Assembly (NCBI GenBank): GCA_030666985.1
Contig: DAOUWT010000001.1
Coordinates: 1-58,452 of the forward strand
DNA length: 58,452 bases
Reading direction: 5' to 3'
From: Chloroflexota bacterium
GTDB lineage: Bacteria > Chloroflexota > Anaerolineae > Anaerolineales > UBA11858
Shown: piece by piece, positions 1 through 58,452 of the stretch
Layout of the letters: the number at the start of each line of letters is the position of its first letter
Numbering within the stretch: the first letter of the stretch is position 1
Notes under the pieces: model-generated
Database searches by the model: none
Told to the model about the DNA's origin: nothing
Seen by the model: the letters and a program-made list of their open reading frames with translations, nothing else
Position numbers and translations under genes: made by a program

Positions 1-588
1 ACGGAGCACCCCCCCAGCGCCCCCGGGTCGCCCCCCCCCGCCCCCCCCACCGAGGTCACGCCCATCCCCGCCCCCCCGCCGCCCCCCACCGAGCCTGATC
101 CCCCCCCCCCGCCGACCCTCACGCCCACGGCTTCCCCCACCAATCCCCCTTTTACCCCTGCCTTTACCTCCACATTCACCCCCACCCCTACCGCCACGGA
201 GGCACCCTACCCTTACGCCATCCAAGAGGGATGCCCGGTGTACATGCCAAACTTTGCTCACCTCGACGCTGGCTGTGATTGGCTGGGCGTAGCGGGCCAT
301 GTCTTTGACGCCAACCAGGAAGTAATTGCAAACCTGGTCGTTGTTGCCGGCGGAACCCTGGGTGGTAATCCCATTGACATGTTGACAATGACAGGGATGT
401 CGACCGATTACGGGCAGGGAGCTTATGAATTGGTTTTATCCTCCACGGTTGTGGCTTCGGAGGGCAGCGTTTGGATTCAGGTTTTAGGCCTAGATGGACA
501 ACCCATCACGCCGAAAGTCTATCTTGATACCAGTGAAGATTGCTTGCAGAACTTGATTCTCTTGAATTTTGTGCAAGTTGGGGAGTAA
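1..588 (+). CDS. 3' end of a larger secreted-type protein (Pro/Thr-rich linker plus ~120-aa C-terminal globular domain); the 5' end lies outside the window
   Basis: Frame 1 is open from nt 1 to TAA at 586-588. Nt 1-225 translate to a PT linker ([67 protein letters not shown]), like those in the 2815-aa protein. The GTG at 238 in the ORF track is therefore probably internal. Confidence 0.6.
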   Translation, partial: TEHPPSAPGSPPPAPPTEVTPIPAPPPPPTEPDPPPPPTLTPTASPTNPPFTPAFTSTFTPTPTATEAPYPYAIQEGCPVYMPNFAHLDAGCDWLGVAGHVFDANQEVIANLVVVAGGTLGGNPIDMLTMTGMSTDYGQGAYELVLSSTVVASEGSVWIQVLGLDGQPITPKVYLDTSEDCLQNLILLNFVQVGE

Positions 589-642
589 GGGGATGGGGGG
601 GATGGGGGGACTGGGGGGCGTGGGAGCAGGGGGACTGGGGAG
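589..642. repeat. G-rich short-period tandem repeat (GGGGAYKG-like octamers)
   Basis: ggggatgg gggggatgg ggggactgg ggggcgtgg ... ggggactgggg sits directly after the stop codon. It is roughly the reverse complement of the TCCCARTC array at 4432-4676. Confidence 0.8.
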
Positions 643-673
643 TTTACCACTTGCATACTTGCCCCCCTTATAG

Positions 674-692
674 TAAAATCAGGCCAACCTCA
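674..692 (+). promoter_or_regulatory. Weak DtxR/IdeR-box-like site upstream of the DtxR-family gene
   Basis: TAAAATCAGGCCAACCTCA matches the IdeR/DtxR consensus TTAGGTTAGGCTAACCTAA at 13 of 19 positions by manual alignment. The right half, AGGCcAACCT, matches best. It abuts a TATAGT -10-like hexamer at 669-674. Confidence 0.25.
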
Positions 693-728
693 AAAATACC
701 CCGCTAATTCTTTGGGCGTTCTTGATAA

Positions 729-1394
729 ATGGCCGAAAAACTTATTTCTCTCAGCGAAAACGTACAAATGTACTTAGTGTCTATAGCTCGTTCGTGCGAG
801 AATGATCAACCTGTACCTCTGTCGCAGTTGGCAGAGGATTTTTCTATTTCTGCCTCCTCTGTCAATGAGATGTGCCGTAAATTGGAAAAACAAGGCTACC
901 TGACTTATCAGCCATACAAAGGAGTGCTGCTTACTCCAAATGGAAAAGAAAAAGCGAACTATATTTTGCGTCGCCACCGTTTGTGGGAAGTCTTCTTGGT
1001 AAATAAATTGGGGTTCAATTATGAGGACGCTCACGAAGCCGCTTGCCAATTAGAGCACGTTACGACTAGCGCCTTAGCCGATCAACTGGATACGTTTTTA
1101 GGGAATCCCAAGGTCAATCCGCTGGGAGAGCTTATCCCCGCCGGGCGAGGCGATTCTCAAGTCGTGAACGGCCTTCCCCTGACTTCATTTTCCCCGGGGC
1201 AGCAAGTGCATGTTTTATATTGTGAGGATGATGTGTCAACAGTGGAGTATTTGGCTGAGCAAGGGATTCGTCCCGGAGGTATCCTTCTTATCCAAGCGGT
1301 GACGTCCGAGAGTTTATTGCTTCAAGTCAGCGGGCAGAGAATTGCTCTGGCGAATGCCTTGGCTGAAAATATATATGTTGTGCTAGAGAATTAA
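729..1394 (+). CDS. DtxR/MntR/IdeR-family metal-dependent transcriptional regulator with C-terminal FeoA/SH3-like domain
   Basis: N-terminal wHTH (PLSQLAEDFSISASSVNEMCRKLEKQGYL) and a dimerisation/metal-binding helix (RRHRLWEVFL...EDAHEAACQLEHV). The C-terminal FeoA-like segment is followed by feoA-feoB on the same strand. Confidence 0.9.
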   Translation: MAEKLISLSENVQMYLVSIARSCENDQPVPLSQLAEDFSISASSVNEMCRKLEKQGYLTYQPYKGVLLTPNGKEKANYILRRHRLWEVFLVNKLGFNYEDAHEAACQLEHVTTSALADQLDTFLGNPKVNPLGELIPAGRGDSQVVNGLPLTSFSPGQQVHVLYCEDDVSTVEYLAEQGIRPGGILLIQAVTSESLLLQVSGQRIALANALAENIYVVLEN

Positions 1395-1416
1395 CGTATA
1401 GATAGGAGAATTTATT

Positions 1417-1653
1417 ATGGTGTTAACCGATGCTGAATGTGGACAAAATGTGCGAATCGTTTCCTACCAAGGCGGTAGGGGAGTATCTTCCAAGCTGCGG
1501 CAACTAAGCCTCATGCCCGGAGATTGCCTTCAGGTGCTCAAAAAAGCCCCTCTCCGAGGGCCTATTCTCATAGAATCCAATGGCCGGTCTGTGGCCTTGG
1601 GGCGTGGCGTAGCCGTCAAGGTGACAGTGGAGGATATTGACGGATGCGATTAG
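1417..1653 (+). CDS. feoA: FeoA family ferrous iron transport protein
   Basis: 78-aa SH3-like protein with an AGGAG RBS 8 nt upstream. It overlaps the feoB start by 10 nt. Confidence 0.85.
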   Translation: MVLTDAECGQNVRIVSYQGGRGVSSKLRQLSLMPGDCLQVLKKAPLRGPILIESNGRSVALGRGVAVKVTVEDIDGCD

Positions 1654-3572
1654 CGCTCATTGGCCAGCCCAACGCCGGGAAAAGCACCCTCTTCAATCAG
1701 GTGGCCGGGTACAAGGCCGAAACAGGTAACTTCCCCGGCACAACGGTAACTTTCACTGAAAGTACGGTCCAGGTCTTGGGGCAAACAATTGACTTGGTTG
1801 ACCTGCCCGGCACTTATTCTCTCTCTGCGGCAAGTTTGGCCGAACAAGAAACTATCCGCTATTTGGCCTCTCACGAAGTGGATGTCATCATCAACTTGCT
1901 TGATGCTTCCCATTTAATACAAGGCTTTGACTTGACCCTGGAATTGCTCGAACTAGGCCGTCCAGTCGTCGTGGGGATGAATATGATGGATGAGGCCGCC
2001 CGCCTGGGACTCACCATCGATGGAGAGCAACTCCAAGAGCTGTTGGGTGTTCCCGTTTTGCCCCTCGTGGCTAACCGGGGACGGGGGATTCAAAGATTGT
2101 TCACCACCGCCATTCAGGTGGCACGAGAGGGGAAAGCAACTCCCCGTTTGCCCTATAAGAACAAAATCCTCGAGCAATCTGTGCAATCATTAGCCGTGCA
2201 TTTAGAAGACAATAAATTAGGGTGGATGCCAGATGCTCTCGCAATCAGGCTTCTCGAAGATGGAAAGAACCTCTCCTCAGACCTGGAGCGAGACTTTCCT
2301 GAGATAGATCATCTCGTCCACGAACAAAAACAGGTCATTCTCGAAGAGCATGGCAACGAACCTGAATGGGTCTTTGCCGCAGAACGCCATGCCCTGGCCA
2401 GGGAGTTGACCAGTAAAATTATCACAAAAGGGGAAGAACGTGTCACCTGGCAAACCCGTTTAGACGATGTCTTACTCCATCCTTTTTGGGGATACGTTGT
2501 CATGTTGGGGATCCTGTGGCTGTTTTTCCAAGGCGTATATACAGTCGGGAGTTGGTTAGAAGAACCCCTTTTAGCACTTTTTGATACTTTCTCCCTCCAA
2601 GTGGCAACCTGGCTTGGGAGCGGAACAATCTGGACGAAAATGCTGGTGGGAGGGATTCAAGGCATCGCCGGGGGGGTGGCTATCGTCCTCCCTTACCTGG
2701 TGCCCTTCTTGTTGGGAATGGGCTTCTTGGAAGATGTAGGCTACCTGCCCCGTTTGGCGTTCATGACAGATGTTCTCATGCACCGGTTGGGCCTGCACGG
2801 CAAGGCCATAGTCCCCTTCATTTTGGGCTATGGATGCAATGTCCCCGCCGTGATGTCAACCAGAACATTGAGAGACCGCCAAGATCGCTTTTTAGCAGCC
2901 TTGTTAGCGACAATGGTTCCTTGCGCAGCCCGTTTATCCATTGTCTTTGGCTTAGTAGCTTTTTACCTTGGCCCGGTGTATGCGATAGCTATTTATGTAC
3001 TCAATATCTTAGTGATTGCGGTTGTAGGACGTGTGATTTCCCATCGGTTTTTGAAAGGAAGCCCCGGACTGATTTTGGAAGTACCCGCTTACCGTCTCCC
3101 TACTTTGAAGACAGTTGTTCAGAAAGCCTGGTTTCGGATCAGGGAATTTGTAGTAGAGGCCTGGCCTCTGCTCATTGCCGGTAGCGTAGTCTTAGAGATC
3201 GCCAACATCCTCCGCATATCAGAAGTTGTCAACATCATATTCCGCCCGCTGACTTGGGTTTTAGGGTTGCCTACGGCAGTGGGAATGCCTTTAGTATTTG
3301 GAATCTTGCGAAAAGAATTATCCCTCATCATGCTTCGCCAAGCCCTGAACGTGACCGATTTCTCAGACGCCCTCAACCCCGAACAAATGCTCTCGTTCAC
3401 GGTTTTCGTCGTCTTCTACGTCCCCTGCGTAGCCACCCTAGTCGCCCTCCGCAAAGAACTTGGCACCCGCAAAATGTGGATCATCACCGCCCTCACCGTA
3501 GTGATAGCTCTCGTGGCAGCCCTATTTACCCGTCTGGTTGCAATCCCCCTAGCCCCCGTATTGGCCTTCTAA
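1644..3572 (+). CDS. feoB: Ferrous iron transporter FeoB (N-terminal G-domain plus polytopic permease)
   Basis: G1 GQPNAGKST, G3 DLPG, and a long hydrophobic C-terminal region with the typical FeoB gate motifs. 642 aa. Confidence 0.95.
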   Translation: MRLALIGQPNAGKSTLFNQVAGYKAETGNFPGTTVTFTESTVQVLGQTIDLVDLPGTYSLSAASLAEQETIRYLASHEVDVIINLLDASHLIQGFDLTLELLELGRPVVVGMNMMDEAARLGLTIDGEQLQELLGVPVLPLVANRGRGIQRLFTTAIQVAREGKATPRLPYKNKILEQSVQSLAVHLEDNKLGWMPDALAIRLLEDGKNLSSDLERDFPEIDHLVHEQKQVILEEHGNEPEWVFAAERHALARELTSKIITKGEERVTWQTRLDDVLLHPFWGYVVMLGILWLFFQGVYTVGSWLEEPLLALFDTFSLQVATWLGSGTIWTKMLVGGIQGIAGGVAIVLPYLVPFLLGMGFLEDVGYLPRLAFMTDVLMHRLGLHGKAIVPFILGYGCNVPAVMSTRTLRDRQDRFLAALLATMVPCAARLSIVFGLVAFYLGPVYAIAIYVLNILVIAVVGRVISHRFLKGSPGLILEVPAYRLPTLKTVVQKAWFRIREFVVEAWPLLIAGSVVLEIANILRISEVVNIIFRPLTWVLGLPTAVGMPLVFGILRKELSLIMLRQALNVTDFSDALNPEQMLSFTVFVVFYVPCVATLVALRKELGTRKMWIITALTVVIALVAALFTRLVAIPLAPVLAF

Positions 3573-3590
3573 GTACCTGCAACGCTCTGA

Positions 3591-3639
3591 GGGGAACGGC
3601 AGTTCCCCGGACTCCCCCCGCAGGATCTGCCGATCCTGC
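3591..3639 (+). terminator. Two tandem GC-rich hairpins after feoB (possible terminator, no U-tract)
   Basis: GGGGAAC-ggca-GTTCCCC (3591-3608) and GCAGGATC-tgcc-GATCCTGC (3620-3639). Neither is followed by a T-run. Confidence 0.25.
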
Positions 3640-3686
3640 TCGAGCGTAGTGAAATACTGTAGAATTTATGCTCGACTACTTAATAT

Positions 3687-4280
3687 ATGCCTCTTATTTC
3701 CCTTGCCATCTCTTTCCTAGCCGCTTACCTACTCGGCTCCCTTCCCTTCGGCCTATGGATTTCCCGCATAGTCGCGGGAGTCGATATCCGTGAGGGGGGA
3801 TCAGGCCACGTCACCACCACCAACACCATGCGTCATGCAGGATGGCCCGCGGGCGTGTTAGTCCTCCTCCTCGACACCGCCAAAGGGTTTGCGCCCACCT
3901 ACCTGGGGGCGAGGTTGGGACTCCCCGCCTGGGGGATAGCCCTAACCGCGGCCCTGGCGGTGGTGGGACACTGTTGGCCGGTGTGGGCCGGCTTCCGGGG
4001 CGGGATGGGGCTGGCGATCACCGGGGGGACGTTTTTGGCCGTTAACCCGCTGGGGTTTGCGGTTGGGCTGGGCGTGTTGGTAGCCCTGGTGCTGCTCTAC
4101 GGCCACTCCGCCCGTGGGAGCGCCATGACGGGCCTGACCATTCCCCCCGTGTTATGGCTCCTCGGACAGCACGGCCCAATCCTCTGGGTGGCCGTCGCCG
4201 CGGGCTGGGTGCTAGCCATCCGCTTCTTCACCGAAGACTGGAACCGGGAATATAAAGAATTGTGGCTGGATAGGGAATGA
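3687..4280 (+). CDS. plsY: Glycerol-3-phosphate acyltransferase PlsY family
   Basis: 197-aa membrane protein with [15 protein letters not shown] (GSGNxGxTN-like), DTAKG and FRGGMG motifs. Confidence 0.8.
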
Positions 4281-4362
4281 GACGTGAAACGTGAAACGTG
4301 AAATGTGAAACGTGATGAGTGAAACGTGAAACGTGATGAGTGAAACGTGAAACGTGATGCGT
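4281..4362. repeat. Heptamer tandem repeat (ACGTGAA)n
   Basis: About 11 consecutive 7-nt units (acgtgaa/atgtgaa/acgtgat/gagtgaa) start right after the plsY stop. The inverted partner (TTCACGT-type) lies at 5717-5751. Confidence 0.9.
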
Positions 4363-4431
4363 AGTTCTTGTAGCAATTTGGAGTGGGGAAAGAAGCTTAT
4401 TGCTATCTCCCCCGTTCCCTTGCTCCCACTG

Positions 4432-4676
4432 CACCAATCTACCAATCTCCCAGTCTCCCAGTCCCCCAATCTCCCAGTCTCCCAGTCTCCCAATCTCCCA
4501 ATCTCCCAGTCTCCCAGTCCCCCAATCTCCCAGTCTCCCAGTCTCCCAATCTCCCAGTCTCCCAGTCTCCCAATCTCCCAATCTCCCAGTCCCCCAATCT
4601 CCCAGTCTCCCAGTCTCCCAATCTCCCACTCCACCAATCTACCAATCTACCAATCTCCCAATCCCCAATCTACCAA
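4432..4676. repeat. Octamer tandem array (TCCCARTC)n, about 30 units
   Basis: A strict 8-nt period runs over ~245 nt (tcccagtc/tcccaatc/ccccaatc/accaatct). All six frames are open here and give the artefactual GDWEIGRL / SQSPNLPV ORFs. Confidence 0.95.
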
Positions 4677-4681
4677 CTTTG

Positions 4682-5524
4682 CTATTCGCTCATAGCCCTC
4701 TGGATGCGGGCGAGGTCTTTTTGCGTTTTGGCGGCGTATTCTGAGTTGAGCATTTGAAATAGAGCTTGTGCTTCATCCATGGTTTGGCGGGCGTCCTCTA
4801 GTTCGGTGAGAGCCTCCAAGGCGAGGGCTTTGTTGGCTAAGGCAATGGCCTGGCGGTGCGGGTCGCCGATTTCAATGGCTAGGTCAATGGCTTGTTGGTG
4901 GTAGTTGATGGCTGTGCGGAGGTCTTTTTGCCGGGAATAGATCATGCCCAGTAAATCAAAAATCATTACTAAGGGGATTTGGGTTTTTAATTCTTTGGCC
5001 AAATCGTGAGCGACAAGGGCAAACCCCAAGGCTTGTTGGGGACGTTTGTCTTGGAGGTAAGCGTCGGCGAGATTTATTTGAGCCTGGAGCTGCATTTGTT
5101 TGTCTTCTAACTCTATCCCAGCATCCATGACTTTTTTATGGAATCTGACAGCTTTGACATAATTTTCTAGGGCGGCGTGGGCCAATCCCAGGTTGCCGTA
5201 AATGGCGAGTTGGAGGTCTTCATCTTCAAGTTCTTGGGCAATCTTCAAAGCTGTTTCCAAGTCTGTGAGCGCCTCTTGAGGGCGTTGGGAAATTGATTTG
5301 ATAGCGCCAAGGTTTGTTAGAGATCGGACTTGTTGTTCCTTTAACCCCAACTCGGCGAAGAGGGCAATGGCCTGATGGTAATGGTGAGAAGCCTCTTGAT
5401 AAGTGTTGCGCCTCAGAAAGATTTTGCCTAGCTTGGCGTGTATCTGGGCTTGGATATGCTTGTCATCAGATTGGCTGGCTTGCTCTAGTGTTTGGTACAG
5501 GGCTTGAAGTTGGGTGTTTGTCAT
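4682..5524 (-). CDS. Tetratricopeptide-repeat (TPR) protein
   Basis: Repeated 34-aa TPR-like units (A..Y.QAI.L....GD......L.NLG). I place the start at ATG 5524 (MTNTQLQALY...), because the upstream 66 codons of the tracked ORF translate intergenic repeat sequence. Confidence 0.8.
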   Translation of the reverse strand: MTNTQLQALYQTLEQASQSDDKHIQAQIHAKLGKIFLRRNTYQEASHHYHQAIALFAELGLKEQQVRSLTNLGAIKSISQRPQEALTDLETALKIAQELEDEDLQLAIYGNLGLAHAALENYVKAVRFHKKVMDAGIELEDKQMQLQAQINLADAYLQDKRPQQALGFALVAHDLAKELKTQIPLVMIFDLLGMIYSRQKDLRTAINYHQQAIDLAIEIGDPHRQAIALANKALALEALTELEDARQTMDEAQALFQMLNSEYAAKTQKDLARIQRAMSE

Positions 5525-5620
5525 ATTGGTCTGAGTGGTCTTATTGGTCGAGGTGGTCTGAAGGCATTGAAATGCCACGACGTACACTCCTATTTTAGCA
5601 CTTGGCTGTAGGAGAGCAAG

Positions 5621-5751
5621 CCCACGCGCCCTATGCTTCACGCTGCCCCACCAGCCCCGTCCCCCTCCCCAGGTTTTTTCCACGCTTAGGCGTGCGTGCC
5701 ACGCTTGGGGCTTGCTCTTCACGCATCACGTTTCACTTTTTACGTTTCACG
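5621..5751 (-). repeat. Copy of a dispersed G-rich/hairpin element, plus CGTTTCAC heptamer repeats
   Basis: The reverse complement reads gcgtgaagagcaagccccaagcgtggcacgcacgcctaagcgtgg..., matching 8581-8664. Nt 5717-5751 (cttcacgcatcacgtttcactttttacgtttcacg) are the inverse of the 4281-4362 heptamers. Confidence 0.75.
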
Positions 5752-5762
5752 AACTGGGTTTC

Positions 5763-5791
5763 TTGACGGGTGTATCTCCTTATGCTATCCT
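5763..5791 (+). promoter_or_regulatory. Sigma70-like promoter candidate for the Roadblock operon
   Basis: TTGACG (5763-5768), 17 nt, TATCCT (5786-5791). An alternative TATAAT lies at 5821-5826. Confidence 0.3.
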
Positions 5792-5885
5792 ATTTACTAT
5801 TGCAGGATGTGTTTTCAGGGTATAATAGGCGCTGAAAGGATTTTCCCATTACAACGTTCATTTTAATAAATGGAGGGATGAAAAA

Positions 5886-6257
5886 TTGGCTAAGTCACGT
5901 TCCCAACTTATGATAGAACGCTTGCGAGATTTGCAGGCATCGTCGCCTGATATTGAGGCTTCAGCAATTGTCAGTGTAGATGGCTTGACAATTGCTTCTG
6001 CGTTGCCTCAGGATGTGGAAGAAGATCGTGTGTCCGCTATGTCGGCTGCAATGCTCTCCTTGGGCGAGCGAATTGCAGCTGAATTAGGCCGCGGTCAACT
6101 AGACCAGGTTTATATAAAAGGCGACGAAGGATATGTCGTGCTAATGTCTATTGGTGAAGAAGCTGTTCTTACAGCTTTGGCTCGCCAAGATGCGAAATTA
6201 GGCTTGATTTTCCTTGACATGCGACGTGCTACAGAAGACCTGGCACAATTTATTTAG
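5886..6257 (+). CDS. Roadblock/LC7 (MglB/CvnB-like) domain protein
   Basis: 123 aa with a typical Roadblock pattern (IEASAIVSVDGLTIAS...DRVSAMSAAMLSLGERIA...V.I.G..GYVVL). TTG start with a GGAGGG RBS 8 nt upstream. Confidence 0.85.
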   Translation: MAKSRSQLMIERLRDLQASSPDIEASAIVSVDGLTIASALPQDVEEDRVSAMSAAMLSLGERIAAELGRGQLDQVYIKGDEGYVVLMSIGEEAVLTALARQDAKLGLIFLDMRRATEDLAQFI

Positions 6258-6267
6258 GTGGTGAAAT

Positions 6268-6903
6268 ATGGAAGCTATTCCTGAAAGTGGGTTTTATTAC
6301 CCGAATAAATTTGCTTTGATCACGCTGAAAGCTCTCGAAGAGGTCATGGGCAGAAATGGTTTGAATGCCATTTTAAACTTGGCGAACTTACCACATTTGA
6401 TTGGGAATTATCCCGCCGATAACCTTAAAAAGGAGTTTGATTTTTCACACTTCTCGATGGTTGTTGAGGGATTGGAGGAGATGTATGGCCCCCGGGGTGG
6501 GAGGGGTCTGGCCTTACGAGCAGGACGGGCTACATTCTCGGATGCTCTGCGTGATTTTGGGGCATTGGCCGGAGCCGGAGATTTGGCTTTCAAGGTTTTG
6601 CCTCTCCAAGCGAAATTGCGGATTGGTATACCAGCGATGGCGAAAATCTTCTCCCAGATGAGTGACCAGAAAAGCACCGTCGAAGAAACAGATAGCGAAT
6701 ATATATATACCATTCACCGTTGTCCTGTTTGCTGGGGGCGAAGCGGAGAAGATAAACCGATTTGTTTTGTAGCTGTTGGCTTGCTTCAAGAAGGTCTGAA
6801 GTGGGTTTCTGGCGGAAATGAATTCCGCGTTAATGAATCCAAATGTGTCGCAATGGGACATGATGTTTGTGAATTCATTATTCAAAAGAAACCTATTGGA
6901 TAG
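6268..6903 (+). CDS. V4R (4-vinyl reductase) domain protein
   Basis: C-terminal V4R signature HRCPVCWGRSGEDKPICFVAVGLLQEGLKWVSGGNEFRVNESKCVAMGHDVCEFII. It starts 10 nt after the Roadblock gene. Confidence 0.8.
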   Translation: MEAIPESGFYYPNKFALITLKALEEVMGRNGLNAILNLANLPHLIGNYPADNLKKEFDFSHFSMVVEGLEEMYGPRGGRGLALRAGRATFSDALRDFGALAGAGDLAFKVLPLQAKLRIGIPAMAKIFSQMSDQKSTVEETDSEYIYTIHRCPVCWGRSGEDKPICFVAVGLLQEGLKWVSGGNEFRVNESKCVAMGHDVCEFIIQKKPIG

Positions 6904-6910
6904 GGGAGAA

Positions 6911-7786
6911 ATGGTTGTGGAAAATAAGGCGAATATTCTAATTGTAGAAGATGATTTGGATGTCGCAGAAATGCTCGAGGCATATTTCCGCGTTCAAGGG
7001 TATCAGGTCTCATCTGTTAATTGGGGAGAAGACGGCGTTAAAGCTTGTCGGAAGAACTTGCCGGATTTGGTGATCCTGGATATTCGTCTTCCAGATATTG
7101 ATGGCTTCGAAGTTGCCCGACGTTTGCGCAAAAATAATCGTACCGCGGGTATCCCAATTATTTTCTTGACCGAAAAGCGTACGCGTGCCGATCGTTTAGA
7201 AGGCCTTGGTTTGGGGGTTGATGACTACATTACAAAACCCTTTGATATCCAAGAATTACGTCTTCGGGTTCGGAATTTGCTTACCCGATCTGACCAACGC
7301 GCAATTAAAAATCCGGTGACGGGGCTGCCCGAAGATGCTCTGGTCAATGAACGATTAGAAGAATGTTTGGAAACCGCGGAAGGCTGGGTGTTATTGGTAA
7401 TTTCTCTGGAAAACCTGGATAGTTTTCGCGAACAATATGGCTTTGTAGCCTCCGATGATGTTCTACGAGCAACCAGTTTAATGATCCACAATGCTGTGCG
7501 TGATTTGGGCGGAACTTCTGATTTTGTGGGGCACATCAACCCTACTGATTTTCTAGTGGTGACTACCTCCGAAACGTTAGACGCCATTGGAGAACGGGTT
7601 AGGAAACGCCTAAAGCAAGCCCTTGAGTATTTTTATCCCTTGAAAGACCGCTCTCTTGGCGGGAAGATGCCTTCTCGCTTGACGTTGAGGATGGGGCTTT
7701 TATCTGCACAGAGCGGCCCTTTCGAGAATGTAGATGTCTTGAAGACTCAGTTGTTGCAACAAAGGGTGGGTAAAGCTAGCGATTGA
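6911..7786 (+). CDS. Response regulator: receiver domain plus degenerate GGDEF-like domain
   Basis: REC motifs ILIVEDD, LVILDIRLPDIDG, DDYITKPF. The C-terminal GGDEF fold has NPTDF in place of GGDEF. I chose ATG 6911 (GGGGAG RBS), not the tracked 6818. It is a paralogue of 18488-19372. Confidence 0.85.
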   Translation: MVVENKANILIVEDDLDVAEMLEAYFRVQGYQVSSVNWGEDGVKACRKNLPDLVILDIRLPDIDGFEVARRLRKNNRTAGIPIIFLTEKRTRADRLEGLGLGVDDYITKPFDIQELRLRVRNLLTRSDQRAIKNPVTGLPEDALVNERLEECLETAEGWVLLVISLENLDSFREQYGFVASDDVLRATSLMIHNAVRDLGGTSDFVGHINPTDFLVVTTSETLDAIGERVRKRLKQALEYFYPLKDRSLGGKMPSRLTLRMGLLSAQSGPFENVDVLKTQLLQQRVGKASD

Positions 7787-7787
7787 A

Positions 7788-8513
7788 GTGAATATAAAAG
7801 TTGTTGTTCCTACTTATAACGAAGCGGAGAACTTGCCCAAATTGGCCTCCGCTTTGTTTTATTTACCCCTTTCTGGGTTAAGCCTCCTTGTTGTCGATGA
7901 TAGCAGTCCGGATGGGACTGGTCAAGTCGCGGATAATTTGGTTCGAAAATATCCGGGTCGTGTTTCTGTGTTACATCGTTTGGGGAAGCGGGGTTTTGCC
8001 ACAGCGTATTTGGACGGGTTTGCGCGTGTTTTGGAAGAGGGGGCAGAAGTTATAGTGCAGATGGATGCGGATTTTTCTCATAATCCTGAGCGAATTATAG
8101 ATTTAGTAGAGGCTTTGCAGGAAGGGGATATGGCGGTGGGTTCCCGCTATATTGCAGGTGGAGAATTGGATGAAAATTGGCCTCTTTGGCGTAAAGCCCT
8201 CTCGGGTTTTGGAAATGCGTATGCCCGGTTGATTTTAGGAATTCCCATTAAGGATGTTACCGGCGGGTTCCGGGCCTGGCGGAGGGAGACGCTGTTGGGG
8301 ATGCCGTTGGGGCAGGTTAAATCAAACGGGTACGGTTTCCAGGTGGAGATGGCCTACTTAGCCCACCGTTGCGGGTACAGCATCAAAGAAATACCAATTT
8401 ATTTTGCAGATCGCCGTTGGGGGGAATCAAAGATGTCTTTAGCTATCCAGCTAGAAGCTGCCTGGCGGGTTTGGATAATCCGCTTTTCCTATGGCGACAT
8501 CAATGGCTGTTGA
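7788..8513 (+). CDS. GT2 glycosyltransferase, polyprenol-phosphate mannose synthase (Dpm1/Ppm1)-like
   Basis: VVVPTYNEAENL, VVDDSSPDGT, QMDADFSHNP, GSRYIAGG, GGFRAWRRE. The GTG start is 1 nt after the preceding stop. Confidence 0.8.
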   Translation: MNIKVVVPTYNEAENLPKLASALFYLPLSGLSLLVVDDSSPDGTGQVADNLVRKYPGRVSVLHRLGKRGFATAYLDGFARVLEEGAEVIVQMDADFSHNPERIIDLVEALQEGDMAVGSRYIAGGELDENWPLWRKALSGFGNAYARLILGIPIKDVTGGFRAWRRETLLGMPLGQVKSNGYGFQVEMAYLAHRCGYSIKEIPIYFADRRWGESKMSLAIQLEAAWRVWIIRFSYGDINGC

Positions 8514-8554
8514 GACGCGGTAATTACAACTCACTAGACCACAATCAAAAAAAA

Positions 8555-8664
8555 ACCGTGGATTTTTTGGGGGGACGGGGGGGGCGTGAGAGCAACCCCC
8601 AATCGCTTGGCCACGCCTAAGCGTGGCACGCACGCCTAAGCGTGGCACGCACGCCTAAGCGTGG
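8555..8664 (+). repeat. Dispersed G-rich/hairpin element with a 19-nt tandem repeat (2.8 copies)
   Basis: ttttttggggggacggggggggcgtgagagcaacccccaa..., followed by cacgcctaagcgtggcacg starting at 8612, 8631 and 8650. Each unit contains a CCACGC-ctaa-GCGTGG hairpin. Confidence 0.85.
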
Positions 8665-8838
8665 ACAAACCTTGGGGCCTGGCATCACGCCAGGGCGAGG
8701 CTTTGCCTACACCTCAGCCGCTTGCGTTCGGTCAGGAGACCTTCACTATCCATAATTTACGGGATAGCGAAGGTTTGCAACCGAGCACAGTCATTGCGCA
8801 GGGGAAATTTTTACGCAACACTCCTCACGTTTCACGTT

Positions 8839-9336
8839 TTATGCCTCACGCCTCAGTAATTTGGTGGTAAAAGGGAAGGGGTGATTCCTGTCGGCGGGAT
8901 GGTGGCTGCTGCGCTGTTCGATCCAGTTATTGGGGTTGATTTGGGGGAAGAAAACATCAGCTTCCGTTTGGGCATGCACCAACGTCACATAGAGGCGATG
9001 CGCCAGGGGCAGGCTTTGCCGGTAAATGGCGGCTCCCCCGCCAATAAAGGCTTCCCTCTCCCCCCGGCGTTGCGCTTGGGCTAAGGCTTTCCCCAGCGAA
9101 TGGGCTACAAGCACATCCCCCACGGCGGTATAGGCAGGGTCTCGGGTGAGGACGATATTTACCCGCCCCGGAAGTGGCTGGGCCAGGCTCTCGAAAGTTC
9201 TCCGGCCCATGATGAGGTGATGGCCCATGGTGGTGTTTTTGAAATATTTCAGGTCGTCCGGTAGATGCCACGGGAGTCGGTCGCCGATACCAATTCCCCC
9301 TTTTTCGTCCATAGCGACAATTATAGAAATCAGCAT
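8839..9336 (-). CDS. folA: Dihydrofolate reductase
   Basis: MLISIIVAMDEKGGIGIGDRLPWHLPDDLKYFKNTTMGHHLIMGRRTFESL. 165 aa, directly downstream of thyA (2-nt gap). Confidence 0.9.
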   Translation of the reverse strand: MLISIIVAMDEKGGIGIGDRLPWHLPDDLKYFKNTTMGHHLIMGRRTFESLAQPLPGRVNIVLTRDPAYTAVGDVLVAHSLGKALAQAQRRGEREAFIGGGAAIYRQSLPLAHRLYVTLVHAQTEADVFFPQINPNNWIEQRSSHHPADRNHPFPFTTKLLRREA

Positions 9337-9338
9337 GG

Positions 9339-10133
9339 TTAGACCGATATTTCCGCTTTGATGCCTGGGTGAGAGCGGTAGTTAATCAGCTCGAAGTCAC
9401 TATATTCGAAGCTGAAAAGGTCATCTGCCTCGGGATTGAGGCGCATTTTGGGGAGGGGGAGTGGCTCACGTTCCAGTTGGAGGTGAGCCTGCTCCAGGTG
9501 ATTCAGGTAGAGGTGGGCATCTCCCAGCGTGTGTACGAATTCGCCGGGTTCCAAGCGGGTGACTTGGGCGACCATGAGGGTCAGCAAAGCGTAAGAGGCG
9601 ATATTGAAGGGGACGCCGAGGAAGACGTCCGCCGAGCGTTGGTAGAGTTGGCAGGATAACCGTCCTTTGGCAACGTAGAACTGAAACAAGAGATGACAGG
9701 GAGGCAGGGCCATTTCGTCAAGCTCGCCTACGTTCCAGGCGCTGACGATGTGACGCCGGGAATGGGGATCTGTTTGGAGGGAGTGAAGCAATGCGGTGAT
9801 CTGGTCTACGTTTGCCCCGTCTTTTGTAGGCCAAGAGCGCCATTGGGAGCCATATACCGGGCCGAGTTCCCCTTGCTCATCGGCCCACTCGTCCCAGATG
9901 CGGACGCCATGCTCTTGTAAATAACGGACGTTGGTATCCCCCTGCAGAAACCAGAGAAGCTCGTGGATAATTGATTTTAGGTGCAGCTTTTTGGTCGTCA
10001 GGAGCGGGAAGCTGCTGCCGAGTTCGAAGCGCATTTGGTATCCAAAGACTGAAAGTGTGCCAGTCCCGGTGCGGTCTGGTTTCTCTATGCCTTGGTCTAG
10101 AATGTGTTGTATTAGGTCTAGGTATTGGAGCAT
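9339..10133 (-). CDS. thyA: Thymidylate synthase (ThyA type)
   Basis: [55 protein letters not shown]. 264 aa. Confidence 0.95.
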
Positions 10134-10296
10134 TGGTATGTTGGGGATTGGTATATCGGGGGTTGGTATATTGGGGGACTGGTATATTGGTATATTAGGG
10201 GAACGGTATGGTGGTAGATTGGTGCGTTAAGCATCCTTTTTGCCATTGTACCAACGTACCAATATACCAATTTACTAACGTACCAACATACCAACT
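10134..10296. repeat. Inverted pair of tandem repeats (GGTATATTGG-type vs CCAATATACC-type) that could form a long imperfect hairpin
   Basis: The left arm (10134-10225) has tggtatgttgggg/ttggtatatcggg/ttggtatattggg units. The right arm (10248-10296) has gtaccaacgtaccaatataccaa... The left arm abuts the thyA start codon. Confidence 0.85.
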
Positions 10297-10303
10297 GGCA
10301 TTT

Positions 10304-11092
10304 TTAGCGCACGCGCCTTTTCCATTCCTCTTTGAGATGTAATTTCCGAGGGCTTTGGCCAGGCTCGAGGGTGAGGAAATCATTCATCAATCGATTGAAT
10401 TCATTAGGTCTGTCTAACATTGGGAAGTGCCCCGCTCCCTCCAGGGAAATGTGATGGAAGTGGAGAGGAAGGGTTTTAAGCATTTGTTGGGGTGGGTTTT
10501 GGATAGCAATGTCTTCTTCTCCATGGACCAGAAGACAGGGATGAGAAATGTGACGAGAGAGGTTATGGAGATCCTTGCCTTGCAGGGATTTAAGGGATTG
10601 GATAATGGCTTGCGGGTCTGTTTTGGGGGCGTCTTGACGAGCTTGGTCGCCATCGGGAGTATTGCTCAGAAGCCATGAGGCCAGTTCTTCGGGTTTCGTG
10701 TTTTCAAAACGAGAGTCAATCAGGCTTGAATCAAAAGGGAGACCAATGGCTAAAATGCGGTCTACGTATTTGGGGTGTTTTTGGGCAAAGATGGCCGCTA
10801 TAATTGCGCCGAGTCCGTGACCAATGAGGGCTATTTTCCCGATCCCCATGTTATCGAGGAAATCGTCTAAGAGGGTGACTTGTTTTTCTATGGCATAGCC
10901 ATCGAGGTTCCTGGCGGTGTCTCCAAATCCCCACATGTCTAATGCGTAGGCGCGGAAAGACACTGATGCCGCTTGCATGCTTGGTATCCAATAGCGCCAG
11001 GATCCTACCCAGCCATGCAGGAAAACAAGCGGACGGCCGCGTCCGAGAGCTTCATAATGGACTATTTCGTCTTGGATGATAATTGCACTCAT
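10304..11092 (-). CDS. Alpha/beta-hydrolase-fold protein lacking the nucleophile serine (GHGLG instead of GxSxG)
   Basis: LVFLHGWVGSW, nucleophile elbow IALIGHGLGAI (codon GGA), and retained acid/His regions (HGEEDIAI, GAGHFPMLD). It is a paralogue of 22005-22796, which has GHSMGG. Confidence 0.85.
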   Translation of the reverse strand: MSAIIIQDEIVHYEALGRGRPLVFLHGWVGSWRYWIPSMQAASVSFRAYALDMWGFGDTARNLDGYAIEKQVTLLDDFLDNMGIGKIALIGHGLGAIIAAIFAQKHPKYVDRILAIGLPFDSSLIDSRFENTKPEELASWLLSNTPDGDQARQDAPKTDPQAIIQSLKSLQGKDLHNLSRHISHPCLLVHGEEDIAIQNPPQQMLKTLPLHFHHISLEGAGHFPMLDRPNEFNRLMNDFLTLEPGQSPRKLHLKEEWKRRVR

Positions 11093-11099
11093 GTATGTT

Positions 11100-11471
11100 T
11101 TAGGTAGTTTGATCTAGTATTTGCTTTACTTCAGTAGTAAGCTCGTCAGGTGAAAAAGGCTTCAGGATATATTTGACAGCGCCAAGTTCCAAGCCGGTTT
11201 GGATTTCTTTGTCTTGGCCTTTTGCGGACAGGAAAACCAAGGGTATGTTTTTTAGTTCTTGATATGTTTTTATCTTTTCGCAGGCTTCGTACCCGGTCAT
11301 CTTGGGCATGCGGACATCCATGAGAATCATATCAGGTTTTTCGCTAATAACTTTTTGAAGGGCTTCTTCACCGTTTGTGGTGGCAATGACTTCGTGCCCG
11401 TCTAATTGCAAAGTAAAAACGATTAGATTTCTGATGTCTTTTTCGTCTTCTGCGATAATGATTTTCGCCAT
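11100..11471 (-). CDS. Single-domain response regulator (CheY-like receiver)
   Basis: IIIAEDE, MILMDVRMPKMTG, LSAKG, ILKPF. 123 aa. Confidence 0.9.
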   Translation of the reverse strand: MAKIIIAEDEKDIRNLIVFTLQLDGHEVIATTNGEEALQKVISEKPDMILMDVRMPKMTGYEACEKIKTYQELKNIPLVFLSAKGQDKEIQTGLELGAVKYILKPFSPDELTTEVKQILDQTT

Positions 11472-11517
11472 AAATAACCCTTTTAGGAAGTTCCAGAAAA
11501 ATAATCATCCCAGATTT

Positions 11518-11572
11518 CGTGAAGCGTGAAGCGTAAAACGTGACAAAGCCCTTCACGCATCACGTTTCACGG
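11518..11572. repeat. Imperfect hairpin built from GTGAAGCG / CGTTTCAC heptamer words
   Basis: cgtgaagcgtgaagcgtaaaacgtga-caaagccc-ttcacgcatcacgtttcacgg, lying between the kinase stop and the REC start. Confidence 0.8.
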
Positions 11573-11599
11573 TGGGACAATTTATTTTCTGGATGTTCC

Positions 11600-14500
11600 T
11601 TATGTTTCTCGATGAATGGGGAGAGTGAAGGAAAAGGTTGTGCCTTCTCCGAGTACCCCGTTGCTTTCGAGCCAGATGCGCCCTTTGTGCATTTGAATGA
11701 GTTGTTGGACTATAGAAAGCCCTAAACCAGTTCCAGAAGTAGCTATTACGAGAGGGTCTTCGCCTCGATAGAAACGTTCGAAGACTTTTGCGTGATCTTC
11801 AGGAGGGATGCCTACGCCTGTGTCCTTGATATCGATCTGGATTTCATCCTCGCTTTTTGCGCTTTGGGCGTGGACAGTGAGGGTAATATGCCCGTCTTCT
11901 GGAGTGTAGTGGTATGCATTTGCGAGCAGGTTGCCTAAAACTTGGTGAAGGCGCTCGGGGTCGCCGTTCACTATAGGTAGGTGGGGGGGGGTATCTAGGG
12001 TGAAGGTGAGTTCTTTTTGGTCGCCTTCAGACAATTCTTGGATGCCTTGCCAGACCTCTCGAAGGATAGGCTCAATCTGGATAGGTTGGATTGAAATGGA
12101 AATGCGACCCGCTTCGAGATGAGAGATATCTAGTAGATCATCTACCAGGATTTCCAGCCGGGTGGTGTTGGCCTTGACAATGTTTAGAAAGTCAGTTTGC
12201 CTATCTGACATTTCACCTGCAGCGCCCATCAACATGACGTCCACATATCCCTTTATCGAAGTCATAGGAGTGCGGAGTTCATGGCTAACCGTGGCTACAA
12301 ATTCCGATTTGAGGCGGTCTACTTCCACTTGGTGGGTGATATCGCGGAAGTTGGAAACTGTGCCTAGGAATTCATCTTGCATGGTAACGGGCGCGAGTTG
12401 AACAGAGGTAATGGCTCCATTATCGAGTGTGATTTGCTCTGAATAACTAACCTCCGAAGTTGTTTTTTCGCCTGATGACCAGGCCCGAATGGTTTCGATC
12501 CAGTTTTGGGCCGATTCACCAAATAAGCCGCTGAATTGTTCTAAAGATTTCCCGACGACTTTTGATCTATCTAAGTCTAGAATGGTTTCCGCGGCATCAT
12601 TGAAAAGGGTGATTTCTCGTTCGGCATTGGTAACAATAACCCCGTCAGCTACGGATTCCAAGATCGCCCGCGAACGGCTGGCTTCAACTTTTTGTGCGCG
12701 AAGCATTTGCCCCAACTCGATGGTTTGCTCTTGGATGTAATCAACCAATTGGGTGTTGTTGATGGCGACGGCTATTTGCTTTGCGGTTGCGTGGAGTAAT
12801 TCTTTTTGGTATTCGTTGAACTTCCTGGTTTGACGGCTGAAGAGAGAGATTGCGCCAAGTATATCTGCTCCATGCGCAATTGGCGCTATAATCGCGCTGC
12901 GGAGATCAGGATCAACTGTATCAGTGGATACCCATCTATCATCTGTGAGAATATCATCAACCACATAGCTTTGGTTGTGGGCGATTGCCCACCCTGCCAG
13001 ACCTTCGTCTTTCTTGAGACCGGAGGGGCGACCCCCAAGAGGCGGGGCTTCCATATAGCCACATGCAGCCCGGTAATAAAGATACTCTTCTTCTGGTCGA
13101 ATGAGGAGTATGGTGCTTTGATCAGCCTCTAGGGAAGAGTTTAGGAGGTTTAGTGTATGGTGGAGCACTTCATCCAGGTCTAGGCTGGCAGAGAGGGCTT
13201 TGAGGACGGCTAAGAGCATTTGAGAACGGTCGTGTTCTCGTTCCAGGTCTCGGGTTCGCTCGAAGACTCTTTGCTCAAGATTTGCGGTAAGAAGAGCGTT
13301 GTAGATAGATATTGCTGCCTGGTTGGCGATTATACGACTTAGCTCTATTTCTTCATTTGTGAAGCGGTGCTGGTGATCAGTTTGAATGAACAGGAAGCCC
13401 TGTAAGTCACTGCCTGTGATCAGCGGCAAAATTAGCAAACTCTTCGTTCCCCTTTGCCTGAAGAATTCATGGATGGGGGCGAGCATTTCCTCATCTTCTA
13501 CGTTTCTAGTTACAAAGACGCCTTGGGATTGTTGGATGTGTTCGAAGATTGGCGTATATGGTAGTTCATGGGGGTATGCTAGCCTTAGATCTAGCTTTCG
13601 AGAGAGTTCGGCCTGTAAGATGGCTTTCTTTTCCTTGGTCCAGAGAATGCCGGAAATGACGGAGTGGTGAATAAGTTCTGAAAGCTCTTTCAGTGTGATC
13701 TGGAAGCTTTCGTCTAAATTGAGAGATCTACTCAACTCATTTGAGAATCGGTTGAGCATCGCTAGACGCCGGGTGCGTTGGTCTAGCTCCTGGGCTCGTT
13801 CCACGCTTTCTTGGTAGAGGCCTGCGTTTTCTATGGAAATTGCGGCCTGGCTTCCAAAGGTTTGCAGCATCTGAGAGTGGGTAGATGTATAGAACCCTGG
13901 TTTGTGTTTTTCTAGGGCGATCACGCCTAGGACTTGACCTTTAGTTAAAAGAGGGACGCCTAGCCATGAGTTGGGGCCTTTTTGCTCTGCGGCTGGGAAG
14001 CGAGCATCTTTTTGGATATTGGAAACCACAAGTGGTTCACCGGTTCGAATCATCTCGTACATTAACTTGCTTTCGCTTACTTTAGTGCTTATCCCAATTA
14101 GCTCTTGGTTGTTTTCGAAGCCGCGTGCCGCGCGTATGGTTAGTTGACCGGCTTTGTGCAGCCAGAGGGCGCTTGTGTCGTAAGAGATTATTGTTGCGAG
14201 TTGCGTGAGCAGAGTATCAACCAATTCTTCGCGTTTTAAACCCGAGGAGGTGATGCTCGAAGTAGCTTGCGTGAGAGCTTCAAGTTGGGTGGCACGCTGT
14301 TCGGCTGCCTGGATTAACTGGACATTATCGAGCGCCAGGGCTGTTTGCCGGGCGAGCGAACCGAGCAAAGCTTGATCCTGGTTAGAAAAAGCACTTTCTT
14401 GCTCAAAGTTATCGAGAAGGACAATCCCCAATTGCTTGTCTCGCGTTTTGATGGGGGCTGCCAGACTCGAGATGGGCAGCAGGCCGCCAGTCCCATCTCG

Positions 14501-17500
14501 ATATAGGAGTAAATTGTTTTTTTCTAGCTCGTAATCTTGTGCAAAGTTCACCACATCCAGGCGAAGCGGATTCTTGCTCTGAAATACTTTTCCGACGAAT
14601 CCTCTTTGGGGTGAAAAAGTGATTTCTAATAATGAGGGCGTTTTTTGGTACCCGTCAGCAAGTTGCGGGATTAATTTTTTGCGAGTTTGGTCATTTAAGA
14701 GGATCATGACCCCTTGGGCAACAGGGATAAGCTGTTGGGCGCTTTCTAGGAGGGTTTTAATGATCAAGCCGGGACTTAACTCTCCCAGTTTGCGACTGAA
14801 GTCTAGCAATATATTTACTTCGCTTAGGCGCTGGCTGGTTTCTGTGAGGAGTTTGACATTTTGGATTGTATAAGAGGCTTGCTGGCTGAGCAACTCGTAT
14901 AAGCGGATTTCATCGGGACTGAATTCAGGGAAAGTTTCTTTGCTAAAAGTCAGAATAGCTGCTTCTACACCAGCAAAAGTGGTGATGGGTATGGTGATTA
15001 TTCCTCTTGCCTCCAATGTTTGGATGAGAGGGGACTTTGACCAATTGCTATCGCCGTTTATGTTTGCATCGTAGACAATTTCCCTTTGCCGTATACTCTG
15101 GACAAGTGGGTTTTGGCGGCCAAGCAGGGGATTTAACTTGGCTATGGGCGGGGTTTCTCCTCCAGTGTACAGCAGGCGCGGCCCGCCCGATCCAGGTTCA
15201 GTGATCAAATAACCGTTCATCCCCATGAGGTTCAGGAATTCCTCGCCCAAGGTTCGTAAGATGGCTTCCCGGTGGGGTTGACGATTGAGAGAGGAGATAA
15301 GCTCTAAACTGGATTGAATGCGTTTAGCTTTGACTTCCAGGCGTTTCGTCTCTGCTTCCCTCGCAACATGGGCGGCGCTGGCCCTAAGCTCAGAGAGTTT
15401 TTTGTGACTTTCAATGGCCAGGGATGCCTGGCTGGCAAAAATCCCCAGCGTTTCGACCGCTGCTTGGGTTGGTCGTAAGTGGTCTTGAGGTGTATCTACT
15501 CTAATAAGGCCTAATGGATGACCAGACGTGTCCTGGAGAGGAATGACAAGGAGGTCTTCTGGCCGCCAGATTTCCTTTGGTATAGCCTGGATGCCTAATT
15601 CCTCCATTCCTGCTTGGCTTGCTGCCGATATCGCTTGGATGTCAGTCAATGTGGGTGGTCTATCTTCAGAAGGGATGAAGTAAGAACGTCCAAATTTAAA
15701 ATCATCCCGTAGTATTTCTCGAAGGCTGTTCCAATTTTGAGGTTTTTCTTTTAATTCTTCTAAGGCCTCAAGAGGAAATCCAACTCCACTAAGATTATGT
15801 AGGCCCTGGTCTGCCTCCTCGTACACACTTATCAAAACTTTGGTGAAGGAAGTAGAGGCCTGAATACCGTAGGCAATATTCTCGAGGGCTTGCTCGAGGG
15901 GTTGGTCGAGACTGAGTTCTTCAGAGGTTTTGAACAAGTTGGAGAGAATTTTCACTCGCTGGTTCAAGAGCGTGGTCTGTTCTATCTGTTGTTGGTAGCG
16001 TTGGGCGTTTCCCAGGGCGATGGCTGCCTGAACTGATAAGGCCTCGATAATGCTGCGGGAGGTTTTGTCAAAATGCTCTGCTTGGCTTGCGTGGAGGTGG
16101 ATCAAACCGGCTACCTGGTCTTGGTAGGTGATAGGCACTATGAGCGAGGAGCGTATTCCCTTATGGGGGGGAGCGGTGGGGGGCTGAAAATCATCGACAT
16201 TGAGCGTCTTCCCCGTGTTAAGGACAACGCGCTCCAAGGGGTGAAGTTCGTCGTGAAGATCATCGCCAATGTGGAGCATGATACCGGGATGGGTGGGACG
16301 GGTATCCCCTTGTTCGAGAAGGAAAATTGCCCCACAATTTGCTTGTGTCAGTCGAATAGCTTCTTCGAATACCAGTTGCAGGAGGGTCTCAAGGTCAAGA
16401 GTGCTGTTCAAAGCCTGACTGACGCGCGTTAGTGCTGTAAGTTGCTCTACGCGTTGGCGTAAAGTGGCGTCAGTTTCTATTGTCAGGGAAACCCTTTCGA
16501 GAGCACTGGCAATCTGTCTGGCAATCGCAGAGACCAATTGTAGGTCAACTTTCTGGAAAGCCTCCTCATACGAGTTGCTTAGAAGAATTTCTCCAATCCC
16601 CCGGCCACGGATGATCAATGGGACAATGATCAGGGATGATATTTGGAGGGTTTTTACTGCTTTTTGGTAAAGTTCCGGAATGTCTGGGTCAGTCTTAGCC
16701 TGACCGGAAAAGATGGGTTGGGCTGTGTATGTGACCGTCTTGTGAAAATCAGATGCACTTGCCAATTGCGTAAATTTTATTTGGGTATCTTGGCCTAGTT
16801 GATGACCAGATATGTCATGTAGTTCTAGTTTCGCTTGGCTCTCGTCAAGTAGGAAAACAGCTCCTTTTTCAGCTTTTATGAGACGAACGAGTTCCAAGAG
16901 AGAATACTTGAGAATTTCATCAGTGGTAGCTTCGGAGCCAGCCAGGTTAGCAATCCGGCGAATAGCCTCTGAGCGGAGGGCGCGTTTTATGGATTGGTGG
17001 AGTAGTTCGGCGTTTTCGATGAGTGGTGCAGTTTGTCCGGCTATGATTTCCAGAAGGCGTTTATCGTTCCCGGTCAGTTTGCCTCCCGATTTCTTATTGG
17101 CCACCTGCAAATAACCGAGATTGCGCCCCCTTGAAATTAGCGGAACTAGAATAGTAGCGTGTATTCCGGCTGCCTGGGCAATATGGTCGATTCCTAGGGC
17201 TTGGAGACGGTGGTCATCTGGAGCTTCAGGTGTCAGGATGCTTTGTTCTTTTTCCCAAACCTGTTCAGCCGGGCCTCCTACCGCTATCTCTGTTTTATAC
17301 ATTTCTATGATGTAGGCAGGAATCCCGATAAAAGGATTTCGTGCTTCTAAGATGTGTTTGTTCTCGTTGTAAATCAGGAAACCGGCAATATTTACATCAA
17401 GGAGTGAAGGGATATTTTTCAATAATTGGGAGAAAAGCTCGTTTAGATTGCGAGCCGACCCGCTGACTTGCGAAAGTTCGGCCAGACTCGATAATTCGCG

Positions 17501-18481
17501 TGCTCTTTCTTGTTCTTTCTGGTAGATAATAGAGTTATGAATAGCGATGGCGGCCTGTTCTGATACGAGTTCTAAGACGGCAAGATCATTCTCTGTGAAG
17601 GCGTCTTCGTTGCGAGCGGTGACTTCTAGCGTTCCTAGAAATTCTTCACCCAAAGTGAGGGGAACTCCCAGGTAAGATTGGAAGGGCCGCCTGGTACGGC
17701 TGAATGTGGGGCGTATTTTTTCGAAGCTTGCTACATTAGGGATCAAGAGCGATTCGTGATACTTGGCAATATGGCCACTAAATCCCTTCCCAAGTTGGTA
17801 TTGCGGGAAAGCTTTTTTAATTGTGCGTTCTAAGCCAATTAAGCCAACTAGATGGTAAGGCTGGAGGGTTTCGGTGTCAGCGTTCCAGAGAGTAGCTTCC
17901 GCTGAATCTGTGGGCAAGAGTTCTTCTATACTTTCTAAGACAGATTTTAGAGTAGGTTCTAAGGCTAAATCTGCAATTGTTGAAGCCGTGAGTTTATTTA
18001 TGATTTGGAGTGCCTGATTGCTTGAATCGCCTTTTATGGTGGGGTGTGGAATTTCTCTGGGAGTGTGAAGAGTCACCACCATGGCGCTTCCTGATGGGTG
18101 AGGAACATGGTAAGAAGTTCCTTCTACTGATTTTCCTTTGAGGGTAAACGTTGCTTGTCCTTCCGCGGCGGATAGTTTTAAAAGAGCTTCACTGGGACGA
18201 GAACGGCGTGCTAAGTGTTCTAAGTCTGGGATCTCTTCTGGTACATCGAACCATTGGCGAGCCAGGGGGTTGAGCGTGAGCACCCGTCCTTCACCCCCAA
18301 CGACAATTACCGCATCGTGGTGTTCGGGGATTTCTACTAGCGCCGAAGTGGGAGCGGGACCCCTTTGTACGGCGGGGTGTCGCCTCGAGACAACCCGCAA
18401 CAGCAGGAGGGTCAACCCCATGAAGGTTCCCCCGGTTAGGATAAGCGTTATCCCTATGGAAGGTATGCCAAGCTGAAACAT
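11600..18481 (-). CDS. Giant membrane-anchored sensor histidine kinase: N-terminal TM, 10 GAF domains, PAS, HisKA, HATPase_c
   Basis: 2293 aa. Ten C-terminal GAF signatures of the type LGVPL..G..LG.L......F...D...L...A.Q.A.AI.NA. PAS segment ILESVADGVIVTN.... H-box SEFVATVSHELRTP (His codon 12281-12283). N, G1 and G2 boxes (LLANAYHYTP, DTGVGI, GTGLGLSIV). Confidence 0.95.
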   Translation of the reverse strand: MFQLGIPSIGITLILTGGTFMGLTLLLLRVVSRRHPAVQRGPAPTSALVEIPEHHDAVIVVGGEGRVLTLNPLARQWFDVPEEIPDLEHLARRSRPSEALLKLSAAEGQATFTLKGKSVEGTSYHVPHPSGSAMVVTLHTPREIPHPTIKGDSSNQALQIINKLTASTIADLALEPTLKSVLESIEELLPTDSAEATLWNADTETLQPYHLVGLIGLERTIKKAFPQYQLGKGFSGHIAKYHESLLIPNVASFEKIRPTFSRTRRPFQSYLGVPLTLGEEFLGTLEVTARNEDAFTENDLAVLELVSEQAAIAIHNSIIYQKEQERARELSSLAELSQVSGSARNLNELFSQLLKNIPSLLDVNIAGFLIYNENKHILEARNPFIGIPAYIIEMYKTEIAVGGPAEQVWEKEQSILTPEAPDDHRLQALGIDHIAQAAGIHATILVPLISRGRNLGYLQVANKKSGGKLTGNDKRLLEIIAGQTAPLIENAELLHQSIKRALRSEAIRRIANLAGSEATTDEILKYSLLELVRLIKAEKGAVFLLDESQAKLELHDISGHQLGQDTQIKFTQLASASDFHKTVTYTAQPIFSGQAKTDPDIPELYQKAVKTLQISSLIIVPLIIRGRGIGEILLSNSYEEAFQKVDLQLVSAIARQIASALERVSLTIETDATLRQRVEQLTALTRVSQALNSTLDLETLLQLVFEEAIRLTQANCGAIFLLEQGDTRPTHPGIMLHIGDDLHDELHPLERVVLNTGKTLNVDDFQPPTAPPHKGIRSSLIVPITYQDQVAGLIHLHASQAEHFDKTSRSIIEALSVQAAIALGNAQRYQQQIEQTTLLNQRVKILSNLFKTSEELSLDQPLEQALENIAYGIQASTSFTKVLISVYEEADQGLHNLSGVGFPLEALEELKEKPQNWNSLREILRDDFKFGRSYFIPSEDRPPTLTDIQAISAASQAGMEELGIQAIPKEIWRPEDLLVIPLQDTSGHPLGLIRVDTPQDHLRPTQAAVETLGIFASQASLAIESHKKLSELRASAAHVAREAETKRLEVKAKRIQSSLELISSLNRQPHREAILRTLGEEFLNLMGMNGYLITEPGSGGPRLLYTGGETPPIAKLNPLLGRQNPLVQSIRQREIVYDANINGDSNWSKSPLIQTLEARGIITIPITTFAGVEAAILTFSKETFPEFSPDEIRLYELLSQQASYTIQNVKLLTETSQRLSEVNILLDFSRKLGELSPGLIIKTLLESAQQLIPVAQGVMILLNDQTRKKLIPQLADGYQKTPSLLEITFSPQRGFVGKVFQSKNPLRLDVVNFAQDYELEKNNLLLYRDGTGGLLPISSLAAPIKTRDKQLGIVLLDNFEQESAFSNQDQALLGSLARQTALALDNVQLIQAAEQRATQLEALTQATSSITSSGLKREELVDTLLTQLATIISYDTSALWLHKAGQLTIRAARGFENNQELIGISTKVSESKLMYEMIRTGEPLVVSNIQKDARFPAAEQKGPNSWLGVPLLTKGQVLGVIALEKHKPGFYTSTHSQMLQTFGSQAAISIENAGLYQESVERAQELDQRTRRLAMLNRFSNELSRSLNLDESFQITLKELSELIHHSVISGILWTKEKKAILQAELSRKLDLRLAYPHELPYTPIFEHIQQSQGVFVTRNVEDEEMLAPIHEFFRQRGTKSLLILPLITGSDLQGFLFIQTDHQHRFTNEEIELSRIIANQAAISIYNALLTANLEQRVFERTRDLEREHDRSQMLLAVLKALSASLDLDEVLHHTLNLLNSSLEADQSTILLIRPEEEYLYYRAACGYMEAPPLGGRPSGLKKDEGLAGWAIAHNQSYVVDDILTDDRWVSTDTVDPDLRSAIIAPIAHGADILGAISLFSRQTRKFNEYQKELLHATAKQIAVAINNTQLVDYIQEQTIELGQMLRAQKVEASRSRAILESVADGVIVTNAEREITLFNDAAETILDLDRSKVVGKSLEQFSGLFGESAQNWIETIRAWSSGEKTTSEVSYSEQITLDNGAITSVQLAPVTMQDEFLGTVSNFRDITHQVEVDRLKSEFVATVSHELRTPMTSIKGYVDVMLMGAAGEMSDRQTDFLNIVKANTTRLEILVDDLLDISHLEAGRISISIQPIQIEPILREVWQGIQELSEGDQKELTFTLDTPPHLPIVNGDPERLHQVLGNLLANAYHYTPEDGHITLTVHAQSAKSEDEIQIDIKDTGVGIPPEDHAKVFERFYRGEDPLVIATSGTGLGLSIVQQLIQMHKGRIWLESNGVLGEGTTFSFTLPIHRET

Positions 18482-18487
18482 GAATTT

Positions 18488-19372
18488 TTACTTATCTCGT
18501 CGTTCTTGGGCGGCCAATTCAGTGATTTCTCGAATATCTGAAAATTGGTGAGTGGCAGGTGAAACAACTCCAAGCGACAGCGTCATGAGCGGATAACGTT
18601 CTTCCTCTCCGGCTTCATTGGTGGCTGTGATATATCCTTGCTCTCGATCGATGAAGTGATAATGGGTGAGTACCTTCTCGGCAAAACGCTCTTTCACTTT
18701 TTGGGCAATGCCACTTGCCGCTTTGTGAGAAGTAGTGATGATAAAGTTATCGCCTCCCACATGCCCGATGAAGTCTTCAGGCGTCCCCGTTTCGTCGACA
18801 GTTTCATTGAGGATCATGGCGGTAAAACGGAGGACATCATCTCCCGTTACAAACCCATACACTTCCTTGAAGGCTTCAAAGTGGTCAATCCGGATGTCCA
18901 TCAAAGCCCAATTTTCTTCGCGAATGAGGCGGCGGAGTTGCTCCTCGATGAGGCGGCCCGAGGGAAGCCCTGAGCGGGGGTCAGTCAGGCTTTCCCGTTC
19001 GGCCCGGGAGATAGCATTCTTTACACGCAGGTTAAGTTCTTCGATATCAAAGGGTTTAGTGATGTAATCATCAGCTCCTAGTTCTAATCCCTGAAGCTTA
19101 TCGCTGCGCTCGTCTTTCTGAGTCAGGAAGATGACCGGGATGTGGCTGGTACGAGTGCTCGTCCGCAGACGACGGCAAACTTCATAGCCATCAATATCCG
19201 GAAGCATGATGTCCAAGACAATTAGATGCGGCATGTGTTTGCGTGTTTTCTCCAGCGCTTCTGAACCACGAGGGGCAACATCTACCTTATAGTTCTGGCC
19301 GGTGAAATAGATCTTGAGCATGTTCGAGATATCAAAGTCATCTTCTACAATCAATAGATGGGATTTGCTCAT
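18488..19372 (-). CDS. Response regulator: receiver domain plus degenerate GGDEF domain (GGDNF)
   Basis: LLIVEDD, LIVLDIMLPDIDG, DDYITKPF. The GGDEF fold has HVGGDNF. Its stop lies 6 nt upstream of the giant kinase start. 294 aa. Confidence 0.9.
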   Translation of the reverse strand: MSKSHLLIVEDDFDISNMLKIYFTGQNYKVDVAPRGSEALEKTRKHMPHLIVLDIMLPDIDGYEVCRRLRTSTRTSHIPVIFLTQKDERSDKLQGLELGADDYITKPFDIEELNLRVKNAISRAERESLTDPRSGLPSGRLIEEQLRRLIREENWALMDIRIDHFEAFKEVYGFVTGDDVLRFTAMILNETVDETGTPEDFIGHVGGDNFIITTSHKAASGIAQKVKERFAEKVLTHYHFIDREQGYITATNEAGEEERYPLMTLSLGVVSPATHQFSDIREITELAAQERRDK

Positions 19373-19420
19373 AATTTTCTCCTGCTTGTTACTAGCTTGA
19401 AGTATGAAAAAATATGGTAA

Positions 19421-20497
19421 TTATTTTCTTTTTGCGTTCTCGCGAATGGTCTTTATTTGCATATCTGTAATGGGACGCTCGAATGAACGGAATCCGCTTA
19501 ATTTGAAACCATGTTTATCGGCAATTGCGGCAATTTCTCTTACCTGTCGAAGGTTTGATTTTTTCCCTAGACTATAGTCTTCGAACTTTCCTTCTAGTGC
19601 TAAGGCAATCGTCTCAGCCATGCAGGCGTAGGCTTTGCCAGGGGGGAAGCCAAAATCAAAATTGAAATTTACTAGCCCGGGAACATCGACGACGCCGCCA
19701 TCAATCACCAGGACATCGTCTCGCTCTTTAGCAATTGCCTCTGAAACGTCTCGAGGACGAGCAACATCGCAGATGACGCTTCCTGGGCGGAGATGCTGCG
19801 GTTGGACGATGGCTTGGACTGAGCTTGTCACGGTGAGGATTAGATCCGCCTCCCAGAGGCTGTTCAGGTCTGTGGATACGACCAATTGGGCAGAAGAATT
19901 GCCTTCTAATCTTGAATGAAGTTCATGCAATTTCTTTTCAGTGCGCCCGATCAAAAAGAGGCGGGCAACTTCTTCGGCAAGGAGAGCGGCGCAAACTTCA
20001 CCAATCGAGCCAGTGGCGCCAACCACGGCTGCGGTAGCCTCACTTACCTCGATATTCATTAACTTGGCTGCCTTGTGTATCGACTGGATGGCGGTTGCAA
20101 TTGTGTAGGAGTTGCCGGTCGTTACCGGGATATCTAAACGTTTTGCTACTGTTATCCCTCCGTCACCAACAACTGCTGTAAAGGCACCTAGCCCTACAAT
20201 ATCTGCTCCCAGCCGTTCCGCGAGACGCCCGGTCTGAACGATTTTCCGATAAGCGACCCACTCAGGTAATTCTACCATACGTTGCGAGGTTAACGGGCAG
20301 GCGATCAACCAGCCTTTGATTGTTTTTCCAGTGGATTCTGAAGTGATATTTTGAATTTCGGAAAGATAGACCGGCGGAAAGAAGGTGGAGAAAAAGTTGA
20401 TCAGCGGTGCATTGAGCACTTTCCCCAAAAAGGGGAATTTCCGTTTGACATCCCGTTTGGGGTCTATGGGGTGGATGATGAAAGCGAAGCTATCCAT
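19421..20497 (-). CDS. Acyl-ACP reductase (AAR)-family-like NAD(P)-dependent oxidoreductase
   Basis: From memory it is collinear with cyanobacterial AAR. Matching motifs: FIIHP vs LIGHL, GLGAFTAVV, TTGNSYT vs TTGNTHT, AAVVGATGSIG vs VAVVGATGDIG, ACMAETIALALEG vs ACFAEAMLLEFEG (the Cys aligned with the AAR catalytic Cys is present). Confidence 0.7.
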   Translation of the reverse strand: MDSFAFIIHPIDPKRDVKRKFPFLGKVLNAPLINFFSTFFPPVYLSEIQNITSESTGKTIKGWLIACPLTSQRMVELPEWVAYRKIVQTGRLAERLGADIVGLGAFTAVVGDGGITVAKRLDIPVTTGNSYTIATAIQSIHKAAKLMNIEVSEATAAVVGATGSIGEVCAALLAEEVARLFLIGRTEKKLHELHSRLEGNSSAQLVVSTDLNSLWEADLILTVTSSVQAIVQPQHLRPGSVICDVARPRDVSEAIAKERDDVLVIDGGVVDVPGLVNFNFDFGFPPGKAYACMAETIALALEGKFEDYSLGKKSNLRQVREIAAIADKHGFKLSGFRSFERPITDMQIKTIRENAKRK

Positions 20498-20500
20498 TTT

Positions 20501-21784
20501 TCACCAGGAAGCATCCTTGATTTCCCCTAGCCGTGGATAAAGGCGTTTGTGCTTATCTGCAAATGAAAAATGACGGTGGTCGCTGTCTTCATACTTAATG
20601 TCTTTCCTGATAATTCGCCTTTCATCTGAGGCTACGAGGACAACGTCGGATTCGATAGTTCTTCCTGGGAAGACAATCATCCCGGAGCCTATTCGGCAGT
20701 TGTGCCCTACGCAGCCTCCCAAAACAGGCCGGTTGGCAGAATCAAGCTTGCCGCTGCCATTCAAGGCTTTCAAAGGAGTTGGGATCAAGTTGAAGTCTGT
20801 GAAGGTTGAGCCAGCTCCAATGAAGGTGTTTCTTCCTATTACGCACATTTGGAGGCACGTATTTTGGGCAACCATGCAGTTGTCCATGAGAGTGGTCATG
20901 AAAAGCGAAGCCCTAAAAGGGAGAAAAGTTCCATTGCCAATCACTGAGAGCATTAGCTGGCAGCCTTGAGAGATATTGACATTATCTCCAATAACACAAT
21001 TTTCAATGCTTGTCCCGGCCCCAACTGTGACATTGTCGCCAATGATTGTTGGGCCATGGATGACAGCCGAAGGATCAATAACGCAGTTGCGACCAATTTT
21101 AACTACTTCTGAACATTCCAGGATTTGTTTCCCCTCATACATAGCTTTTGCCAGAGTGTTCAATTTGGCGAAGGGGCTTTTATCTATTTTCGCCTCGAAC
21201 CTGGCCCCGCGTGAAAATACACCAAAGACAACGTCGGCGATAAAGATATGCACCCAGGAGTCTATAGCCAATAAATTTCGGAGTGGAACCTGGAATGTTA
21301 GATCGCCTTTCTCAGATGCCATGTAAGTTGGGACATGATAGTATCCAACTTCACGTGCTTGGAGGTCTACCACGAGCGGCTTGGTGCCGCGGCTTGGCCC
21401 ATTGGGGTAGTACCAAAGGTCTGCCAAATAGATATCCTTATCTGGCACATGAGTGTATGAAGTTGAAAGAGGGAAGGCGTGTTCTATGAAGGCTGGATCT
21501 CGACCCGAGAAAGCCGCGCGGGAGGGATAATCGCGCTCCATAGCTTTTTCCAAGAAAGCTTTTACATATCTTTCGTCAAAGTATAAATTGTCCCGGTGAA
21601 CAAGGCAGGCTTCTTCGGTATCGGGGAGAGGATAATTAAGGGGAAGTTCTACTTCTCGTTCTACGTAGGGAGAGAGGACATCATGCTGAAAGAGCCAGAG
21701 AGGTTTGTTTTGAATACGCAAATCTCGGGCTGGCTCATTAAAAGGATAAATATGTTCAGGATGTTGGCGTATTATTCTGAGCAT
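20501..21784 (-). CDS. Left-handed beta-helix (hexapeptide-repeat) transferase-family protein with an unassigned ~230-aa N-terminal domain
   Basis: Hexapeptide repeats IGRNCVIDPSAVIHGPTIIGDNVTVGAGTSIENCVIGDNVNISQGC.... I place the start at ATG 21784 (MLRIIRQHPE...). The tracked 78-codon extension translates the G-rich repeat and overlaps the upstream gene. Confidence 0.75.
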   Translation of the reverse strand: MLRIIRQHPEHIYPFNEPARDLRIQNKPLWLFQHDVLSPYVEREVELPLNYPLPDTEEACLVHRDNLYFDERYVKAFLEKAMERDYPSRAAFSGRDPAFIEHAFPLSTSYTHVPDKDIYLADLWYYPNGPSRGTKPLVVDLQAREVGYYHVPTYMASEKGDLTFQVPLRNLLAIDSWVHIFIADVVFGVFSRGARFEAKIDKSPFAKLNTLAKAMYEGKQILECSEVVKIGRNCVIDPSAVIHGPTIIGDNVTVGAGTSIENCVIGDNVNISQGCQLMLSVIGNGTFLPFRASLFMTTLMDNCMVAQNTCLQMCVIGRNTFIGAGSTFTDFNLIPTPLKALNGSGKLDSANRPVLGGCVGHNCRIGSGMIVFPGRTIESDVVLVASDERRIIRKDIKYEDSDHRHFSFADKHKRLYPRLGEIKDASW

Positions 21785-21834
21785 AGTGTAGGGTGTTCCA
21801 GGTATATAGTAGTGATTATTCAGCCCCTGTAGAT

Positions 21835-21975
21835 TTTTTGGGGGAGGGGTGCCACGCGGGGGGGGGGACGGGGGGGGTGGGGCGTGAGACCAACCCCCAA
21901 GCGTGACCCCACGCTCAAGCGGGGAGCAACCCTGGGGGGGACGGGGGGGTGCGCTCCCACCAATCTCCAACGGGG
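21835..21975 (+). repeat. Copy of the dispersed G-rich/hairpin element
   Basis: tttttgggggaggggtgccacgcggggggggggacggggggggtggggcgtgagaccaacccccaagcgtgaccccacgctcaagcgggg... shares blocks with 8555-8664 and with the reverse complement of 5621-5716. Confidence 0.75.
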
Positions 21976-22004
21976 AGTGAATGGTCACTCTGAGACTTGA
22001 GGTT

Positions 22005-22796
22005 TTAGGCTGCTTCATCCTCTATAAAAAGTCTGAGAGTTTCCATGAATTTATTGGGTTGATCGAGCATTATGAAGTGTCCGGCATCATCAAAGCGTTC
22101 TATGCGCACATTTGGGATATGGGCCTGCATGAGCTGCCATTGATCAGGGTCTACAATGACATCTTTTTTCCCATACATTCCCATGGCCGGTATTCTTATC
22201 TGGTCAAGATGCGGTCGGAGGTCTGTTTGCCGGAGAGTGGAAATACTGATCAGAAAAGATTCTAAAGTGGTTCGGGAAAGGTCTCTATCCATCATTTCTG
22301 GCCAATGAGGGTCTTTGGTTATAAAAGGAGAAGAAACACGAATTCCCATCCTAAGCGCCCACATAGAACTGAAAACCAACTTGGCAATCCATCTCTGCCC
22401 TGCTAGTTTGAGCAATAGAGCAAGTGATTCACCGGTGATTGGAGAACCGATTACCGCCACCTTTTGAACTCGGTTGGGGTGCTCTATCGCCAGGGAGAGG
22501 CTGACCGTTCCCCCCATGCTGTGTCCGATCACGGGTGCCTGGATGATGCCCAGGTGGTCCATGAATTGCTCGACCATCTCGACAAAGTCTTCCACTGCAA
22601 AAGATTGTTGTTTTCTCCCCGATTCTCCAAAGCCCCAGAAATCAAGGGCATAAGTTCGGTAATGCTGTCCTAGATATGTCATCGTCCTTTGCCACAGACC
22701 CCAGGAGCCTAGCCATCCATGCAAGAGGATAATTGGCCGGCCCCGGCCGTACACTTCGTAGTGAAGAATACCTTGATCGGTTGTAATCGAGGACAT
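22005..22796 (-). CDS. Alpha/beta hydrolase (intact Ser-Asp-His)
   Basis: ILLHGWLGSW, VIGHSMGGTV, GKKDVIVD, DAGHFIMLDQP. 263 aa. Confidence 0.9.
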   Translation of the reverse strand: MSSITTDQGILHYEVYGRGRPIILLHGWLGSWGLWQRTMTYLGQHYRTYALDFWGFGESGRKQQSFAVEDFVEMVEQFMDHLGIIQAPVIGHSMGGTVSLSLAIEHPNRVQKVAVIGSPITGESLALLLKLAGQRWIAKLVFSSMWALRMGIRVSSPFITKDPHWPEMMDRDLSRTTLESFLISISTLRQTDLRPHLDQIRIPAMGMYGKKDVIVDPDQWQLMQAHIPNVRIERFDDAGHFIMLDQPNKFMETLRLFIEDEAA

Positions 22797-22813
22797 AGAG
22801 TTGGTTTCGTGGT

Positions 22814-23353
22814 TTAGAACTCGCCTGCCCCCATTTTTTCAAGGATACTATATAGGAGTTCCAGCAAGGCGGTTTTGACGGATTCTTTGTCAGTAGCTAC
22901 GCAGGGTAATAGTTTAACCTCAGGAGAAAGGCGCAGTGCAATTCGCATATCGCTTGTCTCCCAGGCATCGGGGAGATCTTGTTTGTTGGCGGTGACAACA
23001 TACGGAGTTGGGGCATACGCTCGGAAAGTCTCCAGAATTCGGCGTGCTTCTCGGAAGGTTTCCGGTCGAGCGCTATCTACCATGACGATAAAACCCAACA
23101 TGCCTTCTGAGAGAATCTCCCACATGAAGTCAAAGCGTTTCTGGCCCGGGGTTCCGAAGAGGTAGAGAACGAGTTCATCGTCAACTGTGATACGACCAAA
23201 GTCCATGGCGACCGTGGTTGTCTCTTTGATCTTTTCTGCTTCTGATGAGATTTTACGTTCGGTAGCAACAACGTCAATTTCACTGACAGACTGGATGAAT
23301 TCGGTTTTTCCTGAGCTAAAAGGGCCGGTAATAACCATTTTGACGGTTTGCAT
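22814..23353 (-). CDS. Small Ras-like GTPase of the MglA/CvnD (COG2229-like) type
   Basis: G1 GPFSSGKT, G2 region TTTVAMDFG, G3 FGTPGQ, G4 NKQD. 179 aa. Confidence 0.85.
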   Translation of the reverse strand: MQTVKMVITGPFSSGKTEFIQSVSEIDVVATERKISSEAEKIKETTTVAMDFGRITVDDELVLYLFGTPGQKRFDFMWEILSEGMLGFIVMVDSARPETFREARRILETFRAYAPTPYVVTANKQDLPDAWETSDMRIALRLSPEVKLLPCVATDKESVKTALLELLYSILEKMGAGEF

Positions 23354-23397
23354 AAGATCTTTCCTTTTTAAAATGACTAATGATTAGGTTAAGAAAA

Positions 23398-24216
23398 TTA
23401 TAATGATTGAATTCGTTTTATCAAACGGTTGACAAGTGACTTTTGTTCTTGTTCACCACTGACAGGGAGGGACGGTTTTTTGTACTTGGTCGCTGTGGCG
23501 CTTGCGGGGCGAATCAATTGAGCTAGCCCAGCCTGAAGTAATCCATAGACAATGCGGCGAATCTCCAAGTCATTCATCTTTGTGGCTTTAGCAATTTGTT
23601 GAATTGTATTTTTGGGATTGACATAAGAGACCACCCGCCACTCTTCGACGCTTAAGTTCACGTTGCGGATGTCTGTGCCGGGGTTATCGGTGAATTTCAA
23701 AGCCATTTCCAGGCTGGGTATTTCATCCTGAAGTTGCTCCCATTCTCGCAGACGGCGAGACCCTTCCATAATGATGTTTTCCAGGTTGATCCGCAGGGTG
23801 ATTTTGCCATCTTGAGGGAGAATATCGTTCTGAAATTGGAATAAGCCTTCCACCCAAGTAAAGAGATTATTGACTGTTCTTACATATTCCTCTTTTAGGC
23901 CAGTGAGAATTTCTTTTTGAGTGACGTAATTTGCGTTTATCAATAATAAGCCTAATTCTTTATCCCCTATATTTCCTGCCCTGGATTGAATTAACCTAAC
24001 TTGTCTTTTAGTGAGTTTGTCATTCCTGTACAAGGTTGCTGCCAAACTAGTGTTACGCTGATCACTGTATGCGTGGGCTAGTTTTCCTTCCCGGAAGGCG
24101 ATCCACGCAGTTTGGCCGGGACCTTTTACTTCTAATGTCCCGGTTTTTTGAGCTAGACTAATCAAGTTCAAAAGCTGTGTAATTGTAAAATCTCTGAGAT
24201 TACCTTTTAATGCCAT
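23398..24216 (-). CDS. DUF4388 (PATAN-like) domain protein with a possible C-terminal wHTH
   Basis: N-terminus LKGNLRDFTITQLLNLISLAQKTGTLEV is the DUF4388 signature. The C-terminal TIQQIAKATKMNDLEIRRIVYGLLQAGL looks like a DUF742/CvnC-type HTH, but that is an inference. Confidence 0.75.
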   Translation of the reverse strand: MALKGNLRDFTITQLLNLISLAQKTGTLEVKGPGQTAWIAFREGKLAHAYSDQRNTSLAATLYRNDKLTKRQVRLIQSRAGNIGDKELGLLLINANYVTQKEILTGLKEEYVRTVNNLFTWVEGLFQFQNDILPQDGKITLRINLENIIMEGSRRLREWEQLQDEIPSLEMALKFTDNPGTDIRNVNLSVEEWRVVSYVNPKNTIQQIAKATKMNDLEIRRIVYGLLQAGLAQLIRPASATATKYKKPSLPVSGEQEQKSLVNRLIKRIQSL

Positions 24217-24252
24217 GCCAGCCTCGTAAGTTATTGCTTATAGATTGTTGTG

Positions 24253-24281
24253 ATTATACATCTAAGCTTGAGATGCGTCAA
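24253..24281 (-). promoter_or_regulatory. Strong sigma70-type promoter for the DUF4388-GTPase string
   Basis: The minus strand reads TTGACG (24281-24276), a 17-nt spacer, then TATAAT (24258-24253). A GAGG RBS precedes ATG 24216. Confidence 0.55.
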
Positions 24282-24309
24282 ACGTTAGGCTTGAGGGGAT
24301 TCGTAGCAA

Positions 24310-24397
24310 TACTAAGGGGCTGTCTATTATTAACTTTGTAGTTTTCATCAAGCTGAGGAACCGCGTTCCTCTGAGGAACGCGGTTCCTCAAAAGTTA
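24310..24397 (+). repeat. Copy A of an ~81-nt hairpin-containing direct repeat
   Basis: tactaaggggctgtctattattaactttgtagttttcatcaagct-GAGGAACcgcGTTCCTC-t-GAGGAACgcgGTTCCTC-a. There are 3 mismatches to copy B over ~81 nt by manual alignment. Confidence 0.9.
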
Positions 24398-24467
24398 CAC
24401 TTTGCCTGGCGAAATGCCATTTCGACCTAAACAACTCCGAACTATTGAAGATACCTCACCTGAATCG

Positions 24468-24489
24468 AAAAAGCCCGCCGAGGGCGGGC
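24468..24489 (-). terminator. Rho-independent terminator of the two-gene cassette
   Basis: The minus strand reads GCCCGCC-ctc-GGCGGGC followed by TTTTT, 37 nt downstream of the stop at 24526. Confidence 0.65.
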
Positions 24490-24525
24490 TGTCAGGCACA
24501 GTAAAATGGAGGTGGTGACACCAGT

Positions 24526-24957
24526 TTATGGTGATTCCTCTGCATGCAACAATTCTACAACCTCTTCGATCAGAAACGGCAAATTGGGCTTGGTGAATGA
24601 GAGCTTCGGCGCGGGGACGCGGTTGTGTTTTATGTCGGGATGAATGTGTTTATGGTGGGGATGCGTGGGGGCCAAAGCTGGATTATTAGGGTGCGCTTGG
24701 GAATCGTACCAGTAAAGCCGTTTGTCACCCTGCCAGACTACGTAACCGTATTGCAAAATCTCTAAGATACCAGTGTCAAAGTCTACCAACTCGGCTATAT
24801 CAAGATGGATGTTATGGGGAAATGTCAAATCGCCAACCACTCGGCCAGAAGCCGGTCCTGTGCGTATGATGCGTAAAGTTGAGGAGAGGATTGATGGAAA
24901 TGTATCGCGCAGGTTGTAAATCAAAAATTCATAATCGGCAATGGCCTCTGGTATCAT
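24526..24957 (-). CDS. DUF6516/TumE-like putative toxin
   Basis: 143 aa with YWYDSQAHPNNPALAPTHPHHKHIHPD. I recall the His-rich xPHHKH motif as typical of DUF6516. It has an ATGA overlap with the upstream small gene. Confidence 0.55.
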   Translation of the reverse strand: MIPEAIADYEFLIYNLRDTFPSILSSTLRIIRTGPASGRVVGDLTFPHNIHLDIAELVDFDTGILEILQYGYVVWQGDKRLYWYDSQAHPNNPALAPTHPHHKHIHPDIKHNRVPAPKLSFTKPNLPFLIEEVVELLHAEESP

Positions 24958-25241
24958 CCGGCGACTCCTACCAGCAACGACTCACGCATCAACGCTGGCA
25001 TCTCGCGCTGTGACAGGGTCTGGGAAACCAGATGGCGATACTTTTCCTGGCGGCGCAGCTTGAGTTGATAAGTCCCGGCCCAGAGTGCAAAGTCTTGCAC
25101 CCAATCTGGGTCTTCTGGCTCTTGACCGCTTTGGTACCAGGCGAAAAAAGTCTCGGAAAGGAACCCATATTTGGTCTCGAAGCGGGACAACTCGCGTTCC
25201 AGGTTGTGTAGTTCTGTTATCAGTTCTTGTAGATGTGACAT
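24954..25241 (-). CDS. Small helical protein, putative antitoxin/partner of the DUF6516-like gene
   Basis: 95 aa with a coiled-coil-like N-terminus. It shares a 4-nt ATGA overlap with 24526-24957. I do not recognise the family. Confidence 0.5.
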   Translation of the reverse strand: MSHLQELITELHNLERELSRFETKYGFLSETFFAWYQSGQEPEDPDWVQDFALWAGTYQLKLRRQEKYRHLVSQTLSQREMPALMRESLLVGVAG

Positions 25242-25425
25242 GGTGCTCCTCTGGTAAAACTCTGGCGATAAAATGCCTTATTGGTTTTCAAACTCGAGTT
25301 TCTATCACGGTACATGTTTAAAAATGCAGTGTAATACAAGTACTCTCAGAAATATTATAACCTATGCCCGTCCGCCTGGTCAACGAGCAGAGGGCTGCTT
25401 CCGGCGTATTGGTAATCGCTTCTTC

Positions 25426-25516
25426 GTACTTAGGGGTTGTCTATTATTAACTTTGTAGTTTTCATCAAGCTGAGGAACCGCGTTCCTCAGAGGAACGCGG
25501 TTCCTCAGCGAAAGTT
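25426..25516 (+). repeat. Copy B of the ~81-nt hairpin-containing direct repeat
   Basis: tacttaggggttgtctattattaactttgtagttttcatcaagct-GAGGAACcgcGTTCCTC-a-GAGGAACgcgGTTCCTC-ag, in the same orientation as copy A. Confidence 0.9.
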
Positions 25517-25700
25517 ATTTCTTGACGACGCCTTAGGTAGTTCCAGAATTTGAATCATCCCAAAACTGTGTTCCTACTTGAGAAAACATGGCATCTTTTG
25601 GGATACTTATCTTCCTGGAACGGCTTCATCTAAATTATGAAAATCAGCGTCCCAACCCCCAACATCCTAACGTCCCAAGCGCTTGGCCACCTCACTAAAA

Positions 25701-25746
25701 GTTACTTACCAACTACTTACAAACTACTTACCAAGTACTTACCATG
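25701..25746. repeat. Octamer-like tandem repeat (ACTTACCA)n
   Basis: gttacttaccaactacttacaaactacttaccaagtacttaccatg. Confidence 0.8.
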
Positions 25747-25822
25747 TCCTTATCACCACAATCGCTAAATAGATTGGATCAACGCACAAACGATGATGCA
25801 AATCAGCGCGGGTGAGCTTTGG

Positions 25823-25831
25823 TGGTATAAT
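25823..25831 (+). promoter_or_regulatory. Extended -10 promoter element (TGGTATAAT) upstream of the MNT-HEPN pair
   Basis: TGnTATAAT at 25823-25831. The -35 is weak (tcagcg). The MNT start at 25929 is ~90 nt downstream. Confidence 0.35.
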
Positions 25832-25928
25832 AGTTCGCTGCCAGCTTTACATTGTTTTTGCTCAAAACCATATTTCTAGCGATGAGCAAATAGCAGGAAT
25901 TCAACCACGTGCAACAAGGGGCAATCTG

Positions 25929-26219
25929 ATGGAATTTGAAAAGAACATCACTGAAATAGTGCAAACCATTACAAAGTTCGTACAACCGGAACGGGTTATT
26001 TTGTTTGGTTCCAGAGCGCATGGTACAGCCCACCGTTATTCAGATTATGATATTGCTTTGTCAGGTGTCACTATTGATCATAGAATGGAACGCCGCCTTA
26101 AAGAAGCCTTGGATGATAGGCTGGGCATCTTCACGGTTGATCTGATCCTGCTTGGTAGAGTAGACTCGGAATTCAGAGAGATTGTCACGCAAAACGGAGT
26201 GATAATATATGAAAACTAA
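25929..26219 (+). CDS. Minimal nucleotidyltransferase (MNT) antitoxin-type protein
   Basis: ILFGSRAHGTAHRYSDYDIAL (GSxxxG...SDxD). I place the start at ATG 25929, because the tracked upstream extension has no homology-like features. Confidence 0.8.
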   Translation: MEFEKNITEIVQTITKFVQPERVILFGSRAHGTAHRYSDYDIALSGVTIDHRMERRLKEALDDRLGIFTVDLILLGRVDSEFREIVTQNGVIIYEN

Positions 26220-26607
26220 AACCCTGATTTACGCGCTCAATAAATTTGAAAAGGCTTTTACGAGACTGGAAGCAGCCGTGGAGAAAGTTGTGGACGATTT
26301 GGATCGCGATGGAGCTATCCAACGTTTTGAGTTTACGTTCGAACTCTTGTGGAAGACGGCCAAGATATTTTTGGAATATGAAGGATTTAGATGCGTCAGT
26401 CCCCGTTCTTGTATCAAGGAAGGCGTCCGAAGGGGGCTTTTATTAGAAGGTGAAGTCCTTCTCGATATGATGGAAGATAGAAACAAGACGACGCATATCT
26501 ACGATGAACACACGGCTGAGGAGATATTCGAGCGCATCAAAAACGAGTATGTTCCGGTGATAGCCAGCAACATCAAGAAAATAAGGGAGTTGTGCCCCGG
26601 CGGATAG
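26209..26607 (+). CDS. HEPN domain protein, HI0074-family (nucleotidyltransferase substrate-binding protein)
   Basis: AIQRFEFTFELLWKTAK and the Rx4H HEPN motif RNKTTH. It overlaps the MNT gene by 11 nt. Confidence 0.85.
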   Translation: MKTKTLIYALNKFEKAFTRLEAAVEKVVDDLDRDGAIQRFEFTFELLWKTAKIFLEYEGFRCVSPRSCIKEGVRRGLLLEGEVLLDMMEDRNKTTHIYDEHTAEEIFERIKNEYVPVIASNIKKIRELCPGG

Positions 26608-27157
26608 TTTTAGTGGGAATGAGACTGATTAGTTGGTTGATAATATTTTGCTGATTCGTGCCAGATGGGCAAAAGAGCGGGGGGGCGAATAATTACCGCT
26701 AGCAGGCTGTCGGAGAAGTCAAAATGGGACGCTGACGGCCAAGACCTACACTTGGCTAAGCAGATAAATGCTGATTTAAACCTGCTTAAACGGTTAAAAA
26801 TCTGCGTTAATCAGGAAAATCTGCGTCCAAAATTCTTTTTCCGACAAACTGCTAGTGGCACAAATTATTTTAGATTTTAGCCTTAAAGCTCGTAAAATTG
26901 TGGGGGTAAAATAAATGCGTGATAAAAGAGGCTATTTTGAGCAGTCATCCTTAAAATATTCATTTTCTGAACACGGCTTGCCTTTTTAAGTTATAATGAC
27001 ATTACACTAATTTGGAATGAAAGGCATAGCTGCGGCAACGATGGAAGAATGGGGGAAGCAATGTGGTCATCAATGAGGTCTTCTTTGAACAAATGCTATT
27101 CGGTAAGACGATAATAGTGCTTTTTAAGCATCCCTTGGGGGGAGAGGAGGCGCGAAA

Positions 27158-30100
27158 ATGAATAGAAGATCAAATAATCAAATTCTGGTTCGTGTTTTTA
27201 GTGTGGTTCTGCTTGTTAGTTTGTTGTTCTCAAACTTGAGATTCTTTGGCGATCTGCCCACAGTTCACGCTCAGAAGGAAAAACAATCTATGCCCACTAT
27301 GCTACCATCGGGAATAGAGTCACTGATGTCTAAGCCTTTATATTCTTCATCATCTTTCAGTATTGGTGATACTGTACAGGTCACAACTAATCTTAATGTT
27401 CGGGTTGGGCCAGGTACAGGTTATTCTGAGATTACAGATCCTGACTATCTAGTTTATGAATATGCTCCACAGGGAACTATTGGAGAAGTAATTGATGGCC
27501 CTGTATCTGATGGCAGTTACATTTGGTGGAAAGTAAACTTTGGGCCTGGGGAATACACAGGGTGGTCAGTTGAGATGTACCTCACGGAGGTCGCCCAAAG
27601 ATACGATATCCAATGGTCAACTGCACAGAGTAATGGTTGGAAAAATCCACTAGGAGAGGGGAAGACGCTGACCACTAGTACAGCATATGATTTTGACTCC
27701 GGCATATATAAGGAAACCTGGAGTGCAAGGCATGCCGGGGTGGATATTGTAGCCTCAGAAAATTCATCTATTTATGCAATAGCAGATGGAACGGTCGAAT
27801 ACGTAACGAGGCCTACTAATACCGAGAATATGGTGGTGATTATTAGGCACGAAGGAACGCCACATGGGGATTTCTTTGCTGTCTATGGACATGTTTTGGC
27901 AATTGAAGGGCTAGAAAAAGGAAGTCAAGTTAGCGCAGGTCACAAAATAGGTGCCAGTAAGAAATGTGGCAACCCTGCCCATCTACACTTTGGAATAAAC
28001 AAATATAAGGTAGCTCAATCCGGTTGGGGAAGGACACCAGTAGAAGTAGATCCTATAACTGAAGACTGGGTTGATCCTGTTGATTTTCTAAATAATAACA
28101 CGAATAACCATTCTAATAACCACCCCCCCAACGCAGAAGCAGCAGTGAGCACCAGCCTTTATGGGCCATTTTATGGGTACGATAACCCTCTCACAGTAAC
28201 TAGAGGTGAAGAAATTACTCTGTATTTCTATGCCGACAAAGATGTAGATGGAGATGGATTAAAAAGTCATGATCCCGATGGTTGGGATCATGCAGAGAAT
28301 GGTGTTTCAGATGGCGGGGTGTGTGAATGGAACTTGAATCTAGAACAGCAAAACCCTTATTTCGAAATGAGATTACATGATCCTGTATCCCCTGATGCTT
28401 GTAACATATTATTCTATAACTCTCAAAACCCTTACACTTTTAACGACGAGCCAGGAATATATGAGTATCCACTATTAAGCATTACAGACAGAAAAGGTGA
28501 ACAATCTATTGTGAGTAGGATTAGAATCAGAGTGGTTGATGGAAATACATCTACTCCTACGTTAACGCTCACACCCACATTAACGAGGACACCCTCTCCA
28601 ACGCCCTCATTGACACCTACCGACACACCTACTGATACACCGTCCTCCACATCAACGGGCACCCCGACTCCAACCCAAACCGATACACCGACGCCAACCC
28701 AGACCTATACACCTTCCCCAATACCCACTAATACCCTGACACCAACCCAAGCCCAAACCCAAACCTACACTCCACCACCAACATCTACAGAGATACCCCC
28801 TGATGGATCTTGGCACACACCCTCCGCGGCAGGAAAAGCCGAAAATGAATGGAACAACCCCGAAAACGCATTCTTCAGTGACAATAACTATGCAACGGCA
28901 CATGGAACTTATACAGAACAAGATTACTATTCCTTTGACTTTGATATTCCACCAAATGCTACCATTGAAGGAGTTGAGGTTGCTGTCGAAGGACATGGGG
29001 AAATAGGAGGTAGTGATCAAATCTCAGTTGAACTTTGGTCAACGAGTAGGAACCCAGATGAAACTCCGCCATTAGGGTTTTGGGGGACTAAAAACAATGG
29101 TCAAGCTGGATGGTGGCTGCTAGGAAACGGAAGCGACTCAACAATTGTCGAGGGCGGCCCTTCAGATCTTTGGGGTGTTAATTGGGTGCCTTCAGATTTC
29201 TCAAATGATAATTTCTTACTCAGAATCAAAACGTTCTCAAACCCCGATAGAGTTTATGTCGATCAAGTAAAGGCCAAGGTTTACTACACCATTTCGCCAA
29301 CCAATACGCCAACAGCGACATCAACCCCGACGAGCACAGCAACAGGAACCGCTACACCCACAACTACCCCACAACCAGCAACTCCGACACGGATACCAAC
29401 TTCTACTACAGAACCAGAATCGGGTTGGTATATCCAGACAGTTGATAACGATGGAAATATTGGGCGATACAGTTCTCTAGTGATAGACGATTGGGGCTAT
29501 CCCCATATCAGTTATCAAGATTTTGGTAATGGGGATTTGAAATATGCTTATTGGGATGGCTCTACTTGGCATATAGAGACTGTGGATAGTGAAGGAATCG
29601 TGGGTCTATTTACCTCATTGGAATTAGATGAGAGCGGACATCCTCACATAAGTTATTACGACGACACCTATGATGATCTAAAATATGCTTACTGGGATGG
29701 AACATCTTGGCAAATCGAAACCGTTGACAGCACTGGATTTGTCGGAGGTTATACTTCTCTTGCTCTAGATGGAGAGGGTTATCCTCACATTAGTTACAAT
29801 GACTATGGCAATGAAGATTTGAAATATGCTTATTGGGATGGCACCTTTTGGAACATAGATACTATTGACAGTAATGGAAATGTGGGCAGAGACACATCAA
29901 TAATTTTAGATGGTTATGGCAATCCACATATTAGTTATCTAGATCATGGTAATAACGATTTGAAGTATACACATCAGGACGGTTCAGGATGGCACTTCGA
30001 GGTTGTTGACACTGCAGGAAGCGTTGGCCATTGGTCAACACTTGAGATTGACGCGACAAATTATCCCCATATCAGTTACTACGATGGGAGCAATGGGCAT

Positions 30101-33100
30101 CTGAAATACGCTTCCTGGAACGGCTCTTCATGGCAGAGAGAAATCATTGCAAATGAAGGAATCGAAGGTTTGTATTCCTCAATTATATTGGACTCTAATG
30201 ATCACCCCCATATAAGCTTTCATGAAGGCTTCAATGATGATTTAAAATATGCCTACTGGGATGGATCCCAATGGCATATCCAAGTAGTGGATGATAGTAA
30301 TGATGTTGGTCAATGGACATCAATTGCACTTGATACTATAGGCTATTCACATATCAGTTATTATGATTGGGGAAATTCCAATCTAAAATATGCTTATCAG
30401 GAGGAAATTCCCGAACAAACTGAGACCCCTTCTTCAACGCCAACAAATACGCCTACCCAAGTACCAACTCCTAACGAAACGCCCTCTCCAACTCCCACCG
30501 ATACACCGACTCCAACTTCAACATACACGCCAATCCCGACGTCTACCTTTACACCAACACCCACCCCAACCTACACGCCCTCTCCAACCTCTACCAATAC
30601 ACCGACATACACTTCAACATCCACTCCATCCTTAACACCTACTGATACCCCAACGCCCACAAGTACTGTAAGCCCCTCAATCACTCTTGTTTCTTTCACT
30701 GCGACCATTGAAGGATTGGATGTAAAAATCGAGTGGGAAACTGCCTCGGAGTTTGATTTATCAGGCTTTTATGTCCTCCGAAGTTTGTCCCTAGATGGGA
30801 ATTATTCGCGCATCAGTGGATTCATCCCCGGAGAAGGTGACAGCATCGTCGGCACCACTTATGAATTCATCGATACCAATGTCAATTCAGGTACCAATTA
30901 CTACTACAAACTGGAAGATATAGACATTAATGCCGTCTCAACCTTTCATGGTCCAGTCGCGGTTGGCTCCACCACTCAAACGCCTACTCCTACCATAGTC
31001 GAATCTGGCACACCAACTCGTACTCCAACATTCACACCGACTCCAACTTCAACATTCACCCCATCCCCGACTCCGACAAATACTCCTGAACAATCATTTT
31101 GCTCCAACGTAACCGAAATTCCTAATGAGGAATGTGATGCTCTAGTAACACTCTACAACAGCACCAACGGTGATAATTGGAACAATAATGATGGCTGGTT
31201 AGTCACAGATACTCCCTGTGATTGGTACGGAGTTACTTGTACTGCTGGACATGTTGTGCGGCTTGATTTGGATTGGAATGAGTTAAGCAGAAACATTCCT
31301 CCCGAATTGGGGAATCTATCCAATTTGGAGTACCTTCGTTTGTCCGGTAACCAACTGAGCGGCAATATACCCTCCGAATTGGGGAACCTATCCAATTTGA
31401 CCGATCTCGATCTGGATTGGAACGAACTGAGCGGAAACATTCCTCCCGAATTGGGGAATCTATCCAATTTAGCACATCTTAATCTGTCCTCTAATAACCT
31501 GAATGGCAACATACCCACCGAATTGAGTAACCTTTCCCATTTGGAAAGGTTATCTTTGTATGGTAACGATTTAAGTGGCAATATCCCCCCTGAACTAGGT
31601 AATCTGACAAACGTTGTGAGTATTCGTTTGGAAGGAAACACATTATGTGGTGAAATACCTTCGGATCTGGGAAATTTGTCTAATTTAGCTTATCTCGATT
31701 TGGGCGATAATCAATTAACGGGGAGTATTCCTGCTGAATTGGGCAACCTTTTTACTAATTCAGAGTTACAAGAACTCCAAGATTTGGGTAACACTACACC
31801 AACTGGTGGGGGAGGCGGATGGCTATTTCTGGATTTGAGTAATAATCAGTTGAGTGGTCATATTCCGTCTGAGCTAGGTAATATGACGAAACTTCATATG
31901 CTTAATTTGGCCGGCAATAAGTTAACAGGCCCTATTCCTGAGGTGATTGGCAATTTAGTCAATCTATATTTTTTACAGTTGGATCGAAATGCCTTGTCTG
32001 GGGAGATACCAAGTTCTATAACTAATTTAACACAACTAGAAACAACATGGGAGACTGATCTGGGCTATAACATGCTATATTCAACGAATCCCAGTGTCAT
32101 TGTTTTTTTAGATGTGAAAGATTTTGATTGGGACAGCTCCCAAACTATTCCTCCCAGTAACGTAGAAGTAGCAGAGGTTGGGGAAACCAGCGTAAAATTG
32201 TCATGGATCCCTGTACTTTATCTCGGACACAGTGGTTATTATGAGATTGGTTATGCTACCACGGAGGGAGGTCCGTACACAATTTATGGTCAAACCAAGG
32301 ATAAGTCTATAAGTGAGTATGTCGTGAATGGTTTATCTCCTGATACAACTTATTACTTTGTTGTACGCACGTTTACACCTGCGCATGGGGCTGCAGATAT
32401 GCCCGCTCATGAGCCACAACAGAATGACCTATTGAGTGCCTATAGCGTTGAAGCTTCAGTTACAACAGGCACTACCAAGCCAGAAATCAATGTAAAAGGT
32501 AACGGCCGTTCTATTATGGATGGAGACATGCTGCCTTCTACAATCGACAATACTGATTTTGGTACGATTAACTTTCAAGATGGTACTATCACTCACACCT
32601 TCGTAGTTGAGAATACTGGTAACCTTGATTTGACAATTACTTTACCGATTTCTGTTACTGGTACAAACCCGGGTGATTTCAATATCACAAATTCTCCAGC
32701 CTCCTTAATTTCTCCTGGGGGTTCAACATCCTTTACTTTGGAATTTGATCCTAGTGACATTGGAGATATAGAAGCCGTTATTAGTATTACCAATAATGAT
32801 GAAAATGAGAATCCTTATGAATTTGCAGTTCAAGGTAATGGAGGCATTCCGCCAATAGAACGAAATGCCCTCGAAGCTCTTTACAATAGCACCAATGGTG
32901 AGAACTGGTGGAATAACGATGGGTGGATGGATCCTGATATTTCTCCATGTGAATGGTATGGTATTACTTGTAGCAATGACCATGTTGTCAAAATCCAGTT
33001 GAGATGGAATGATTTAGAAGGTTACATTCCTTTAGAATTGAGTAACCTATCCAATTTAGAAGAGCTTTCTCTAGGAGGTAACGAACTTGCTGGGAGTATG

Positions 33101-35605
33101 CCCGCTGAGTTAGGAAACCTATCCAACTTGGCAAACCTTGATCTGAGTTATAACCAACTGAGTGGCAGCATCCCTCCCGAACTGGGAAACCTATCGAATT
33201 TGGAGTACCTTAATTTGTCCGAGAATCAACTGAGCGGTAATATACCCTCCGAATTGGGCAATCTATCCAATTTGGGAGTGCTATCTTTGTACGGGAACGA
33301 TTTAAGTGGCAGCATCCCCCCCGAGCTGGGAAATTTGTCCAACTTGGAAGAGCTCATGCTGGGCTACAACCAACTGAGCGGTAGCATCCCTCCCGACTTG
33401 GGTAATCTATCCAATTTGCGAAGGCTATCTTTGCATGGTAACAATTTGAGTGGCAGCATTCCCTCTGAACTAGGTAATCTTTCCAATTTGACCAAAATTG
33501 AATTACAAAATAACCAACTAAATGACAGTATCCCCTCTGAACTGGGTAACTTATCCAACTTGGAAATGCTTATTCTGGCTGGTAATGAATTGAGTGGCAG
33601 TATCCCATCTGAACTAGGTAGTTTAACTAATTTGTTTTATCTTGTGCTTAGCAATAATCAATTAACAGGTGAGATTCCCACTGAGTTAGGTAACCTTTTT
33701 ACTAGCGTATCGCTCGGGAATCAACAAGATATAGGTGACCCTCATCCAATGGGTGGTGGTGGGGGAGGACCAATTCTTGATTTGAGCAATAATCAATTAA
33801 GTGGTCATATTCCTTCTGAGTTAGGCAATATGGAGAATCTTTCTTGGCTTGGTTTGGCCGGAAATAAGTTAACCGGCACCATCCCAACAGAAATTGGACA
33901 ACTTAGTAATCTCCAAATTTTGCAATTGGATCGAAATGCACTGTCAGGGGAGATACCAAGCACCATAACGAATTTGACTAACCTAAGAACGGTATGGGAA
34001 ACTGATCTTGGCTATAACATGATATATTCAACAAACTCCGCTGTCATTGACTTTTTGGATGTGAAGGATTTTGATTGGGATATTTCCCAAACTATTCCGC
34101 CCAGTGATGTTCAAATAACTATGGTTGGACAAAGTAGCCTGAAATTGTCTTGGACACCCATACCTTATCTAGGACATGGTGGATACTATGAAATCAGTTA
34201 TTCCACCATAAAAGGAGGCCCATACACACTTCATGGCCAGACCCAGGATAAATCCGTAAGCGAATATATCGTAGACGGTTTATCCCCTGATACAACTTAT
34301 TACTTCGTTGTACGCACGTTCACACCTGCGCATGGAGCCGCTGATATGCCCGCCCATGAACCGCAACAAAATGATTTGCTTAGCGACCCAAGTGGTGAGG
34401 TCTCTGTCAAAACTTCCTCTTTTTCAATTTTACAGACTGATGACTACAATGTTGCCCCTGGTGATAACGTCGTTGTTTCCATTGAAGCTCTAGACCTTCC
34501 CAGTTCTGGCCTGGGGGCTGCCACAGTCGAAGTTCATTATGATCCTTCCATACTTGAAATCGTTAACTGCGTTGTTGACCCTGATGGTCGATTTGACTTT
34601 GGGAATTGCAATAAGGACTACGAAAATGATGGAAGAGCCTTAGATATAGTTCGTTTCAATTTGACTTCTCTGACCGGGATACCTGGGAACGAATTACTAG
34701 CAAACATCACTTTCAAAGCTATTGGAATTGCAGGAGAGGTCAGCGTTGTTGATATTGTCAAAGTTACATTCGCGGATACGGATGGTGAGCCTATTTCGGT
34801 GAATGACCAAGATGGAAGTGTTTCATTATTCTTCCAAGGAAATGTGAGTGGCGATGGGAACATTGATGTCATCGATGGCATGTTTATTCTACAATTCGAT
34901 GTCGGCTTAAGAGGTGGCAGCAGCCAATACCCGCCCCCTCAAGGTTCGATGTTTACACCGGCTTGCGATGTCAACCATGATGGAGTCTGTAATATTGTAG
35001 ATGCCCTATTCATTCTTCAATGTGATATTGGCATTCATAATGTATTCTGCCCGGCCGAGGGTCAGGGCACTACTGGGATTATCAAACAAAATAATCATAG
35101 TCCTGGTGTTTTGGGTGAATATCCCAGTGTTGAGGATAGTGCGAGTATAAGTGCTGGGACAGCAGAAGTATCTTCTGGGGAAACGGTTGATATTTCCGTG
35201 GAAGCGAATTTCACAAGTGATAATTTGGGGGCAGCGACCATTGATGTGAGTTATGACCCATTAGTGGCAAACGCTATTGCCTGTACAGCTAATCCCAATA
35301 GTGATTTCGATTACGGGTATTGCAATCCAAATTATGATAACGATGGGGTAAATCCTGATATTGTGCGATTCAATCTGACGTCATTAACGGGCTTGGAAAA
35401 TGGACTTTTATTAGCGAATATAACCTTCGAAGGCGTAGGAAACCCTGGAGATAGTAGTGTCTTGAACGTGGTCCCTATTATAGTCACCGATGCCAGTGGG
35501 GTATCTGTTCCGGTAGCTGATCAAGATGGTGAAATCGAGATTAGCTCTGCGGGAGGAGTGGGTGCTAACGTAATCTACCTCCCAATCATCCAGGTTGGGC
35601 CGTAG
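27158..35605 (+). CDS. Giant (2815-aa) secreted multidomain protein. Domain order: signal peptide, SH3b, M23 peptidase, PT linkers, 7-repeat propeller, two plant-type LRR blocks each with FN3, choice-of-anchor-D-like domain, cohesin-dockerin-cohesin
   Basis: GGAGAGGAGG RBS. Signal peptide ...LPTVHA-Q. M23 motifs HAGVDIVA ... HLHFG (about 27620-28020). SH3b at 27356-27593. Remaining domains are read from the translated sequence, as detailed in the findings. Confidence 0.95.
29426..30400 (+). repeat. Seven tandem ~46-aa repeats inside the giant gene (W.IETVDS.G.VG.YTSL.LD..G.PHISY.D....DLKYAYWDG)
   Basis: 325 aa divide into 7 units beginning WYIQTVD, WHIETVD, WQIETVD, WNIDTID, WHFEVVD, WQREIIA, WHIQVVD. 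The region is flanked by PT linkers. Confidence 0.9.
31125..32475 (+). repeat. Intragenic duplication, copy 1 (LRR N-cap, ~10 LRRs with Gly-rich island, FN3)
   Basis: [38 protein letters not shown] ... [35 protein letters not shown]. Confidence 0.9.
32850..34415 (+). repeat. Intragenic duplication, copy 2 (LRR N-cap, ~13 LRRs with Gly-rich island, FN3)
   Basis: [39 protein letters not shown] ... an identical 35-aa [35 protein letters not shown]. It is ~215 nt longer than copy 1, which equals three extra 72-nt LRR units. Confidence 0.9.
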
Positions 35606-35719
35606 GAATGATGTGATTACTCAAAAACTCTACCCTCGCTAAATACATACATTCGTATTACAATAAGTGGGTAGAAATTAACTCATACTGAGAGATAAGC
35701 GCTAGAAGGACAGAAAATT

Positions 35720-37285
35720 ATGAAGAAAAAAATTGCCATTGCTTTGCTGTTTCTACTAGTACTCAGCGTAGCAGTCGGTGGTACGGCTTCCGCCCAATAT
35801 GATGGAAATACTTGGAACACCGCCTATCAGGTAGTGAACATGGGAACCGCCCCGGCCGATATTGTCGTGAGATACTACGACAGCGCGGGCACAGAGATCA
35901 CCGCCGCCGAGAAGACCTTCACCGATGTCCCTGCCAATGGCTCTGTGCTGGTTGTGCAATATACGGATGACCCCGATTTGCCAGAGGGAACCTATTCAGC
36001 CATCATCAGCGCAGACCAGCCCGTGGCCGCCATATCCAACATTCAGCTTGTCCCGGATGGGGCCGGCGCGTACACCCCAGGGCCGCCTTTCTCCACCTAT
36101 AGCGGGCAGGGAGAGGGGGCCGCAACCTTGACCCTCCCGGCCGTGATGCACAACTGGTACGGATATTACACCGAGATCATCATCATGAACACGGACGGAA
36201 CCCAAGCCACCAATGTGGATATTACCTACGTCCCGGGGACGATGGACGTGGGGGCCGGCCCGGAACCGACCGGCGCGGCGGGGGTCACGGAAGTTGACCT
36301 TTCCATCCCCGGCTACGCATCCATCAACCAGAGCCAAGAGAATAAAACAGACCTGGGCGCTCCCACGGGAACCTTTACGGGAAAATTCTTTGGCGCGGCC
36401 ACCATAACCTCAGATAAGCCCATCATTGCTGTGGTGAACCAACATAACGTGGGCAACCATAAGCTCATGACCTATAATGCTTTCACGGAGGCAGGGGCTA
36501 CAGATGTTTTCGTTCCCACCCACATGCGCGGATTTTACAATTACTACACGACCTTACTCGTCTCGAATCCCAGCGCAACCCTGGATGCTGCCGTGACCAT
36601 CACCTATACGCCTGATGAAAACTATTCCAACGTGCCGGAAGCGGGGAGCAGCATTGGGACGGTGGTAGCTGCCCATACCATTTCCCCCCAAACTACCCTG
36701 CTGCGCTACGATGGCCCTGGCTCCAGTGACGGGCAAACTGATCTGGACGACCACGACGAAACGGGACACGCTTATACGCGCTTTTTCGGCTCCGCGAAAA
36801 TCACATCTGATAACCCTGTCCTAGTTCAAGTGAACATCGAAGCGGCTGCCACCAGCGCAGGGCAGGCGGGTTCTTTCAACGGGATTGCCGAGGGGGATGC
36901 CGGTACAGACCTGGTTGCCCCCGTGATCTTGGCAGATTTTTATGGCTACTATACCAGCCTGGTGGTGCAGAACGCCACCGCTACGGAAGGCACCTGCGAC
37001 ATAACCTATACCTCCGATGACACCTACAGCGCGGTAAAGAACCACTCCGAGACCTACCCCCATACCATACCGGCCAGCGGCAGTTTCATGATTTATGAAG
37101 GTCGTGCCAACGACCAGGAAATTGGAGACATCAACAGCGACGTGACCTGGCGGGCCGAAGGAAACAAAGAATTTATCGGCAGCGCGGTGATTTCTTGCGA
37201 TGTAGATGTGGTAGCCTTCGTGAACGAGGAAACCAACAGAAACAACCGCGATACCATGTACACCATGAACACCTTCAAGAAGTGA
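35720..37285 (+). CDS. Secreted protein with four ~120-aa internal repeats, family unknown
   Basis: Signal peptide MKKKIAIALLFLLVLSVAVGGTASA. Repeated YGYYT.(I/L)(I/V).N.......(D/T)ITY(V/T)(P/S) ... F(F/I)G(A/S)A.I(T/S).D.P. GAAGGA RBS. GC content is visibly higher than in the preceding giant gene. Confidence 0.85.
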   Translation: MKKKIAIALLFLLVLSVAVGGTASAQYDGNTWNTAYQVVNMGTAPADIVVRYYDSAGTEITAAEKTFTDVPANGSVLVVQYTDDPDLPEGTYSAIISADQPVAAISNIQLVPDGAGAYTPGPPFSTYSGQGEGAATLTLPAVMHNWYGYYTEIIIMNTDGTQATNVDITYVPGTMDVGAGPEPTGAAGVTEVDLSIPGYASINQSQENKTDLGAPTGTFTGKFFGAATITSDKPIIAVVNQHNVGNHKLMTYNAFTEAGATDVFVPTHMRGFYNYYTTLLVSNPSATLDAAVTITYTPDENYSNVPEAGSSIGTVVAAHTISPQTTLLRYDGPGSSDGQTDLDDHDETGHAYTRFFGSAKITSDNPVLVQVNIEAAATSAGQAGSFNGIAEGDAGTDLVAPVILADFYGYYTSLVVQNATATEGTCDITYTSDDTYSAVKNHSETYPHTIPASGSFMIYEGRANDQEIGDINSDVTWRAEGNKEFIGSAVISCDVDVVAFVNEETNRNNRDTMYTMNTFKK

Positions 37286-37293
37286 TGTTTTTT

Positions 37294-37324
37294 GCGGGAC
37301 GCGGACGAACGCGGAAAACGCGGA
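37294..37324. repeat. Short tandem repeat (ACGCGGA-type words)
   Basis: gcgggacgcggacgaacgcggaaaacgcgga fills the 38-nt spacer before ATG 37324. Confidence 0.7.
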
Positions 37325-38355
37325 TGAAAAGCTACAGATTCTCCCTTTTCCTTCTACTCACAATTGCCCTCGTCGCTTGTTCGGGGAGAGATCTACCTGC
37401 TACGGAAATTTTCTTTCTCTCCGACCGGGATGGGGAGCACGAGCTTTACGCTATGGGCGTGGATGGCGGCCAGGTGCGGCGTGTCCTGAGTGTGGACGCC
37501 CTTCCCTCAGGGGGAGAGATATCCCGCCCCGTGTGGAACCCCGCCCTGGAGCGTCTTTTCTTCGGTGTGAGCGTTGGCTCCAGCTCGGATATTTACCTTT
37601 GTGACCGCTGGGGAGAGGCCTTGCAGAACCTGACGGAGACCCCCGCCCGCTACGAGACCCAGCCCCTCCCCTCCCCCAGCGGCGAATTCGTAGCCTACAC
37701 CGCGGTAGAATTCGACCTGGATATAGGCCTGATGGACAGCGATGGCGGCAATCCCCGCAACCTGACAGCCCACCCGGCCCGGGACGTGTCTCCCCGCTGG
37801 GGGCCGGGTGAGGGCATCCTCCTCTTTTCCTCCAACCGGGAAGGGACGCCCAACATTTTCAGCCTAAGGCTTGCGGGCGGGCAAGTGGTGAACCTCAGCC
37901 AAGGGAAAGGGCAAGACGGAAGCTTCTCCTGGTCTCCCGATGGAAGCCTTATAATTTTCGAAAGCGACCGGGACGGCGCTAAAGATATTTTCGTGATGGA
38001 TGCCGAGGGTGAGGACATCCACAACCTGACCAACACTCCCGCGGGCCGGGAAACATCCCCCGCTTGGTCGCCCGACGGGACGCAGATTGCCTTTTACCTT
38101 GAAGACGAGCGCGGCTGGGACATCTACTTAATGCCATCCGCAGGCGGGTCTCCCCAGGCGGTTACACACACCCCTGAAATCCGCGAATTTAGTATGACTT
38201 GGTCTCCTGATGGGAAGAAACTTCTCTTTACCGCCAAGGAGAACGAATATTTTGACATTTATGTTTTCGAGTTGGCGAGTGCAGAACTTATCTGCCTTAC
38301 TGAGAACGATAGCAATGATTACGCCCCCTTTTGGGTTCAAGTTATAGATGAGTGA
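37324..38355 (+). CDS. TolB-like beta-propeller lipoprotein (PD40/WD40-like repeats)
   Basis: Lipoprotein-type signal MKSYRFSLFLLLTIALVAC. Six to seven PD40 units (WSPDGSLIIFESDRDGAKDIFVMDAEG, WSPDGTQIAFYLEDERGWDIYLM, ...). I place the start at ATG 37324 rather than the tracked 37195. Confidence 0.85.
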   Translation: MKSYRFSLFLLLTIALVACSGRDLPATEIFFLSDRDGEHELYAMGVDGGQVRRVLSVDALPSGGEISRPVWNPALERLFFGVSVGSSSDIYLCDRWGEALQNLTETPARYETQPLPSPSGEFVAYTAVEFDLDIGLMDSDGGNPRNLTAHPARDVSPRWGPGEGILLFSSNREGTPNIFSLRLAGGQVVNLSQGKGQDGSFSWSPDGSLIIFESDRDGAKDIFVMDAEGEDIHNLTNTPAGRETSPAWSPDGTQIAFYLEDERGWDIYLMPSAGGSPQAVTHTPEIREFSMTWSPDGKKLLFTAKENEYFDIYVFELASAELICLTENDSNDYAPFWVQVIDE

Positions 38356-38396
38356 TAATAGCTTAAGGGATGTGGCAATAATAAAGTGTCCCGGTT

Positions 38397-38455
38397 CCGT
38401 GAAAACGTGAAACGTGATGCGTGAACTCACTCTTCACGTTTTCACGTTTCACGAG
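38397..38455. repeat. Imperfect hairpin built from CGTGAAA / TTTCACG heptamer words
   Basis: ccgtgaaaacgtgaaacgtgatgcgtga-actcac-tcttcacgttttcacgtttcacgag, lying after the TolB-like gene. Confidence 0.8.
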
Positions 38456-38516
38456 AAGTTTGGGATAATTATTTTTTGCCAACTCCCTAAGGTCTTGATT
38501 TGTTAGAGGATTTTTT

Positions 38517-39329
38517 ATGAATACAACTACTAAACGAGTGATTTGGGATGTGGGTTTAGTTTTGGTTACAGCCATGATGACTTTTATTGTGACCACGAAA
38601 ATGATGCCCATCTCTCCGGCAGAGCCTGTTCAGGTTTTAGATCCGCCTCAGCCTGTGATAATTGAAAAAACGGTAGAGGTTGAGGTTGTGGTCACGAAAG
38701 AGGTTGTGGTCACGGCCACTCCCAAGCCAGCCACGGCTACGCCCACTCCCACGCCCACCCCGGCGGCCACCTTGGGGCCTGCCTCTGCCCATGCTTCAAT
38801 GATTTGTTTTTCGGGAAACGTCGAGGAAGCTCAACTTGAGAAATACCTCGCCGGGCAAGAAGAACTTCCGAGCGGGGCCAAGGAAGCTGATATCCTGGAT
38901 AGCGGGTATGTCTTCATGGGTTCTGTGCCGTATGGGGGATACAAGTTTTGTGTCTTTACGTATGAGCTTAATCGGGGCGGTGGAGACGGTTTGACTTTGG
39001 CTTTATATAATTATGGCGCTGACGAACCTTTCGAGACATTCATCTTGCAGTCTAGTACGCTCGAGCCGCAGCGCGTTTATGTAGTGATTTCACATAGTCT
39101 ACTTGTCAATCCTAACGGACGCTGGGTTGGAGTGGCTAAATTTATCAATCCCGATAGTGGCGTTTTGCTAGTGGACAGATTGAGCATTGCCGGCAATAAA
39201 AGAGCCGGTGGCGGCGGTGGAGGAGATGATGATGAAGGGGGTGGCGGCGGCGGAGATGACGGCGGCGGCGGTGGGGGTGGTGGTGGCGGAGGAGGTGGGG
39301 GTGGGGGTTCCTCAGGTGGTGGGAGTTAG
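38517..39329 (+). CDS. Membrane-anchored protein with PT linker, globular domain and an extreme Gly/Asp C-terminal tail
   Basis: GAGGA RBS. N-terminal TM VIWDVGLVLVTAMMTFIVTT. Linker ATPKPATATPTPTPTPAA. The C-terminus is RAGGGGGGDDDEGGGGGGDDGGGGGGGGGGGGGGGGSSGGGS. Confidence 0.7.
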   Translation: MNTTTKRVIWDVGLVLVTAMMTFIVTTKMMPISPAEPVQVLDPPQPVIIEKTVEVEVVVTKEVVVTATPKPATATPTPTPTPAATLGPASAHASMICFSGNVEEAQLEKYLAGQEELPSGAKEADILDSGYVFMGSVPYGGYKFCVFTYELNRGGGDGLTLALYNYGADEPFETFILQSSTLEPQRVYVVISHSLLVNPNGRWVGVAKFINPDSGVLLVDRLSIAGNKRAGGGGGGDDDEGGGGGGDDGGGGGGGGGGGGGGGGSSGGGS

Positions 39330-39363
39330 CACTTATACCTGAACTCAGAACAAAGAAATCTCT

Positions 39364-41793
39364 ATGTCCATATTCTACATTGACAAGCAAGCCAAGCTCG
39401 TTTTGAGCGGCTTGCTTGTTGCCTTTTTTCTCTTGATGATGTCTGGCTGTGTTACCTTACCTGATACTGAGGTTGCTCAGACCCGAACCCGCCAGACCGT
39501 GGGGCAAGTCACCCCCTCCCAGAGTGTGGCTCAAACCTTCACCGCCCGCCGGCCTAACCTCAACGGCGTCACCCTCTGGTTCGGCGCGGAGGATGCAGCA
39601 GAGCGGGTTATCGTCACACTTCGGGAGTCTCCCACCGGCCCGCCGCTCACGGTCATTCCCGTCACGGTTTCCCAACTTCCCCGCTACGGGTACGGCTCCA
39701 CCCACGTGGCATTTCCTCCCCAACCTGACTCGGCGAACGGGGATTATTATTTGGAGATTAGCACTCAGGCGGGGGATGTGAATATTTTAGGGCGGGACGA
39801 GGATGCTTACCCGGGAGGGACGGCTTTTTTGAACGCCGAACCAATACCGGGGGATATTGCTTTTCGGTTGACTTATGCCTACACTTTGAGCGATTTTGTG
39901 GGGGATTTACGGGAGGCGGCCCCTTACCTGTGGCTGATTCTGCCCTTGGGGATGATTCTCCTCCTCCCCGGTTGGCTGCTCCTAACCTGGACGAAACTCG
40001 ACTCCCATTTTGACAGCGGGGAGCAAATTGCCCTCAGCGTTGGCCTGAGCCTGGTCATCATTCCCCTCCTCATGCTGTGGACGACTGTCCTCAACTTGGC
40101 CTGGACACAAACGGCGGTCAGGGTGGCTGGAATTATGCTCCTTATTTTAGGCATGATGCACTTGCCGAAACTGAAACACCCTCCCAGCCTATCCGACATT
40201 GACCTGCACGCAGTGGCTCTCTTGGGGATATTTTTGTTGAGCCTAGTCGTGCGCCTGATTATGGTTAGGGATATGGTGGTTCCGGCTTGGGTAGATCCCG
40301 TGCATCACAGCCTAATCACCCGTTTTATTCTTCAGGCCGGAGGATTTCCAGAGAGCTATGCCCCGCACTTCCCGCCCGATGTGAACCATTATCACATCGG
40401 ATTTCATAGTGTATTGGCTACTTTTCAATGGTTGACTGACTTGAGCTTGACAAAGTCCATGCTTATCCTGGGGCAGTTCCTGAATGCTTTGATGATTTTC
40501 GCTGTTTATGCGTTTACTACCACCCTCACCGAAGGTAAAACCGCCGCCCTGGTTGCCGCTTTGATGACGGCCATATTTACGCCCATGCCAGCTTACTACA
40601 CTGCTTGGGGAGGGCGTTATACACAATTGACTGGCCTCCTAATCTTCCCCATAGGACTTGTGTGGGGAAAATTGGCGCGTGAGGGAAAGAAAAACCATCC
40701 TTGGAGCTTGGTTTTTATTGCCAGCCTGACCTTCGGAGGGTTGTTTTTGGTGCATTATCGCGTTACTGCTTTCTTAGGAGTGATTTTGGTGGTTTATGCA
40801 CTGGTTGAAATCTTTTTACCCTCTATAGTAGAGCAAGAGTCTCGCTTAAATATTTTTTATAACTTAGCCAAAACCCTCTTCCCGGCAGGGCTGCTGTCCA
40901 TAGTTTTAACCCTTCCCTGGTTTTTACCTACTTTTTCAGGATTGATTCTTCCGAAATCTCAGGCCTGGAGTGGAGAAGTCACGCCCTTGTTCGCAGACCT
41001 CCGGTGGCATCGTTTTACTATTGGGTTGGGTTCTTATACTCTTGTATTAGCCGGTTTGGGATTACTATGGGCCTTTGGCTGCAAAAAGCGTTTTGCCCTC
41101 ACCCTCACTTTGTGGATTGGAATTCTCTTTGCTCTGGCAAATGTGGGGGCTTTGGCCCTGCCTGGAAATTCACTTATTAATAACACCGCTGTAGAAATTA
41201 GCATCTTTATTCCAGTCTCTCTTTTAGGCGGGTATTTTATTCAGGAGGTGATTGGTTTTTGTCTAAGTAAAGTAGACAGGGAGCGGAAAAGACTTGCCCA
41301 GTGGGGGATCGGTGTGCTGCTCTTGGGAGCGTCTGGTTTTGCTGTACTACGTCTATTGAGTCTTCTTGACCCAAGTTTAGTTTTCTTCCACGCCGCTGAT
41401 TTAGAAGCTGTTACCTGGATTGAGGAGAATATTCCCCAAGAAGAGACTATAGCCCTCAACCCCGCTGTTTGGGGCTACGGGCTTTATTATGGCGAAGATG
41501 GTGGATCTTGGATTTCTCCCTTAGCTGGGAATCTGACCATGCCTCCCCCTGGTCTTTATGGCCTGGGAGCAGAGAAGCGTCTCTATGTTAATCAATTTGT
41601 TCTGGCTGTTCAGAGTACACACCACAATCCGGGTGAGTTGGCACAAATCCTGACTGGCTACGGGGTGAAATATATTTACCTGGGACGGCATGGGGGAATT
41701 TTATCGCCCGCCCTTTTGCAAGAGAGCGAGTTTTTTGAGTGTGTGTATGAAGGTGAGGGAACGTGGGTTTTTGAGGTTGTTGGAGTTCCGTGA
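39364..41793 (+). CDS. 809-aa polytopic membrane protein, possibly a GT-C-fold glycosyltransferase (function uncertain)
   Basis: Lipoprotein-like N-terminus (LLMMSGC) and a ~150-aa extracytoplasmic segment. About 12 or more hydrophobic helices follow, then a ~170-aa soluble C-terminal domain. This architecture resembles ArnT/PMT/YfhO-type enzymes, but I recognised no diagnostic motif. Confidence 0.8.
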   Translation: MSIFYIDKQAKLVLSGLLVAFFLLMMSGCVTLPDTEVAQTRTRQTVGQVTPSQSVAQTFTARRPNLNGVTLWFGAEDAAERVIVTLRESPTGPPLTVIPVTVSQLPRYGYGSTHVAFPPQPDSANGDYYLEISTQAGDVNILGRDEDAYPGGTAFLNAEPIPGDIAFRLTYAYTLSDFVGDLREAAPYLWLILPLGMILLLPGWLLLTWTKLDSHFDSGEQIALSVGLSLVIIPLLMLWTTVLNLAWTQTAVRVAGIMLLILGMMHLPKLKHPPSLSDIDLHAVALLGIFLLSLVVRLIMVRDMVVPAWVDPVHHSLITRFILQAGGFPESYAPHFPPDVNHYHIGFHSVLATFQWLTDLSLTKSMLILGQFLNALMIFAVYAFTTTLTEGKTAALVAALMTAIFTPMPAYYTAWGGRYTQLTGLLIFPIGLVWGKLAREGKKNHPWSLVFIASLTFGGLFLVHYRVTAFLGVILVVYALVEIFLPSIVEQESRLNIFYNLAKTLFPAGLLSIVLTLPWFLPTFSGLILPKSQAWSGEVTPLFADLRWHRFTIGLGSYTLVLAGLGLLWAFGCKKRFALTLTLWIGILFALANVGALALPGNSLINNTAVEISIFIPVSLLGGYFIQEVIGFCLSKVDRERKRLAQWGIGVLLLGASGFAVLRLLSLLDPSLVFFHAADLEAVTWIEENIPQEETIALNPAVWGYGLYYGEDGGSWISPLAGNLTMPPPGLYGLGAEKRLYVNQFVLAVQSTHHNPGELAQILTGYGVKYIYLGRHGGILSPALLQESEFFECVYEGEGTWVFEVVGVP

Positions 41794-41869
41794 GCGGGAA
41801 TTGAGGGGCATACATGTAAAGATGTTTTCGAGTTAAATTTGATTGCTCTGCGTTTGCCCCAATTTCCCA

Positions 41870-41898
41870 TTGACTTTTGACCTCTCTAATACTATACT
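41870..41898 (+). promoter_or_regulatory. Sigma70-type promoter of the TetR gene
   Basis: TTGACT (41870-41875), 17 nt, TATACT (41893-41898). Confidence 0.55.
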
Positions 41899-41922
41899 AA
41901 CTTACCAACCGTTCAGTAAGTT
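41899..41922 (+). promoter_or_regulatory. Inverted repeat immediately downstream of the -10, candidate TetR operator
   Basis: AACTTAC-caaccgttca-GTAAGTT (7-bp arms). Confidence 0.4.
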
Positions 41923-41946
41923 GAGGTAGAACCTAGAGAGGACACC

Positions 41947-42546
41947 ATGAGCAACCAATCATCCCGCGTGGGGCGTGAACGCATCCTTGAAGTAGCGGAA
42001 CAATTGTTCACTGAGCATGGCTACCAGGGAGTTTCTATTCGGAAGATCGCTGACGCTTGTGGGGTCACTAATGCCGCCCTTTATTATCATTTTGATAACA
42101 AAGAAGCTCTCTTCACTGAGGTCATCAAACAACACGCCGCCCGTTTGGGAGCGCGTATGCGCCAGGCGGGGCAGAGCCAGGGTTCCTATCAGGAGCGCGT
42201 TGGCAACATGGCACTGGAATACATGGCCCTCACATCTAACCGGCGCTCGTTGTTCTACCTGCTGCGTCACAAAGCCAAAGACCTCAGCAATGAAAAAACG
42301 CGAGACCGTTTTGGACACGTTTTTAGTAATATGTTAGGGCCTATTGAAGAAGTTCTTCAAGAAGCTATTGCAGCCGGAGAGTTGAAACAACTCCCGGAAA
42401 CTTACTCTGGCACTTCCATTTTGCTGGGCATGCTCCACGGCGTGGGACGTTATCACAAAGTCCGCAGCCAGGCCGACTTAACCGAAGAAGATGTGCGCTT
42501 GATTGTAGATTTATTTTGGAATGGGATGAGAGTACGTGAGGAGTAA
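41947..42546 (+). CDS. TetR/AcrR family transcriptional regulator
   Basis: N-terminal HTH RERILEVAEQLFTEHGYQGVSIRKIADACGVTNAALYYHFDNKEALF. Confidence 0.9.
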   Translation: MSNQSSRVGRERILEVAEQLFTEHGYQGVSIRKIADACGVTNAALYYHFDNKEALFTEVIKQHAARLGARMRQAGQSQGSYQERVGNMALEYMALTSNRRSLFYLLRHKAKDLSNEKTRDRFGHVFSNMLGPIEEVLQEAIAAGELKQLPETYSGTSILLGMLHGVGRYHKVRSQADLTEEDVRLIVDLFWNGMRVREE

Positions 42547-42613
42547 AACGTGAAACGTGATGGGTGACTCAGGATCAATCGTGGCTGCCCTATAACCAAC
42601 AGACATAACGCAA

Positions 42614-42648
42614 AGACGCAGAGAAAAAATTCTCTGCGTCTCTGTTTT
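42614..42648. terminator. Bidirectional rho-independent terminator between convergent tetR and the ABC genes
   Basis: Perfect 11-bp stem AGACGCAGAGA-aaaaat-TCTCTGCGTCT followed by ctgtttt. An A-rich run lies on the other side. Confidence 0.65.
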
Positions 42649-42685
42649 CCTGCTCCCCTAGTCACTAATCCCTGATACCTAATAC

Positions 42686-44668
42686 CTAATCACTGACCAC
42701 TTTCTCAAACTGACTATTATACAACTCCGCATAGAACCCATCTTGCCCCATGAGATCATCGTGTGAGCCTTGCTCCACGATGTTGCCATCCCGCATGACC
42801 AGGATCATATCCGCGCTGCGGATGGTGGAGAGGCGGTGGGCGATGACAAAGCTGGTGCGGCCCTGCATCAACTTGCCCATGGCCTCCTGGATCAGGATTT
42901 CGGTGTGGGTGTCCACGGAGCTGGTGGCCTCATCCAGGATCAACATGGGGGCGTCAGCTAAAAATGCCCGTGCGATGGTTAATAACTGTTTTTGCCCCTG
43001 CGAGATGTTTGTTACCTCTTCATTGAGCATGAAGTCGTAGCCCCCAGGCAGGGTGCGCACAAAGTGGTCTACGTGAGCGGTTTTGGCAGCGGTTATCACA
43101 TCCTCGTTGCCAGCGTCCGTGTTTCCGTAGCAAATGTTTTCAGCAATTGTGCCGTTGAAGAGCCATGTGTCTTGGAGCACCATCCCGAAGAGATGGCGCA
43201 AGTCGGTGCGGGTGAAATCCTTGACATTGTGACCGTCCACCCGGATCGTCCCGCTGTCCACATCGTAGAAGCGCATCAAGAGTTTGACCATGGTGGTCTT
43301 CCCCGCTCCGGTCGGGCCGACAAGGGCGATTTTCTGTCCCGGCTCCACTTGGGCTGAAAAACCCTTGATGACCGGTTTGTCGGCCTCGTAGCTGAAATGT
43401 ACATCCTCGAAGTCAACTTGCCCCCGGACTTTATCTAACTGGACGGGTGATTCTGTCTCGGCGGGTTCCTCTTCCTCACTTAGAAATTCAAAAACGCGCT
43501 CCGCTGCGGCAACGGTGCCTTGCAACACGTTTGAGACGCTTGCCAATTGGGTGATTGGCCGGGTGAACGAACGCACGTATTGGATGAAGGCCTGAATGTC
43601 GCCGACCGTGATCAGGTCTCGGGCGGCCAGCCATCCCCCCAAAATAACGACTGCAACATAACCCAGGTTTCCAATGAAGCGCATAGTGGGCATCATAATA
43701 TGGGAGAAAAATATTGATTTCCAAGCTGAACCATAGAGCGTATTATTATATTCATCAAATTGGGCAATGCTTTTATTCTCACCGTTGAAGGCTTTGACAA
43801 TCACATGCCCTCCAAAAGATTCTTCCACTTGTCCATTGACGTGGCCGAGGTAATCTTGTCGCTGGCGGAAGAATTTTTGCGATTGCTTGATGATAAGCAT
43901 GACTACCATCATCGAGATAGGCACAATTAGCAGGGCAATGATGGTCATTTGCCAACTGATGCTCAACATCATCGCCAACACGCCGAGAACCGTCACCAGC
44001 GAGGTGATGATTTGGGTCAGACTCTGGTTGAGGGTTTGGTTGATGGTGTCTACGTCGTTGGTCAAAATGGAGAGTGTTTCACCGTGCGGTGTCCCGTCAA
44101 AGAAGCGAAAGGGCATGCGGTTGATCTTCTCCATGACCTCTTTGCGTAACTGATATGTCACCTGGACGGCGACTTTGGTCATCAGCCAGCCTTGCAGGTA
44201 ACTGAGCAGCGCGGAGAAGACGTACAATCCCAGGACGTTCAATAAGATATTGCCAATTTTCTCAAAGGGCACATCACCGGTTCCTGTGATTTTGGCCATA
44301 ACACCGTTAAATAATTCGGTGGTGGCGTTGCCCAAGATTTTGGGGCCAACAATGGAGAATACCGTAGAGCCGATGGCTAGTAGAAAAACAGTGCTAATTT
44401 TGGCTTGGTAAGGCTTAAGATAGGCCACCAATTTACGCAGCGTCCCTTTGAAATCGGTTGCTTTTTCAGTCGGGCCGCCAGACATCATGTGCCTGGGGCC
44501 AAAGCCTCGGCGTTGTTTTTTGGGTACTTGGGTAGAAATTGGTTTAGGCGTGTTCTTGGGATTAGGCCTTGCCCCGTCATGAGACATCTTGTGCCCGTGC
44601 CTGCCAAAGCCTTGGCTTTGTTGAGTGGATTTCGGTTTAGGAGTGTTTTTAGAGTTGGCCTTTGTCAT
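42686..44668 (-). CDS. ABC exporter half-transporter (TMD-NBD), consensus-site subunit, with a basic repeat-containing N-terminal extension
   Basis: Walker A GPTGAGKTT, Walker B LILDEATSSVD, H-loop AHRLST, but a degenerate signature ISQGQ. The N-terminus has KNTPKPKSTQ...GFGRH duplicated as KNTPKPISTQ...GFGPRH. ATGA overlap with the upstream gene. Confidence 0.95.
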   Translation of the reverse strand: MTKANSKNTPKPKSTQQSQGFGRHGHKMSHDGARPNPKNTPKPISTQVPKKQRRGFGPRHMMSGGPTEKATDFKGTLRKLVAYLKPYQAKISTVFLLAIGSTVFSIVGPKILGNATTELFNGVMAKITGTGDVPFEKIGNILLNVLGLYVFSALLSYLQGWLMTKVAVQVTYQLRKEVMEKINRMPFRFFDGTPHGETLSILTNDVDTINQTLNQSLTQIITSLVTVLGVLAMMLSISWQMTIIALLIVPISMMVVMLIIKQSQKFFRQRQDYLGHVNGQVEESFGGHVIVKAFNGENKSIAQFDEYNNTLYGSAWKSIFFSHIMMPTMRFIGNLGYVAVVILGGWLAARDLITVGDIQAFIQYVRSFTRPITQLASVSNVLQGTVAAAERVFEFLSEEEEPAETESPVQLDKVRGQVDFEDVHFSYEADKPVIKGFSAQVEPGQKIALVGPTGAGKTTMVKLLMRFYDVDSGTIRVDGHNVKDFTRTDLRHLFGMVLQDTWLFNGTIAENICYGNTDAGNEDVITAAKTAHVDHFVRTLPGGYDFMLNEEVTNISQGQKQLLTIARAFLADAPMLILDEATSSVDTHTEILIQEAMGKLMQGRTSFVIAHRLSTIRSADMILVMRDGNIVEQGSHDDLMGQDGFYAELYNSQFEKVVSD

Positions 44669-46908
44669 GCCAGGGCCTCCTGTTTTAATTGTGAGAGGGC
44701 AATTTCACGATAAACATCGCAGGATTGCATTAAGTCTTGATGTGTGCCTTTGCCAATCAAGCGTCCTTCATCGAGAACGAGAATTTTGCCGGCGTTTTTG
44801 ATGGTCGCCACCCGCTGCGAGACGATGAATATTGTGCTGCCGCCCAAGTGTTTTATCAAGGCGCGGCGCAGTCGGGCATCGGTTTTGTAATCTAGGGCAG
44901 AGAAGCTGTCGTCAAATATGTAAATGGGGGATTTCTTGACCAAAGCGCGGGCAATTGTTAAACGCTGTTTCTGCCCGCCGGAGAAGTTTATCCCGCCTTG
45001 GGAGACTTCCGCCTGAATTTCCTCGGGCGTGGAGAAAACAAAATCCCCCGCCTGGGCAATTTCCAAGGCCTGGTGCAAGGTCTCTTCGTCGGCGTCTTCG
45101 CTTGCAAAACGCAGGTTGCTTTCGACTGTCCCCGTGAAGAGGTTGCTGGTTTGCGGCACGTAGCCAATCACCTCGCGCAACTCGCTGAGCGGCAGGTCGC
45201 GGACGTCTGTTCCATTGACCAGTATCTGGCCCTTGGTCACGTCAAAAAAGCGGGGGATCAAGTCAACGACTGTAGATTTCCCGGAGCCGGTCGTCCCCAT
45301 TATGCCCACCGTTTGCCCCGCCTCAACTTTGAATGAGATATTATGCAGCACATCGCTTTCTGCTTTTGGATAGCGGGAAGATACGCTGCGAAATTCTATA
45401 GTCGGTTGGAATGGTTCGGGGAAGTGTTTTGGCTCTTTGGGGTCGAGAATGGTGATATCGGTTTCTAGGACATCGGCAATGCGGTTGGCAGAGACATCGG
45501 CTCTAGGGTACGTAATGAAGAGCATTGAGAGCATCATAAAGGCAAAGACGACCTGGATGGCATATTGCATAAAAGCCATCATGTCACCCACCTGCATTTG
45601 CGCCTGCGCGACTTCGTGCGACCCAATCCAAAGGATGAGCATGGTAGCGCCGTTCATTATCAGCATCATAAATGGCATGACGATTACAAAGACCCGGCTG
45701 ATAAAAAGATTGGTGTCTGTTAAGTCTTGGTTGGCGGAGTTGAAGCGTTTTTCTTCACCTTTTTCGCGTCCAAAAGCACGTACCACCATCATCCCGGTCA
45801 GGTTTTCGCGGGCAATCAGGTTAAGACGGTCAATTAACTGCTGAATAATTTTGAATTTTGGCCCGGCCACCGAAAAAATTGTCGCGATCATGCTCAAGAG
45901 TACCGCGACTGCCAGAGCAATAATCCACCACATGGAGGGACTTTTATCCAGTGCATGAAAGATGGCGCCAATGCCAATGATGGGGGCAAAGAACATCATC
46001 CGCACCAGCATAGTGGTCACAGATTGAATTTGGGTGATGTCGTTGGTAGAACGGGTGATCAGTGAGGCCGTGGAGAAACGGCTGAACTCCGTTCCCGAAA
46101 AACGCAGCACGTGTTCGTAAAGTGCCCGGCGCAGGTCACGCGCCACCCCGGCGGCGACACGCGCACTCAGCAGCCCCACGGTGATAGTTGCCACGGCGGA
46201 GACCAGCGCGATCAGGAGCATGATTCCGCCCACGTGCAAGATGTAGTCCCGCTGGATGGCGGCTGTATCTATCCCCAGGGATTCGTATTCTGCCAACACG
46301 GCGCGGGATGCTGCCATGCGGATGGCACGTTCTCCCCCCAGGGCTTCAAATCTCTCATCTAACGCGGTGCTTATTTGGGATTTCTGGGATTCTGGCATCA
46401 TTTCCATGGCACTGAAAATATCCATCCCCGCTGGCAGCTTAGAGAGATCAAACCCTCCGCTGAGGAAGAGCATATCCGCCTGGTCGGGATTCTCGCTTAT
46501 TTGCTGAATCCCAAAGGAGATCAGTAACGGCTTGCTAAGAATAGCCTCTAGGCTGGCGCGGGTTTCCGCATCTACCTCTTGGAGCACGTAGACAGCCTCG
46601 TCTGCCAGGGCGGGGTAATCCTCCAGGTAAGATTCGTAATCGGGAGAATTGGCGTCAATTAGGGTATAGTTTGCCAGTACATCCGATTCTTCCTCGGCGG
46701 TCATGAAAATGCCGGTGTGCTCGAGCGTGGACTGCCTGGCAGCCTCCGGCAGGGGACTATCAACGCCGTTTTGCTGGATGCCCACATTGACGATGTCGGC
46801 CATATAGTCGGGCAGGGCCAAGTCGGCGTTGGCTTGGACGAACAGCAGGACGATGGCGGCAATTAGTAATAGTGAAAAAGGTTTGTAATACTTGAGAATT
46901 CGTCTCAT
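44665..46908 (-). CDS. ABC exporter half-transporter (TMD-NBD), degenerate-site subunit, with a ~190-aa extracytoplasmic insert between TM1 and TM2
   Basis: Walker A GTTGSGKST, signature FSGGQ, Walker B IYIFDDSFSALD (Asp replaces the catalytic Glu), H-loop position VSQR (Gln replaces His). Confidence 0.95.
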   Translation of the reverse strand: MRRILKYYKPFSLLLIAAIVLLFVQANADLALPDYMADIVNVGIQQNGVDSPLPEAARQSTLEHTGIFMTAEEESDVLANYTLIDANSPDYESYLEDYPALADEAVYVLQEVDAETRASLEAILSKPLLISFGIQQISENPDQADMLFLSGGFDLSKLPAGMDIFSAMEMMPESQKSQISTALDERFEALGGERAIRMAASRAVLAEYESLGIDTAAIQRDYILHVGGIMLLIALVSAVATITVGLLSARVAAGVARDLRRALYEHVLRFSGTEFSRFSTASLITRSTNDITQIQSVTTMLVRMMFFAPIIGIGAIFHALDKSPSMWWIIALAVAVLLSMIATIFSVAGPKFKIIQQLIDRLNLIARENLTGMMVVRAFGREKGEEKRFNSANQDLTDTNLFISRVFVIVMPFMMLIMNGATMLILWIGSHEVAQAQMQVGDMMAFMQYAIQVVFAFMMLSMLFITYPRADVSANRIADVLETDITILDPKEPKHFPEPFQPTIEFRSVSSRYPKAESDVLHNISFKVEAGQTVGIMGTTGSGKSTVVDLIPRFFDVTKGQILVNGTDVRDLPLSELREVIGYVPQTSNLFTGTVESNLRFASEDADEETLHQALEIAQAGDFVFSTPEEIQAEVSQGGINFSGGQKQRLTIARALVKKSPIYIFDDSFSALDYKTDARLRRALIKHLGGSTIFIVSQRVATIKNAGKILVLDEGRLIGKGTHQDLMQSCDVYREIALSQLKQEALA

Positions 46909-46923
46909 TAGCTTTGCTCCGTA

Positions 46924-46964
46924 AGTGAATGGTGAATGGTAAATTGCGAATGGTAAATTATAAA
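46924..46964. repeat. Tandem GAATGGT(G/A)AAT-type repeat (left arm)
   Basis: gtgaatggtgaatggtaaattgcgaatggtaaattataaac. The inverse partner is at 47200-47238, and the same word family recurs at 51573-51612. Confidence 0.8.
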
Positions 46965-47022
46965 CTGGGATGATTCATTTTGAGCTAGAAGTTAGTTGAC
47001 ACTTTTTTCTTATTAACCACAT

Positions 47023-47129
47023 GTCATTGCGAACCCCCGTTTTTTTGGGGTGTGGCAATCTCCCTGATCGCAGAGTATTTGTGTTAACCGGGAGACTGCC
47101 ACGTCACACAAAACGTTCCTCGCAGTGAC
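47023..47129. repeat. Long imperfect palindrome between marR and the ABC operon
   Basis: GTCATTGCGA...TGGCAATCTCCC (47023-47064) pairs with GGGAGACTGCCA...TCGCAGTGAC (47090-47129). Confidence 0.75.
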
Positions 47130-47199
47130 ATATTGATTTGGAAGTGTACACTTAATTGTGAACCATCCCTGTAAACGCGGCGAATTTATGGCAACAATC

Positions 47200-47238
47200 A
47201 TTTACAATTCATAATTCACCATTTACCATTTACAATTT
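47200..47238. repeat. Tandem ATTTACCATT-type repeat (right arm, inverse of 46924-46964)
   Basis: atttacaattcataattcaccatttaccatttacaattt. Confidence 0.8.
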
Positions 47239-47243
47239 GTTTT

Positions 47244-47702
47244 TCAGCTTTTCTCCATGTCAGTGATTTTCTCTGTCAATAAACGAAATGCAGATTCTAT
47301 TTGGGTCTGTTCTTCCGGCATCAGGTGGGCGGCCAAATCTTCCAACCAAGTTTGTTTGGCCTGCATACTTTTTTTGAGCATCTCCTCTCCTTTCGGCGTC
47401 AACAAAATTTGCTTGCTGCGCCTATCGTGGGGATTTTCTTGACGCTCTACCAGTCCTTGATCCACCAATTTGTCGAGCGATTGACTGACAGCGGCATTCG
47501 TCACTCCCAGCCAGCCACTAATATCTGAGATGCTGCAACCTTTGGCAGGGTCTTGATGGTAGATGTGCCTTAAGGTAATCATTTGGGCCATCGAAAAACC
47601 TTGTTCCTTGGCAAAACGCCAAAGATGGTGCATAGATAAGTGCCTAACCTGGCACATAGTTAGTCGCACAGCTTCTTGAAAGGATTTTGAGGAATCGGAC
47701 AT
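47244..47702 (-). CDS. MarR family transcriptional regulator
   Basis: wHTH ISDISGWLGVTNAAVSQSLDKLVDQGLVERQENPHDRRSKQILLTPKGEE. 152 aa. Confidence 0.9.
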   Translation of the reverse strand: MSDSSKSFQEAVRLTMCQVRHLSMHHLWRFAKEQGFSMAQMITLRHIYHQDPAKGCSISDISGWLGVTNAAVSQSLDKLVDQGLVERQENPHDRRSKQILLTPKGEEMLKKSMQAKQTWLEDLAAHLMPEEQTQIESAFRLLTEKITDMEKS

Positions 47703-47730
47703 TGTTTCACCTCGCTAAGTAATTAAGCAG

Positions 47731-47764
47731 GCTTATATAATAAGCGGTGTTAGGTATTTGTCAA
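47731..47764 (-). promoter_or_regulatory. marR promoter candidate with an overlapping palindrome (possible MarR operator)
   Basis: The minus strand has TTGACA (47764-47759), followed ~17-19 nt later by an A/T-rich -10 region. That region contains the perfect 6-3-6 palindrome GCTTAT-ata-ATAAGC (47731-47745). Confidence 0.4.
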
Positions 47765-47769
47765 GAGGG

Positions 47770-47990
47770 GAGGGTGATGAGGAACTAGGTACTCGTGACT
47801 AGTGATTAGGGAACTAGGAATCAGGAAATCAGGGAGTAGGTAACGAGGTGACGAGGAGACAAGCTCCCCCAAAGCATGCCCTGAGCATGCGAAGGGTCTG
47901 GGGCCGGGGGGCGATGAGTTAGGAGGGCAGGAAATCAGGGAAACAGGGCATCAGGAGAACCAATACCCAATATCTAATATCCAATTTCCC
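47770..47990. repeat. Patchwork of short tandem words (GGAACTAGG, AATCAGG, GTGACGAGG, ATATCYAAT)
   Basis: gaggaactaggtactcgtgactagtgattagggaactaggaatcaggaaatcaggg... and ggcaggaaatcagggaaacagggcatcagg...caatacccaatatctaatatccaat. Words are inverted relative to 42658-42695. Confidence 0.8.
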
Positions 47991-48072
47991 CCCCCACCAA
48001 CTTCACTGAATTGTTTTGCGCTAAATCCGCAATGCCATTGTGTATTTAGTGTAGTTGTGCTATCATGTTTTT

Positions 48073-49221
48073 ATGATTACTCGCTCAATCACTTCCAAAG
48101 TTTTAGAATTATCGCGTAAATTCCCTGTGGTCGCGATTACAGGTCCCAGGCAATCTGGGAAAACGACTTTGATCAGAAATATCTTTCCTGATTATCATTA
48201 TTTTAATTTAGAAAATCCCATGAAACGTAACTTTGCTCTTGAAGACCCTCAAGGCTTTTTGGCGCAAAGTAAAAAAATGGTCATAGATGAAGTTCAGCGT
48301 GTGCCTGAACTGTTTTCCTATATTCAGGTGATGGTTGATGATGACCCTGAACTTAAGTTTATCATTTCTGGTTCTCAAAATTTCTCGTTAAATGAAAAAA
48401 TCTCACAAACTTTAGCGGGTAGAGTGGCAAAATTTGTTTTATTGCCTTTTTCTTTGCGAGAATTAAAAGATACAAATTATTATTTTGATGATTATAGGGA
48501 GTTTTTGATTTCAGGCTTTTATCCGCGTATTTATGATCACCAGTTAAATCCCGCAGACTGGTATCCTAACTATGTCGAAACCTATATTGAACGTGATGTA
48601 ACTTCACTGCTTAATATAGCCCAAAAAGATAGATTTGTTGATTTTGTGACCAGTTGTGCGGCAAATGTCGGGAACGTGATCAATTATACGGGTTTGGCAA
48701 ATAGTGTTGGGATTTCGCCAAATACTGCAAAATCTTGGTTATCTATTTTGAATCAGAGCTATTTGGTTTTTACGCTTAAGCCTTATTTCAAAAATATAAA
48801 AAAGCAGTTGCGTAAATCACCCAAATTATATTTTTATGATATGGGTATTTTGGCTTATTTTTTAGGGATTAAAAATATAGCTGATTATAAGCGGCATTAT
48901 TTAAAAGGACAAATTTTTGAAAATTTCATCATCGGTGAAGCCCTCAAAAAAAACTTAAATCAATATACACACAAGAAATTCTTTTATCTGCGCGATAAGG
49001 CTGGGCATGAGGTAGATTTAGTTTATGAGGATGAGGGTAAATTAAATCTGGTAGAAATCAAATCGGGGCAAACTTATCAGCGTGGAATGAGTAAAAATTT
49101 GCTTTATTATCAATCCTTGCTAAATGTAGAAACTAATAATTTTGTGCTATACGATGGGAAAGAAAAGCAAAGCAGAAGTGACTTTAATTTATTGCCCTGG
49201 CGAGAATGGATTTTCAGATAA
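48073..49221 (+). CDS. AAA-type ATPase with DUF4143-like C-terminal domain (COG1373-like)
   Basis: Walker A ITGPRQSGKTT, Walker B MVIDEVQ, and the length and layout typical of AAA_14+DUF4143 proteins. It is visibly AT-rich relative to its neighbours. I place the start at ATG 48073. Confidence 0.8.
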   Translation: MITRSITSKVLELSRKFPVVAITGPRQSGKTTLIRNIFPDYHYFNLENPMKRNFALEDPQGFLAQSKKMVIDEVQRVPELFSYIQVMVDDDPELKFIISGSQNFSLNEKISQTLAGRVAKFVLLPFSLRELKDTNYYFDDYREFLISGFYPRIYDHQLNPADWYPNYVETYIERDVTSLLNIAQKDRFVDFVTSCAANVGNVINYTGLANSVGISPNTAKSWLSILNQSYLVFTLKPYFKNIKKQLRKSPKLYFYDMGILAYFLGIKNIADYKRHYLKGQIFENFIIGEALKKNLNQYTHKKFFYLRDKAGHEVDLVYEDEGKLNLVEIKSGQTYQRGMSKNLLYYQSLLNVETNNFVLYDGKEKQSRSDFNLLPWREWIFR

Positions 49222-49291
49222 AAATGCTCCACCCACAAAACAGCACTGTGAAACGATACCCTATTTGACAATTACGGCATTAACTATTTGA

Positions 49292-49365
49292 TTACCCGAC
49301 TACTTGACCAACGACTATCAGACTACCGACTACCCGACTAACGACTACTAGACTATCGGACTAAC
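49292..49365. repeat. Octamer-like tandem repeat (CGACTACN)n
   Basis: ttacccgactacttgaccaacgactatcagactaccgactacccgactaacgactactagactatcggactaac runs right up to ATG 49366. Confidence 0.85.
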
Positions 49366-50265
49366 ATGACTATTCACACCCTTGACCTCCAATTCCAAAA
49401 CATTCCCAATGCCATAGCCGCCTACCTCATCCCACACCGGCGCGGAGCAGTGCTAATAGAGTGCGGGCCAGGTTCCACCCTGCCGGTTCTGCAAGACGCT
49501 CTCGCGGAGCACGGCCTCACCCCCAGCGACATCACCGACGTGCTGGTGACGCACATCCACCTCGACCATGCCGGCTCGGCGGGATGGTGGGCCATGCAGG
49601 GCGCCCGCATCCACGTCCACCACTTTGGCGCGACCCACATGATTGATCCCTCTCGATTGCTAAAGAGCGCAACCCGCATCTACGGCGACCAAATGGACGC
49701 TCTGTGGGGGGAGTACCTCCCTGTCCCCGAAGCGCAAATCCACAAGTTGCACGACAACGATGAGATCAAAATAGAAGGCCTGACCTTCCACGCCCTGGAT
49801 ATACCTGGACACGCCCGCCATCATATTGTCTATCATTTCGAAGATATTTGCTTCACCGGTGACGTGGGCGGGATCCGCGTCCCCGTGCCGGGAGAACACC
49901 TCCACGTGCGCATCCCGGCCGTGCCACCGGAATTCCACCTGGAATCTTGGCGGGAAAGCATGCAACGTTTGAACCAGGTTGATTTCCAGCGCATCGCCCC
50001 CACTCACTTCGGCATCTACGACGACGCTAAAGAGCACATCGCCGCTGTGATGCGTGGGCTAGACGACCTGGAAGCCTGGATGGAGGAAGTCTTCCCCGCC
50101 GACCCCAGCCCCGAAGAGGCGCGAGCAAAATTCCAGGATTGGCTTGAGGTTCAATCTCAAAAAGCTGGCCTAAGTGACAAGTACGTGGCCGCCTACGAAG
50201 CCGCTATCCCTACCTCCATGACAGCAGACGGCGTGCGGCGGTATTGGCGTAAATTTCGCTCTTGA
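49366..50265 (+). CDS. MBL-fold metallo-hydrolase
   Basis: HxHxDH motif THIHLDHAG, plus downstream His/Asp ligands (IPGHARHH, PTHF). Confidence 0.9.
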   Translation: MTIHTLDLQFQNIPNAIAAYLIPHRRGAVLIECGPGSTLPVLQDALAEHGLTPSDITDVLVTHIHLDHAGSAGWWAMQGARIHVHHFGATHMIDPSRLLKSATRIYGDQMDALWGEYLPVPEAQIHKLHDNDEIKIEGLTFHALDIPGHARHHIVYHFEDICFTGDVGGIRVPVPGEHLHVRIPAVPPEFHLESWRESMQRLNQVDFQRIAPTHFGIYDDAKEHIAAVMRGLDDLEAWMEEVFPADPSPEEARAKFQDWLEVQSQKAGLSDKYVAAYEAAIPTSMTADGVRRYWRKFRS

Positions 50266-50417
50266 TGATGCTAAATCGATTGGAAATCGACCCTGTTCTG
50301 CGAAACCGACCTTCGTCGGTTGGTGTTAGCGAAGCGGCATAATCCACGCAGGTGGATTTTGCAAATCAGCCTCGAATTGATTCGAGACCTTGAATTGATT
50401 CGAGACCCCAAAGAAAA

Positions 50418-51293
50418 GTGAGTACTCATATGGACATAACCTTAGCTCTGGGTGGCGGAGGCGCTAAAGGCAATGCGCATCTTGGAGTCCTGAGAGCTTT
50501 AGAGCGAGAGGGCTTTCGCATCCGAGCCGTAGCTGGAACGAGCGCGGGAGGGATGACGGCTGCTATATACGCGGCTGGATACAGCCCACAGGAAATTATT
50601 GATATTTTTAGCGAAATTGATCAAGGGGGTTTATACAGCTTTGGGCGCGGGCCTGCCCTGCTTGGTATAACGGGCATTGTTCAGGCTTTGCATAAATTTA
50701 TTGATGAGGAGACTTTTGCAGATTTACGTATCCCTTGTGCTCTGGCCGCCGTGGATATTGTATCTATGCAAGAAGTGGTTTTGCAAGAAGGGCGAGTATT
50801 GGACGCTGTGATGTCTACCATCGCAATTCCAGGCGTTTTCCCTCCCCATGAGTGGGGTGAGCGCCGGTTGGTAGATGGGGGAGTCCTTGATCCCGTTCCG
50901 GTGGAAATAGCTCGTTCTCTGGCCCCTAATTTGCCCGTTGTAGCTGTTAGCTTGTCTCCGCTCCCGGAGCAGTGGTCTCAACTCCCGGCCCCTAAGATCA
51001 TCCCAGAGACACCCATTTTAAAGCCTATTGCTAACTTGCGGGTAGCCCAAGCCTTTGATATTTTCATCCGTTCCCTTGAAATGGGCTCATATATGTTGGC
51101 TCACACTCGGCTAAAACTGGAAAAACCTGATGTCATAATTCGTCCCCGGGCAGAAGATATAGGCTTTTTAGACAAGGTGGATGTTGTAGACTTGGCCGCC
51201 CGTGGAGATGCTGCCGTGCAGGAAGCTCTTCCCCAGCTTCGGCGTGCGGTTGCGACTGGCTGGCGCGGGAAACTTAGACGTTGGTTTACGTGA
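50418..51293 (+). CDS. Patatin-like phospholipase
   Basis: GGGGAKG oxyanion motif, GTSAG nucleophile elbow, DGG catalytic Asp motif (LVDGGVLDPVP). The start may instead be ATG 50430. Confidence 0.9.
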   Translation: MSTHMDITLALGGGGAKGNAHLGVLRALEREGFRIRAVAGTSAGGMTAAIYAAGYSPQEIIDIFSEIDQGGLYSFGRGPALLGITGIVQALHKFIDEETFADLRIPCALAAVDIVSMQEVVLQEGRVLDAVMSTIAIPGVFPPHEWGERRLVDGGVLDPVPVEIARSLAPNLPVVAVSLSPLPEQWSQLPAPKIIPETPILKPIANLRVAQAFDIFIRSLEMGSYMLAHTRLKLEKPDVIIRPRAEDIGFLDKVDVVDLAARGDAAVQEALPQLRRAVATGWRGKLRRWFT

Positions 51294-51347
51294 GAGTGTG
51301 CGAGTTGGCGAGTGGCGGGTTAGGAACTTAGATGACGAGGTGATAAG

Positions 51348-51572
51348 GTGAGTCTAAATTTACGTGAACACAGCAAGCAAACGAATAAACGCCTTTTAGT
51401 CGGTTTTTTTGTGCTGGTCTTTTTGGTGGGGGATGGCCTGATTTATTCGCTCTATGGAAAGGCTTCCGCGCTGATGGGCCTGATATGCCTGCTGGGAGCG
51501 ATGGTCCCGGTATTAGGGGTTGCGGCGTTTTTCTGGGTCTTGGAGAAGGTGGTGAAGGGGAGGGATGGTTAA
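51348..51572 (+). CDS. Small two-TM membrane protein (hypothetical)
   Basis: 74 aa with a GTG start and two hydrophobic helices (LLVGFFVLVFLVGDGLIY; LMGLICLLGAMVPVLGVAAFFWVL). No family recognised. Confidence 0.45.
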   Translation: MSLNLREHSKQTNKRLLVGFFVLVFLVGDGLIYSLYGKASALMGLICLLGAMVPVLGVAAFFWVLEKVVKGRDG

Positions 51573-51842
51573 TGGGGAATGGTGAATTGTGAATGGTTAA
51601 TGGGGCATGGGAGCGGGGGGCGTTTCGTTGTTCTATTGTTGCGTTTCACCTTAAAGCATGCTATACTGAATTGCAGTATTCCTAAAAACGACAGTTTAGG
51701 TGGCTATTTTGCTGTACATACTCCGATTCAGGGGAACTTGCAATAGATATGCGGTTTGGTTAGGGGGAAATTGCTGTAAAATAGTTATCTGAATATTGGA
51801 CATTTAATTTTTCGTTAATAAATTCATTGAGTGGAGGACAAC

Positions 51843-54800
51843 ATGGATATTATATTGATTATTTCAATCATTTCTGCAATAGTGGGAATCATTGGATTTA
51901 TCATTCAGTTATTGATTGATCAAGAACGTATCTTGAATTTACGCCAGAATCCTGAAGCGAAAAAGATTTTTACCCTAATTATTCTTCTTAGTATTATAGT
52001 AGCCATATTTGATATTTTTATTCTACCTAAAAGTGAATTTATTAATTGGCAGCCGATCACATATCAACAAAAGGAAACTGATCTATCTACAATTGGCAAT
52101 GTTAGATTACGTCAAGAATCACGCACTTTAAATTTTAGGACCACTCAATTTGAAACGAAGACCTTGCTTTCTGATGAAATATTTCCTACAACCTTTGCTA
52201 TTCAAAAAGCTAAAGACCGGAAAGTATATTATGTAGGGACATATGGAGCAGGATTGTATTCATCTACAAATCTACTGGACTGGAAATTTATTGGACTTGA
52301 TGATCTTGTTATAACAAAGATAATAGTAGATCAATATTATGATGAAAAAATGTGGGCTGCAACTAACTTGGGAGTAGCTATTACAGAAGATGGCGGGAAC
52401 AATTGGGAAATTTTGGGTCCAGTCAAGGATATTATTACAGACTTGGCTTATAACCCAGACAAGCCTAATGAAATGTTAGCTGGTACGTTAAATGGTATTT
52501 ACTATTCAGCGGACGGCTCTCAAACTTGGATTGGACCAATTCTTGAAGGCGAGGTTGTCACTTCGGTCAGTTACTCACCAAGTAATCCAAATAAAGTTTA
52601 TATAAGTTGTTTACATGGAGCGATTTTTCGCAGTGATAATGGCGGAATGGAGTGGAAATTAATTCGAGAATCCGATGATGAAGGATCTTCACCAATAGCC
52701 GTTGATTTAAACAATGAGAATGTTGTGTATATTGCTCCTAGTGATTATGGGATTTTTCGCACCACTGATGGCGGTGAAGAATGGGAATACTTGGGCTTGA
52801 ACGGTGTTTCAATCTCCTCTATTCTACTATCTAAAGGTTCAAGTCAAATCATTTTTGTTGGAACAGACGATCGTAAAGGTCTGTTTTATAGCGTAGATGG
52901 TGGTGAACATTGGAGAAATAATGGTAAGTTATTAGATGAAGTACTTTCTATTATTGAGGATGAAGGAAATCCTGGAGTGGTCTTAGTTGCTACTCTTACA
53001 AATGGCGTTATTTCATCACAAGATTTTGGAAATAGCTGGGACGCACTTGGATTAAGTGCAATAAAATCGGGCACAGACTTTGATATTAAGGAACTTCAAG
53101 TCTGGGGAAAAAACTACAATTATCTATTATCTTACTCCTATTATGTACACGGTTTGTTTGAAAGTCGAGATGGAGGCTATTCTTGGACCCCGCTTCCTGG
53201 AAATAGTGAATTATTTAAATATGATATTCGGAGGTTAGCCGTTGACTCGTCGGATATGAATCATCTAATAATTAGTGTGCACGGGGGAGAAGTTCTAGAA
53301 TCGTTTGACGGGGGTAGCTCTTGGAAATCTATAACAGGTAATTTGCCACTTGATGGTTATGCTCCCATTAGTTTCGCTGGAGATGGCCTTTTGTTTTCAG
53401 GACCAAGTAATCGGGGCGTTTGGCGAAAAAGAACAGGCGAAAACAAATGGGAGCAATCTGGGCTTGGAGGTTTTTCAATCGAACACCTTTGGGTAGAATA
53501 TGGAGGGGAAATAATTTATGCTTTAGACAATAAAGGGGTATTACATACTAGCAAAGATCTTGGAAATAATTGGTCTGATAGTTTCATGTTTTTTCATTCT
53601 GTTGCTATTCATCCTGGAAATTATGAGAATATAGTGGGAATAACAGAAAGTTATGATGTGGTTGTGAGCGCAAATGGTGGGGATACTTGGTCAAAGCGTG
53701 GTAGTCTACTTGCGATTACTAAATATGAGCAACCGTACATTCTTGCGTCTAATGAACCGGGGAACTTCTATATAACATTAGGGCAAATCTTGTTAACAAG
53801 TTCAGACGAAGGATTGACATGGCTGGAACATGATTTGCCTGAAGGTGGCAGGCTAGGAGCAGTTAGCGGAAATTCAATTTATTATATTGGGGACGAGGCT
53901 TTGTATGCAAGTAAGACAGAGGGTGAAGATTTCCAACCGGTTAGGTATAAGACGTTAATCACTTCATCGACTAAATCCTTGCAATTAAGTAATGAAATCT
54001 ATTTACTGGGAACATCATCTAATGGTATCTTTATTAGTTATGATGCAACAGAAAGTTGGAACCAAACAACGTTAGGTGCGGGAAATAAAGTATTAGCGTT
54101 AGAAAAAATTTCTGAGCCGAAAGACTTAATTTTAGCTTTAATAGCAAATGATTCTGGGGTTAGTATCGCTAGTTCAAGTGACGGTATAGTTTGGTCAGTA
54201 AAAGATACTAAATGTAAATCATATCCTCCATATTATGGATATTTTAAGAATATAAAATATCAATTGGGGTCAATATGGAAATTTGAGTGTTCTGATCCGG
54301 TAGGACTGATGGTGATCAAACCTAATGAAAACTATTCAGAATACTTGATTGATACACAAGATGTCTCGAACTATTCAGATGCTTTATTTATAGCTGAAGA
54401 TAATGTATATTTATTAAAATCATCCTATAGTGAAGTTTTGGTTTATCGTACAACCGACCTGGGGAAGAAATGGCGTCCAGTAGGTTATTTTAATGGATAT
54501 TATCAATGGGAGTTTACAAACGATCTTCGATCTGAGGGTATACTACTGGTAAAAGATGGTGGCGTAATAGCAGGAAGTCTAAAGCCCGAACATACACAAC
54601 CTATAATCACTTATGTGGCTTTAACACTTTTTTGTATTCTTTGTGGCATTGTGATCTACAAGCCAAATATTTCACGACGTCTACTATTGGATTTGAAAAG
54701 ATCGCTTTCATGGACATTTACTCAAGCAAAGTTAGGCGATGAAAAATTAAGCGGATACTATGCTTTGCTAATCTTTCCCACATTATTAGTAATTACAATC

Positions 54801-55478
54801 TTGTTTTATCAAATGGTTCCCCAATCCACAATAATATCAAGTCTAATTGTTGAGCATAACCTAAATAATTTAGTTTATCTATTTGAACGTAAGCTTTCTC
54901 AAGCTCAATTTAACTTATTTACAAGAGATGGGTCCCTTTTGGTTTCCGTGTTTTTGTCATACTTCTGCATTATCATCACCACAACATTTATTTTGATTGC
55001 AGTAGGGAGTAATAAAGTGGAAGATAAACCCGACTATGTTAAGAAATTCACTAGTCTTTATATAGATACATTTGTGAGTAGTTTGTCTGTATTCATCACA
55101 AGTTTTTCCTTACTTTGTTTTATTGGAGTTATTATAAGTTCTAATATACACGTTATTGAACAGACGTTTTTGGGTATACCGACAAAAAGATGGGTTAGCC
55201 TAATTGCTATTGCCTTATTTTATAAAATTATGTCAGTTGCGATAATTCGAGTTGTCGATTATACGCATATTAAAATAAAAAAATTAACACTCTCATTTGT
55301 AGTAGCAACTGTTGTGATTTCGTTGGTATCAGAACTCTTTCTAAAAATGATAATTTCAACATTTCCAGGAAAATTTACATCTGCCTTGGGAACAATCCCA
55401 ATCATATCCTTTGGCTTTGCATCAATTTTTCTGATGATCTTATTTACAATGCTAAATCCCAGTATCCAGAAAAGTTGA
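51843..55478 (+). CDS. Large membrane protein: N-terminal TM, ~14 BNR/Asp-box repeats (probable tandem beta-propellers), C-terminal ~7-TM domain
   Basis: 14 S/T-x-D-x-G-x-x-W motifs (TEDGGNNW, SADGSQTW, SDNGGMEW, TTDGGEEW, SVDGGEHW, SQDFGNSW, SRDGGYSW, SFDGGSSW, SKDLGNNW, SANGGDTW, SSDEGLTW, SYDATESW, SSDGIVW, TTDLGKKW). Hydrophobic helices lie at both ends. The gene is strongly AT-rich. I prefer ATG 51843 over GTG 51831. Confidence 0.85.
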   Translation: MDIILIISIISAIVGIIGFIIQLLIDQERILNLRQNPEAKKIFTLIILLSIIVAIFDIFILPKSEFINWQPITYQQKETDLSTIGNVRLRQESRTLNFRTTQFETKTLLSDEIFPTTFAIQKAKDRKVYYVGTYGAGLYSSTNLLDWKFIGLDDLVITKIIVDQYYDEKMWAATNLGVAITEDGGNNWEILGPVKDIITDLAYNPDKPNEMLAGTLNGIYYSADGSQTWIGPILEGEVVTSVSYSPSNPNKVYISCLHGAIFRSDNGGMEWKLIRESDDEGSSPIAVDLNNENVVYIAPSDYGIFRTTDGGEEWEYLGLNGVSISSILLSKGSSQIIFVGTDDRKGLFYSVDGGEHWRNNGKLLDEVLSIIEDEGNPGVVLVATLTNGVISSQDFGNSWDALGLSAIKSGTDFDIKELQVWGKNYNYLLSYSYYVHGLFESRDGGYSWTPLPGNSELFKYDIRRLAVDSSDMNHLIISVHGGEVLESFDGGSSWKSITGNLPLDGYAPISFAGDGLLFSGPSNRGVWRKRTGENKWEQSGLGGFSIEHLWVEYGGEIIYALDNKGVLHTSKDLGNNWSDSFMFFHSVAIHPGNYENIVGITESYDVVVSANGGDTWSKRGSLLAITKYEQPYILASNEPGNFYITLGQILLTSSDEGLTWLEHDLPEGGRLGAVSGNSIYYIGDEALYASKTEGEDFQPVRYKTLITSSTKSLQLSNEIYLLGTSSNGIFISYDATESWNQTTLGAGNKVLALEKISEPKDLILALIANDSGVSIASSSDGIVWSVKDTKCKSYPPYYGYFKNIKYQLGSIWKFECSDPVGLMVIKPNENYSEYLIDTQDVSNYSDALFIAEDNVYLLKSSYSEVLVYRTTDLGKKWRPVGYFNGYYQWEFTNDLRSEGILLVKDGGVIAGSLKPEHTQPIITYVALTLFCILCGIVIYKPNISRRLLLDLKRSLSWTFTQAKLGDEKLSGYYALLIFPTLLVITILFYQMVPQSTIISSLIVEHNLNNLVYLFERKLSQAQFNLFTRDGSLLVSVFLSYFCIIITTTFILIAVGSNKVEDKPDYVKKFTSLYIDTFVSSLSVFITSFSLLCFIGVIISSNIHVIEQTFLGIPTKRWVSLIAIALFYKIMSVAIIRVVDYTHIKIKKLTLSFVVATVVISLVSELFLKMIISTFPGKFTSALGTIPIISFGFASIFLMILFTMLNPSIQKS

Positions 55479-55663
55479 AAAACATGTTTTGTTGTTGCCT
55501 CAATAAATTGCAGTATTACCTGCAAGAGGTGCCGCGTTGACGATTGATGGCCAGTCGCACGTTGCTGGATGCTGCTCTCGTACATCCATCTGGATGCGTA
55601 TAATGGTACGACCTGAATAATCCATTCCCTCTTGCTTACCAGGGCGTTTTATGGAGGTTTTCT

Positions 55664-56089
55664 ATGAGCAACCAAGACATCCGCTGGATTCAACGATTCA
55701 ATCACTTCATAAAAGTCTTTTCGCAATTGAAAGAGGCCGTAGAGTTGGCTCAACAGCGGCCTCTCTCAAGATTAGAAGAACAAGGACTAATCCAGGCTTT
55801 TGAATATACACATGAACTGGCTTGGAAGACGTTAAAAGACTTTCTTGAAAACAGCGGCGTTCGGAATCTCTATGGCTCAAAAGACGCCACACGAGCTGCT
55901 TTCCGCGTGGGCTTGATAGCGAAAGGCAATATTTGGATGGATATGATTACCAGCCGTAATTTGACCTCACACACTTACGACGAGGCTACTGCCGCAGAGA
56001 TAGCTTCAGCCACTATTGGGGGCTACTTTAGTGAATTCACGGCTTTGCGAACTACCCTGGAAAGCAAAAAACAAGAAGCGTCCCTATGA
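55664..56089 (+). CDS. HEPN domain protein, HI0074 family
   Basis: LIQAFEYTHELAWKTLKDFL and the Rx4H motif RNLTSH. GGAGG RBS. Confidence 0.85.
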   Translation: MSNQDIRWIQRFNHFIKVFSQLKEAVELAQQRPLSRLEEQGLIQAFEYTHELAWKTLKDFLENSGVRNLYGSKDATRAAFRVGLIAKGNIWMDMITSRNLTSHTYDEATAAEIASATIGGYFSEFTALRTTLESKKQEASL

Positions 56090-56391
56090 AATATGGCTTG
56101 AAAGAAACCACTATCGAAAAAATCACCGCTGTTCTTGCCCGCTATCCACAAGTGGAGGAAGCGATTTTATACGGCTCACGGGCCATGGGAAATTATAAGA
56201 CCGATTCCGATATTGACCTTACTCTCTGCGGCGGAGCAGACCTGACGCTCAAAGTTCTGTATAGAATTATGAACGAAATAGATGATTTGCTACTCCCCTA
56301 TACCTTTGACCTGTCCATTTTTAATGACATCAGTGACGCCGATGTGGTGGAACATATTCAGCGTGTGGGTGTTACTTTCTATAAAAAATGA
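56086..56391 (+). CDS. Minimal nucleotidyltransferase (MNT)
   Basis: ILYGSRAMGNYKTDSDIDLTL (GSxxxG...SDxD). ATGA overlaps at both ends. Confidence 0.85.
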   Translation: MKYGLKETTIEKITAVLARYPQVEEAILYGSRAMGNYKTDSDIDLTLCGGADLTLKVLYRIMNEIDDLLLPYTFDLSIFNDISDADVVEHIQRVGVTFYKK

Positions 56392-57131
56392 AAGCAAAAA
56401 AACCACTTGGTAGAAAAAATTACGGCCATATCCCCCACCTCCCTGGCAGCCGCATGGGACCGGGCGACCACTCGTGCCCCGAGGGGCAGGCCCGAATTGC
56501 TACCCTGAAAGCACGAGACAGGCACGACGACATCATCGTGCAAGAGAAAGTAGATGGCTCGAATGTCGGCGTAGCCCGCCTGGGGGATAGTATCTACCCC
56601 CTGGGACGCGCGGGCTATTTGGCTGCGTCGTCACCCTTCGAGCAGCACCGCCATTTCAGCAATTGGGCTTACGAGAATTTTCAGCGCTTCATGGCCGTCC
56701 TGGAAGATGGTGAGCGCATTGCCGGTGAATGGCTAATGCAGGTCCATGGCACAAAATACGAGCTAGTCCACGAGCCGTTTGTAGCATTCGATATTTTGGT
56801 CGGGAGCACACGGATGCCGTTCGATGAATTTTCTTCGCGGGCAGAAAAAGGGGATTTTATCCTGCCGGCCCTGCTCCATCGCGGTGGGCCGTTTAGCATA
56901 GAAAGTGCCATGAAAAAAATAAATACCTACGGCTTTCACGGAGCGCAAGAACCAGTAGAGGGCGCAGTGTGGCGCGTCGAGAGAGATAAGATCATTGACC
57001 GAAGAAAAGGTGGAGAACGCCGCCGCGTGGTAGACTTCCTTGTCAAATATGTTCGCCCTGACAAAATTGATGGCAAATATCTTGATGAAAATATCTGGAA
57101 CGCTGGGGTGGATCGCTTTCTTTCTATTTAG
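56388..57131 (+). CDS. ATP-dependent RNA ligase-family protein (covalent nucleotidyltransferase superfamily, minimal single-domain form)
   Basis: Motif I QEKVDGSNVG (KxDGxN), motif III IAGEWL, motif IV FVAFDIL, motif V EGAVWRVE / LVKYVRPD. 247 aa. Confidence 0.8.
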   Translation: MKAKKPLGRKNYGHIPHLPGSRMGPGDHSCPEGQARIATLKARDRHDDIIVQEKVDGSNVGVARLGDSIYPLGRAGYLAASSPFEQHRHFSNWAYENFQRFMAVLEDGERIAGEWLMQVHGTKYELVHEPFVAFDILVGSTRMPFDEFSSRAEKGDFILPALLHRGGPFSIESAMKKINTYGFHGAQEPVEGAVWRVERDKIIDRRKGGERRRVVDFLVKYVRPDKIDGKYLDENIWNAGVDRFLSI

Positions 57132-57157
57132 GGATGTCCAAAAAATAATCTATCCCA

Positions 57158-57258
57158 CTGTGAAACGTAATTCGTGATACGTGAAGAGCTTTTGTCACGT
57201 TTTACGCCTCACGTTTTACGCCTCACGTCTTCACGCCTCACGTCTTCACACCTCACAG
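57158..57258. repeat. GTGAAACG words facing a 14-15-nt tandem repeat (CCTCACGTTTTACG x2, CCTCACGTCTTCACG x2)
   Basis: ctgtgaaacgtaattcgtgatacgtgaagag-cttttg-tcacgttttacgcctcacgttttacgcctcacgtcttcacgcctcacgtcttcacacctcacag. It overlaps the stop of the 4Fe-4S gene. Confidence 0.85.
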
Positions 57259-58338
57259 CACCACGTTTATATCTATCCCCCGCTCTGCGGCGCGTTGCTC
57301 TCCCCACTCACGTTCGGTGGCGGGGACGGGTAAGATTTCGTCTTCGGGACGCCGCACCAGGATCAGGGCTTCCTCCGGGCAGGCAGGAACGCATACGCCG
57401 CACCCCACGCAACTTACCTCTTTGACCACGATTAACCCATCATCCTCGTCCAGAGTGAGGGCGTTGAATTGGCAATAATCCACGCATATCTCGCATCCCA
57501 GGCATAAATCTTCGTCCACCTGATTGACAAAAGCCGACCGGGCGACGACGTTGGCTATCCCCATCTCAGACATTCCCCGCAAAATGCCGCAGGAGCAAGT
57601 GCAGCAATTGCAAATATACGTGTTGCCCTCTTGAGTATTGCTCACTGAATGCACTAAACCGGCATCGGCTGCCCGCTTGAGAGTTGCCAGGGCTTCTGCT
57701 TGCGTTTGGGCTTGGATGACGGGATTGTTATCAAATACGCCGGGGCGTTTACTGAGGACCATGCACACATCCAGGGGATGCTCACAGGGATTGCCGATGA
57801 GGGCTTGTTGTACCCGGCAGATACAATCCACCACGCCCCAAGCATTGGCGCCGGTCACAATATCAGCCGCGCTCTCGAAGGGGCCTATTTCCATGCCTGT
57901 TTGGATGGTCTCACTCACGGGAATGACTCGTTGAAATGGAGGAGTTACACCCAGTACATGACTAAATGCTTGCTGGTAATAGTCTTCAAATACCTGGGCC
58001 ATTTCAGCGTCCAGAGTAGCGAATTGCATTTCATAAATTCCCACCACGAAGGGCATTATTCCATAGCCTAATCCATTCTCTGTTCGCCCGACCTCAATAA
58101 GCATTTTGCGAGCCAAACCCTTGAGTAAATTCCGTACCACTTTTGGGTCACCGCCTATGCGCTCAGCCACTTCTTTTGAGGTTTCCAACGTTATTCGTAA
58201 TTGGGACGCCAAAGCGGCCTCTTCGGGAGTGAAGATCATTTCCAGGAGACGCAATTCCGCGCCATCCTCTGTAGGCGGGAATCCGTTGGGGAGGGAATCC
58301 AGGCGGGTGGCTAGTTGTTGGTAGGGGGAGGGGGTCAT
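57253..58338 (-). CDS. 4Fe-4S dicluster domain protein with an additional Cys-rich motif
   Basis: CLGCEICVDYC and CVGCGVCVPACP ferredoxin motifs, plus ICNCCTCSCG. 361 aa. Confidence 0.85.
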   Translation of the reverse strand: MTPSPYQQLATRLDSLPNGFPPTEDGAELRLLEMIFTPEEAALASQLRITLETSKEVAERIGGDPKVVRNLLKGLARKMLIEVGRTENGLGYGIMPFVVGIYEMQFATLDAEMAQVFEDYYQQAFSHVLGVTPPFQRVIPVSETIQTGMEIGPFESAADIVTGANAWGVVDCICRVQQALIGNPCEHPLDVCMVLSKRPGVFDNNPVIQAQTQAEALATLKRAADAGLVHSVSNTQEGNTYICNCCTCSCGILRGMSEMGIANVVARSAFVNQVDEDLCLGCEICVDYCQFNALTLDEDDGLIVVKEVSCVGCGVCVPACPEEALILVRRPEDEILPVPATEREWGEQRAAERGIDINVVL

Positions 58339-58420
58339 TTTATACCTCGGAGGGGGAGAGAAGCAGGGGGTCTGGGGAACGGGGAAGACGCGGGGGTGGG
58401 GAGACGACCAGCGAGACCAG
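58339..58420. repeat. G-rich short-period repeat (GGGGA/GGGGT words)
   Basis: cggagggggagagaagcagggggtctggggaacggggaagacgcgggggtggggagacg. It resembles 589-642. Confidence 0.7.
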
Positions 58421-58452
58421 GTAGACTATTTGGACCGAAAGAGTGTAACATA

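What the first reader, a model, noticed from the sequence alone, without database searches (positions are those of the whole stretch)
5886..8513. Roadblock/LC7 - V4R - REC/degenerate-GGDEF - GT2 operon as the likely missing partner of the distant GTPase
Seen: four plus-strand genes are separated by 10, 7 and 1 nt. No GTPase is encoded here, and the only small GTPase in the window (22814-23353) has no Roadblock neighbour. The regulator here is a clear paralogue of the one preceding the giant kinase (same REC plus GGDEF-like layout). Known: Roadblock/LC7 proteins act as GAP/GEF platforms for MglA-like and Rag GTPases. V4R is, as far as I recall, the prokaryotic relative of the Bet3 fold used in the TRAPP GTPase exchange complex. 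Inference: this would be a split conservon-like system in which a V4R small-molecule-binding protein and a Roadblock protein regulate the GTPase, with output wired to a polyprenol-phosphate sugar synthase.
Basis: partly seen in the sequence, partly recalled or inferred. Interest (0 to 1): 0.7.

Follow-up and report, generated by a model that had tools for sequence, protein, structure and literature searches.

The report
Split Roadblock–V4R and small-GTPase signalling system
A four-gene operon in an Anaerolineae (Chloroflexota) bacterium (Roadblock, V4R sensor-like protein, response regulator, sugar-lipid synthase) very probably works with a small Ras-like GTPase encoded 14 kb away, because related bacteria carry the two gene sets side by side; this is a new variant of the known MglA/MglB-type GTPase switch.

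Summary
Four tightly packed plus-strand genes (gaps 10, 7 and 1 nt) encode Roadblock/LC7, a V4R protein, a REC plus degenerate-GGDEF regulator and a GT2 enzyme. The GT2's closest solved relative is dolichol-phosphate mannose synthase. The only stand-alone small GTPase in the window (22814-23353, minus strand) has no Roadblock neighbour.

The organism is an Anaerolineae bacterium. Robl-V4R was present in 68 of 68 related species-level loci, and the full four-gene set in 59 of 68. In one clade the operon runs straight into PATAN-GTPase and the genes that follow the GTPase in the window. In another set, PATAN-GTPase and GT2-V4R-Robl sit about 60 nt apart, convergent. A V4R paralogue lies inside the GTPase operon in many other lineages and has been lost in the window.

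The GTPase has the MglA group 2-5 motifs. The Roadblock carries the matching conserved Asp-Gly pair and is 47-55% identical to a Thorarchaeota Roadblock that clusters with a homologous GTPase.

Functional linkage is well supported. The "conservon" label fails its membership test, and GT2 as the output is untested. I rate this a new variant of a known kind, of moderate interest.

The parts
5886..6257 (+). Roadblock/LC7 (MglB/CvnB-like) protein, 123 aa, TTG start
   Evidence: Pfam Robl_LC7 2.8e-18. PDB hits: Thorarchaeota RB 7F8M 4e-31, CvnB5 3LEQ 1.5e-8, MglB about 0.03. The Asp-Gly pair is conserved in 99 orthologues. Only Roadblock in the window.
6268..6903 (+). V4R-domain protein, 211 aa, H-NOX/V4R/Bet3 superfold, invariant Cys cluster (C152, C155, C166, C193, C201)
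   Evidence: Pfam V4R 5.9e-11. 75-92% identity across Anaerolineae. AF2 pLDDT 89.8. Foldseek matches H-NOX, Thor-TRAPPC3, TRAPPC3, MopR/PoxR.
6911..7786 (+). Response regulator RR1: intact receiver domain plus GGDEF-fold domain without the catalytic motif (NPTDF)
   Evidence: Pfam REC 3e-28 and GGDEF 1.2e-7, partial. REC Asp/Lys conserved; GGDEF motif position not conserved in 76 orthologues. Paralogue of RR2.
7788..8513 (+). GT2 glycosyltransferase, polyprenyl-phosphate hexose synthase-like catalytic domain without a membrane domain, 241 aa
   Evidence: Pfam GT2 2e-27. PDB 5MLZ Dol-P-Man synthase 7e-35 over residues 1-218. DxD/DAD motifs conserved in 89 orthologues.
23398..24216 (-). PATAN/DUF4388 protein, 272 aa, first gene of the GTPase operon
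   Evidence: Pfam DUF4388 4e-25. Immediately upstream of the GTPase in 54/55 related loci.
22814..23353 (-). MglA-family small GTPase (group 2-5 motifs), 179 aa
   Evidence: Pfam ATP_bind_1/Ras/Arf. Motifs GPFSSGKT, TTT, GTPGQ, NKQD conserved in 93 orthologues and matching the published criteria. MglA 3T12 1.6e-7 over full length.
22005..22796 (-). Alpha/beta hydrolase 1, following the GTPase
   Evidence: Pfam. Conserved after the GTPase in most related loci.
21785..22004 (-). Position where relatives carry the V4R2 paralogue; deleted in the window
   Evidence: tblastn of L020 V4R2 finds only V4R1 in the window; only 220 nt remain between the flanking genes.
20501..21784 (-). Left-handed beta-helix (hexapeptide) protein, 427 aa; the listed 505-aa ORF is over-extended
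   Evidence: Orthologue alignment starts at 21784. Pfam. NCBIfam.
19421..20497 (-). Acyl-ACP reductase / PigE N-terminal-like NAD(P) reductase, 358 aa
   Evidence: NCBIfam PigE N-terminal region 3e-67, AcACP_reductase 9e-33, both below the family cut-offs.
18488..19372 (-). Response regulator RR2 (REC plus GGDEF-like domain, motif GGDNF), paralogue of RR1
11600..18481 (-). Giant histidine kinase, 2293 aa: about 9 GAF domains, PAS, HisKA, HATPase_c
   Evidence: Pfam. Conserved downstream of RR2 in relatives.
11100..11471 (-). Single-domain receiver protein following the kinase
   Evidence: Pfam. HK-REC-abh2 order conserved in outgroup loci L118, L142, L144.
10304..11092 (-). Alpha/beta hydrolase 2, last conserved gene of the GTPase/kinase operon

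Best explanation
The window holds the two halves of one signalling system that is conserved across Anaerolineae.

Half 1 (5886-8513, plus strand) is an operon for an MglB/CvnB-like Roadblock protein, a V4R ligand/redox-sensor-like protein, a phospho-receiver regulator with a dead GGDEF domain, and a soluble polyprenyl-phosphate hexose synthase-like GT2.

Half 2 (24216-10304, minus strand) encodes a PATAN protein, an MglA-family small GTPase, lipid/sugar-type enzymes, the paralogous regulator RR2, a giant GAF-rich histidine kinase, a single receiver and a second hydrolase.

Most likely mechanism:
- The Roadblock dimer, probably together with V4R, is the nucleotide-state regulator (GAP or GEF platform) of the GTPase.
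- V4R contributes a small-molecule or redox input through its cavity and Cys/Zn site.
- The giant kinase phosphorylates RR1, RR2 and the single-domain REC and so tunes the switch.
- The GTP-bound GTPase, with PATAN as adaptor, controls where or when envelope-building enzymes such as GT2 act.

Shown here: gene content, conservation, physical linkage of the two halves in relatives, motif-level family assignment, and fold. Inferred: all protein-protein contacts, the direction of regulation, the ligand and the output.
For: 1. The four-gene operon is conserved across at least 80 species-level genomes while its flanks are not.
2. Type A loci (L004, L008, L012, L020, L021/L104, L027, L058, L067, L107, L108, L111) are co-directional: Robl-V4R-RR1-GT2-PATAN-GTPase-abh-V4R2-LbH-reductase-RR2-HK. 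Every gene is orthologous to a window gene at 62-87% identity.
3. In type B loci (L086-L090, L092, L094-L103; 16 loci) PATAN-GTPase and GT2-V4R-Robl are convergent with a median gap of 59 nt. Their V4R forms a separate clade, so this may be an independent juxtaposition.
4. A V4R-family gene lies within 3 kb downstream of the GTPase in 21/36 GTPase-centred metagenome loci, including lineages outside the A/B/C clade.
5. A relative with the window's arrangement carries both halves about 14 kb apart on one 708-kb contig.
6. The GTPase has the GTPGQ, TT and NKQD motifs of MglA groups 2-5, and the Roadblock has the Asp-Gly pair reported for their coupled MglBs.
7. PATAN-MglA/MglB neighbourhoods are already documented.
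8. The Thorarchaeota Roadblock (47-55% identical) sits in a cluster with a GTPase that is 37% identical and carries the same GTPG core.
9. No second Roadblock or small GTPase was found in the window or in 168 related loci.
10. Robl, V4R and the GTPase are all unusually conserved: 80-93% identity where the enzymes are 60-75%.
Against: - In about 90% of V4R-centred species-level loci with good flanks (40/44), the GTPase is not within 10 kb.
- Types A, B and C fall in one larger clade of the PATAN tree, so independent juxtaposition events are few (one to three).
- In type A the GT2-PATAN gap is 72-193 nt, enough for a separate promoter.
- A close relative has lost GT2 from the operon, and type B has lost RR1. 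Neither is therefore indispensable.
- The rest of the source genome could not be searched, so other Roadblock or GTPase paralogues may exist.
- No V4R-Roadblock or V4R-GTPase fusion was found among the best 150 family representatives.
- No interaction, GAP/GEF activity or co-expression data exist.
Confidence: 0.6

Rival explanations
1. The Robl-V4R-RR1-GT2 operon is a self-contained unit that regulates or assists the soluble polyprenyl-phosphate sugar synthase. For example, V4R could handle a hydrophobic lipid carrier or ligand, Robl could act as an adaptor, and RR1 could be the phospho-input. The unit does not act on the GTPase. Adjacency in some relatives would then reflect a shared envelope-biogenesis pathway or regulon rather than direct GTPase regulation.
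For: Robl-V4R-GT2 stay together even when RR1 is lost (five RV-G genome loci and all type B loci). In most genomes the operon stands alone. The V4R/Bet3 fold has hydrophobic cavities that bind phenols or palmitate. GT2 lacks the membrane domain of its closest solved homologue, so it needs some partner or interface for membrane work. V4R modules elsewhere are fused to kinases, TIR and CHAT-FHA, never to GTPases.
Against: Roadblock proteins of this type are known as small-GTPase regulators, and this one carries the MglB Asp-Gly signature. A relative has lost GT2 but kept Robl-V4R-RR1. The V4R2 paralogue sits in the GTPase operon without any GT2. The homologous Thorarchaeota Roadblock clusters with a GTPase and no GT2.
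Confidence: 0.22
2. The linkage is only legacy synteny. The two gene sets happened to lie next to each other in one ancestor of a sub-clade of Anaerolineae and are functionally unrelated. The window simply shows a later rearrangement.
For: Types A, B and C belong to one larger clade of the PATAN tree. Most other lineages keep the loci apart.
Against: Adjacency survives in two different orientations, with different intervening content and with divergent V4R/Robl copies. V4R2 links the V4R family to the GTPase operon outside that clade. Flanking genes are otherwise not conserved around either module. The family-level expectation that Roadblock pairs with an MglA-like GTPase is independent of the synteny.
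Confidence: 0.1
3. The cluster is an anti-phage or conflict system, or RR1 is an active diguanylate cyclase that signals through c-di-GMP.
For: Members of the V4R family in other organisms are fused to TIR, CHAT and protein-kinase domains. RR1 and RR2 match Pfam GGDEF.
Against: No PADLOC family matches beyond generic receiver-domain similarity. The genes are inherited vertically at 60-90% identity across a whole class, with fixed order. That pattern is unlike defence islands. The GGDEF signature is NPTDF in RR1 and is not conserved; it is GGDNF in RR2.
Confidence: 0.03

Closest known systems
MglA/MglB small-GTPase polarity switch (Myxococcus xanthus, Thermus thermophilus), specifically the 'group 5' MglA-family systems of Wuichet and Sogaard-Andersen 2014 (PMC4316618), some of which have PATAN neighbours
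   Same: A Ras-superfamily GTPase with the G1-G2 insertion, the GTPGQ G3 motif and Thr in place of the intrinsic Arg finger. A Roadblock/LC7 protein with the conserved Asp-Gly pair. A PATAN-domain protein encoded beside the GTPase. Links to two-component signalling.
   Different: The Roadblock and GTPase genes are 14 kb apart on opposite strands in the window, so both would count as 'orphans' by the four-gene criterion. The Roadblock is invariably paired with a V4R protein and usually with a REC/dead-GGDEF regulator and a Dol-P-Man-synthase-like GT2. Sequence similarity to characterised MglB is marginal (E about 0.03). No motility genes are nearby.
Streptomyces conservon (CvnA kinase, CvnB Roadblock, CvnC DUF742, CvnD GTPase)
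   Same: It combines a sensor histidine kinase, a Roadblock protein (CvnB5 3LEQ matched at 1.5e-8) and an MglA-family GTPase in one signalling unit.
   Different: No DUF742/CvnC homologue is present. The GTPase has a canonical NKQD G4 motif rather than the conservon NxFD/DAR motifs. The kinase is a 2293-aa GAF/PAS protein followed by receiver proteins. PATAN, V4R and enzymes are added. There is no compact four-gene operon.
Eukaryotic and Asgard TRAPP / Ragulator-type GTPase platforms (Bet3/TRAPPC3 fold plus longin/Roadblock folds)
   Same: The three folds are encoded together: a small GTPase, a Roadblock and a V4R/Bet3-superfold protein. The V4R model matches Thor-TRAPPC3 7YH3 (TMt 0.69) and TRAPPC3 6AQ3. 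The Roadblock is 47-55% identical to Thorarchaeota RB.
   Different: The best fold matches are H-NOX domains. Sequence identity to TRAPPC3 is 12-17%. There are no longin subunits and no evidence of GEF activity. In Asgard archaea these genes are reported not to be in operons, whereas here they are genetically linked.
V4R sensor domains of PoxR/MopR and MsvR
   Same: A V4R C-terminal motif with a conserved Cys cluster, and a fold match to the MopR/PoxR phenol-sensor domains.
   Different: This is a stand-alone 211-aa protein with no DNA-binding or AAA+ domain. PDB V4R entries are not detectable by sequence. It is encoded with a Roadblock protein.

Membership tests
MglA family of small GTPases, groups 2-5 (Wuichet and Sogaard-Andersen 2014) | P-loop GxxxxGK[ST] | tested here: met
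   GPFSSGKT, conserved in 93 orthologues.
MglA family of small GTPases, groups 2-5 (Wuichet and Sogaard-Andersen 2014) | G3 motif GTPGQ, and Thr instead of the intrinsic Arg next to the G2 Thr | tested here: met
   LFGTPGQ and ETTTVAMDF, invariant. Criteria quoted from the paper.
MglA family of small GTPases, groups 2-5 (Wuichet and Sogaard-Andersen 2014) | Canonical [NT]KxD G4 motif (groups 1, 4, 5; deviant in groups 2 and 3) | tested here: met
   NKQD. Together with Chloroflexi taxonomy and the PATAN neighbour, this points to group 5.
MglA family of small GTPases, groups 2-5 (Wuichet and Sogaard-Andersen 2014) | Phylogenetic placement inside a named group | not tested
MglB / Roadblock-LC7 GTPase regulators | Robl_LC7 domain above Pfam's gathering score | tested here: met
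   65.9 bits against a cut-off of 23. Solved homologues 7F8M, 7YH1, 3LEQ; MglB itself only at E about 0.03.
MglB / Roadblock-LC7 GTPase regulators | Conserved Asp-Gly pair of MglBs coupled to group 2-5 MglAs | tested here: met
   VSVDGL is invariant in 99 orthologues; criterion. Positional equivalence to the published column was judged by eye, not by a joint alignment.
MglB / Roadblock-LC7 GTPase regulators | Encoded within four genes of its MglA ('coupled') | tested here: not met
   In the window the two genes are 14 kb and 14 genes apart on opposite strands. The criterion is met in type B relatives (Robl, V4R, GT2, GTPase) and narrowly missed in type A, where four genes intervene.
MglB / Roadblock-LC7 GTPase regulators | GAP (or GEF) activity on the partner GTPase | not testable with these tools
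   Needs biochemistry.
Streptomyces conservon (CvnABCD) | CvnC (DUF742) protein in the unit | tested here: not met
   No DUF742 hit in Pfam scans of the genes of both loci.
Streptomyces conservon (CvnABCD) | Group 2 GTPase motifs (NxFD G4, DAR G5) | tested here: not met
   The G4 motif is NKQD; criteria.
Streptomyces conservon (CvnABCD) | Compact operon with the kinase, Roadblock and GTPase genes adjacent | tested here: not met
   The kinase is 5 genes from the GTPase, and the Roadblock lies in another operon.
V4R / Bet3(TRAPPC3) / H-NOX superfold | V4R Pfam domain and the two-layer alpha/beta fold | tested here: met
   V4R 42.7 bits against a cut-off of 31. AF2 pLDDT 89.8. Foldseek probability 1.0 to H-NOX, TRAPPC3 and MopR/PoxR.
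V4R / Bet3(TRAPPC3) / H-NOX superfold | Cys (Zn) cluster as in PoxR/MopR and Thor-TRAPPC3 | tested here: inconclusive
   Five invariant Cys (C152, C155, C166, C193, C201) plus H150. Metal binding and which residues coordinate were not determined.
TRAPP complex subunit (Bet3 proper) | Specific similarity to Bet3 over other superfold members, and co-occurrence with longin-type TRAPP subunits | tested here: not met
   H-NOX ranks above TRAPPC3, and identity to TRAPPC3 is 12-17%. No longin-domain gene appears in either locus.
GGDEF diguanylate cyclases | GG[DE]EF active-site motif | tested here: not met
   RR1 has NPTDF, not conserved among 76 orthologues. RR2 has GGDNF.
Polyprenyl-phosphate hexose synthases (DPM1 / Ppm1 / GtrB type GT2) | GT2 catalytic domain with DxD motifs, homologous to a solved Dol-P-Man synthase | tested here: met
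   5MLZ 7e-35 over residues 1-218. VDDSSPDG and QMDADFSH conserved. NCBIfam hits are all below the family cut-offs.
Polyprenyl-phosphate hexose synthases (DPM1 / Ppm1 / GtrB type GT2) | Lipid-phosphate acceptor and sugar donor specificity; membrane anchoring | not testable with these tools
   The protein ends at 241 aa without the transmembrane domain of 5MLZ (374 aa). The substrate is unknown.

The most novel reading that the evidence does not exclude
Anaerolineae carry a bacterial counterpart of the eukaryotic and Asgard 'platform' logic. In this reading, a Roadblock dimer and a V4R (Bet3/H-NOX superfold) protein form one ligand- or redox-gated GAP/GEF platform for an MglA-like GTPase. The GTPase, through PATAN, then recruits a soluble dolichol-phosphate-mannose-synthase-like enzyme and lipid enzymes to defined membrane sites. 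The Roadblock/GTPase pair would share recent ancestry, by inter-domain transfer, with the Thorarchaeota pair whose Roadblock structure is solved. This would be the first genetically linked Roadblock + Bet3-fold + GTPase unit. In Asgard archaea the pairings cannot be read from the genome.
Probability: 0.15. Interest if true: 0.85.

Novelty: new variant of a known kind. Interest (0 to 1): 0.58.

Why it matters
Small Ras-like GTPases regulated by Roadblock proteins control polarity and development in a few model bacteria. They also underlie the Ragulator and TRAPP platforms of eukaryotes. About half of prokaryotic Roadblock genes, and many MglA-like genes, are 'orphans' with unknown partners.

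This case shows how such orphans can be paired by comparative gene order. It also defines a class-wide, highly conserved system in Anaerolineae, a group that is abundant in sediments and sludge but poorly studied. The system adds a V4R sensor-like protein, a PATAN protein, dead-GGDEF regulators and a sugar-lipid synthase to the basic switch.

It is the only setting I found in which a Bet3-superfold protein, a Roadblock and a small GTPase are genetically linked. That makes the proposed ancestry of TRAPP-like GTPase platforms experimentally approachable with soluble bacterial proteins, one of which has a 55%-identical solved structure.

Tried and rejected
1. Sequence search of the V4R profile against the PDB found nothing meaningful, only chance transferrin-receptor hits at E of 0.1 or more. 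The fold had to be obtained by AF2 plus Foldseek.
2. Single-sequence AF2 of the PATAN protein failed (pLDDT 37), so nothing can be said about its fold. The weak PDB hit to the PilB N-terminus (E 0.045) is not significant.
3. Rfam found no RNA family in the window.
4. Promoter and terminator scans around the operon were no better than shuffled sequence. A TTGACG-17-TATCCT site at 5763-5791 and a GGTATAAT at 5820 are only candidates.
5. The TPR gene upstream of Robl was compared with the TPR gene in the Thorarchaeota GTPase-Robl cluster and showed only generic repeat similarity (21% identity). I rejected it as a shared component.
6. A UbiA/MenA-like gene lies near Robl in 20/80 genome loci, and YfhO genes occur near type B loci. 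These were too inconsistent to include in the system.
7. Defence-system membership was rejected.
8. A search for V4R-Roadblock or V4R-GTPase fusions found none among the best 150 family representatives; the fusions that exist are with TIR, protein kinase, CHAT-FHA and DUF433.
9. A simple story in which type B derives from the window type by deletion is not supported. Type B V4R/Robl copies are much more divergent and branch outside all canonical copies.

Full report
**1. Observation**

Pfam E-values are 2.8e-18, 5.9e-11, 3e-28/1.2e-7 and 2e-27.

The gaps are 10, 7 and 1 nt. Shine-Dalgarno-like purine runs sit in the first two spacers. The regulator's real start is ATG 6911, not the longer overlapping ORF from 6818.

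The small GTPase at 22814-23353 is on the minus strand. HMMs built from orthologues find exactly one Roadblock, one V4R and one small GTPase among all window ORFs of 40 aa or more. FeoB at 1644-3572 has its own G domain.

The two REC/GGDEF-like regulators are 39% identical over their full length, E 1e-82.

**2. Organism and conservation**

V4R and GTPase homologues are almost all from Anaerolineae/Chloroflexota MAGs, at 75-92% and 89-97% identity respectively.

I examined 80 species-level genome loci centred on V4R. Among the 68 with enough flank:
- Robl-V4R is present in 68/68.
- The regulator is present in 62/68 and GT2 in 64/68.
- All four genes are present in 59/68.

The genes outside the cluster differ from locus to locus. 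The median Robl-V4R spacer is 13 nt. This is a selected operon, not a chance arrangement.

**3. The two window loci are neighbours in relatives**

*Type A.* In loci L004, L008, L012, L020, L021/L104, L027, L058, L067, L107, L108 and L111, one co-directional array reads Robl-V4R-RR1-GT2-PATAN-GTPase-hydrolase-V4R2-LbH-reductase-RR2-giant kinase. Each product is orthologous to a window product: Robl 86%, V4R 80%, RR1 66%, GT2 62%, PATAN 67%, GTPase 87%, and the remainder 66-74%.

*Type B.* In 16 loci (L086-L090, L092, L094-L103), PATAN-GTPase and GT2-V4R-Robl are convergent with a median gap of 59 nt, and RR1 is absent.

*Type C.* This is the window's own layout. Read on the minus strand it is PATAN-GTPase-hydrolase-LbH-reductase-RR2-kinase-REC-hydrolase2-ThyA-DHFR, meeting the end of GT2-RR1-V4R-Robl. 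It recurs in L002 and in a relative whose two halves lie about 14 kb apart on one 708-kb contig. That relative has lost GT2.

A single inversion of the segment that starts right after GT2 would convert type A into the window's layout. I could not see the far end of type A arrays, so this remains a consistent scenario rather than a demonstrated one.

**4. How independent is this evidence?**

An NJ tree of PATAN proteins places types A, B and C as three sister groups inside one larger clade. Outside it, the PATAN-GTPase operon stands alone. Among V4R-centred genome loci with at least 5 kb on both sides, only 4/44 have the GTPase within reach. Juxtaposition events are therefore few.

Two facts add weight.

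First, type B V4R and Robl are much more divergent (58-62% and 67-76% identity to the window) than canonical copies, although the type B GTPase is 90-92% identical. In a V4R tree they branch outside all canonical V4R1. That fits either a separate paralogous Robl-V4R-GT2 module placed next to the GTPase, or accelerated evolution after the loss of RR1.

Second, a 43%-identical paralogue, V4R2, lies inside the GTPase operon (PATAN-GTPase-hydrolase-V4R2, or PATAN-GTPase-V4R2) in lineages spread over the whole PATAN tree.

In a GTPase-centred metagenome sample:
- PATAN is immediately upstream in 54/55 loci.
- A V4R-family gene lies within 3 kb downstream in 21/36 loci.
- Of the 19 loci with both flanks, 6 have the Robl-V4R module adjacent, 5 have V4R2 only and 8 have neither.

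The window has lost V4R2. Only 220 nt remain between the flanking genes.

**5. Family assignment**

*GTPase.* It carries GPFSSGKT, TTT in G2, GTPGQ in G3 and NKQD in G4, all invariant in 93 orthologues. Wuichet and Sogaard-Andersen give GTPGQ and Thr-for-Arg as the marks of MglA groups 2-5, with canonical G4 in groups 1, 4 and 5. They report group 5 in Chloroflexi, sometimes next to PATAN genes. T. thermophilus MglA aligns over the full length at 1.6e-7.

*Roadblock.* It has the conserved Asp-Gly pair described for MglBs coupled to groups 2-5. It matches CvnB5 at 1.5e-8, but characterised MglB only at about 0.03.

Its best solved relative, 7F8M (E 4e-31), belongs to a Thorarchaeota Roadblock family. 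In two Thorarchaeota genomes that gene ends a co-directional cluster of GTPase, TPR protein, a roughly 1290-aa protein and Robl. The GTPase there is 37% identical to the window's and shares the LFGTPG core. The same Roadblock subfamily is therefore linked to the same GTPase subfamily in another domain of life.

**6. The other components**

*V4R.* The AF2 model is confident (pLDDT 89.8). Foldseek matches H-NOX domains best (TM 0.6-0.68). Next come Thor-TRAPPC3 (TMt 0.69), eukaryotic TRAPPC3 and the MopR/PoxR phenol sensors, all at probability 1.0. This agrees with the published V4R-Bet3 homology and with the H-NOX/PoxR similarities of Thor-TRAPPC3.

Five Cys and one His are invariant, compatible with the Zn site seen in PoxR and Thor-TRAPPC3.

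The family is small: 1151 clusters at E of 1e-3 or less among 1.84 billion representatives. Elsewhere it is fused to TIR, Ser/Thr kinase, CHAT-FHA and DUF433, which suits a portable sensor module.

*Regulators.* RR1 has an intact receiver but NPTDF in place of GGDEF, and that position is not conserved. RR2 has GGDNF. Neither is a plausible cyclase.

*GT2.* It matches Pyrococcus Dol-P-Man synthase at 7e-35 over its catalytic domain, keeps the DxD motifs and lacks the membrane domain.

*Kinase.* It has about nine GAF domains, a PAS, HisKA and HATPase_c.

*Enzymes between GTPase and RR2.* These are an alpha/beta hydrolase, a hexapeptide-repeat protein and an acyl-ACP-reductase/PigE-N-like reductase.

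**7. Interpretation**

The best reading is one system split over two loci: an MglA/MglB-type switch (GTPase plus Roadblock) with PATAN and V4R accessory proteins. Input would come from a giant GAF kinase through paralogous dead-GGDEF regulators. Envelope lipid and sugar enzymes, including GT2, would be co-regulated or recruited outputs.

The linkage is shown by gene order. The contacts, the GAP-versus-GEF direction, the ligand and the output are all inferred. I put 0.6 on this reading.

The rivals are:
- An autonomous GT2-regulating module that does not touch the GTPase (0.22).
- Legacy synteny without shared function (0.1).
- A defence system or active c-di-GMP signalling, rejected (0.03). 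There are no PADLOC hits, inheritance is vertical, and the GGDEF motif is dead.

**8. Comparison with the known, and novelty**

PATAN next to MglA/MglB homologues is already documented. The 'conservon' label fails three defining features:
- There is no DUF742/CvnC.
- The G4 motif is canonical.
- There is no compact operon.

In the paper library I found no description of a bacterial Roadblock-V4R operon or of its link to a GTPase. The Asgard study states that GTPase, Roadblock and TRAPPC3 genes are not in operons there.

I therefore file this as a new variant of a known kind. Its interest is moderate. It would rise if the Roadblock-V4R pair proves to be a ligand-gated GTPase platform.

**9. Limits**

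- Only the window and 10-kb neighbourhoods of relatives were available, so other paralogues in the genome cannot be excluded.
- The trees are NJ without support values.
- The metagenome loci may include redundant populations.
- No interaction or expression data exist.

Noticed in passing
window 21785-22004 (between 22005-22796 and 20501-21784, minus strand): Relatives carry a 209-aa V4R paralogue (V4R2, 43% identical to V4R1) here, between the hydrolase and the hexapeptide-repeat gene. The window has only a 220-nt gap and no remnant detectable by tblastn. The ORF listed as 20501-22018 (505 aa) is over-extended; orthologues start at 21784.
   Followed up: yes
window 24526-25241 (minus) and 25812-26607 (plus): Two probable toxin-antitoxin pairs lie just upstream of the PATAN gene: a TumE-like toxin with a small upstream ORF, and a nucleotidyltransferase (Polbeta/NTP_transf_2) with an NTase_sub_bind (HEPN-like) partner. 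In relatives this position holds a conserved 420-447-aa protein with no Pfam or NCBIfam match (L082, L086-L102), which is absent from the window.
   Followed up: partly
window 4278-4357, 4434-4676, 10123-10295: Short tandem arrays: a 7-mer TGAAACG x11, an 8-mer CCAATCTC x30, and 8/15/24-mers near 10.2 kb. They generate several overlapping spurious ORFs of 110-140 aa on both strands (for example 4212-4757). They sit in intergenic regions on either side of the operon's wider neighbourhood.
   Followed up: partly
window 8612-8664 and 5676-5709: A perfect 19-nt tandem repeat (CACGCCTAAGCGTGGCACG x2.8) lies just downstream of GT2. A related inverted copy (3 mismatches; none expected by chance) lies just upstream of the Robl promoter region, overlapping a terminator-like hairpin. 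The four-gene operon is thus bracketed by copies of one short element, possibly relevant to the rearrangement that separated it from the GTPase locus.
   Followed up: partly
L169 2304-8363; L171 and L172 2264-8363 (Thorarchaeota): The window's Roadblock is 47-55% identical to a Thorarchaeota Roadblock family that includes the solved structure 7F8M. That gene closes a cluster of GTPase, TPR protein, a roughly 1290-aa protein and Robl, whose GTPase is 37% identical to the window's but has Leu in place of the catalytic Gln (GTPGL). Identity this high between a bacterial class and an Asgard lineage suggests inter-domain transfer.
   Followed up: partly
L086-L090, L092, L094-L103 (type B loci): Here V4R and Robl are far more divergent from the window (58-62% and 67-76%) than the adjacent GTPase (90-92%), and they branch outside all canonical V4R1 copies. 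This points to a distinct paralogous Robl-V4R-GT2 module or to accelerated evolution after loss of the regulator gene.
   Followed up: partly
L084 and L085 (ERZ1757541 contig_861 and a Logan contig): This close relative has the window's arrangement but has lost GT2. Robl-V4R-RR1 is followed after 236 nt by DHFR, so GT2 is not indispensable to the operon.
   Followed up: no
P0304, P0319, P0323, P0334, P0390, P0444, P0391 (V4R family representatives): The full 200-aa V4R module of this family is fused in other organisms to TIR, Ser/Thr protein kinase (with or without TIR), CHAT-FHA and DUF433 domains. This indicates a portable sensor or partner-binding module in signalling or conflict systems.
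   Followed up: partly
window 27158-35605 and 51831-55478: A 2815-aa secreted-looking protein carries long Pro/Thr-rich linkers, repeated YD-like beta-propeller units, two leucine-rich-repeat blocks and dockerin/cohesin-like ends. A 1215-aa Sortilin/BNR-repeat protein lies further along. Both sit in lower-GC stretches (0.36-0.44 against about 0.48-0.53).
   Followed up: no
20 of the 80 V4R-centred genome loci, listed (for example L004, L020, L067); also L087 and L088: A UbiA/MenA-type prenyltransferase gene lies near or directly upstream of Robl in 20 of 80 genome loci and near type B loci. YfhO-type (GT-C) genes lie within 5-8 kb of GT2 in 7 type B loci. These may be hints of a polyprenyl-linked pathway, but the pattern is inconsistent.
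   Followed up: partly

What the first reader, a model, noticed from the sequence alone, without database searches (positions are those of the whole stretch)
10304..24281. Nine-gene string joining a DUF4388/Ras-like GTPase module, lipid-type enzymes and a 10-GAF two-component system
Seen: nine minus-strand genes follow a TTGACG-17-TATAAT promoter (24253-24281). The gaps are 44, 17, 220, 3, 48, 6, 128 and 7 nt, and the two long gaps are filled only by repeat elements. The order is DUF4388, small GTPase (GPFSSGKT / TPGQ / NKQD), alpha/beta hydrolase, hexapeptide-repeat protein, AAR-like reductase, REC-GGDNF regulator, 2293-aa 10-GAF histidine kinase, REC, and a Ser-less alpha/beta hydrolase. Known: MglA/CvnD-type GTPases work with Roadblock and HTH partners and with a kinase-like protein in actinobacterial conservons, and AAR-family enzymes reduce acyl-thioesters to fatty aldehydes. 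Inference: this may be one unit in which a GTPase switch and a phosphorelay control, or sense the product of, a fatty-aldehyde or fatty-alcohol type lipid branch. I do not know of a described system with this composition.
Basis: partly seen in the sequence, partly recalled or inferred. Interest (0 to 1): 0.8.

Follow-up and report, generated by a model that had tools for sequence, protein, structure and literature searches.

The report
Conserved Anaerolineae GTPase-phosphorelay operon
The nine-gene string is real: a Ras-like GTPase, a giant sensor kinase and several lipid-type enzymes sit behind one deeply conserved promoter and keep the same order in at least 80 species-level genomes assigned to Anaerolineae/Chloroflexota. 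Its function is still unknown, and its 'fatty-aldehyde' reductase has been lost repeatedly.

Summary

The string is a conserved unit, not a chance run. In 83 non-redundant related loci (all named ones are Anaerolineae/Chloroflexota MAGs) the order is PATAN-wHTH, GTPase, Ser-hydrolase, (V4R), NT-LbH, (AAR-like reductase), REC-degenerate GGDEF, multi-GAF kinase, REC, Ser-less hydrolase. The flanks differ, and median junction gaps are -1 to 62 nt.

TTGACG-17-TATAAT lies upstream of the first gene in 79% of loci, against 0.4% of random windows. No internal junction is enriched for promoters.

The lipid reading holds only in part:
- The reductase keeps the AAR catalytic Cys, but is absent in 18 loci and fragmentary in 3, through at least 10 independent losses.
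- V4R is also optional.
- The most persistent core is NT-LbH + REC-GGDEF* + giant GAF kinase.
- Distant LbH relatives sit beside ACP/PKS genes or GT2 glycosyltransferases; one is fused to a GT2.

The GTPase is MglA-family group-5-like. It is neither MglA proper nor a conservon CvnD. A Roadblock-V4R-REC-GGDEF*-GT2 module lies nearby and abuts the string in three relatives.

Best reading: one signalling operon in which a phosphorelay and a GTPase switch act on, or sense, an acyl- or glycolipid-type product. The function is untested.

The parts
24253..24281 (-). Sigma-70-type promoter TTGACG-17-TATAAT of the string. The spacer CATCTCAAGCTTAGATG is partly palindromic.
   Evidence: Read directly; 11/12. 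The same hexamers and spacing occur 32-89 nt (mostly about 40-50) upstream of the PATAN start in 52 of 68 loci; the spacer consensus is C-a-t...t.cCTtgCAtG.
24472..24490 (-). Intrinsic-terminator-like hairpin (8 pairs, 7 G-C, T-run) ending the preceding TumE-type gene pair. It marks the upstream boundary of the unit.
23398..24216 (-). PATAN (DUF4388/PatA_N) protein, 272 aa, with a predicted C-terminal winged helix and terminal helix. No receiver domain.
   Evidence: Pfam PF14332, 88.6 bits. AF2 model pLDDT 78.7, with H-H-H-beta winged-helix elements at 190-235. Foldseek gives weak hits to NPRL2/3 of GATOR1 and to MarR/RovA. About 60% identity across the class.
22814..23353 (-). Small Ras-superfamily GTPase, 179 aa, MglA-family group-5-like (G1 GPFSSGKT, G2 TTT, G3 GTPGQ, G4 NKQD).
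   Evidence: Pfam ATP_bind_1 71.8 bits, Ras, Arf. PDB: archaeal Arf-like GTPase and MglA. GTPGQ in 72/72 and NKQD in 71/72 orthologues; about 80% identity class-wide; 70% of positions are at least 90% conserved. Group criteria from PMC4316618.
22005..22796 (-). Alpha/beta hydrolase 1 (263 aa) with an intact Ser-Asp-His triad (GHSMGG).
   Evidence: Abhydrolase_1 126 bits. GHSMG in 72/72 orthologues. In relatives its stop overlaps the V4R start (median gap -1 nt).
21785..22004 (-). 220-nt spacer with C-rich dispersed repeats. It occupies the position of the V4R gene present in 47 of 64 related loci.
   Evidence: No significant RNA structure (z = -0.97).
20501..21784 (-). NT-LbH protein (427 aa): a diverged sugar-1-phosphate nucleotidyltransferase-like N-domain without the G-x-G-T-R loop, followed by a left-handed beta-helix.
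   Evidence: Hexapep/LbH_EIF2B/GlmU-C hits. AF2 + Foldseek top hits ST0452, RmlA, GlmU and GMPPA/B. About 66% identity class-wide. Family extends to 25-30% identity.
19421..20497 (-). COG5322 AAR/PigE-N-like NAD(P)-dependent thioester reductase (358 aa). It is an accessory member of the string.
   Evidence: NCBIfam PigE 227.5 bits (cut-off 850) and AAR 114.1 bits (cut-off 449.7). PDB 4ppm and 6jzq alignments keep AAR Cys294 (= Cys292) and GATGSIG. [YF]ACMAE in 56/56 orthologues. Absent in 18 and fragmentary in 3 of 80 loci.
18488..19372 (-). Response regulator: receiver + degenerate GGDEF domain (GGDNF, no RxxD I-site), 294 aa.
   Evidence: The acceptor-Asp motif LDIMLPD is in 73/74 orthologues. 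GGDNF in 56; the fourth residue is never Glu. About 71% identity class-wide.
11600..18481 (-). Histidine kinase, 2293 aa: one N-terminal hydrophobic segment, ten tandem GAF domains, PAS, HisKA, HATPase_c.
   Evidence: Orthologues have a median length of 2461 aa and only about 36% identity.
11472..11599 (-). 128-nt palindromic repeat element (GTGAAACGTGA family) between the kinase and REC genes. It forms a stable hairpin and has no T-run.
   Evidence: In other species this junction is about 6 nt.
11100..11471 (-). Single-domain receiver protein (123 aa).
   Evidence: Response_reg 103 bits. [MLF]DVRMP in 63/63 orthologues. It follows the kinase in 60 of 62 loci.
10304..11092 (-). Alpha/beta-hydrolase-fold protein 2 (262 aa) lacking the nucleophile Ser (GHGLG). 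It has a conserved basic C-terminal tail, KEEWKRRVR.
   Evidence: The nucleophile position is Gly in 20 and Asp in 3 of 23 orthologues, never Ser. It follows REC in 20 of 22 loci.
5886..8513 (+). Associated module, convergent with the string beyond thyA/folA: Roadblock/LC7 (5886-6257), V4R (6268-6903), a second REC-degenerate GGDEF (ORF 6818-7786; true start probably near 6920), and a GT2 polyprenyl-phosphate-hexose-transferase-like protein (7788-8513).
   Evidence: In L006, L012 and L014 the same four genes lie directly upstream of the PATAN gene on the same strand.

Best explanation
The region is one conserved signalling operon found across the Anaerolineae-type genomes sampled, transcribed from a single conserved sigma-70-type promoter.

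SHOWN.
- The gene order PATAN-wHTH, small GTPase, Ser-hydrolase, (V4R), NT-LbH, (AAR-like reductase), REC-degenerate GGDEF, membrane-anchored 10-GAF/PAS histidine kinase, REC, Ser-less hydrolase is kept in at least 80 species-level genomes.
- Junctions are compact and the proteins are under strong purifying selection.
- V4R and the reductase are optional.
- NT-LbH + REC-GGDEF* + giant GAF kinase persist even in more distant contigs.

INFERRED MECHANISM.
1. The kinase integrates cytoplasmic small-molecule cues through its GAF/PAS array and phosphorylates the two receiver proteins.
2. Neither receiver protein carries a DNA-binding or catalytically competent output, so they act by protein-protein contact.
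3. Their likely targets are the NT-LbH enzyme and the GTPase switch. This parallels the receiver protein RomR, which together with RomX forms the exchange factor for MglA in Myxococcus.
4. The GTPase works on a PATAN platform, with Roadblock and V4R partners encoded nearby.
5. The winged helix of the PATAN protein may bind the conserved motif in the promoter spacer and so autoregulate the operon.
6. The enzyme-like proteins make, trim or bind a hydrophobic acyl-type molecule. These are NT-LbH (probably an acyl-carrier-dependent acyltransferase acting on a nucleotide-linked or sugar substrate), the active hydrolase, the Ser-less hydrolase-fold protein, V4R and, where present, the thioester reductase.
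7. That molecule is either the regulated product (an envelope lipid or glycolipid; the GT2 links point this way) or the signal fed back to the sensor domains.
For: SYNTENY. PATAN-GTPase-hydrolase lies directly upstream of LbH in 64/70 loci. REC-GGDEF + GAF kinase lie downstream in 73/75. REC follows the kinase in 60/62. The Ser-less hydrolase follows REC in 20/22. Flanking genes differ between loci.

OPERON SIGNALS. Median junction gaps are -1 to 62 nt. The promoter is conserved only in front of the first gene, and a terminator precedes it.

SELECTION. Between the window and L001 the string proteins are 75-93% identical, except the kinase at 65%. The adjacent thymidylate synthase is 78%. Functional motifs are conserved.

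PERSISTENT CORE.
- L087: V4R-LbH-REC/GGDEF-x-GAF kinase, with a GTPase, Roadblock, V4R and MreB alongside.
- L089: LbH-reductase-REC/GGDEF-GAF kinase.

LbH FAMILY CONTEXTS.
- ACP + acyl ligase + acyl-CoA dehydrogenase + MMPL.
- PKS.
- GT2 + phosphodiesterase, and a GT2::LbH fusion placed after a PAS kinase.

OUTPUT-LESS REGULATORS. The motif is GGDNF, the fourth residue is never Glu, and there is no RxxD.

GTPase PARTNERS.
- PATAN neighbourhoods of MglA-family GTPases are documented (PMC4316618).
- V4R is the TRAPPC3/Bet3 homologue and binds hydrophobic ligands (PMC10933270).
- A Roadblock-V4R-REC/GGDEF-GT2 module lies in the window and abuts the string in L006, L012 and L014.
- A winged helix is predicted in the PATAN protein.
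Against: - There is no experimental or expression data. Co-transcription is inferred from spacing and promoter distribution only.
- In this window a -54 kcal/mol hairpin separates the kinase from the last two genes. An 11/12 promoter-like site also lies just before the GTPase gene, although that site is not conserved.
- The upstream trio is absent in 6 of 70 loci, so modules A and B can function apart.
- The chemistry is undefined. The NT-like domain lacks the nucleotide-binding loop, the LbH model has low confidence (pLDDT 63.7), and contexts of distant LbH relatives are heterogeneous (L090 and L092 are uninformative).
- The PATAN-to-NPRL2/3 similarity is weak (TM about 0.25).
- No partner contacts were modelled.
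Confidence: 0.5

Rival explanations
1. The AAR-like reductase and the LbH protein form a fatty-aldehyde or fatty-alcohol lipid branch, and that branch is the thing controlled or sensed by the GTPase and the phosphorelay.
For: - The reductase keeps the AAR acyl-enzyme Cys and the NAD(P) motif.
- It is translationally close to LbH (median gap 3 nt).
- COG5322 domains reduce ACP-thioesters to aldehydes in AAR and in PigE/KecF-type enzymes (PMC6498172).
- V4R relatives bind palmitate.
- A distant LbH relative sits next to an ADO-like protein and PKS genes.
Against: - The reductase is absent in 18 and decayed in situ in 3 of 80 loci, through at least 10 independent losses on the LbH tree, while all other genes remain.
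- It is far below the AAR (114 against 449.7) and PigE (227 against 850) cut-offs.
- No ADO, ACP, acyl ligase, aminotransferase or wax/alcohol-forming partner is in the string.
- LbH has a GlmU/ST0452-type architecture and GT2 links.
Confidence: 0.2
2. An MglA-type polarity or motility switch. The GTPase with PATAN (and Roadblock) sets cell or filament polarity, gliding, pili or division. The two-component system plays the role that Frz plays in Myxococcus, and the enzymes are bystanders.
For: - MglA is among the best PDB sequence matches.
- PATAN and Roadblock are classic MglA-neighbourhood proteins.
- PATAN response regulators act on the pilus motor in cyanobacteria (bioRxiv 10.1101/2021.06.11.447907, listed; title and abstract only).
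- MreB lies next to the related cluster in L087.
Against: - The GTPase lacks the group-1 hallmarks: TVPGQ and the intrinsic Arg finger.
- No pilus, gliding or division genes occur in or next to the string in any locus inspected.
- The enzyme genes are as conserved and as tightly packed as the signalling genes.
Confidence: 0.12
3. Two or three functionally unrelated operons (PATAN-GTPase-hydrolase; LbH-reductase; a two-component system with a hydrolase) that merely lie side by side.
For: - The upstream trio is missing in 6 of 70 loci.
- Distant relatives keep only LbH + regulator + kinase.
- The window has a hairpin element and a 220-nt gap inside the string.
Against: - Order is kept in 64/70 and 73/75 loci despite different flanks.
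- Gaps of tens of nucleotides are the rule.
- A conserved promoter is found only before the first gene, and five internal junctions tested are at background.
- Larger internal gaps appear only where V4R or the reductase has been deleted.
Confidence: 0.1

Closest known systems
MglA-family small GTPase modules with PATAN and Roadblock (MglB) neighbours (Makarova et al. 2006; Wuichet and Sogaard-Andersen 2014, PMC4316618). This includes the Myxococcus MglA-MglB-RomR/RomX switch driven by the Frz phosphorelay.
   Same: - A single-domain Ras-superfamily GTPase with the G3 motif GTPGQ.
- A PATAN protein encoded immediately next to it.
- A Roadblock gene nearby.
- Receiver-domain proteins and a histidine kinase in the same locus.
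   Different: - The GTPase is group-5-like, not group 1: no TVPGQ and no intrinsic Arg finger.
- The PATAN protein carries a winged helix instead of a receiver domain.
- Roadblock is outside the string.
- The locus also holds two hydrolase-fold proteins, an NT-LbH protein, an optional V4R and an AAR-like reductase, none of which are part of any described MglA module.
- No motility genes are present.
Actinobacterial conservon (CvnA kinase-like, CvnB Roadblock, CvnC DUF742, CvnD GTPase).
   Same: - A histidine kinase and an MglA-family GTPase with GTPGQ in one conserved unit.
- An HTH-like partner.
- The idea that the GTPase is an output of the kinase.
   Different: - G4 is NKQD, not the conservon NxFD.
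- There is no adjacent Roadblock and no detected DUF742.
- Response regulators are present here; conservons have none.
- The kinase is a 10-GAF giant.
- Enzyme genes are embedded in the unit.
Cyanobacterial acyl-ACP reductase (AAR, with ADO) and the N-terminal reductase domain of PigE/KecF (COG5322).
   Same: - The same fold family.
- The catalytic Cys (AAR Cys294) and the GxTGxIG NAD(P) motif are conserved.
- Best PDB sequence matches are 4ppm (PigE) and 6jzq (AAR).
   Different: - Scores are far below both family cut-offs.
- There is no ADO partner and no fused aminotransferase.
- The gene is dispensable within the string.
GlmU / ST0452 / GMPPA-GMPPB type proteins (nucleotidyltransferase domain + left-handed beta-helix), and the LpxA/LpxD acyl-ACP-dependent LbH acyltransferases.
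   Same: - The same two-domain architecture by fold search.
- The LbH segment aligns to GlmU and LpxD.
- Relatives sit next to ACP and to glycosyltransferases.
   Different: - The G-x-G-T-R nucleotide loop is replaced (RQHPEH).
- Equivalog scores are about 38 bits against cut-offs above 360.
- Substrate and activity are unknown.
Hydrolase-fold proteins used as signalling partners (RsbQ with the PAS phosphatase RsbP; KAI2/D14). Comparison from my own knowledge, not tested here.
   Same: Alpha/beta-hydrolase-fold proteins are encoded inside a signalling operon next to sensor or receiver proteins. One of them is catalytically disabled.
   Different: No sequence-level relationship to RsbQ/KAI2 was tested. 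The partners here are a GTPase, V4R, REC and a GAF kinase.

Membership tests
MglA family, groups 2-5 (Wuichet and Sogaard-Andersen 2014) | G3 motif GTPGQ, and Thr instead of the intrinsic Arg next to the G2 Thr. | tested here: met
   GTPGQ in the window and in 72/72 orthologues. G2 is [ATS]TTVAMD with no Arg. Criteria quoted from PMC4316618.
MglA group 1 (MglA/SofG proper) | G3 motif TVPGQ and an intrinsic arginine finger adjacent to the G2 Thr. | tested here: not met
   GTPGQ and TTT.
Conservon CvnD (MglA group 2) | G4 motif NxFD. | tested here: not met
   NKQD in 71/72 orthologues. Criterion.
Conservon (cvnA-D operon) | Four adjacent genes: kinase-like CvnA, Roadblock CvnB, DUF742 CvnC and GTPase CvnD, with no response regulator. 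| tested here: not met
   No Roadblock or DUF742 hit among the nine proteins. Two response regulators are present. Roadblock lies at 5886-6257 on the other strand.
PATAN / PatA_N (PF14332) | Match to the domain model above the gathering score. | tested here: met
   88.6 bits against a cut-off of 25, covering residues 4-160.
PatA-type PATAN response regulators | PATAN domain fused to a receiver domain. | tested here: not met
   No Response_reg hit. The C-terminal part is predicted to be a winged helix.
Long-chain acyl-ACP reductase AAR (TIGR04058) | Equivalog score of at least 449.7. | tested here: not met
   114.1 bits.
Long-chain acyl-ACP reductase AAR (TIGR04058) | Catalytic Cys (Cys294 of the S. 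elongatus enzyme) and the NAD(P) Gly-rich motif. | tested here: met
   The alignment to 6jzq places Cys292 on Cys294, and GATGSIG aligns with GATGDIG. Conserved in 56/56 orthologues. The catalytic role of Cys294 is from my own knowledge.
AAR-ADO alkane pathway | An adjacent aldehyde-deformylating oxygenase. | tested here: not met
   No Ald_deCOase hit in the string or in the flanking ORFs scanned (window 238-8513 and 24526-35605).
PigE-type reductase-aminotransferase (NF053554) | Score of at least 850 and a fused class-III aminotransferase domain. | tested here: not met
   227.5 bits, covering only model positions 45-356 of 837.
Diguanylate cyclase (GGDEF, PleD type) | GG[DE]EF active-site motif, plus the RxxD inhibitory site in PleD. 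| tested here: not met
   GGDNF; the fourth residue is never Glu in 64 orthologues. TPED stands in place of RxxD. The Pfam match covers only positions 2-123 of 161.
GlmU / archaeal bifunctional sugar-1-P nucleotidyltransferase-acetyltransferase | Family score cut-offs and the N-terminal G-x-G-T-R nucleotide-binding loop. | tested here: not met
   Best score 38.5 bits against 658. The N-terminus reads MLRIIRQHPEHIYPF. Only the overall architecture matches (Foldseek E 7e-6, TM about 0.25, model pLDDT 63.7).
Serine alpha/beta hydrolases | G-x-S-x-G nucleophile elbow with Asp and His. | tested here: met
   For the first hydrolase only: GHSMG in 72/72 orthologues, with Asp and His columns conserved.
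Serine alpha/beta hydrolases | G-x-S-x-G nucleophile elbow (second hydrolase-fold protein, 10304-11092). | tested here: not met
   GHGLG in 19, GHDLG in 3 and GHGYG in 1 of 23 orthologues.
Classical two-component system | HisKA + HATPase_c kinase, and receiver domains with the acceptor Asp. | tested here: met
   LDIMLPD and [MLF]DVRMP are conserved. Phosphotransfer itself cannot be tested with these tools.

The most novel reading that the evidence does not exclude
The locus encodes a bacterial counterpart of the eukaryotic GTPase 'platform' machines (Rag-Ragulator-GATOR, TRAPP). Its parts would be a small GTPase, a PATAN protein whose fold resembles the longin + winged-helix architecture of NPRL2/3, a Roadblock protein and a Bet3-like V4R protein. 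This machine would be hard-wired to a giant GAF phosphorelay and would read out, or steer, an acyl-carrier-derived lipid or glycolipid. That would be a previously unrecognised lipid- or nutrient-sensing GTPase circuit that is core to a whole bacterial class.
Probability: 0.15. Interest if true: 0.85.

Novelty: new variant of a known kind. Interest (0 to 1): 0.62.

Why it matters
Anaerolineae are abundant filamentous bacteria in sediments, digesters and activated sludge, and almost nothing is known about their signalling.

This operon is as conserved as thymidylate synthase across the Anaerolineae-type genomes sampled. It brings together three poorly understood elements:
- group-5 MglA-type GTPases;
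- the PATAN domain;
- output-less REC-GGDEF proteins.

It places them alongside enzyme-like proteins and one very large cytoplasmic sensor kinase. That gives a defined, compact set of 9-14 proteins for testing what prokaryotic Ras-like GTPases do outside motility, and how a phosphorelay can drive a GTPase switch. Relatives of the string occur in genera with cultured type strains (Anaerolinea, Bellilinea, Longilinea). The first half of the string is listed for the cultured strain Anaerolinea thermolimosa.

The repeated loss of the reductase and of V4R also provides natural 'knock-outs' for comparative work.

Tried and rejected
- Rfam and tRNA scans of the window found nothing.
It was redone with database homologues.
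- Metagenome scans with alignments of distant LbH relatives could not be run, because no stretch was conserved enough. The wider LbH family therefore rests on nine sampled contexts.
- Profile comparison of the PATAN family with unannotated neighbours of the distant clusters was negative (L089 342-aa protein, L087 315-aa protein).
- Pfam on the PATAN C-terminus gave only sub-threshold winged-helix hits (E 0.04-0.09).
- 'Shikimate dehydrogenase' as the identity of the reductase (a database name) was rejected. Only the NAD-binding domain matches that model, whereas the full length aligns to AAR and PigE.
- 'Multidrug transporter' as the identity of the LbH protein (a database name) was rejected as an annotation artefact.
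- A working diguanylate cyclase was rejected.
- A conservon was rejected.
- Contexts L090 and L092 of distant LbH relatives were uninformative.
- Phage, plasmid and E. coli collections were not searched, being irrelevant to a Chloroflexota chromosome.

Full report
OBSERVATION

The intergenic distances recompute to 44, 17, 220, 3, 48, 6, 128 and 7 nt. The only caveat concerns the hexapeptide-repeat (LbH) gene. Its longest ORF (505 aa, 20501-22018) starts inside the repeat-filled gap. The real start is Met79 at position 21784, because all homologues begin with MLxII.

Pfam and NCBIfam confirm each product:
- PatA_N/DUF4388.
- A small GTPase (ATP_bind_1/Ras/Arf).
- An alpha/beta hydrolase with GHSMGG.
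- A hexapeptide/LbH protein.
- A COG5322-type reductase.
- REC + GGDEF with GGDNF.
- A 2293-aa kinase with GAF x9, PAS, HisKA and HATPase_c.
- A single REC.
- A hydrolase-fold protein with GHGLG in place of the nucleophile elbow.

A profile trained on the kinase's own repeats finds ten tandem GAF units between residues 157 and 1917. The fifth is divergent.

The promoter TTGACG-17-TATAAT at 24281-24253 is there, preceded by a strong terminator-like hairpin at 24490-24472. The two long gaps do hold dispersed repeats:
- The 128-nt gap is a nested palindrome of the GTGAAACGTGA family (22 window hits against 0.76 expected). It folds at -54.2 kcal/mol, z = -7.7.
- The 220-nt gap carries a C-rich motif found six times in the window against 0.13 expected.

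IS IT MORE THAN CHANCE?

Yes, by comparative evidence. The reductase and LbH proteins have thousands of homologues at about 65-85% identity. Nearly all the named ones come from Anaerolineae/Chloroflexota MAGs (two carry other, probably mis-binned, labels), and the window itself is an NCBI MAG contig.

Three contigs carrying reductase orthologues of 67-78% identity show the same string with different flanking genes. A scan of one genome per species with the LbH alignment returned 80 loci, capped, from at least 269 relatives. All are labelled Anaerolineae, Anaerolineales or Chloroflexota.

Tabulating the nine proteins plus V4R on these loci gives:

| Feature | Loci |
|---|---|
| PATAN-GTPase-hydrolase directly upstream of LbH | 64 of 70 informative |
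| REC-GGDEF + GAF kinase downstream of LbH | 73 of 75 |
| REC after the kinase | 60 of 62 |
| Ser-less hydrolase after REC | 20 of 22 |

Median junction gaps across about 70 species are 26, 22, -1, 62, 3, 15, 17, 6 and 15 nt.

The promoter is the most striking part. A site matching at least 11 of 12 consensus positions lies within 150 nt upstream of the PATAN start in 79% of 67 loci. The figure is 0.4% for random 150-nt windows and 0-1% upstream of each of five internal genes tested (GTPase, hydrolase 1, LbH, REC-GGDEF, REC). In 52 of 68 loci the site fits TT[GT]ACN-17-TATAAT, mostly TTGACG itself. The spacer motif C-a-t...t.cCTtgCAtG is conserved, and in many loci a CCCC...GGGG hairpin sits in the 5' leader.

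Between the window and its relative L001, eight of the string proteins are 75-93% identical and the kinase is 65%. The neighbouring thymidylate synthase is 78%. Class-wide identities to the window proteins are:

| Protein | Identity |
|---|---|
| GTPase | about 80% |
| REC-GGDEF | about 71% |
| LbH | about 66% |
| Reductase and hydrolase 1 | about 64% |
| PATAN | about 60% |
| Ser-less hydrolase | about 54% |
| Kinase | about 36% |

WHAT THE PARTS ARE

GTPase. It has G1 GPFSSGKT, a TTT G2 region, G3 GTPGQ and G4 NKQD, conserved in 71-72 of 72 orthologues. By the published classification, GTPGQ plus Thr in place of the Arg finger defines MglA-family groups 2-5, and the conservon group 2 has NxFD in G4 (PMC4316618). 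The protein is therefore group-5-like. That group is reported in Chloroflexi and occasionally lies next to PATAN genes. It is neither MglA proper nor CvnD.

PATAN protein. It has no receiver domain. An AlphaFold model (pLDDT 78.7) shows:
- the PATAN core with its helical insertion;
- a helix-helix-helix-strand winged-helix unit at residues 190-235;
- a terminal helix.

Foldseek's best PDB hits are the NPRL2/NPRL3 chains of GATOR1/SEA (E 2e-3, probability 0.94, TM about 0.25), and MarR/RovA for the winged helix. This is a lead, not a demonstration.

LbH protein. A moderate model (pLDDT 63.7) gives a nucleotidyltransferase-like Rossmann-type domain, a linker and a beta-helix. Its best structural matches are ST0452, RmlA, GlmU and GMPPA/B. 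The G-x-G-T-R loop is replaced by RQHPEH, while the following L-x-I-x-N-K-P-L stretch is kept (read).

Reductase. It aligns over its full length to PigE (4ppm, E 6e-39) and to AAR (6jzq, E 6e-26). The AAR Cys294 equivalent (Cys292) and GATGSIG are preserved and conserved in all orthologues. It scores far below both family cut-offs.

REC-GGDEF protein. It has a normal receiver. The GGDEF part is degenerate: GGDNF, never Glu at the fourth position, no RxxD, and the guanine-binding Asn/His positions changed.

Hydrolases. The first keeps Ser-Asp-His in 72 of 72 orthologues. The second never has Ser (Gly in 20, Asp in 3) and ends in a conserved basic tail.

WHAT IS CORE AND WHAT IS ACCESSORY

The AAR-like reductase is full-length in 59 non-redundant loci, absent in 18 and reduced to fragments in 3 (L014, L023, L082). 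On an LbH tree these cases are scattered, which implies at least ten independent losses. Where it is missing, the LbH-to-regulator gap widens to a median of 256 nt, as expected for decay in place.

A V4R gene lies between hydrolase 1 and LbH in 47 of 64 loci, usually overlapping the hydrolase stop codon. The window and L001 lack it. The window's 220-nt repeat-filled gap occupies its slot.

More distant contigs keep a smaller core:
- L087 (LbH 45% identical) has V4R-LbH-REC/GGDEF-unknown-GAF kinase (3011 aa). Next to it, divergently, are a GTPase, two unknown proteins, Roadblock, a V4R protein and MreB.
- L089 (43%) has LbH-reductase-REC/GGDEF-GAF kinase (2988 aa).

The most persistent association is therefore NT-LbH with the degenerate-GGDEF regulator and the giant GAF kinase.

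SURROUNDINGS

Convergent with the string, beyond thyA and folA, the window encodes four further genes:
- Roadblock/LC7 (5886-6257).
- A V4R protein (6268-6903), 43% identical to the in-string V4R of L003.
- A second REC-degenerate GGDEF (39% identical to the one in the string).
- A GT2 enzyme resembling polyprenyl-phosphate hexose transferases.

In L006, L012 and L014, which belong to the window's subclade, these four genes lie directly upstream of the PATAN gene on the same strand. That makes a 13-14-gene array.

V4R is the prokaryotic homologue of TRAPPC3/Bet3 and binds hydrophobic ligands such as palmitate or phenols (PMC10933270).

THE WIDER LbH FAMILY

An exhaustive search of representatives finds full-length relatives down to 25-30% identity. 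Nine sampled contexts give:
- the two signalling clusters above (L087, L089);
- an acyl ligase + ACP + LbH + acyl-CoA dehydrogenase + MMPL cluster (L093; ACP confirmed at 23.2 bits against a cut-off of 20.8);
- two PKS contexts, one of them with a weak ADO-like protein (L086, L094);
- an LbH-GT2-phosphodiesterase-GT2-GT2 cluster (L091);
- a GT2::LbH fusion placed right after a PAS histidine kinase and before the same phosphodiesterase type (L088);
- two uninformative contexts.

This pattern fits an LbH acyltransferase working with carrier-protein-bound acyl groups on a sugar- or nucleotide-type acceptor. LpxA and LpxD work this way (from my own knowledge), and the LbH segment aligns to LpxD. 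It does not prove that activity.

HOW IT MOST LIKELY WORKS

Shown: one conserved transcription-unit-like array, intact kinase and receiver motifs, an intact GTPase, one intact and one disabled hydrolase fold, a reductase with an intact active site that is dispensable, and regulators without a DNA-binding or catalytic output.

Inferred:
1. The membrane-anchored kinase reads cytoplasmic ligands through ten GAF domains and a PAS domain, and phosphorylates both receivers.
2. The receivers act by protein contact on the NT-LbH enzyme and on the GTPase switch. Receiver proteins already do this for MglA in Myxococcus (RomR/RomX as exchange factor; Frz outputs). This comes from my own knowledge and from the titles and abstracts of papers listed.
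3. The GTPase cycles on the PATAN platform, with Roadblock and V4R partners.
4. The winged helix of the PATAN protein is the only candidate DNA binder. The conserved promoter-spacer motif is a candidate operator, which suggests autoregulation.
5. The hydrolases, V4R, LbH and, where present, the reductase handle a hydrophobic acyl-type molecule. That molecule is either the regulated product (an envelope lipid or glycolipid; the GT2 links point this way) or a feedback signal.

I put 0.5 on this overall picture. Confidence is about 0.9 for 'one conserved co-functional unit' and much lower for any specific chemistry.

RIVALS

It keeps some support from the conserved active site and the lipid contexts of LbH relatives (0.2).
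- A pure MglA-type polarity or motility role is weakened by the group-5 features and by the absence of motility genes (0.12).
- Unrelated neighbouring operons are hard to reconcile with the synteny, the spacing and the single conserved promoter (0.1).

COMPARISON AND NOVELTY

PATAN-MglA/MglB neighbourhoods and kinase-GTPase conservons are known. The first half of this string is even listed, without comment, in the gene table around a nitrite reductase of Anaerolinea thermolimosa (PMC8756737).

Seven literature searches found no description of the full string. I rate it a new variant of a known kind: a small-GTPase-plus-phosphorelay signalling locus. What is unusual is the set of embedded enzyme-like proteins, the conservation throughout the sampled Anaerolineae genomes, and a deeply conserved promoter.

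LIMITS

- There are no expression or interaction data.
- Taxon labels are those of the MAG records.
- The phyletic limit outside Anaerolineae was not determined. L087 and L089 are unclassified contigs.
- The LbH model and the PATAN-NPRL similarity are of low confidence.

Noticed in passing
window 5886-8513 (+); L006 about 4158-6843; L012 about 4256-6987; L014 about 4364-7036: A Roadblock/LC7 - V4R - REC-degenerate GGDEF (motif NPTDF) - GT2 (polyprenyl-phosphate hexose transferase-like) operon lies convergent with the string in the window. In three related genomes it lies directly upstream of the PATAN gene on the same strand. It probably supplies the MglB-like partner of the GTPase.
   Followed up: partly
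L003-L085, 150 nt upstream of the PATAN genes; window 24217-24281: Beyond the hexamers, the promoter spacer carries a conserved motif (C-a-t...t.cCTtgCAtG, often CATG...CATG). Many orthologous leaders hold a CCCC-N-GGGG hairpin followed by T-rich sequence and the ribosome-binding GAGG. These are a candidate operator and a candidate leader element. The window lacks the leader hairpin.
   Followed up: partly
window 24310-24390 and 25427-25507: An 81-nt repeat (96% identical copies) contains a perfect GAGGAACGCGTTCCTC-type palindrome. One copy sits just upstream of the string's promoter. The other sits just upstream of the promoter-like site (25383-25354) of the neighbouring gene pair.
   Followed up: no
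window 24526-25241 (-) and 25812-26607 (+): Two small toxin-antitoxin-like pairs lie immediately upstream of the string. One is a TumE-family toxin (143 aa) overlapping a 95-aa partner. The other is a Pol-beta-type nucleotidyltransferase (135 aa) with an NTase-substrate-binding (HEPN-like) protein (132 aa).
   Followed up: no
window 4275-4372, 5726-5750, 8825-8835, 11519-11570, 38407-38452, 42543-42560, 57160-57219; also 10134-10303: Intergenic regions of this genome are filled with heptamer-based palindromic repeats. The GTGAAACGTGA family has 22 hits against 0.76 expected. A TGGTAYRTTGG / CCAATATACCA family lies downstream of the last gene of the string. An array with an 8-nt register (27 overlapping copies of a 128-nt unit spaced 8 nt apart, as reported by the repeat finder) lies at 4374-4709.
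   Followed up: partly
window 27158-35605 (+): A 2815-aa predicted surface protein combines an M23 peptidase domain, long leucine-rich-repeat arrays, fibronectin type III, cohesin and Ig-like domains, and Thr/Pro-rich linkers.
   Followed up: no
L046 467-9670: In one species about 9 kb is inserted between the V4R and LbH genes of the string. The insert encodes a NACHT/STAND NTPase fused to an FGE-sulfatase-type domain, a PDZ-4xGAF histidine kinase and a FIST-domain protein.
   Followed up: partly
L088 10001-12442 (protein P0386): A natural fusion joins a membrane GT2 glycosyltransferase (Glyco_transf_21 / Glyco_tranf_2_3) to the NT-LbH module. It is encoded directly after a PAS histidine kinase and before an alkaline-phosphatase-type phosphodiesterase. 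The unfused arrangement LbH-GT2-phosphodiesterase-GT2-GT2 occurs in L091.
   Followed up: partly

Follow-up and report, generated by a model that had tools for sequence, protein, structure and literature searches.

The window analysed here, a stretch of 58,452 nucleotides, contains an open reading frame on the + strand (27158..35605) that runs without interruption for 8.4 kb and encodes 2815 residues; all features given below are on this strand. A strong ribosome-binding site, GGAGAGGAGG (27141..27150), can be read directly in the sequence 7 nucleotides 5′ of the ATG. The open reading frame is a real gene for a single, very large modular protein. Every item in the module list of the initial annotation (SH3b, M23, linkers, propeller, FN3, LRR, choice-of-anchor D and cohesin-dockerin-cohesin) was recovered, and scans with Pfam and NCBIfam models find M23, LRRNT_2, two LRR blocks, two fn3 domains, choice_anch_D, two cohesins and Dockerin_1. 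Three features are absent from that list: a 145-residue domain (D1), 'island' insertions in the LRR arrays and a C-terminal YLP tail. The GC3 of the gene is 0.369, compared with 0.44–0.66 for most neighbours. The gene had been described as AT-richer than both flanks; the contrast is sharp on the downstream side, but upstream the NTase gene (25812–26219, GC3 0.382) and the intergenic region are similarly AT-rich. The source contig belongs to Anaerolineae, and the best named relatives of FeoB come from metagenome-assembled genomes of Chloroflexi/Anaerolineales.

The first 38 residues (27158..27271) look like a signal peptide, with a basic n-region, a hydrophobic core and V-H-A followed by Q, as judged by eye from the translation. 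With this N-terminus, the protein would be exported by a Sec-type route and cleaved at this site, in agreement with the secretion claimed initially. The SH3b domain (aa ~60–147; 27335..27598) is of the SH3_3/SH3_4 kind: its match to Pfam SH3_3 is weak (E 0.023), while it is strongly homologous to proteins with tandem SH3_3/SH3_4 domains (P0012, P0013, P0015, P0016 and P0019; per-domain E down to 6e-36). It is followed by the M23 metallopeptidase (aa 151–310; 27608..28087), which matches PF01551 with 57–63 bits against a cut-off of 28.7, the core of the match lying at aa 191–285 (E 2e-15). The catalytic residues H192, D196, H245, H275 and H277 are all present and are invariant across 43 homologous domains, so the zinc ligands, whose loss had been named as a possible refutation, are intact. 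The motifs align with those of PDB entry 9gy1, and TagE and LytM are the other PDB matches. The SH3b and M23 domains form a head that is predicted to be a zinc endopeptidase competent to cut the peptide stems or cross-bridges of peptidoglycan. D1 (aa 318–462; 28109..28543) is about 60% identical to the three tandem copies in P0001, a protein consisting of M23 and three D1 domains, and has no relative in Pfam, PHROG or the PDB. A comparison of D1 with a PKD-like segment was negative.

In its general plan, the protein resembles the M23 bacteriolysins of the lysostaphin, LytM and zoocin A type (MEROPS M23B), which are secreted zinc endopeptidases with HxxxD and HxH motifs and a wall-binding bacterial SH3 domain, and which follow the same logic of pairing a catalytic head with a module for targeting. 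However, lysostaphin carries its SH3b, an SH3_5 domain, on the C-terminal side of M23, while in the present protein the SH3b, of another kind, precedes the catalytic domain. The description 'lysostaphin-type' is therefore right in that an intact M23 is joined to an SH3b, but loose with respect to the kind and position of the latter. The similarity of the M23 domain to LytM reaches only E ~1e-3. With added lectin-like, LRR and cohesin/dockerin modules, the protein has roughly ten times the length of lysostaphin, and its gene has no neighbouring immunity gene of the FemABX type.

A composition scan of the protein finds four linkers rich in Pro, Thr and Ser: linker 1 (28544..28792; aa 462–531, continuing to about 545), linker 2 (29294..29419; aa 708–755), linker 3 (30413..30706; aa 1085–1183) and linker 4 (30974..31093; aa 1271–1316). 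D2 (aa 546–712; 28793..29293), the domain of about 160 residues left unassigned initially, is a 167-residue CBM-like domain. Nothing was found for it in Pfam, NCBIfam or PHROG. D2 belongs to a large family without a database model: a set of 1.84 billion cluster representatives contains 2967 relatives, some arranged as tandem arrays and others as proteins of about 170 residues on their own. The AlphaFold2 model (pLDDT 84) is a predicted jelly-roll, and its Foldseek matches, which like those of the propeller are structural only at roughly 10–23% identity, are to CBM22, CBM8 and CBM35 (E ~6e-4, TM 0.45–0.51) and to predicted viral proteins (E down to 6e-9, TM up to 0.71). The best of these viral proteins are uncharacterised, while weaker ones are annotated as tail fibre or tailspike.

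The propeller (aa 755–1085; 29420..30412) consists of seven 47-residue repeats with a spacing of 141 nucleotides. Its AlphaFold2 model (pLDDT 95.2) has 28 strands in seven blades, confirming the repeat number proposed initially. Among PDB folds, the model comes closest to the Photorhabdus PLL/PHL lectins (E 1e-15, TM 0.75–0.79), which are also seven-bladed and about 330 residues long; identity is about 12%, no sequence-level PDB match was found, and the propeller here is built into a giant protein as one of its modules. More than 4800 homologues exist, some with precomputed matches to PF23911 or PF15892. Based on the modelled fold, the propeller is probably a lectin. An FN3-like or Ig-like domain (aa 1184–1272; 30707..30973) lies between linkers 3 and 4; it has no Pfam match, and the same domain is present in P0165 and P0185.

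LRR block 1 (aa 1313–1660; 31094..32137), defined by Pfam LRRNT_2, LRR_1, LRR_8 and LRR_14 matches and the repeat register, has an LRRNT_2 cap (30.4 against a cut-off of 20.7), about seven LRRs, a Gly-rich island, about three further LRRs and a C-terminal cap. LRR block 2 (aa 1897–2310; 32846..34087), defined in the same way, has an N-cap, about 10 LRRs, a Gly-rich island, about three LRRs and a C-cap, and its tail is 76% identical to block 1 in protein and 77% in DNA. The repeats are of the plant-specific 24-residue class, LxxLxxLxLxxNxLSGxIPxxLGN, which is shared by plant LRR receptor kinases and by Xanthomonas XopAE, XopL and XopAC, and the best PDB sequence matches are ectodomains of plant receptor kinases. 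Like these ectodomains, the blocks have paired cysteines in the LRRNT_2 cap and an island that interrupts the repeat array, of the sort seen in BRI1 or PSKR. Unlike in the plant and Xanthomonas proteins, there is neither a kinase nor a type III effector context, and the NCBIfam Xop models all score far below their cut-offs. Block 1 is followed by FN3 domain a (aa 1661–1772; 32138..32473), for which Pfam fn3 reports two stretches, and block 2 by FN3 domain b (aa 2311–2420; 34088..34417; fn3 at aa 2314–2389), which is 75% identical to domain a. Between the two LRR-FN3 units lies a choice-of-anchor D or HYDIN-VesB-like Ig domain (aa 1773–1896; 32474..32845), matched by NF012200 (aa 1775–1884, 71.8 bits, cut-off 45), PF22544 and PF07610.

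At the C-terminal end, cohesin 1 (aa 2421–2560; 34418..34837; PF00963, 42.6 bits) and cohesin 2 (aa 2661–2800; 35138..35557; 25.8 bits), both above the cut-off of 24.1, are 46% identical to each other and flank a dockerin (aa 2561–2632; 34838..35053). The dockerin score for PF00404 (Dockerin_1), 22.3 bits, is just below the cut-off of 22.9 (E 1.5e-4), and two calcium-binding loops can be read in its sequence. Cellulosomal scaffoldins and non-cellulosomal cohesin-dockerin proteins likewise carry both modules in an exported multi-module protein, with conserved dockerin calcium-binding loops. Here, however, there are no glycoside hydrolases, the cohesins and dockerin are on the same polypeptide as a peptidase, and the window holds no partner proteins. 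The protein ends in a tail with IYLPII (35570..35602), a divergent form of the YLP-box, an ultrashort motif with a putative role in sorting. As in the YLP-box of NCBIfam (NF050076, sort_motif_YLP; NF053834, ultrashort_CTERM), the [VI]-Y-L-P-[LI]-[IV] core lies in the last 11 residues and no transmembrane segment follows it, but the core is followed by Q-V-G-P instead of the usual Leu and Arg/Lys. The tails of relatives match both models, whereas this tail matches neither. In a position weight matrix it scores 8.7 bits, the best 9-mer of the entire protein and a score reached by only 4e-5 of internal 9-mers. Tails of the form [YF]LP[LVI][IV] end 45 of the 316 fetched proteins, including the closest architectural relative, P0316/P0169; in the window, this open reading frame is the only carrier. 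About 40 propeller-family proteins also have a YLP-type tail. The function of the YLP-box is itself putative. The two cohesins, the dockerin and the tail may together serve in surface retention or linkage. The self-assembly and target recognition proposed initially are compatible with the many binding modules, and the cohesins and dockerin could mediate assembly, but both the ligands and the assembly are inferred.

Parts of this architecture occur in uncharacterised metagenomic proteins of 774–1821 residues. P0316/P0169 has M23, FN3, LRRNT with plant-type LRRs, D2, dockerin, cohesin and an IYLPLTVGQ tail; P0167 and P0236 have SH3b, M23 and D2; and P0171 has Amidase_2, SH3b, M23 and D2. D2 is 53–65% identical to that of the present protein in P0167, P0169/P0316 and P0171, but the M23 heads of these relatives are not close to its head, for which the best matches (43–48% identical in a search of 5.8 billion proteins) are from other proteins. 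All of these relatives lack the propeller, D1, choice-of-anchor D, a second LRR-FN3 unit and a second cohesin. The full combination is thus unusual and, as had been stated, uncharacterised, even though its parts and smaller relatives are already in public data. The 80 metagenome loci retrieved as related have a conserved DUF4388-GTPase-hydrolase block, seen in its extended form in about 50 of them, and the gene is not part of it there. The relative in locus L002 is likewise AT-shifted in GC3. The gene is accessory: its absence from the block and its AT-shifted GC3 fit an accessory rather than a housekeeping gene.

We give about even chances to the reading in which the protein, secreted or kept at the surface, is a lectin-targeted enzyme that lyses the walls of foreign cells or acts on wall debris. 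The conservation of M23 and the SH3b homology support its wall-lytic part, as does P0171, in which an amidase added to SH3b-M23-D2 makes a dedicated wall-lytic layout. Targeting by binding modules is supported by the likeness of D2 to CBMs and to predicted viral proteins, of which some are annotated as tail fibre or tailspike, of the propeller to sugar-binding lectins, and of the LRRs to ligand-binding plant receptor ectodomains. The cohesins, the dockerin, choice-of-anchor D, the YLP-type tail shared with relatives and the accessory character of the gene also count in favour of the reading. Against this reading, the window contains no immunity, secretion-system or partner dockerin/cohesin genes, and M23 enzymes take part in division and wall remodelling of the producer itself as well. 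The purely structural likenesses of D2 and the propeller, the dockerin score below its cut-off and the lack of a match between the tail and the YLP-box models weigh on the same side. Since such enzymes commonly serve division and elongation, the protein might instead be an autolysin or cell-separation enzyme that remodels the septal or lateral wall of its own filament while its modules and tail keep it on the envelope or sheath. Weak NCBIfam similarity to the wall-remodelling and shape peptidases Pgp3 and ShyA and the amidase activator ActS, the surface retention suggested by cohesins, dockerin and tail, and a YkuD L,D-transpeptidase gene near the L002 relative agree with this. We nevertheless consider it unlikely, since a core division gene would not be expected to have atypical GC3 and to lie outside the neighbourhood conserved in the 80 related loci; no head orthologue above 48% identity was found among the 5.8 billion proteins, although FeoB relatives at 83–86% are present in the same set; and lectin-like propellers, tail-fibre-like or tailspike-like domains and plant-type LRRs are unusual in housekeeping autolysins.

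Binding, spacer or assembly modules make up more than 85% of the length, thousands of propeller-family proteins have no enzyme domain, choice-of-anchor D and YLP tails are typical of surface proteins, and molecules with two cohesins and one dockerin could in principle polymerise. A giant adhesin or matrix scaffold of flocs, sheaths or biofilms, in which M23 is accessory and cleaves a Gly-rich protein other than peptidoglycan or only binds the wall, would account for these features. It is made doubtful by the full conservation of the M23 catalytic residues and by the head, which is found again together with SH3b and, in P0171, also with an amidase, a recurrence that points to selection for wall-lytic activity. 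The many repeats, the composition unlike the neighbours and the origin of the contig in a metagenome-assembled genome also bring to mind an assembly in which repeats of several genes were wrongly joined or multiplied. Such an artefact is highly improbable: the single frame opens behind a ribosome-binding site with a signal peptide and closes with a sorting-type tail, the internal repeats, with only 60–80% DNA identity, differ too much to confuse an assembler, GC3 is below that of most neighbouring genes in every module (0.28–0.48), and P0316 independently keeps the order LRR, D2, dockerin, cohesin, tail.

In the targeted wall-lytic reading, an Anaerolineae producer would export the giant protein by the Sec route. 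Behind the head, the four linkers and the Ig/FN3 spacers would form a flexible tether carrying the recognition modules, D2, the PLL-type propeller, the two LRR solenoids and choice-of-anchor D. The cohesins, dockerin and tail may hold the protein at the producer surface, or join its molecules to one another or to other proteins with dockerins or cohesins. Of the roles initially proposed, predation finds no evidence, the lineage being Anaerolineae and not that of Herpetosiphon, the genus of Chloroflexia known for predation; antagonism, necromass scavenging and autolysis are indistinguishable from sequence. The binding modules would dock onto other cells, by their envelope glycans or proteins, or onto wall debris, where the SH3b-M23 head may hydrolyse the adjacent peptidoglycan, for antagonism or for nutrient recovery.

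The 2815-aa protein is encoded on the + strand by a single ORF that runs through the window from 27158 to 35605 without interruption. The element GGAGAGGAGG is located 7 nt upstream of its ATG, and the ORF is preceded by a 550-bp intergenic stretch with promoter-like sites, while no terminator-like site was found downstream of the gene. Searches of the 58-kb window for tRNA and Rfam features gave no hits. The N-terminus, read by eye, passes from MNRRSNNQ through a hydrophobic stretch to PTVHA|QK and looks like a Sec signal peptide. The multi-module ORF described in the initial annotation is borne out, since all of the listed modules lie in one frame and are recovered in the same order by domain scans with Pfam and NCBIfam. 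That annotation also allowed that the gene might be a misassembled concatenation of repeats. Such an assembly artefact is very improbable. The repeats have diverged, with DNA identities of 60-80% between LRR units, 68-81% between propeller blades and 75-77% between the two LRR-FN3 units, and identities in this range (60-81%) are too low to fool an assembler. GC3 is 0.28-0.48 in every module, under that of most adjacent genes, and an independent metagenomic relative, P0316, has the same module order.

The lytic head consists of an SH3b domain followed by an M23 peptidase domain. Peptidase_M23 (PF01551; cut-off 28.7 bits) matches aa 191-285, scoring 57.1 bits when the entire protein is scanned and 62.8 bits with the domain alone. 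Residues H192 and D196 of the HAGVD segment, H245 of YGH, and H275 and H277 of HLH align with the HxxxD motif, the middle His and the HxH motif of PDB entry 9gy1, so that the zinc ligands, whose possible loss had been put forward as a reason for doubt, are in place together with the catalytic histidines. All five residues are invariant across 43 homologous M23 domains, and the PDB also gave matches to TagE and LytM. The domain appears to be competent for catalysis. The SH3b domain is weak in Pfam (E 0.023), and it is its homology to proteins with tandem SH3_3/SH3_4 domains that confirms the assignment. In lysostaphin-type bacteriolysins an SH3_5 domain follows M23 at the C-terminal end, whereas here the SH3b domain comes before M23 and is of the SH3_3/SH3_4 kind; neither the Pfam scan nor homology searches gave an SH3_5 match in the protein. 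No FemABX-type immunity gene was found in a Pfam scan of ORFs of at least 120 aa between 18488 and 46908. The term lysostaphin-type is therefore right only in a loose sense, in that M23 is combined with SH3b, while the order and kind of the SH3b domain and the lack of a FemABX-like neighbour do not fit it. When the head was used to scan GTDB species genomes, the sole match was archaeal and fell on SH3b. Among 5.8 billion proteins there is no head orthologue above 48% identity, even though close relatives of the contig's FeoB occur there.

Between the head and the repeats lie two domains, D1 and D2, and a propeller. D1 (aa 318-462), which is absent from the module list of the initial annotation, shares about 60% identity with the three copies that P0001, a protein made up of M23 and three D1 domains, carries in tandem. 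Relatives of D1 were found neither in Pfam and PHROGs nor by a profile search of the PDB. The idea that D1 is PKD-like was dropped, as hhalign against the PKD-like segment of P0316 was negative. D2 (aa 546-712; 28793-29293) corresponds to the domain of about 160 aa that had been left unassigned. It has no sequence-level match in Pfam, NCBIfam, PHROGs or the PDB, so leads come from fold comparison only, yet a search of 1.84 billion cluster representatives (50% clustering) yields 2967 relatives. Among these are tandem arrays with up to 11 matched stretches and stand-alone proteins of about 170 aa; the latter, in the D2 set P0167-P0315, begin with MADTGFKSPTATG and have no signal peptide. The AlphaFold2 model of D2 is a jelly-roll (pLDDT 84) whose PDB matches are CBM22, CBM8 and CBM35 (E ~6e-4, TM 0.45-0.51). 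It is closer to predicted viral proteins than to these CBMs, with E down to 6e-9 and TM up to 0.71; the best of the viral matches are uncharacterised, and tail-fibre or tailspike annotations occur among the weaker ones. On the strength of the modelled fold, D2 is probably a ligand-binding module for a glycan.

The propeller (aa 755-1085) has more than 4800 sequence relatives, and its AlphaFold2 model has seven blades and 28 strands with a pLDDT of 95.2. Its nearest solved folds are the sugar-binding lectins PLL and PHL of Photorhabdus (TM 0.75-0.79, E 1e-15), from which it differs greatly in sequence, the identity in structural alignments being 10-13%. A phmmer search of the PDB gave no sequence match to the propeller at E <= 1.

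The two long LRR blocks, the first with an LRRNT_2 cap (30.4 bits against a cut-off of 20.7), are each followed by one fn3 domain. In these blocks, 19 LRR units at a spacing of 24 aa fit the strict search pattern that was applied. The repeats belong to the plant-specific (PS) 24-residue class, whose consensus is LxxLxxLxLxxNxLSGxIPxxLGx, with the cap typed as LRRNT_2; each block also contains a Gly-rich island. Their best PDB matches are the ectodomains of the plant receptor kinases GSO1, MIK2, FLS2, TDR and BRI1, with E-values that are inflated by the repeats. Nothing specific on plant-type LRRs in bacteria was found in the literature. A choice-of-anchor D domain at aa 1775-1884 matches NF012200 over the full profile (71.8 bits; cut-off 45). 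Towards the C-terminus there are two cohesins (PF00963; 42.6 and 25.8 bits, cut-off 24.1) with a probable dockerin (PF00404) between them. At 22.3 bits (E 1.5e-4) the dockerin falls just short of the 22.9-bit cut-off, and both of its DxNxDGxxxxxD-like calcium-binding loops are visible in the sequence. The protein also has four Pro/Thr linkers. No other cohesin or dockerin gene is present in the 58-kb window, and a literature search on cohesin, dockerin or M23 proteins of Anaerolineae returned nothing specific. Proteins that join D2 to a dockerin, such as P0173 and P0167, are found in metagenomes.

A YLP-type motif sits within about ten residues of the C-terminus (35570-35602). A tail of the form [VIL][YF]LP[LVI][IV]x[RK], 2-10 residues from the end, is present in 45 of the 316 fetched proteins; those with a YLP-type C-terminus are found among P0046-P0165, together with P0169 and P0316. 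Since propellers, cohesins and other domains precede the motif in these proteins, it is independent of the preceding domain. P0316/P0169, the closest architectural relative, terminates in IYLPLTVGQ. In a few proteins (P0062, P0094, P0136 and P0148) the motif is internal, at residues 43-156. The possibility that the tail is an undescribed motif was rejected, because NCBIfam already curates a 'YLP-box putative sorting motif' (NF050076 and NF053834). Six of eight submitted tails match NF053834 at no less than its 10-bit cut-off, and four of the six also attain the 15-bit threshold of NF050076, while neither model was reported for the tail of this protein or that of P0169/P0316. Scored with a position weight matrix trained on 42 tails, the present tail reaches 8.7 bits, whereas all training tails have 12 bits or more. 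It is still the top-scoring 9-mer of the whole protein, a score reached by a fraction of 4e-5 of internal 9-mers. We call it a divergent, putative YLP-box. The literature search on the motif found nothing, and we know of no enzyme that processes it.

No other protein with the complete architecture was found, in agreement with the earlier remark that the combination is uncharacterised, but parts of it recur. P0316/P0169 combines M23, a PKD-like region, FN3, LRRNT with plant-type LRRs, D2, a dockerin, a cohesin and a YLP tail. P0167 and P0236 consist of SH3b, M23 and D2, and P0171 has an Amidase_2 domain in addition to these three, a pairing that supports a dedicated wall-lytic role of the head. 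In P0002, an M23 domain of the same subfamily is joined to LRRs of a different kind.

The FeoB encoded on the contig is 83% identical to a protein from a 'Chloroflexi bacterium' MAG and 62-64% identical to proteins from Anaerolineales/Anaerolineae MAGs. The genes around that for the 2815-aa protein are of ordinary kinds. Toxin-antitoxin-like genes lie upstream of it, and downstream are genes for a secreted-type 521-aa protein without a Pfam match, a propeller protein of the PD40 type and a membrane protein of large size; none of the neighbours is a secretion-system or immunity gene. The 2815-aa gene has a GC3 of 0.369, whereas most neighbours lie at 0.44-0.66, and the gene for P0316 (92-3712 of metagenome locus L002) is likewise AT-shifted (0.625 against 0.73-0.80). 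A block on the - strand (18488-24216) encodes DUF4388, an MglA-like GTPase, an alpha/beta hydrolase, a hexapeptide transferase, a shikimate-DH-like dehydrogenase and a response regulator/GGDEF protein, and its order is conserved in about 50 metagenome loci (among L018-L082). None of the 80 metagenome loci fetched around the GTPase has a copy of the 2815-aa gene nearby; L005, the sole close relative, is too short to inform synteny. The absence from related loci, the lack of a close head orthologue and the GC3 shift mark the gene as accessory, and it possibly moves between lineages.

The contig is compositionally mosaic. A 1215-aa Sortilin/BNR-repeat protein (51831-55478, +; GC3 0.27) and an AAA_14/DUF4143 ATPase (48055-49221, +; GC3 0.32) are encoded by strongly AT-shifted genes, and the gene directly downstream of the 2815-aa ORF (35720-37285, +) contrasts sharply with it at a GC3 of 0.66. 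The 521-aa product of this last gene has a signal-peptide-like N-terminus, no Pfam match and a recurring YYT(E/T/S)hhhxN motif. With its listed TTG start, the gene for the PD40-repeat protein that follows (37195-38355, +) would share 91 nt with the gene before it. The true start, which bears a signal peptide, seems to be an internal MKSYRFSLFLLL. A 270-aa protein (38517-39329, +) has a long Gly/Asp low-complexity C-terminus (GGGGGGDDDEGGGGGGDDGGGG). An NTase and an NTase-substrate-binding (HEPN-like) pair lies before the 2815-aa ORF at 25812-26607, and an NTase-HEPN gene follows the P0316 gene in L002. At 11600-18481 (-) is a sensor histidine kinase of 2293 aa with about nine GAF domains, one PAS domain and HisKA/HATPase_c.

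By its sequence the protein is a predicted modular M23 wall hydrolase, and the interpretation offered in the initial annotation is partly supported. We give about even credence to an exported wall endopeptidase whose tether would be long and flexible. The modules SH3b, LRR and lectin-like propeller or jelly-roll would attach it to the envelopes of other cells or to wall debris, while the cohesins, dockerin and YLP tail at the C-terminal end would hold it at the surface of the producer or join molecules to each other. That it is an autolysin of the producer seems unlikely to us, and we likewise doubt that it is mainly an adhesive scaffold in which the peptidase is accessory. A more elaborate arrangement, which we consider improbable, would make it the core of a cellulosome-like extracellular assembly directed at bacterial rather than plant cell walls. 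With two cohesins and a dockerin on every molecule, the protein could form chains with itself and recruit dockerin-bearing proteins that bind or lyse walls; its lectin and LRR modules would serve to catch prey cells or debris of cell walls, and the complex would be anchored on the Anaerolineae filament by the YLP tail. Nothing in the analysis specifically supports predation, one of the options raised in the annotation, and scavenging of cell-wall remains presumably suits the lineage at least as well.

The joining of a catalytic head to targeting modules is a well-known principle, and the protein overturns no current understanding in this respect. Anaerolineae, an abundant group in sludge, sediments and digesters, are believed to feed in part on the remains of cells; to our knowledge, few of the extracellular enzymes that they would use for this purpose are known. 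Three leads follow: D2, a large un-modelled jelly-roll family that travels with wall-lytic heads and resembles phage domains that are uncharacterised or annotated as tail fibre; plant-type LRR ectodomains in a free-living bacterium; and a case on which the YLP-box sorting signal, so far putative, can be tested. The main value of the protein is as an entry point to the exo-enzymes of Anaerolineae, the D2 family and the YLP-box. If the preferred reading is true, this peptidoglycan endopeptidase, tethered to the surface and guided by lectin modules, would be a concrete candidate for the means by which Anaerolineae attack their neighbours or recycle wall debris.
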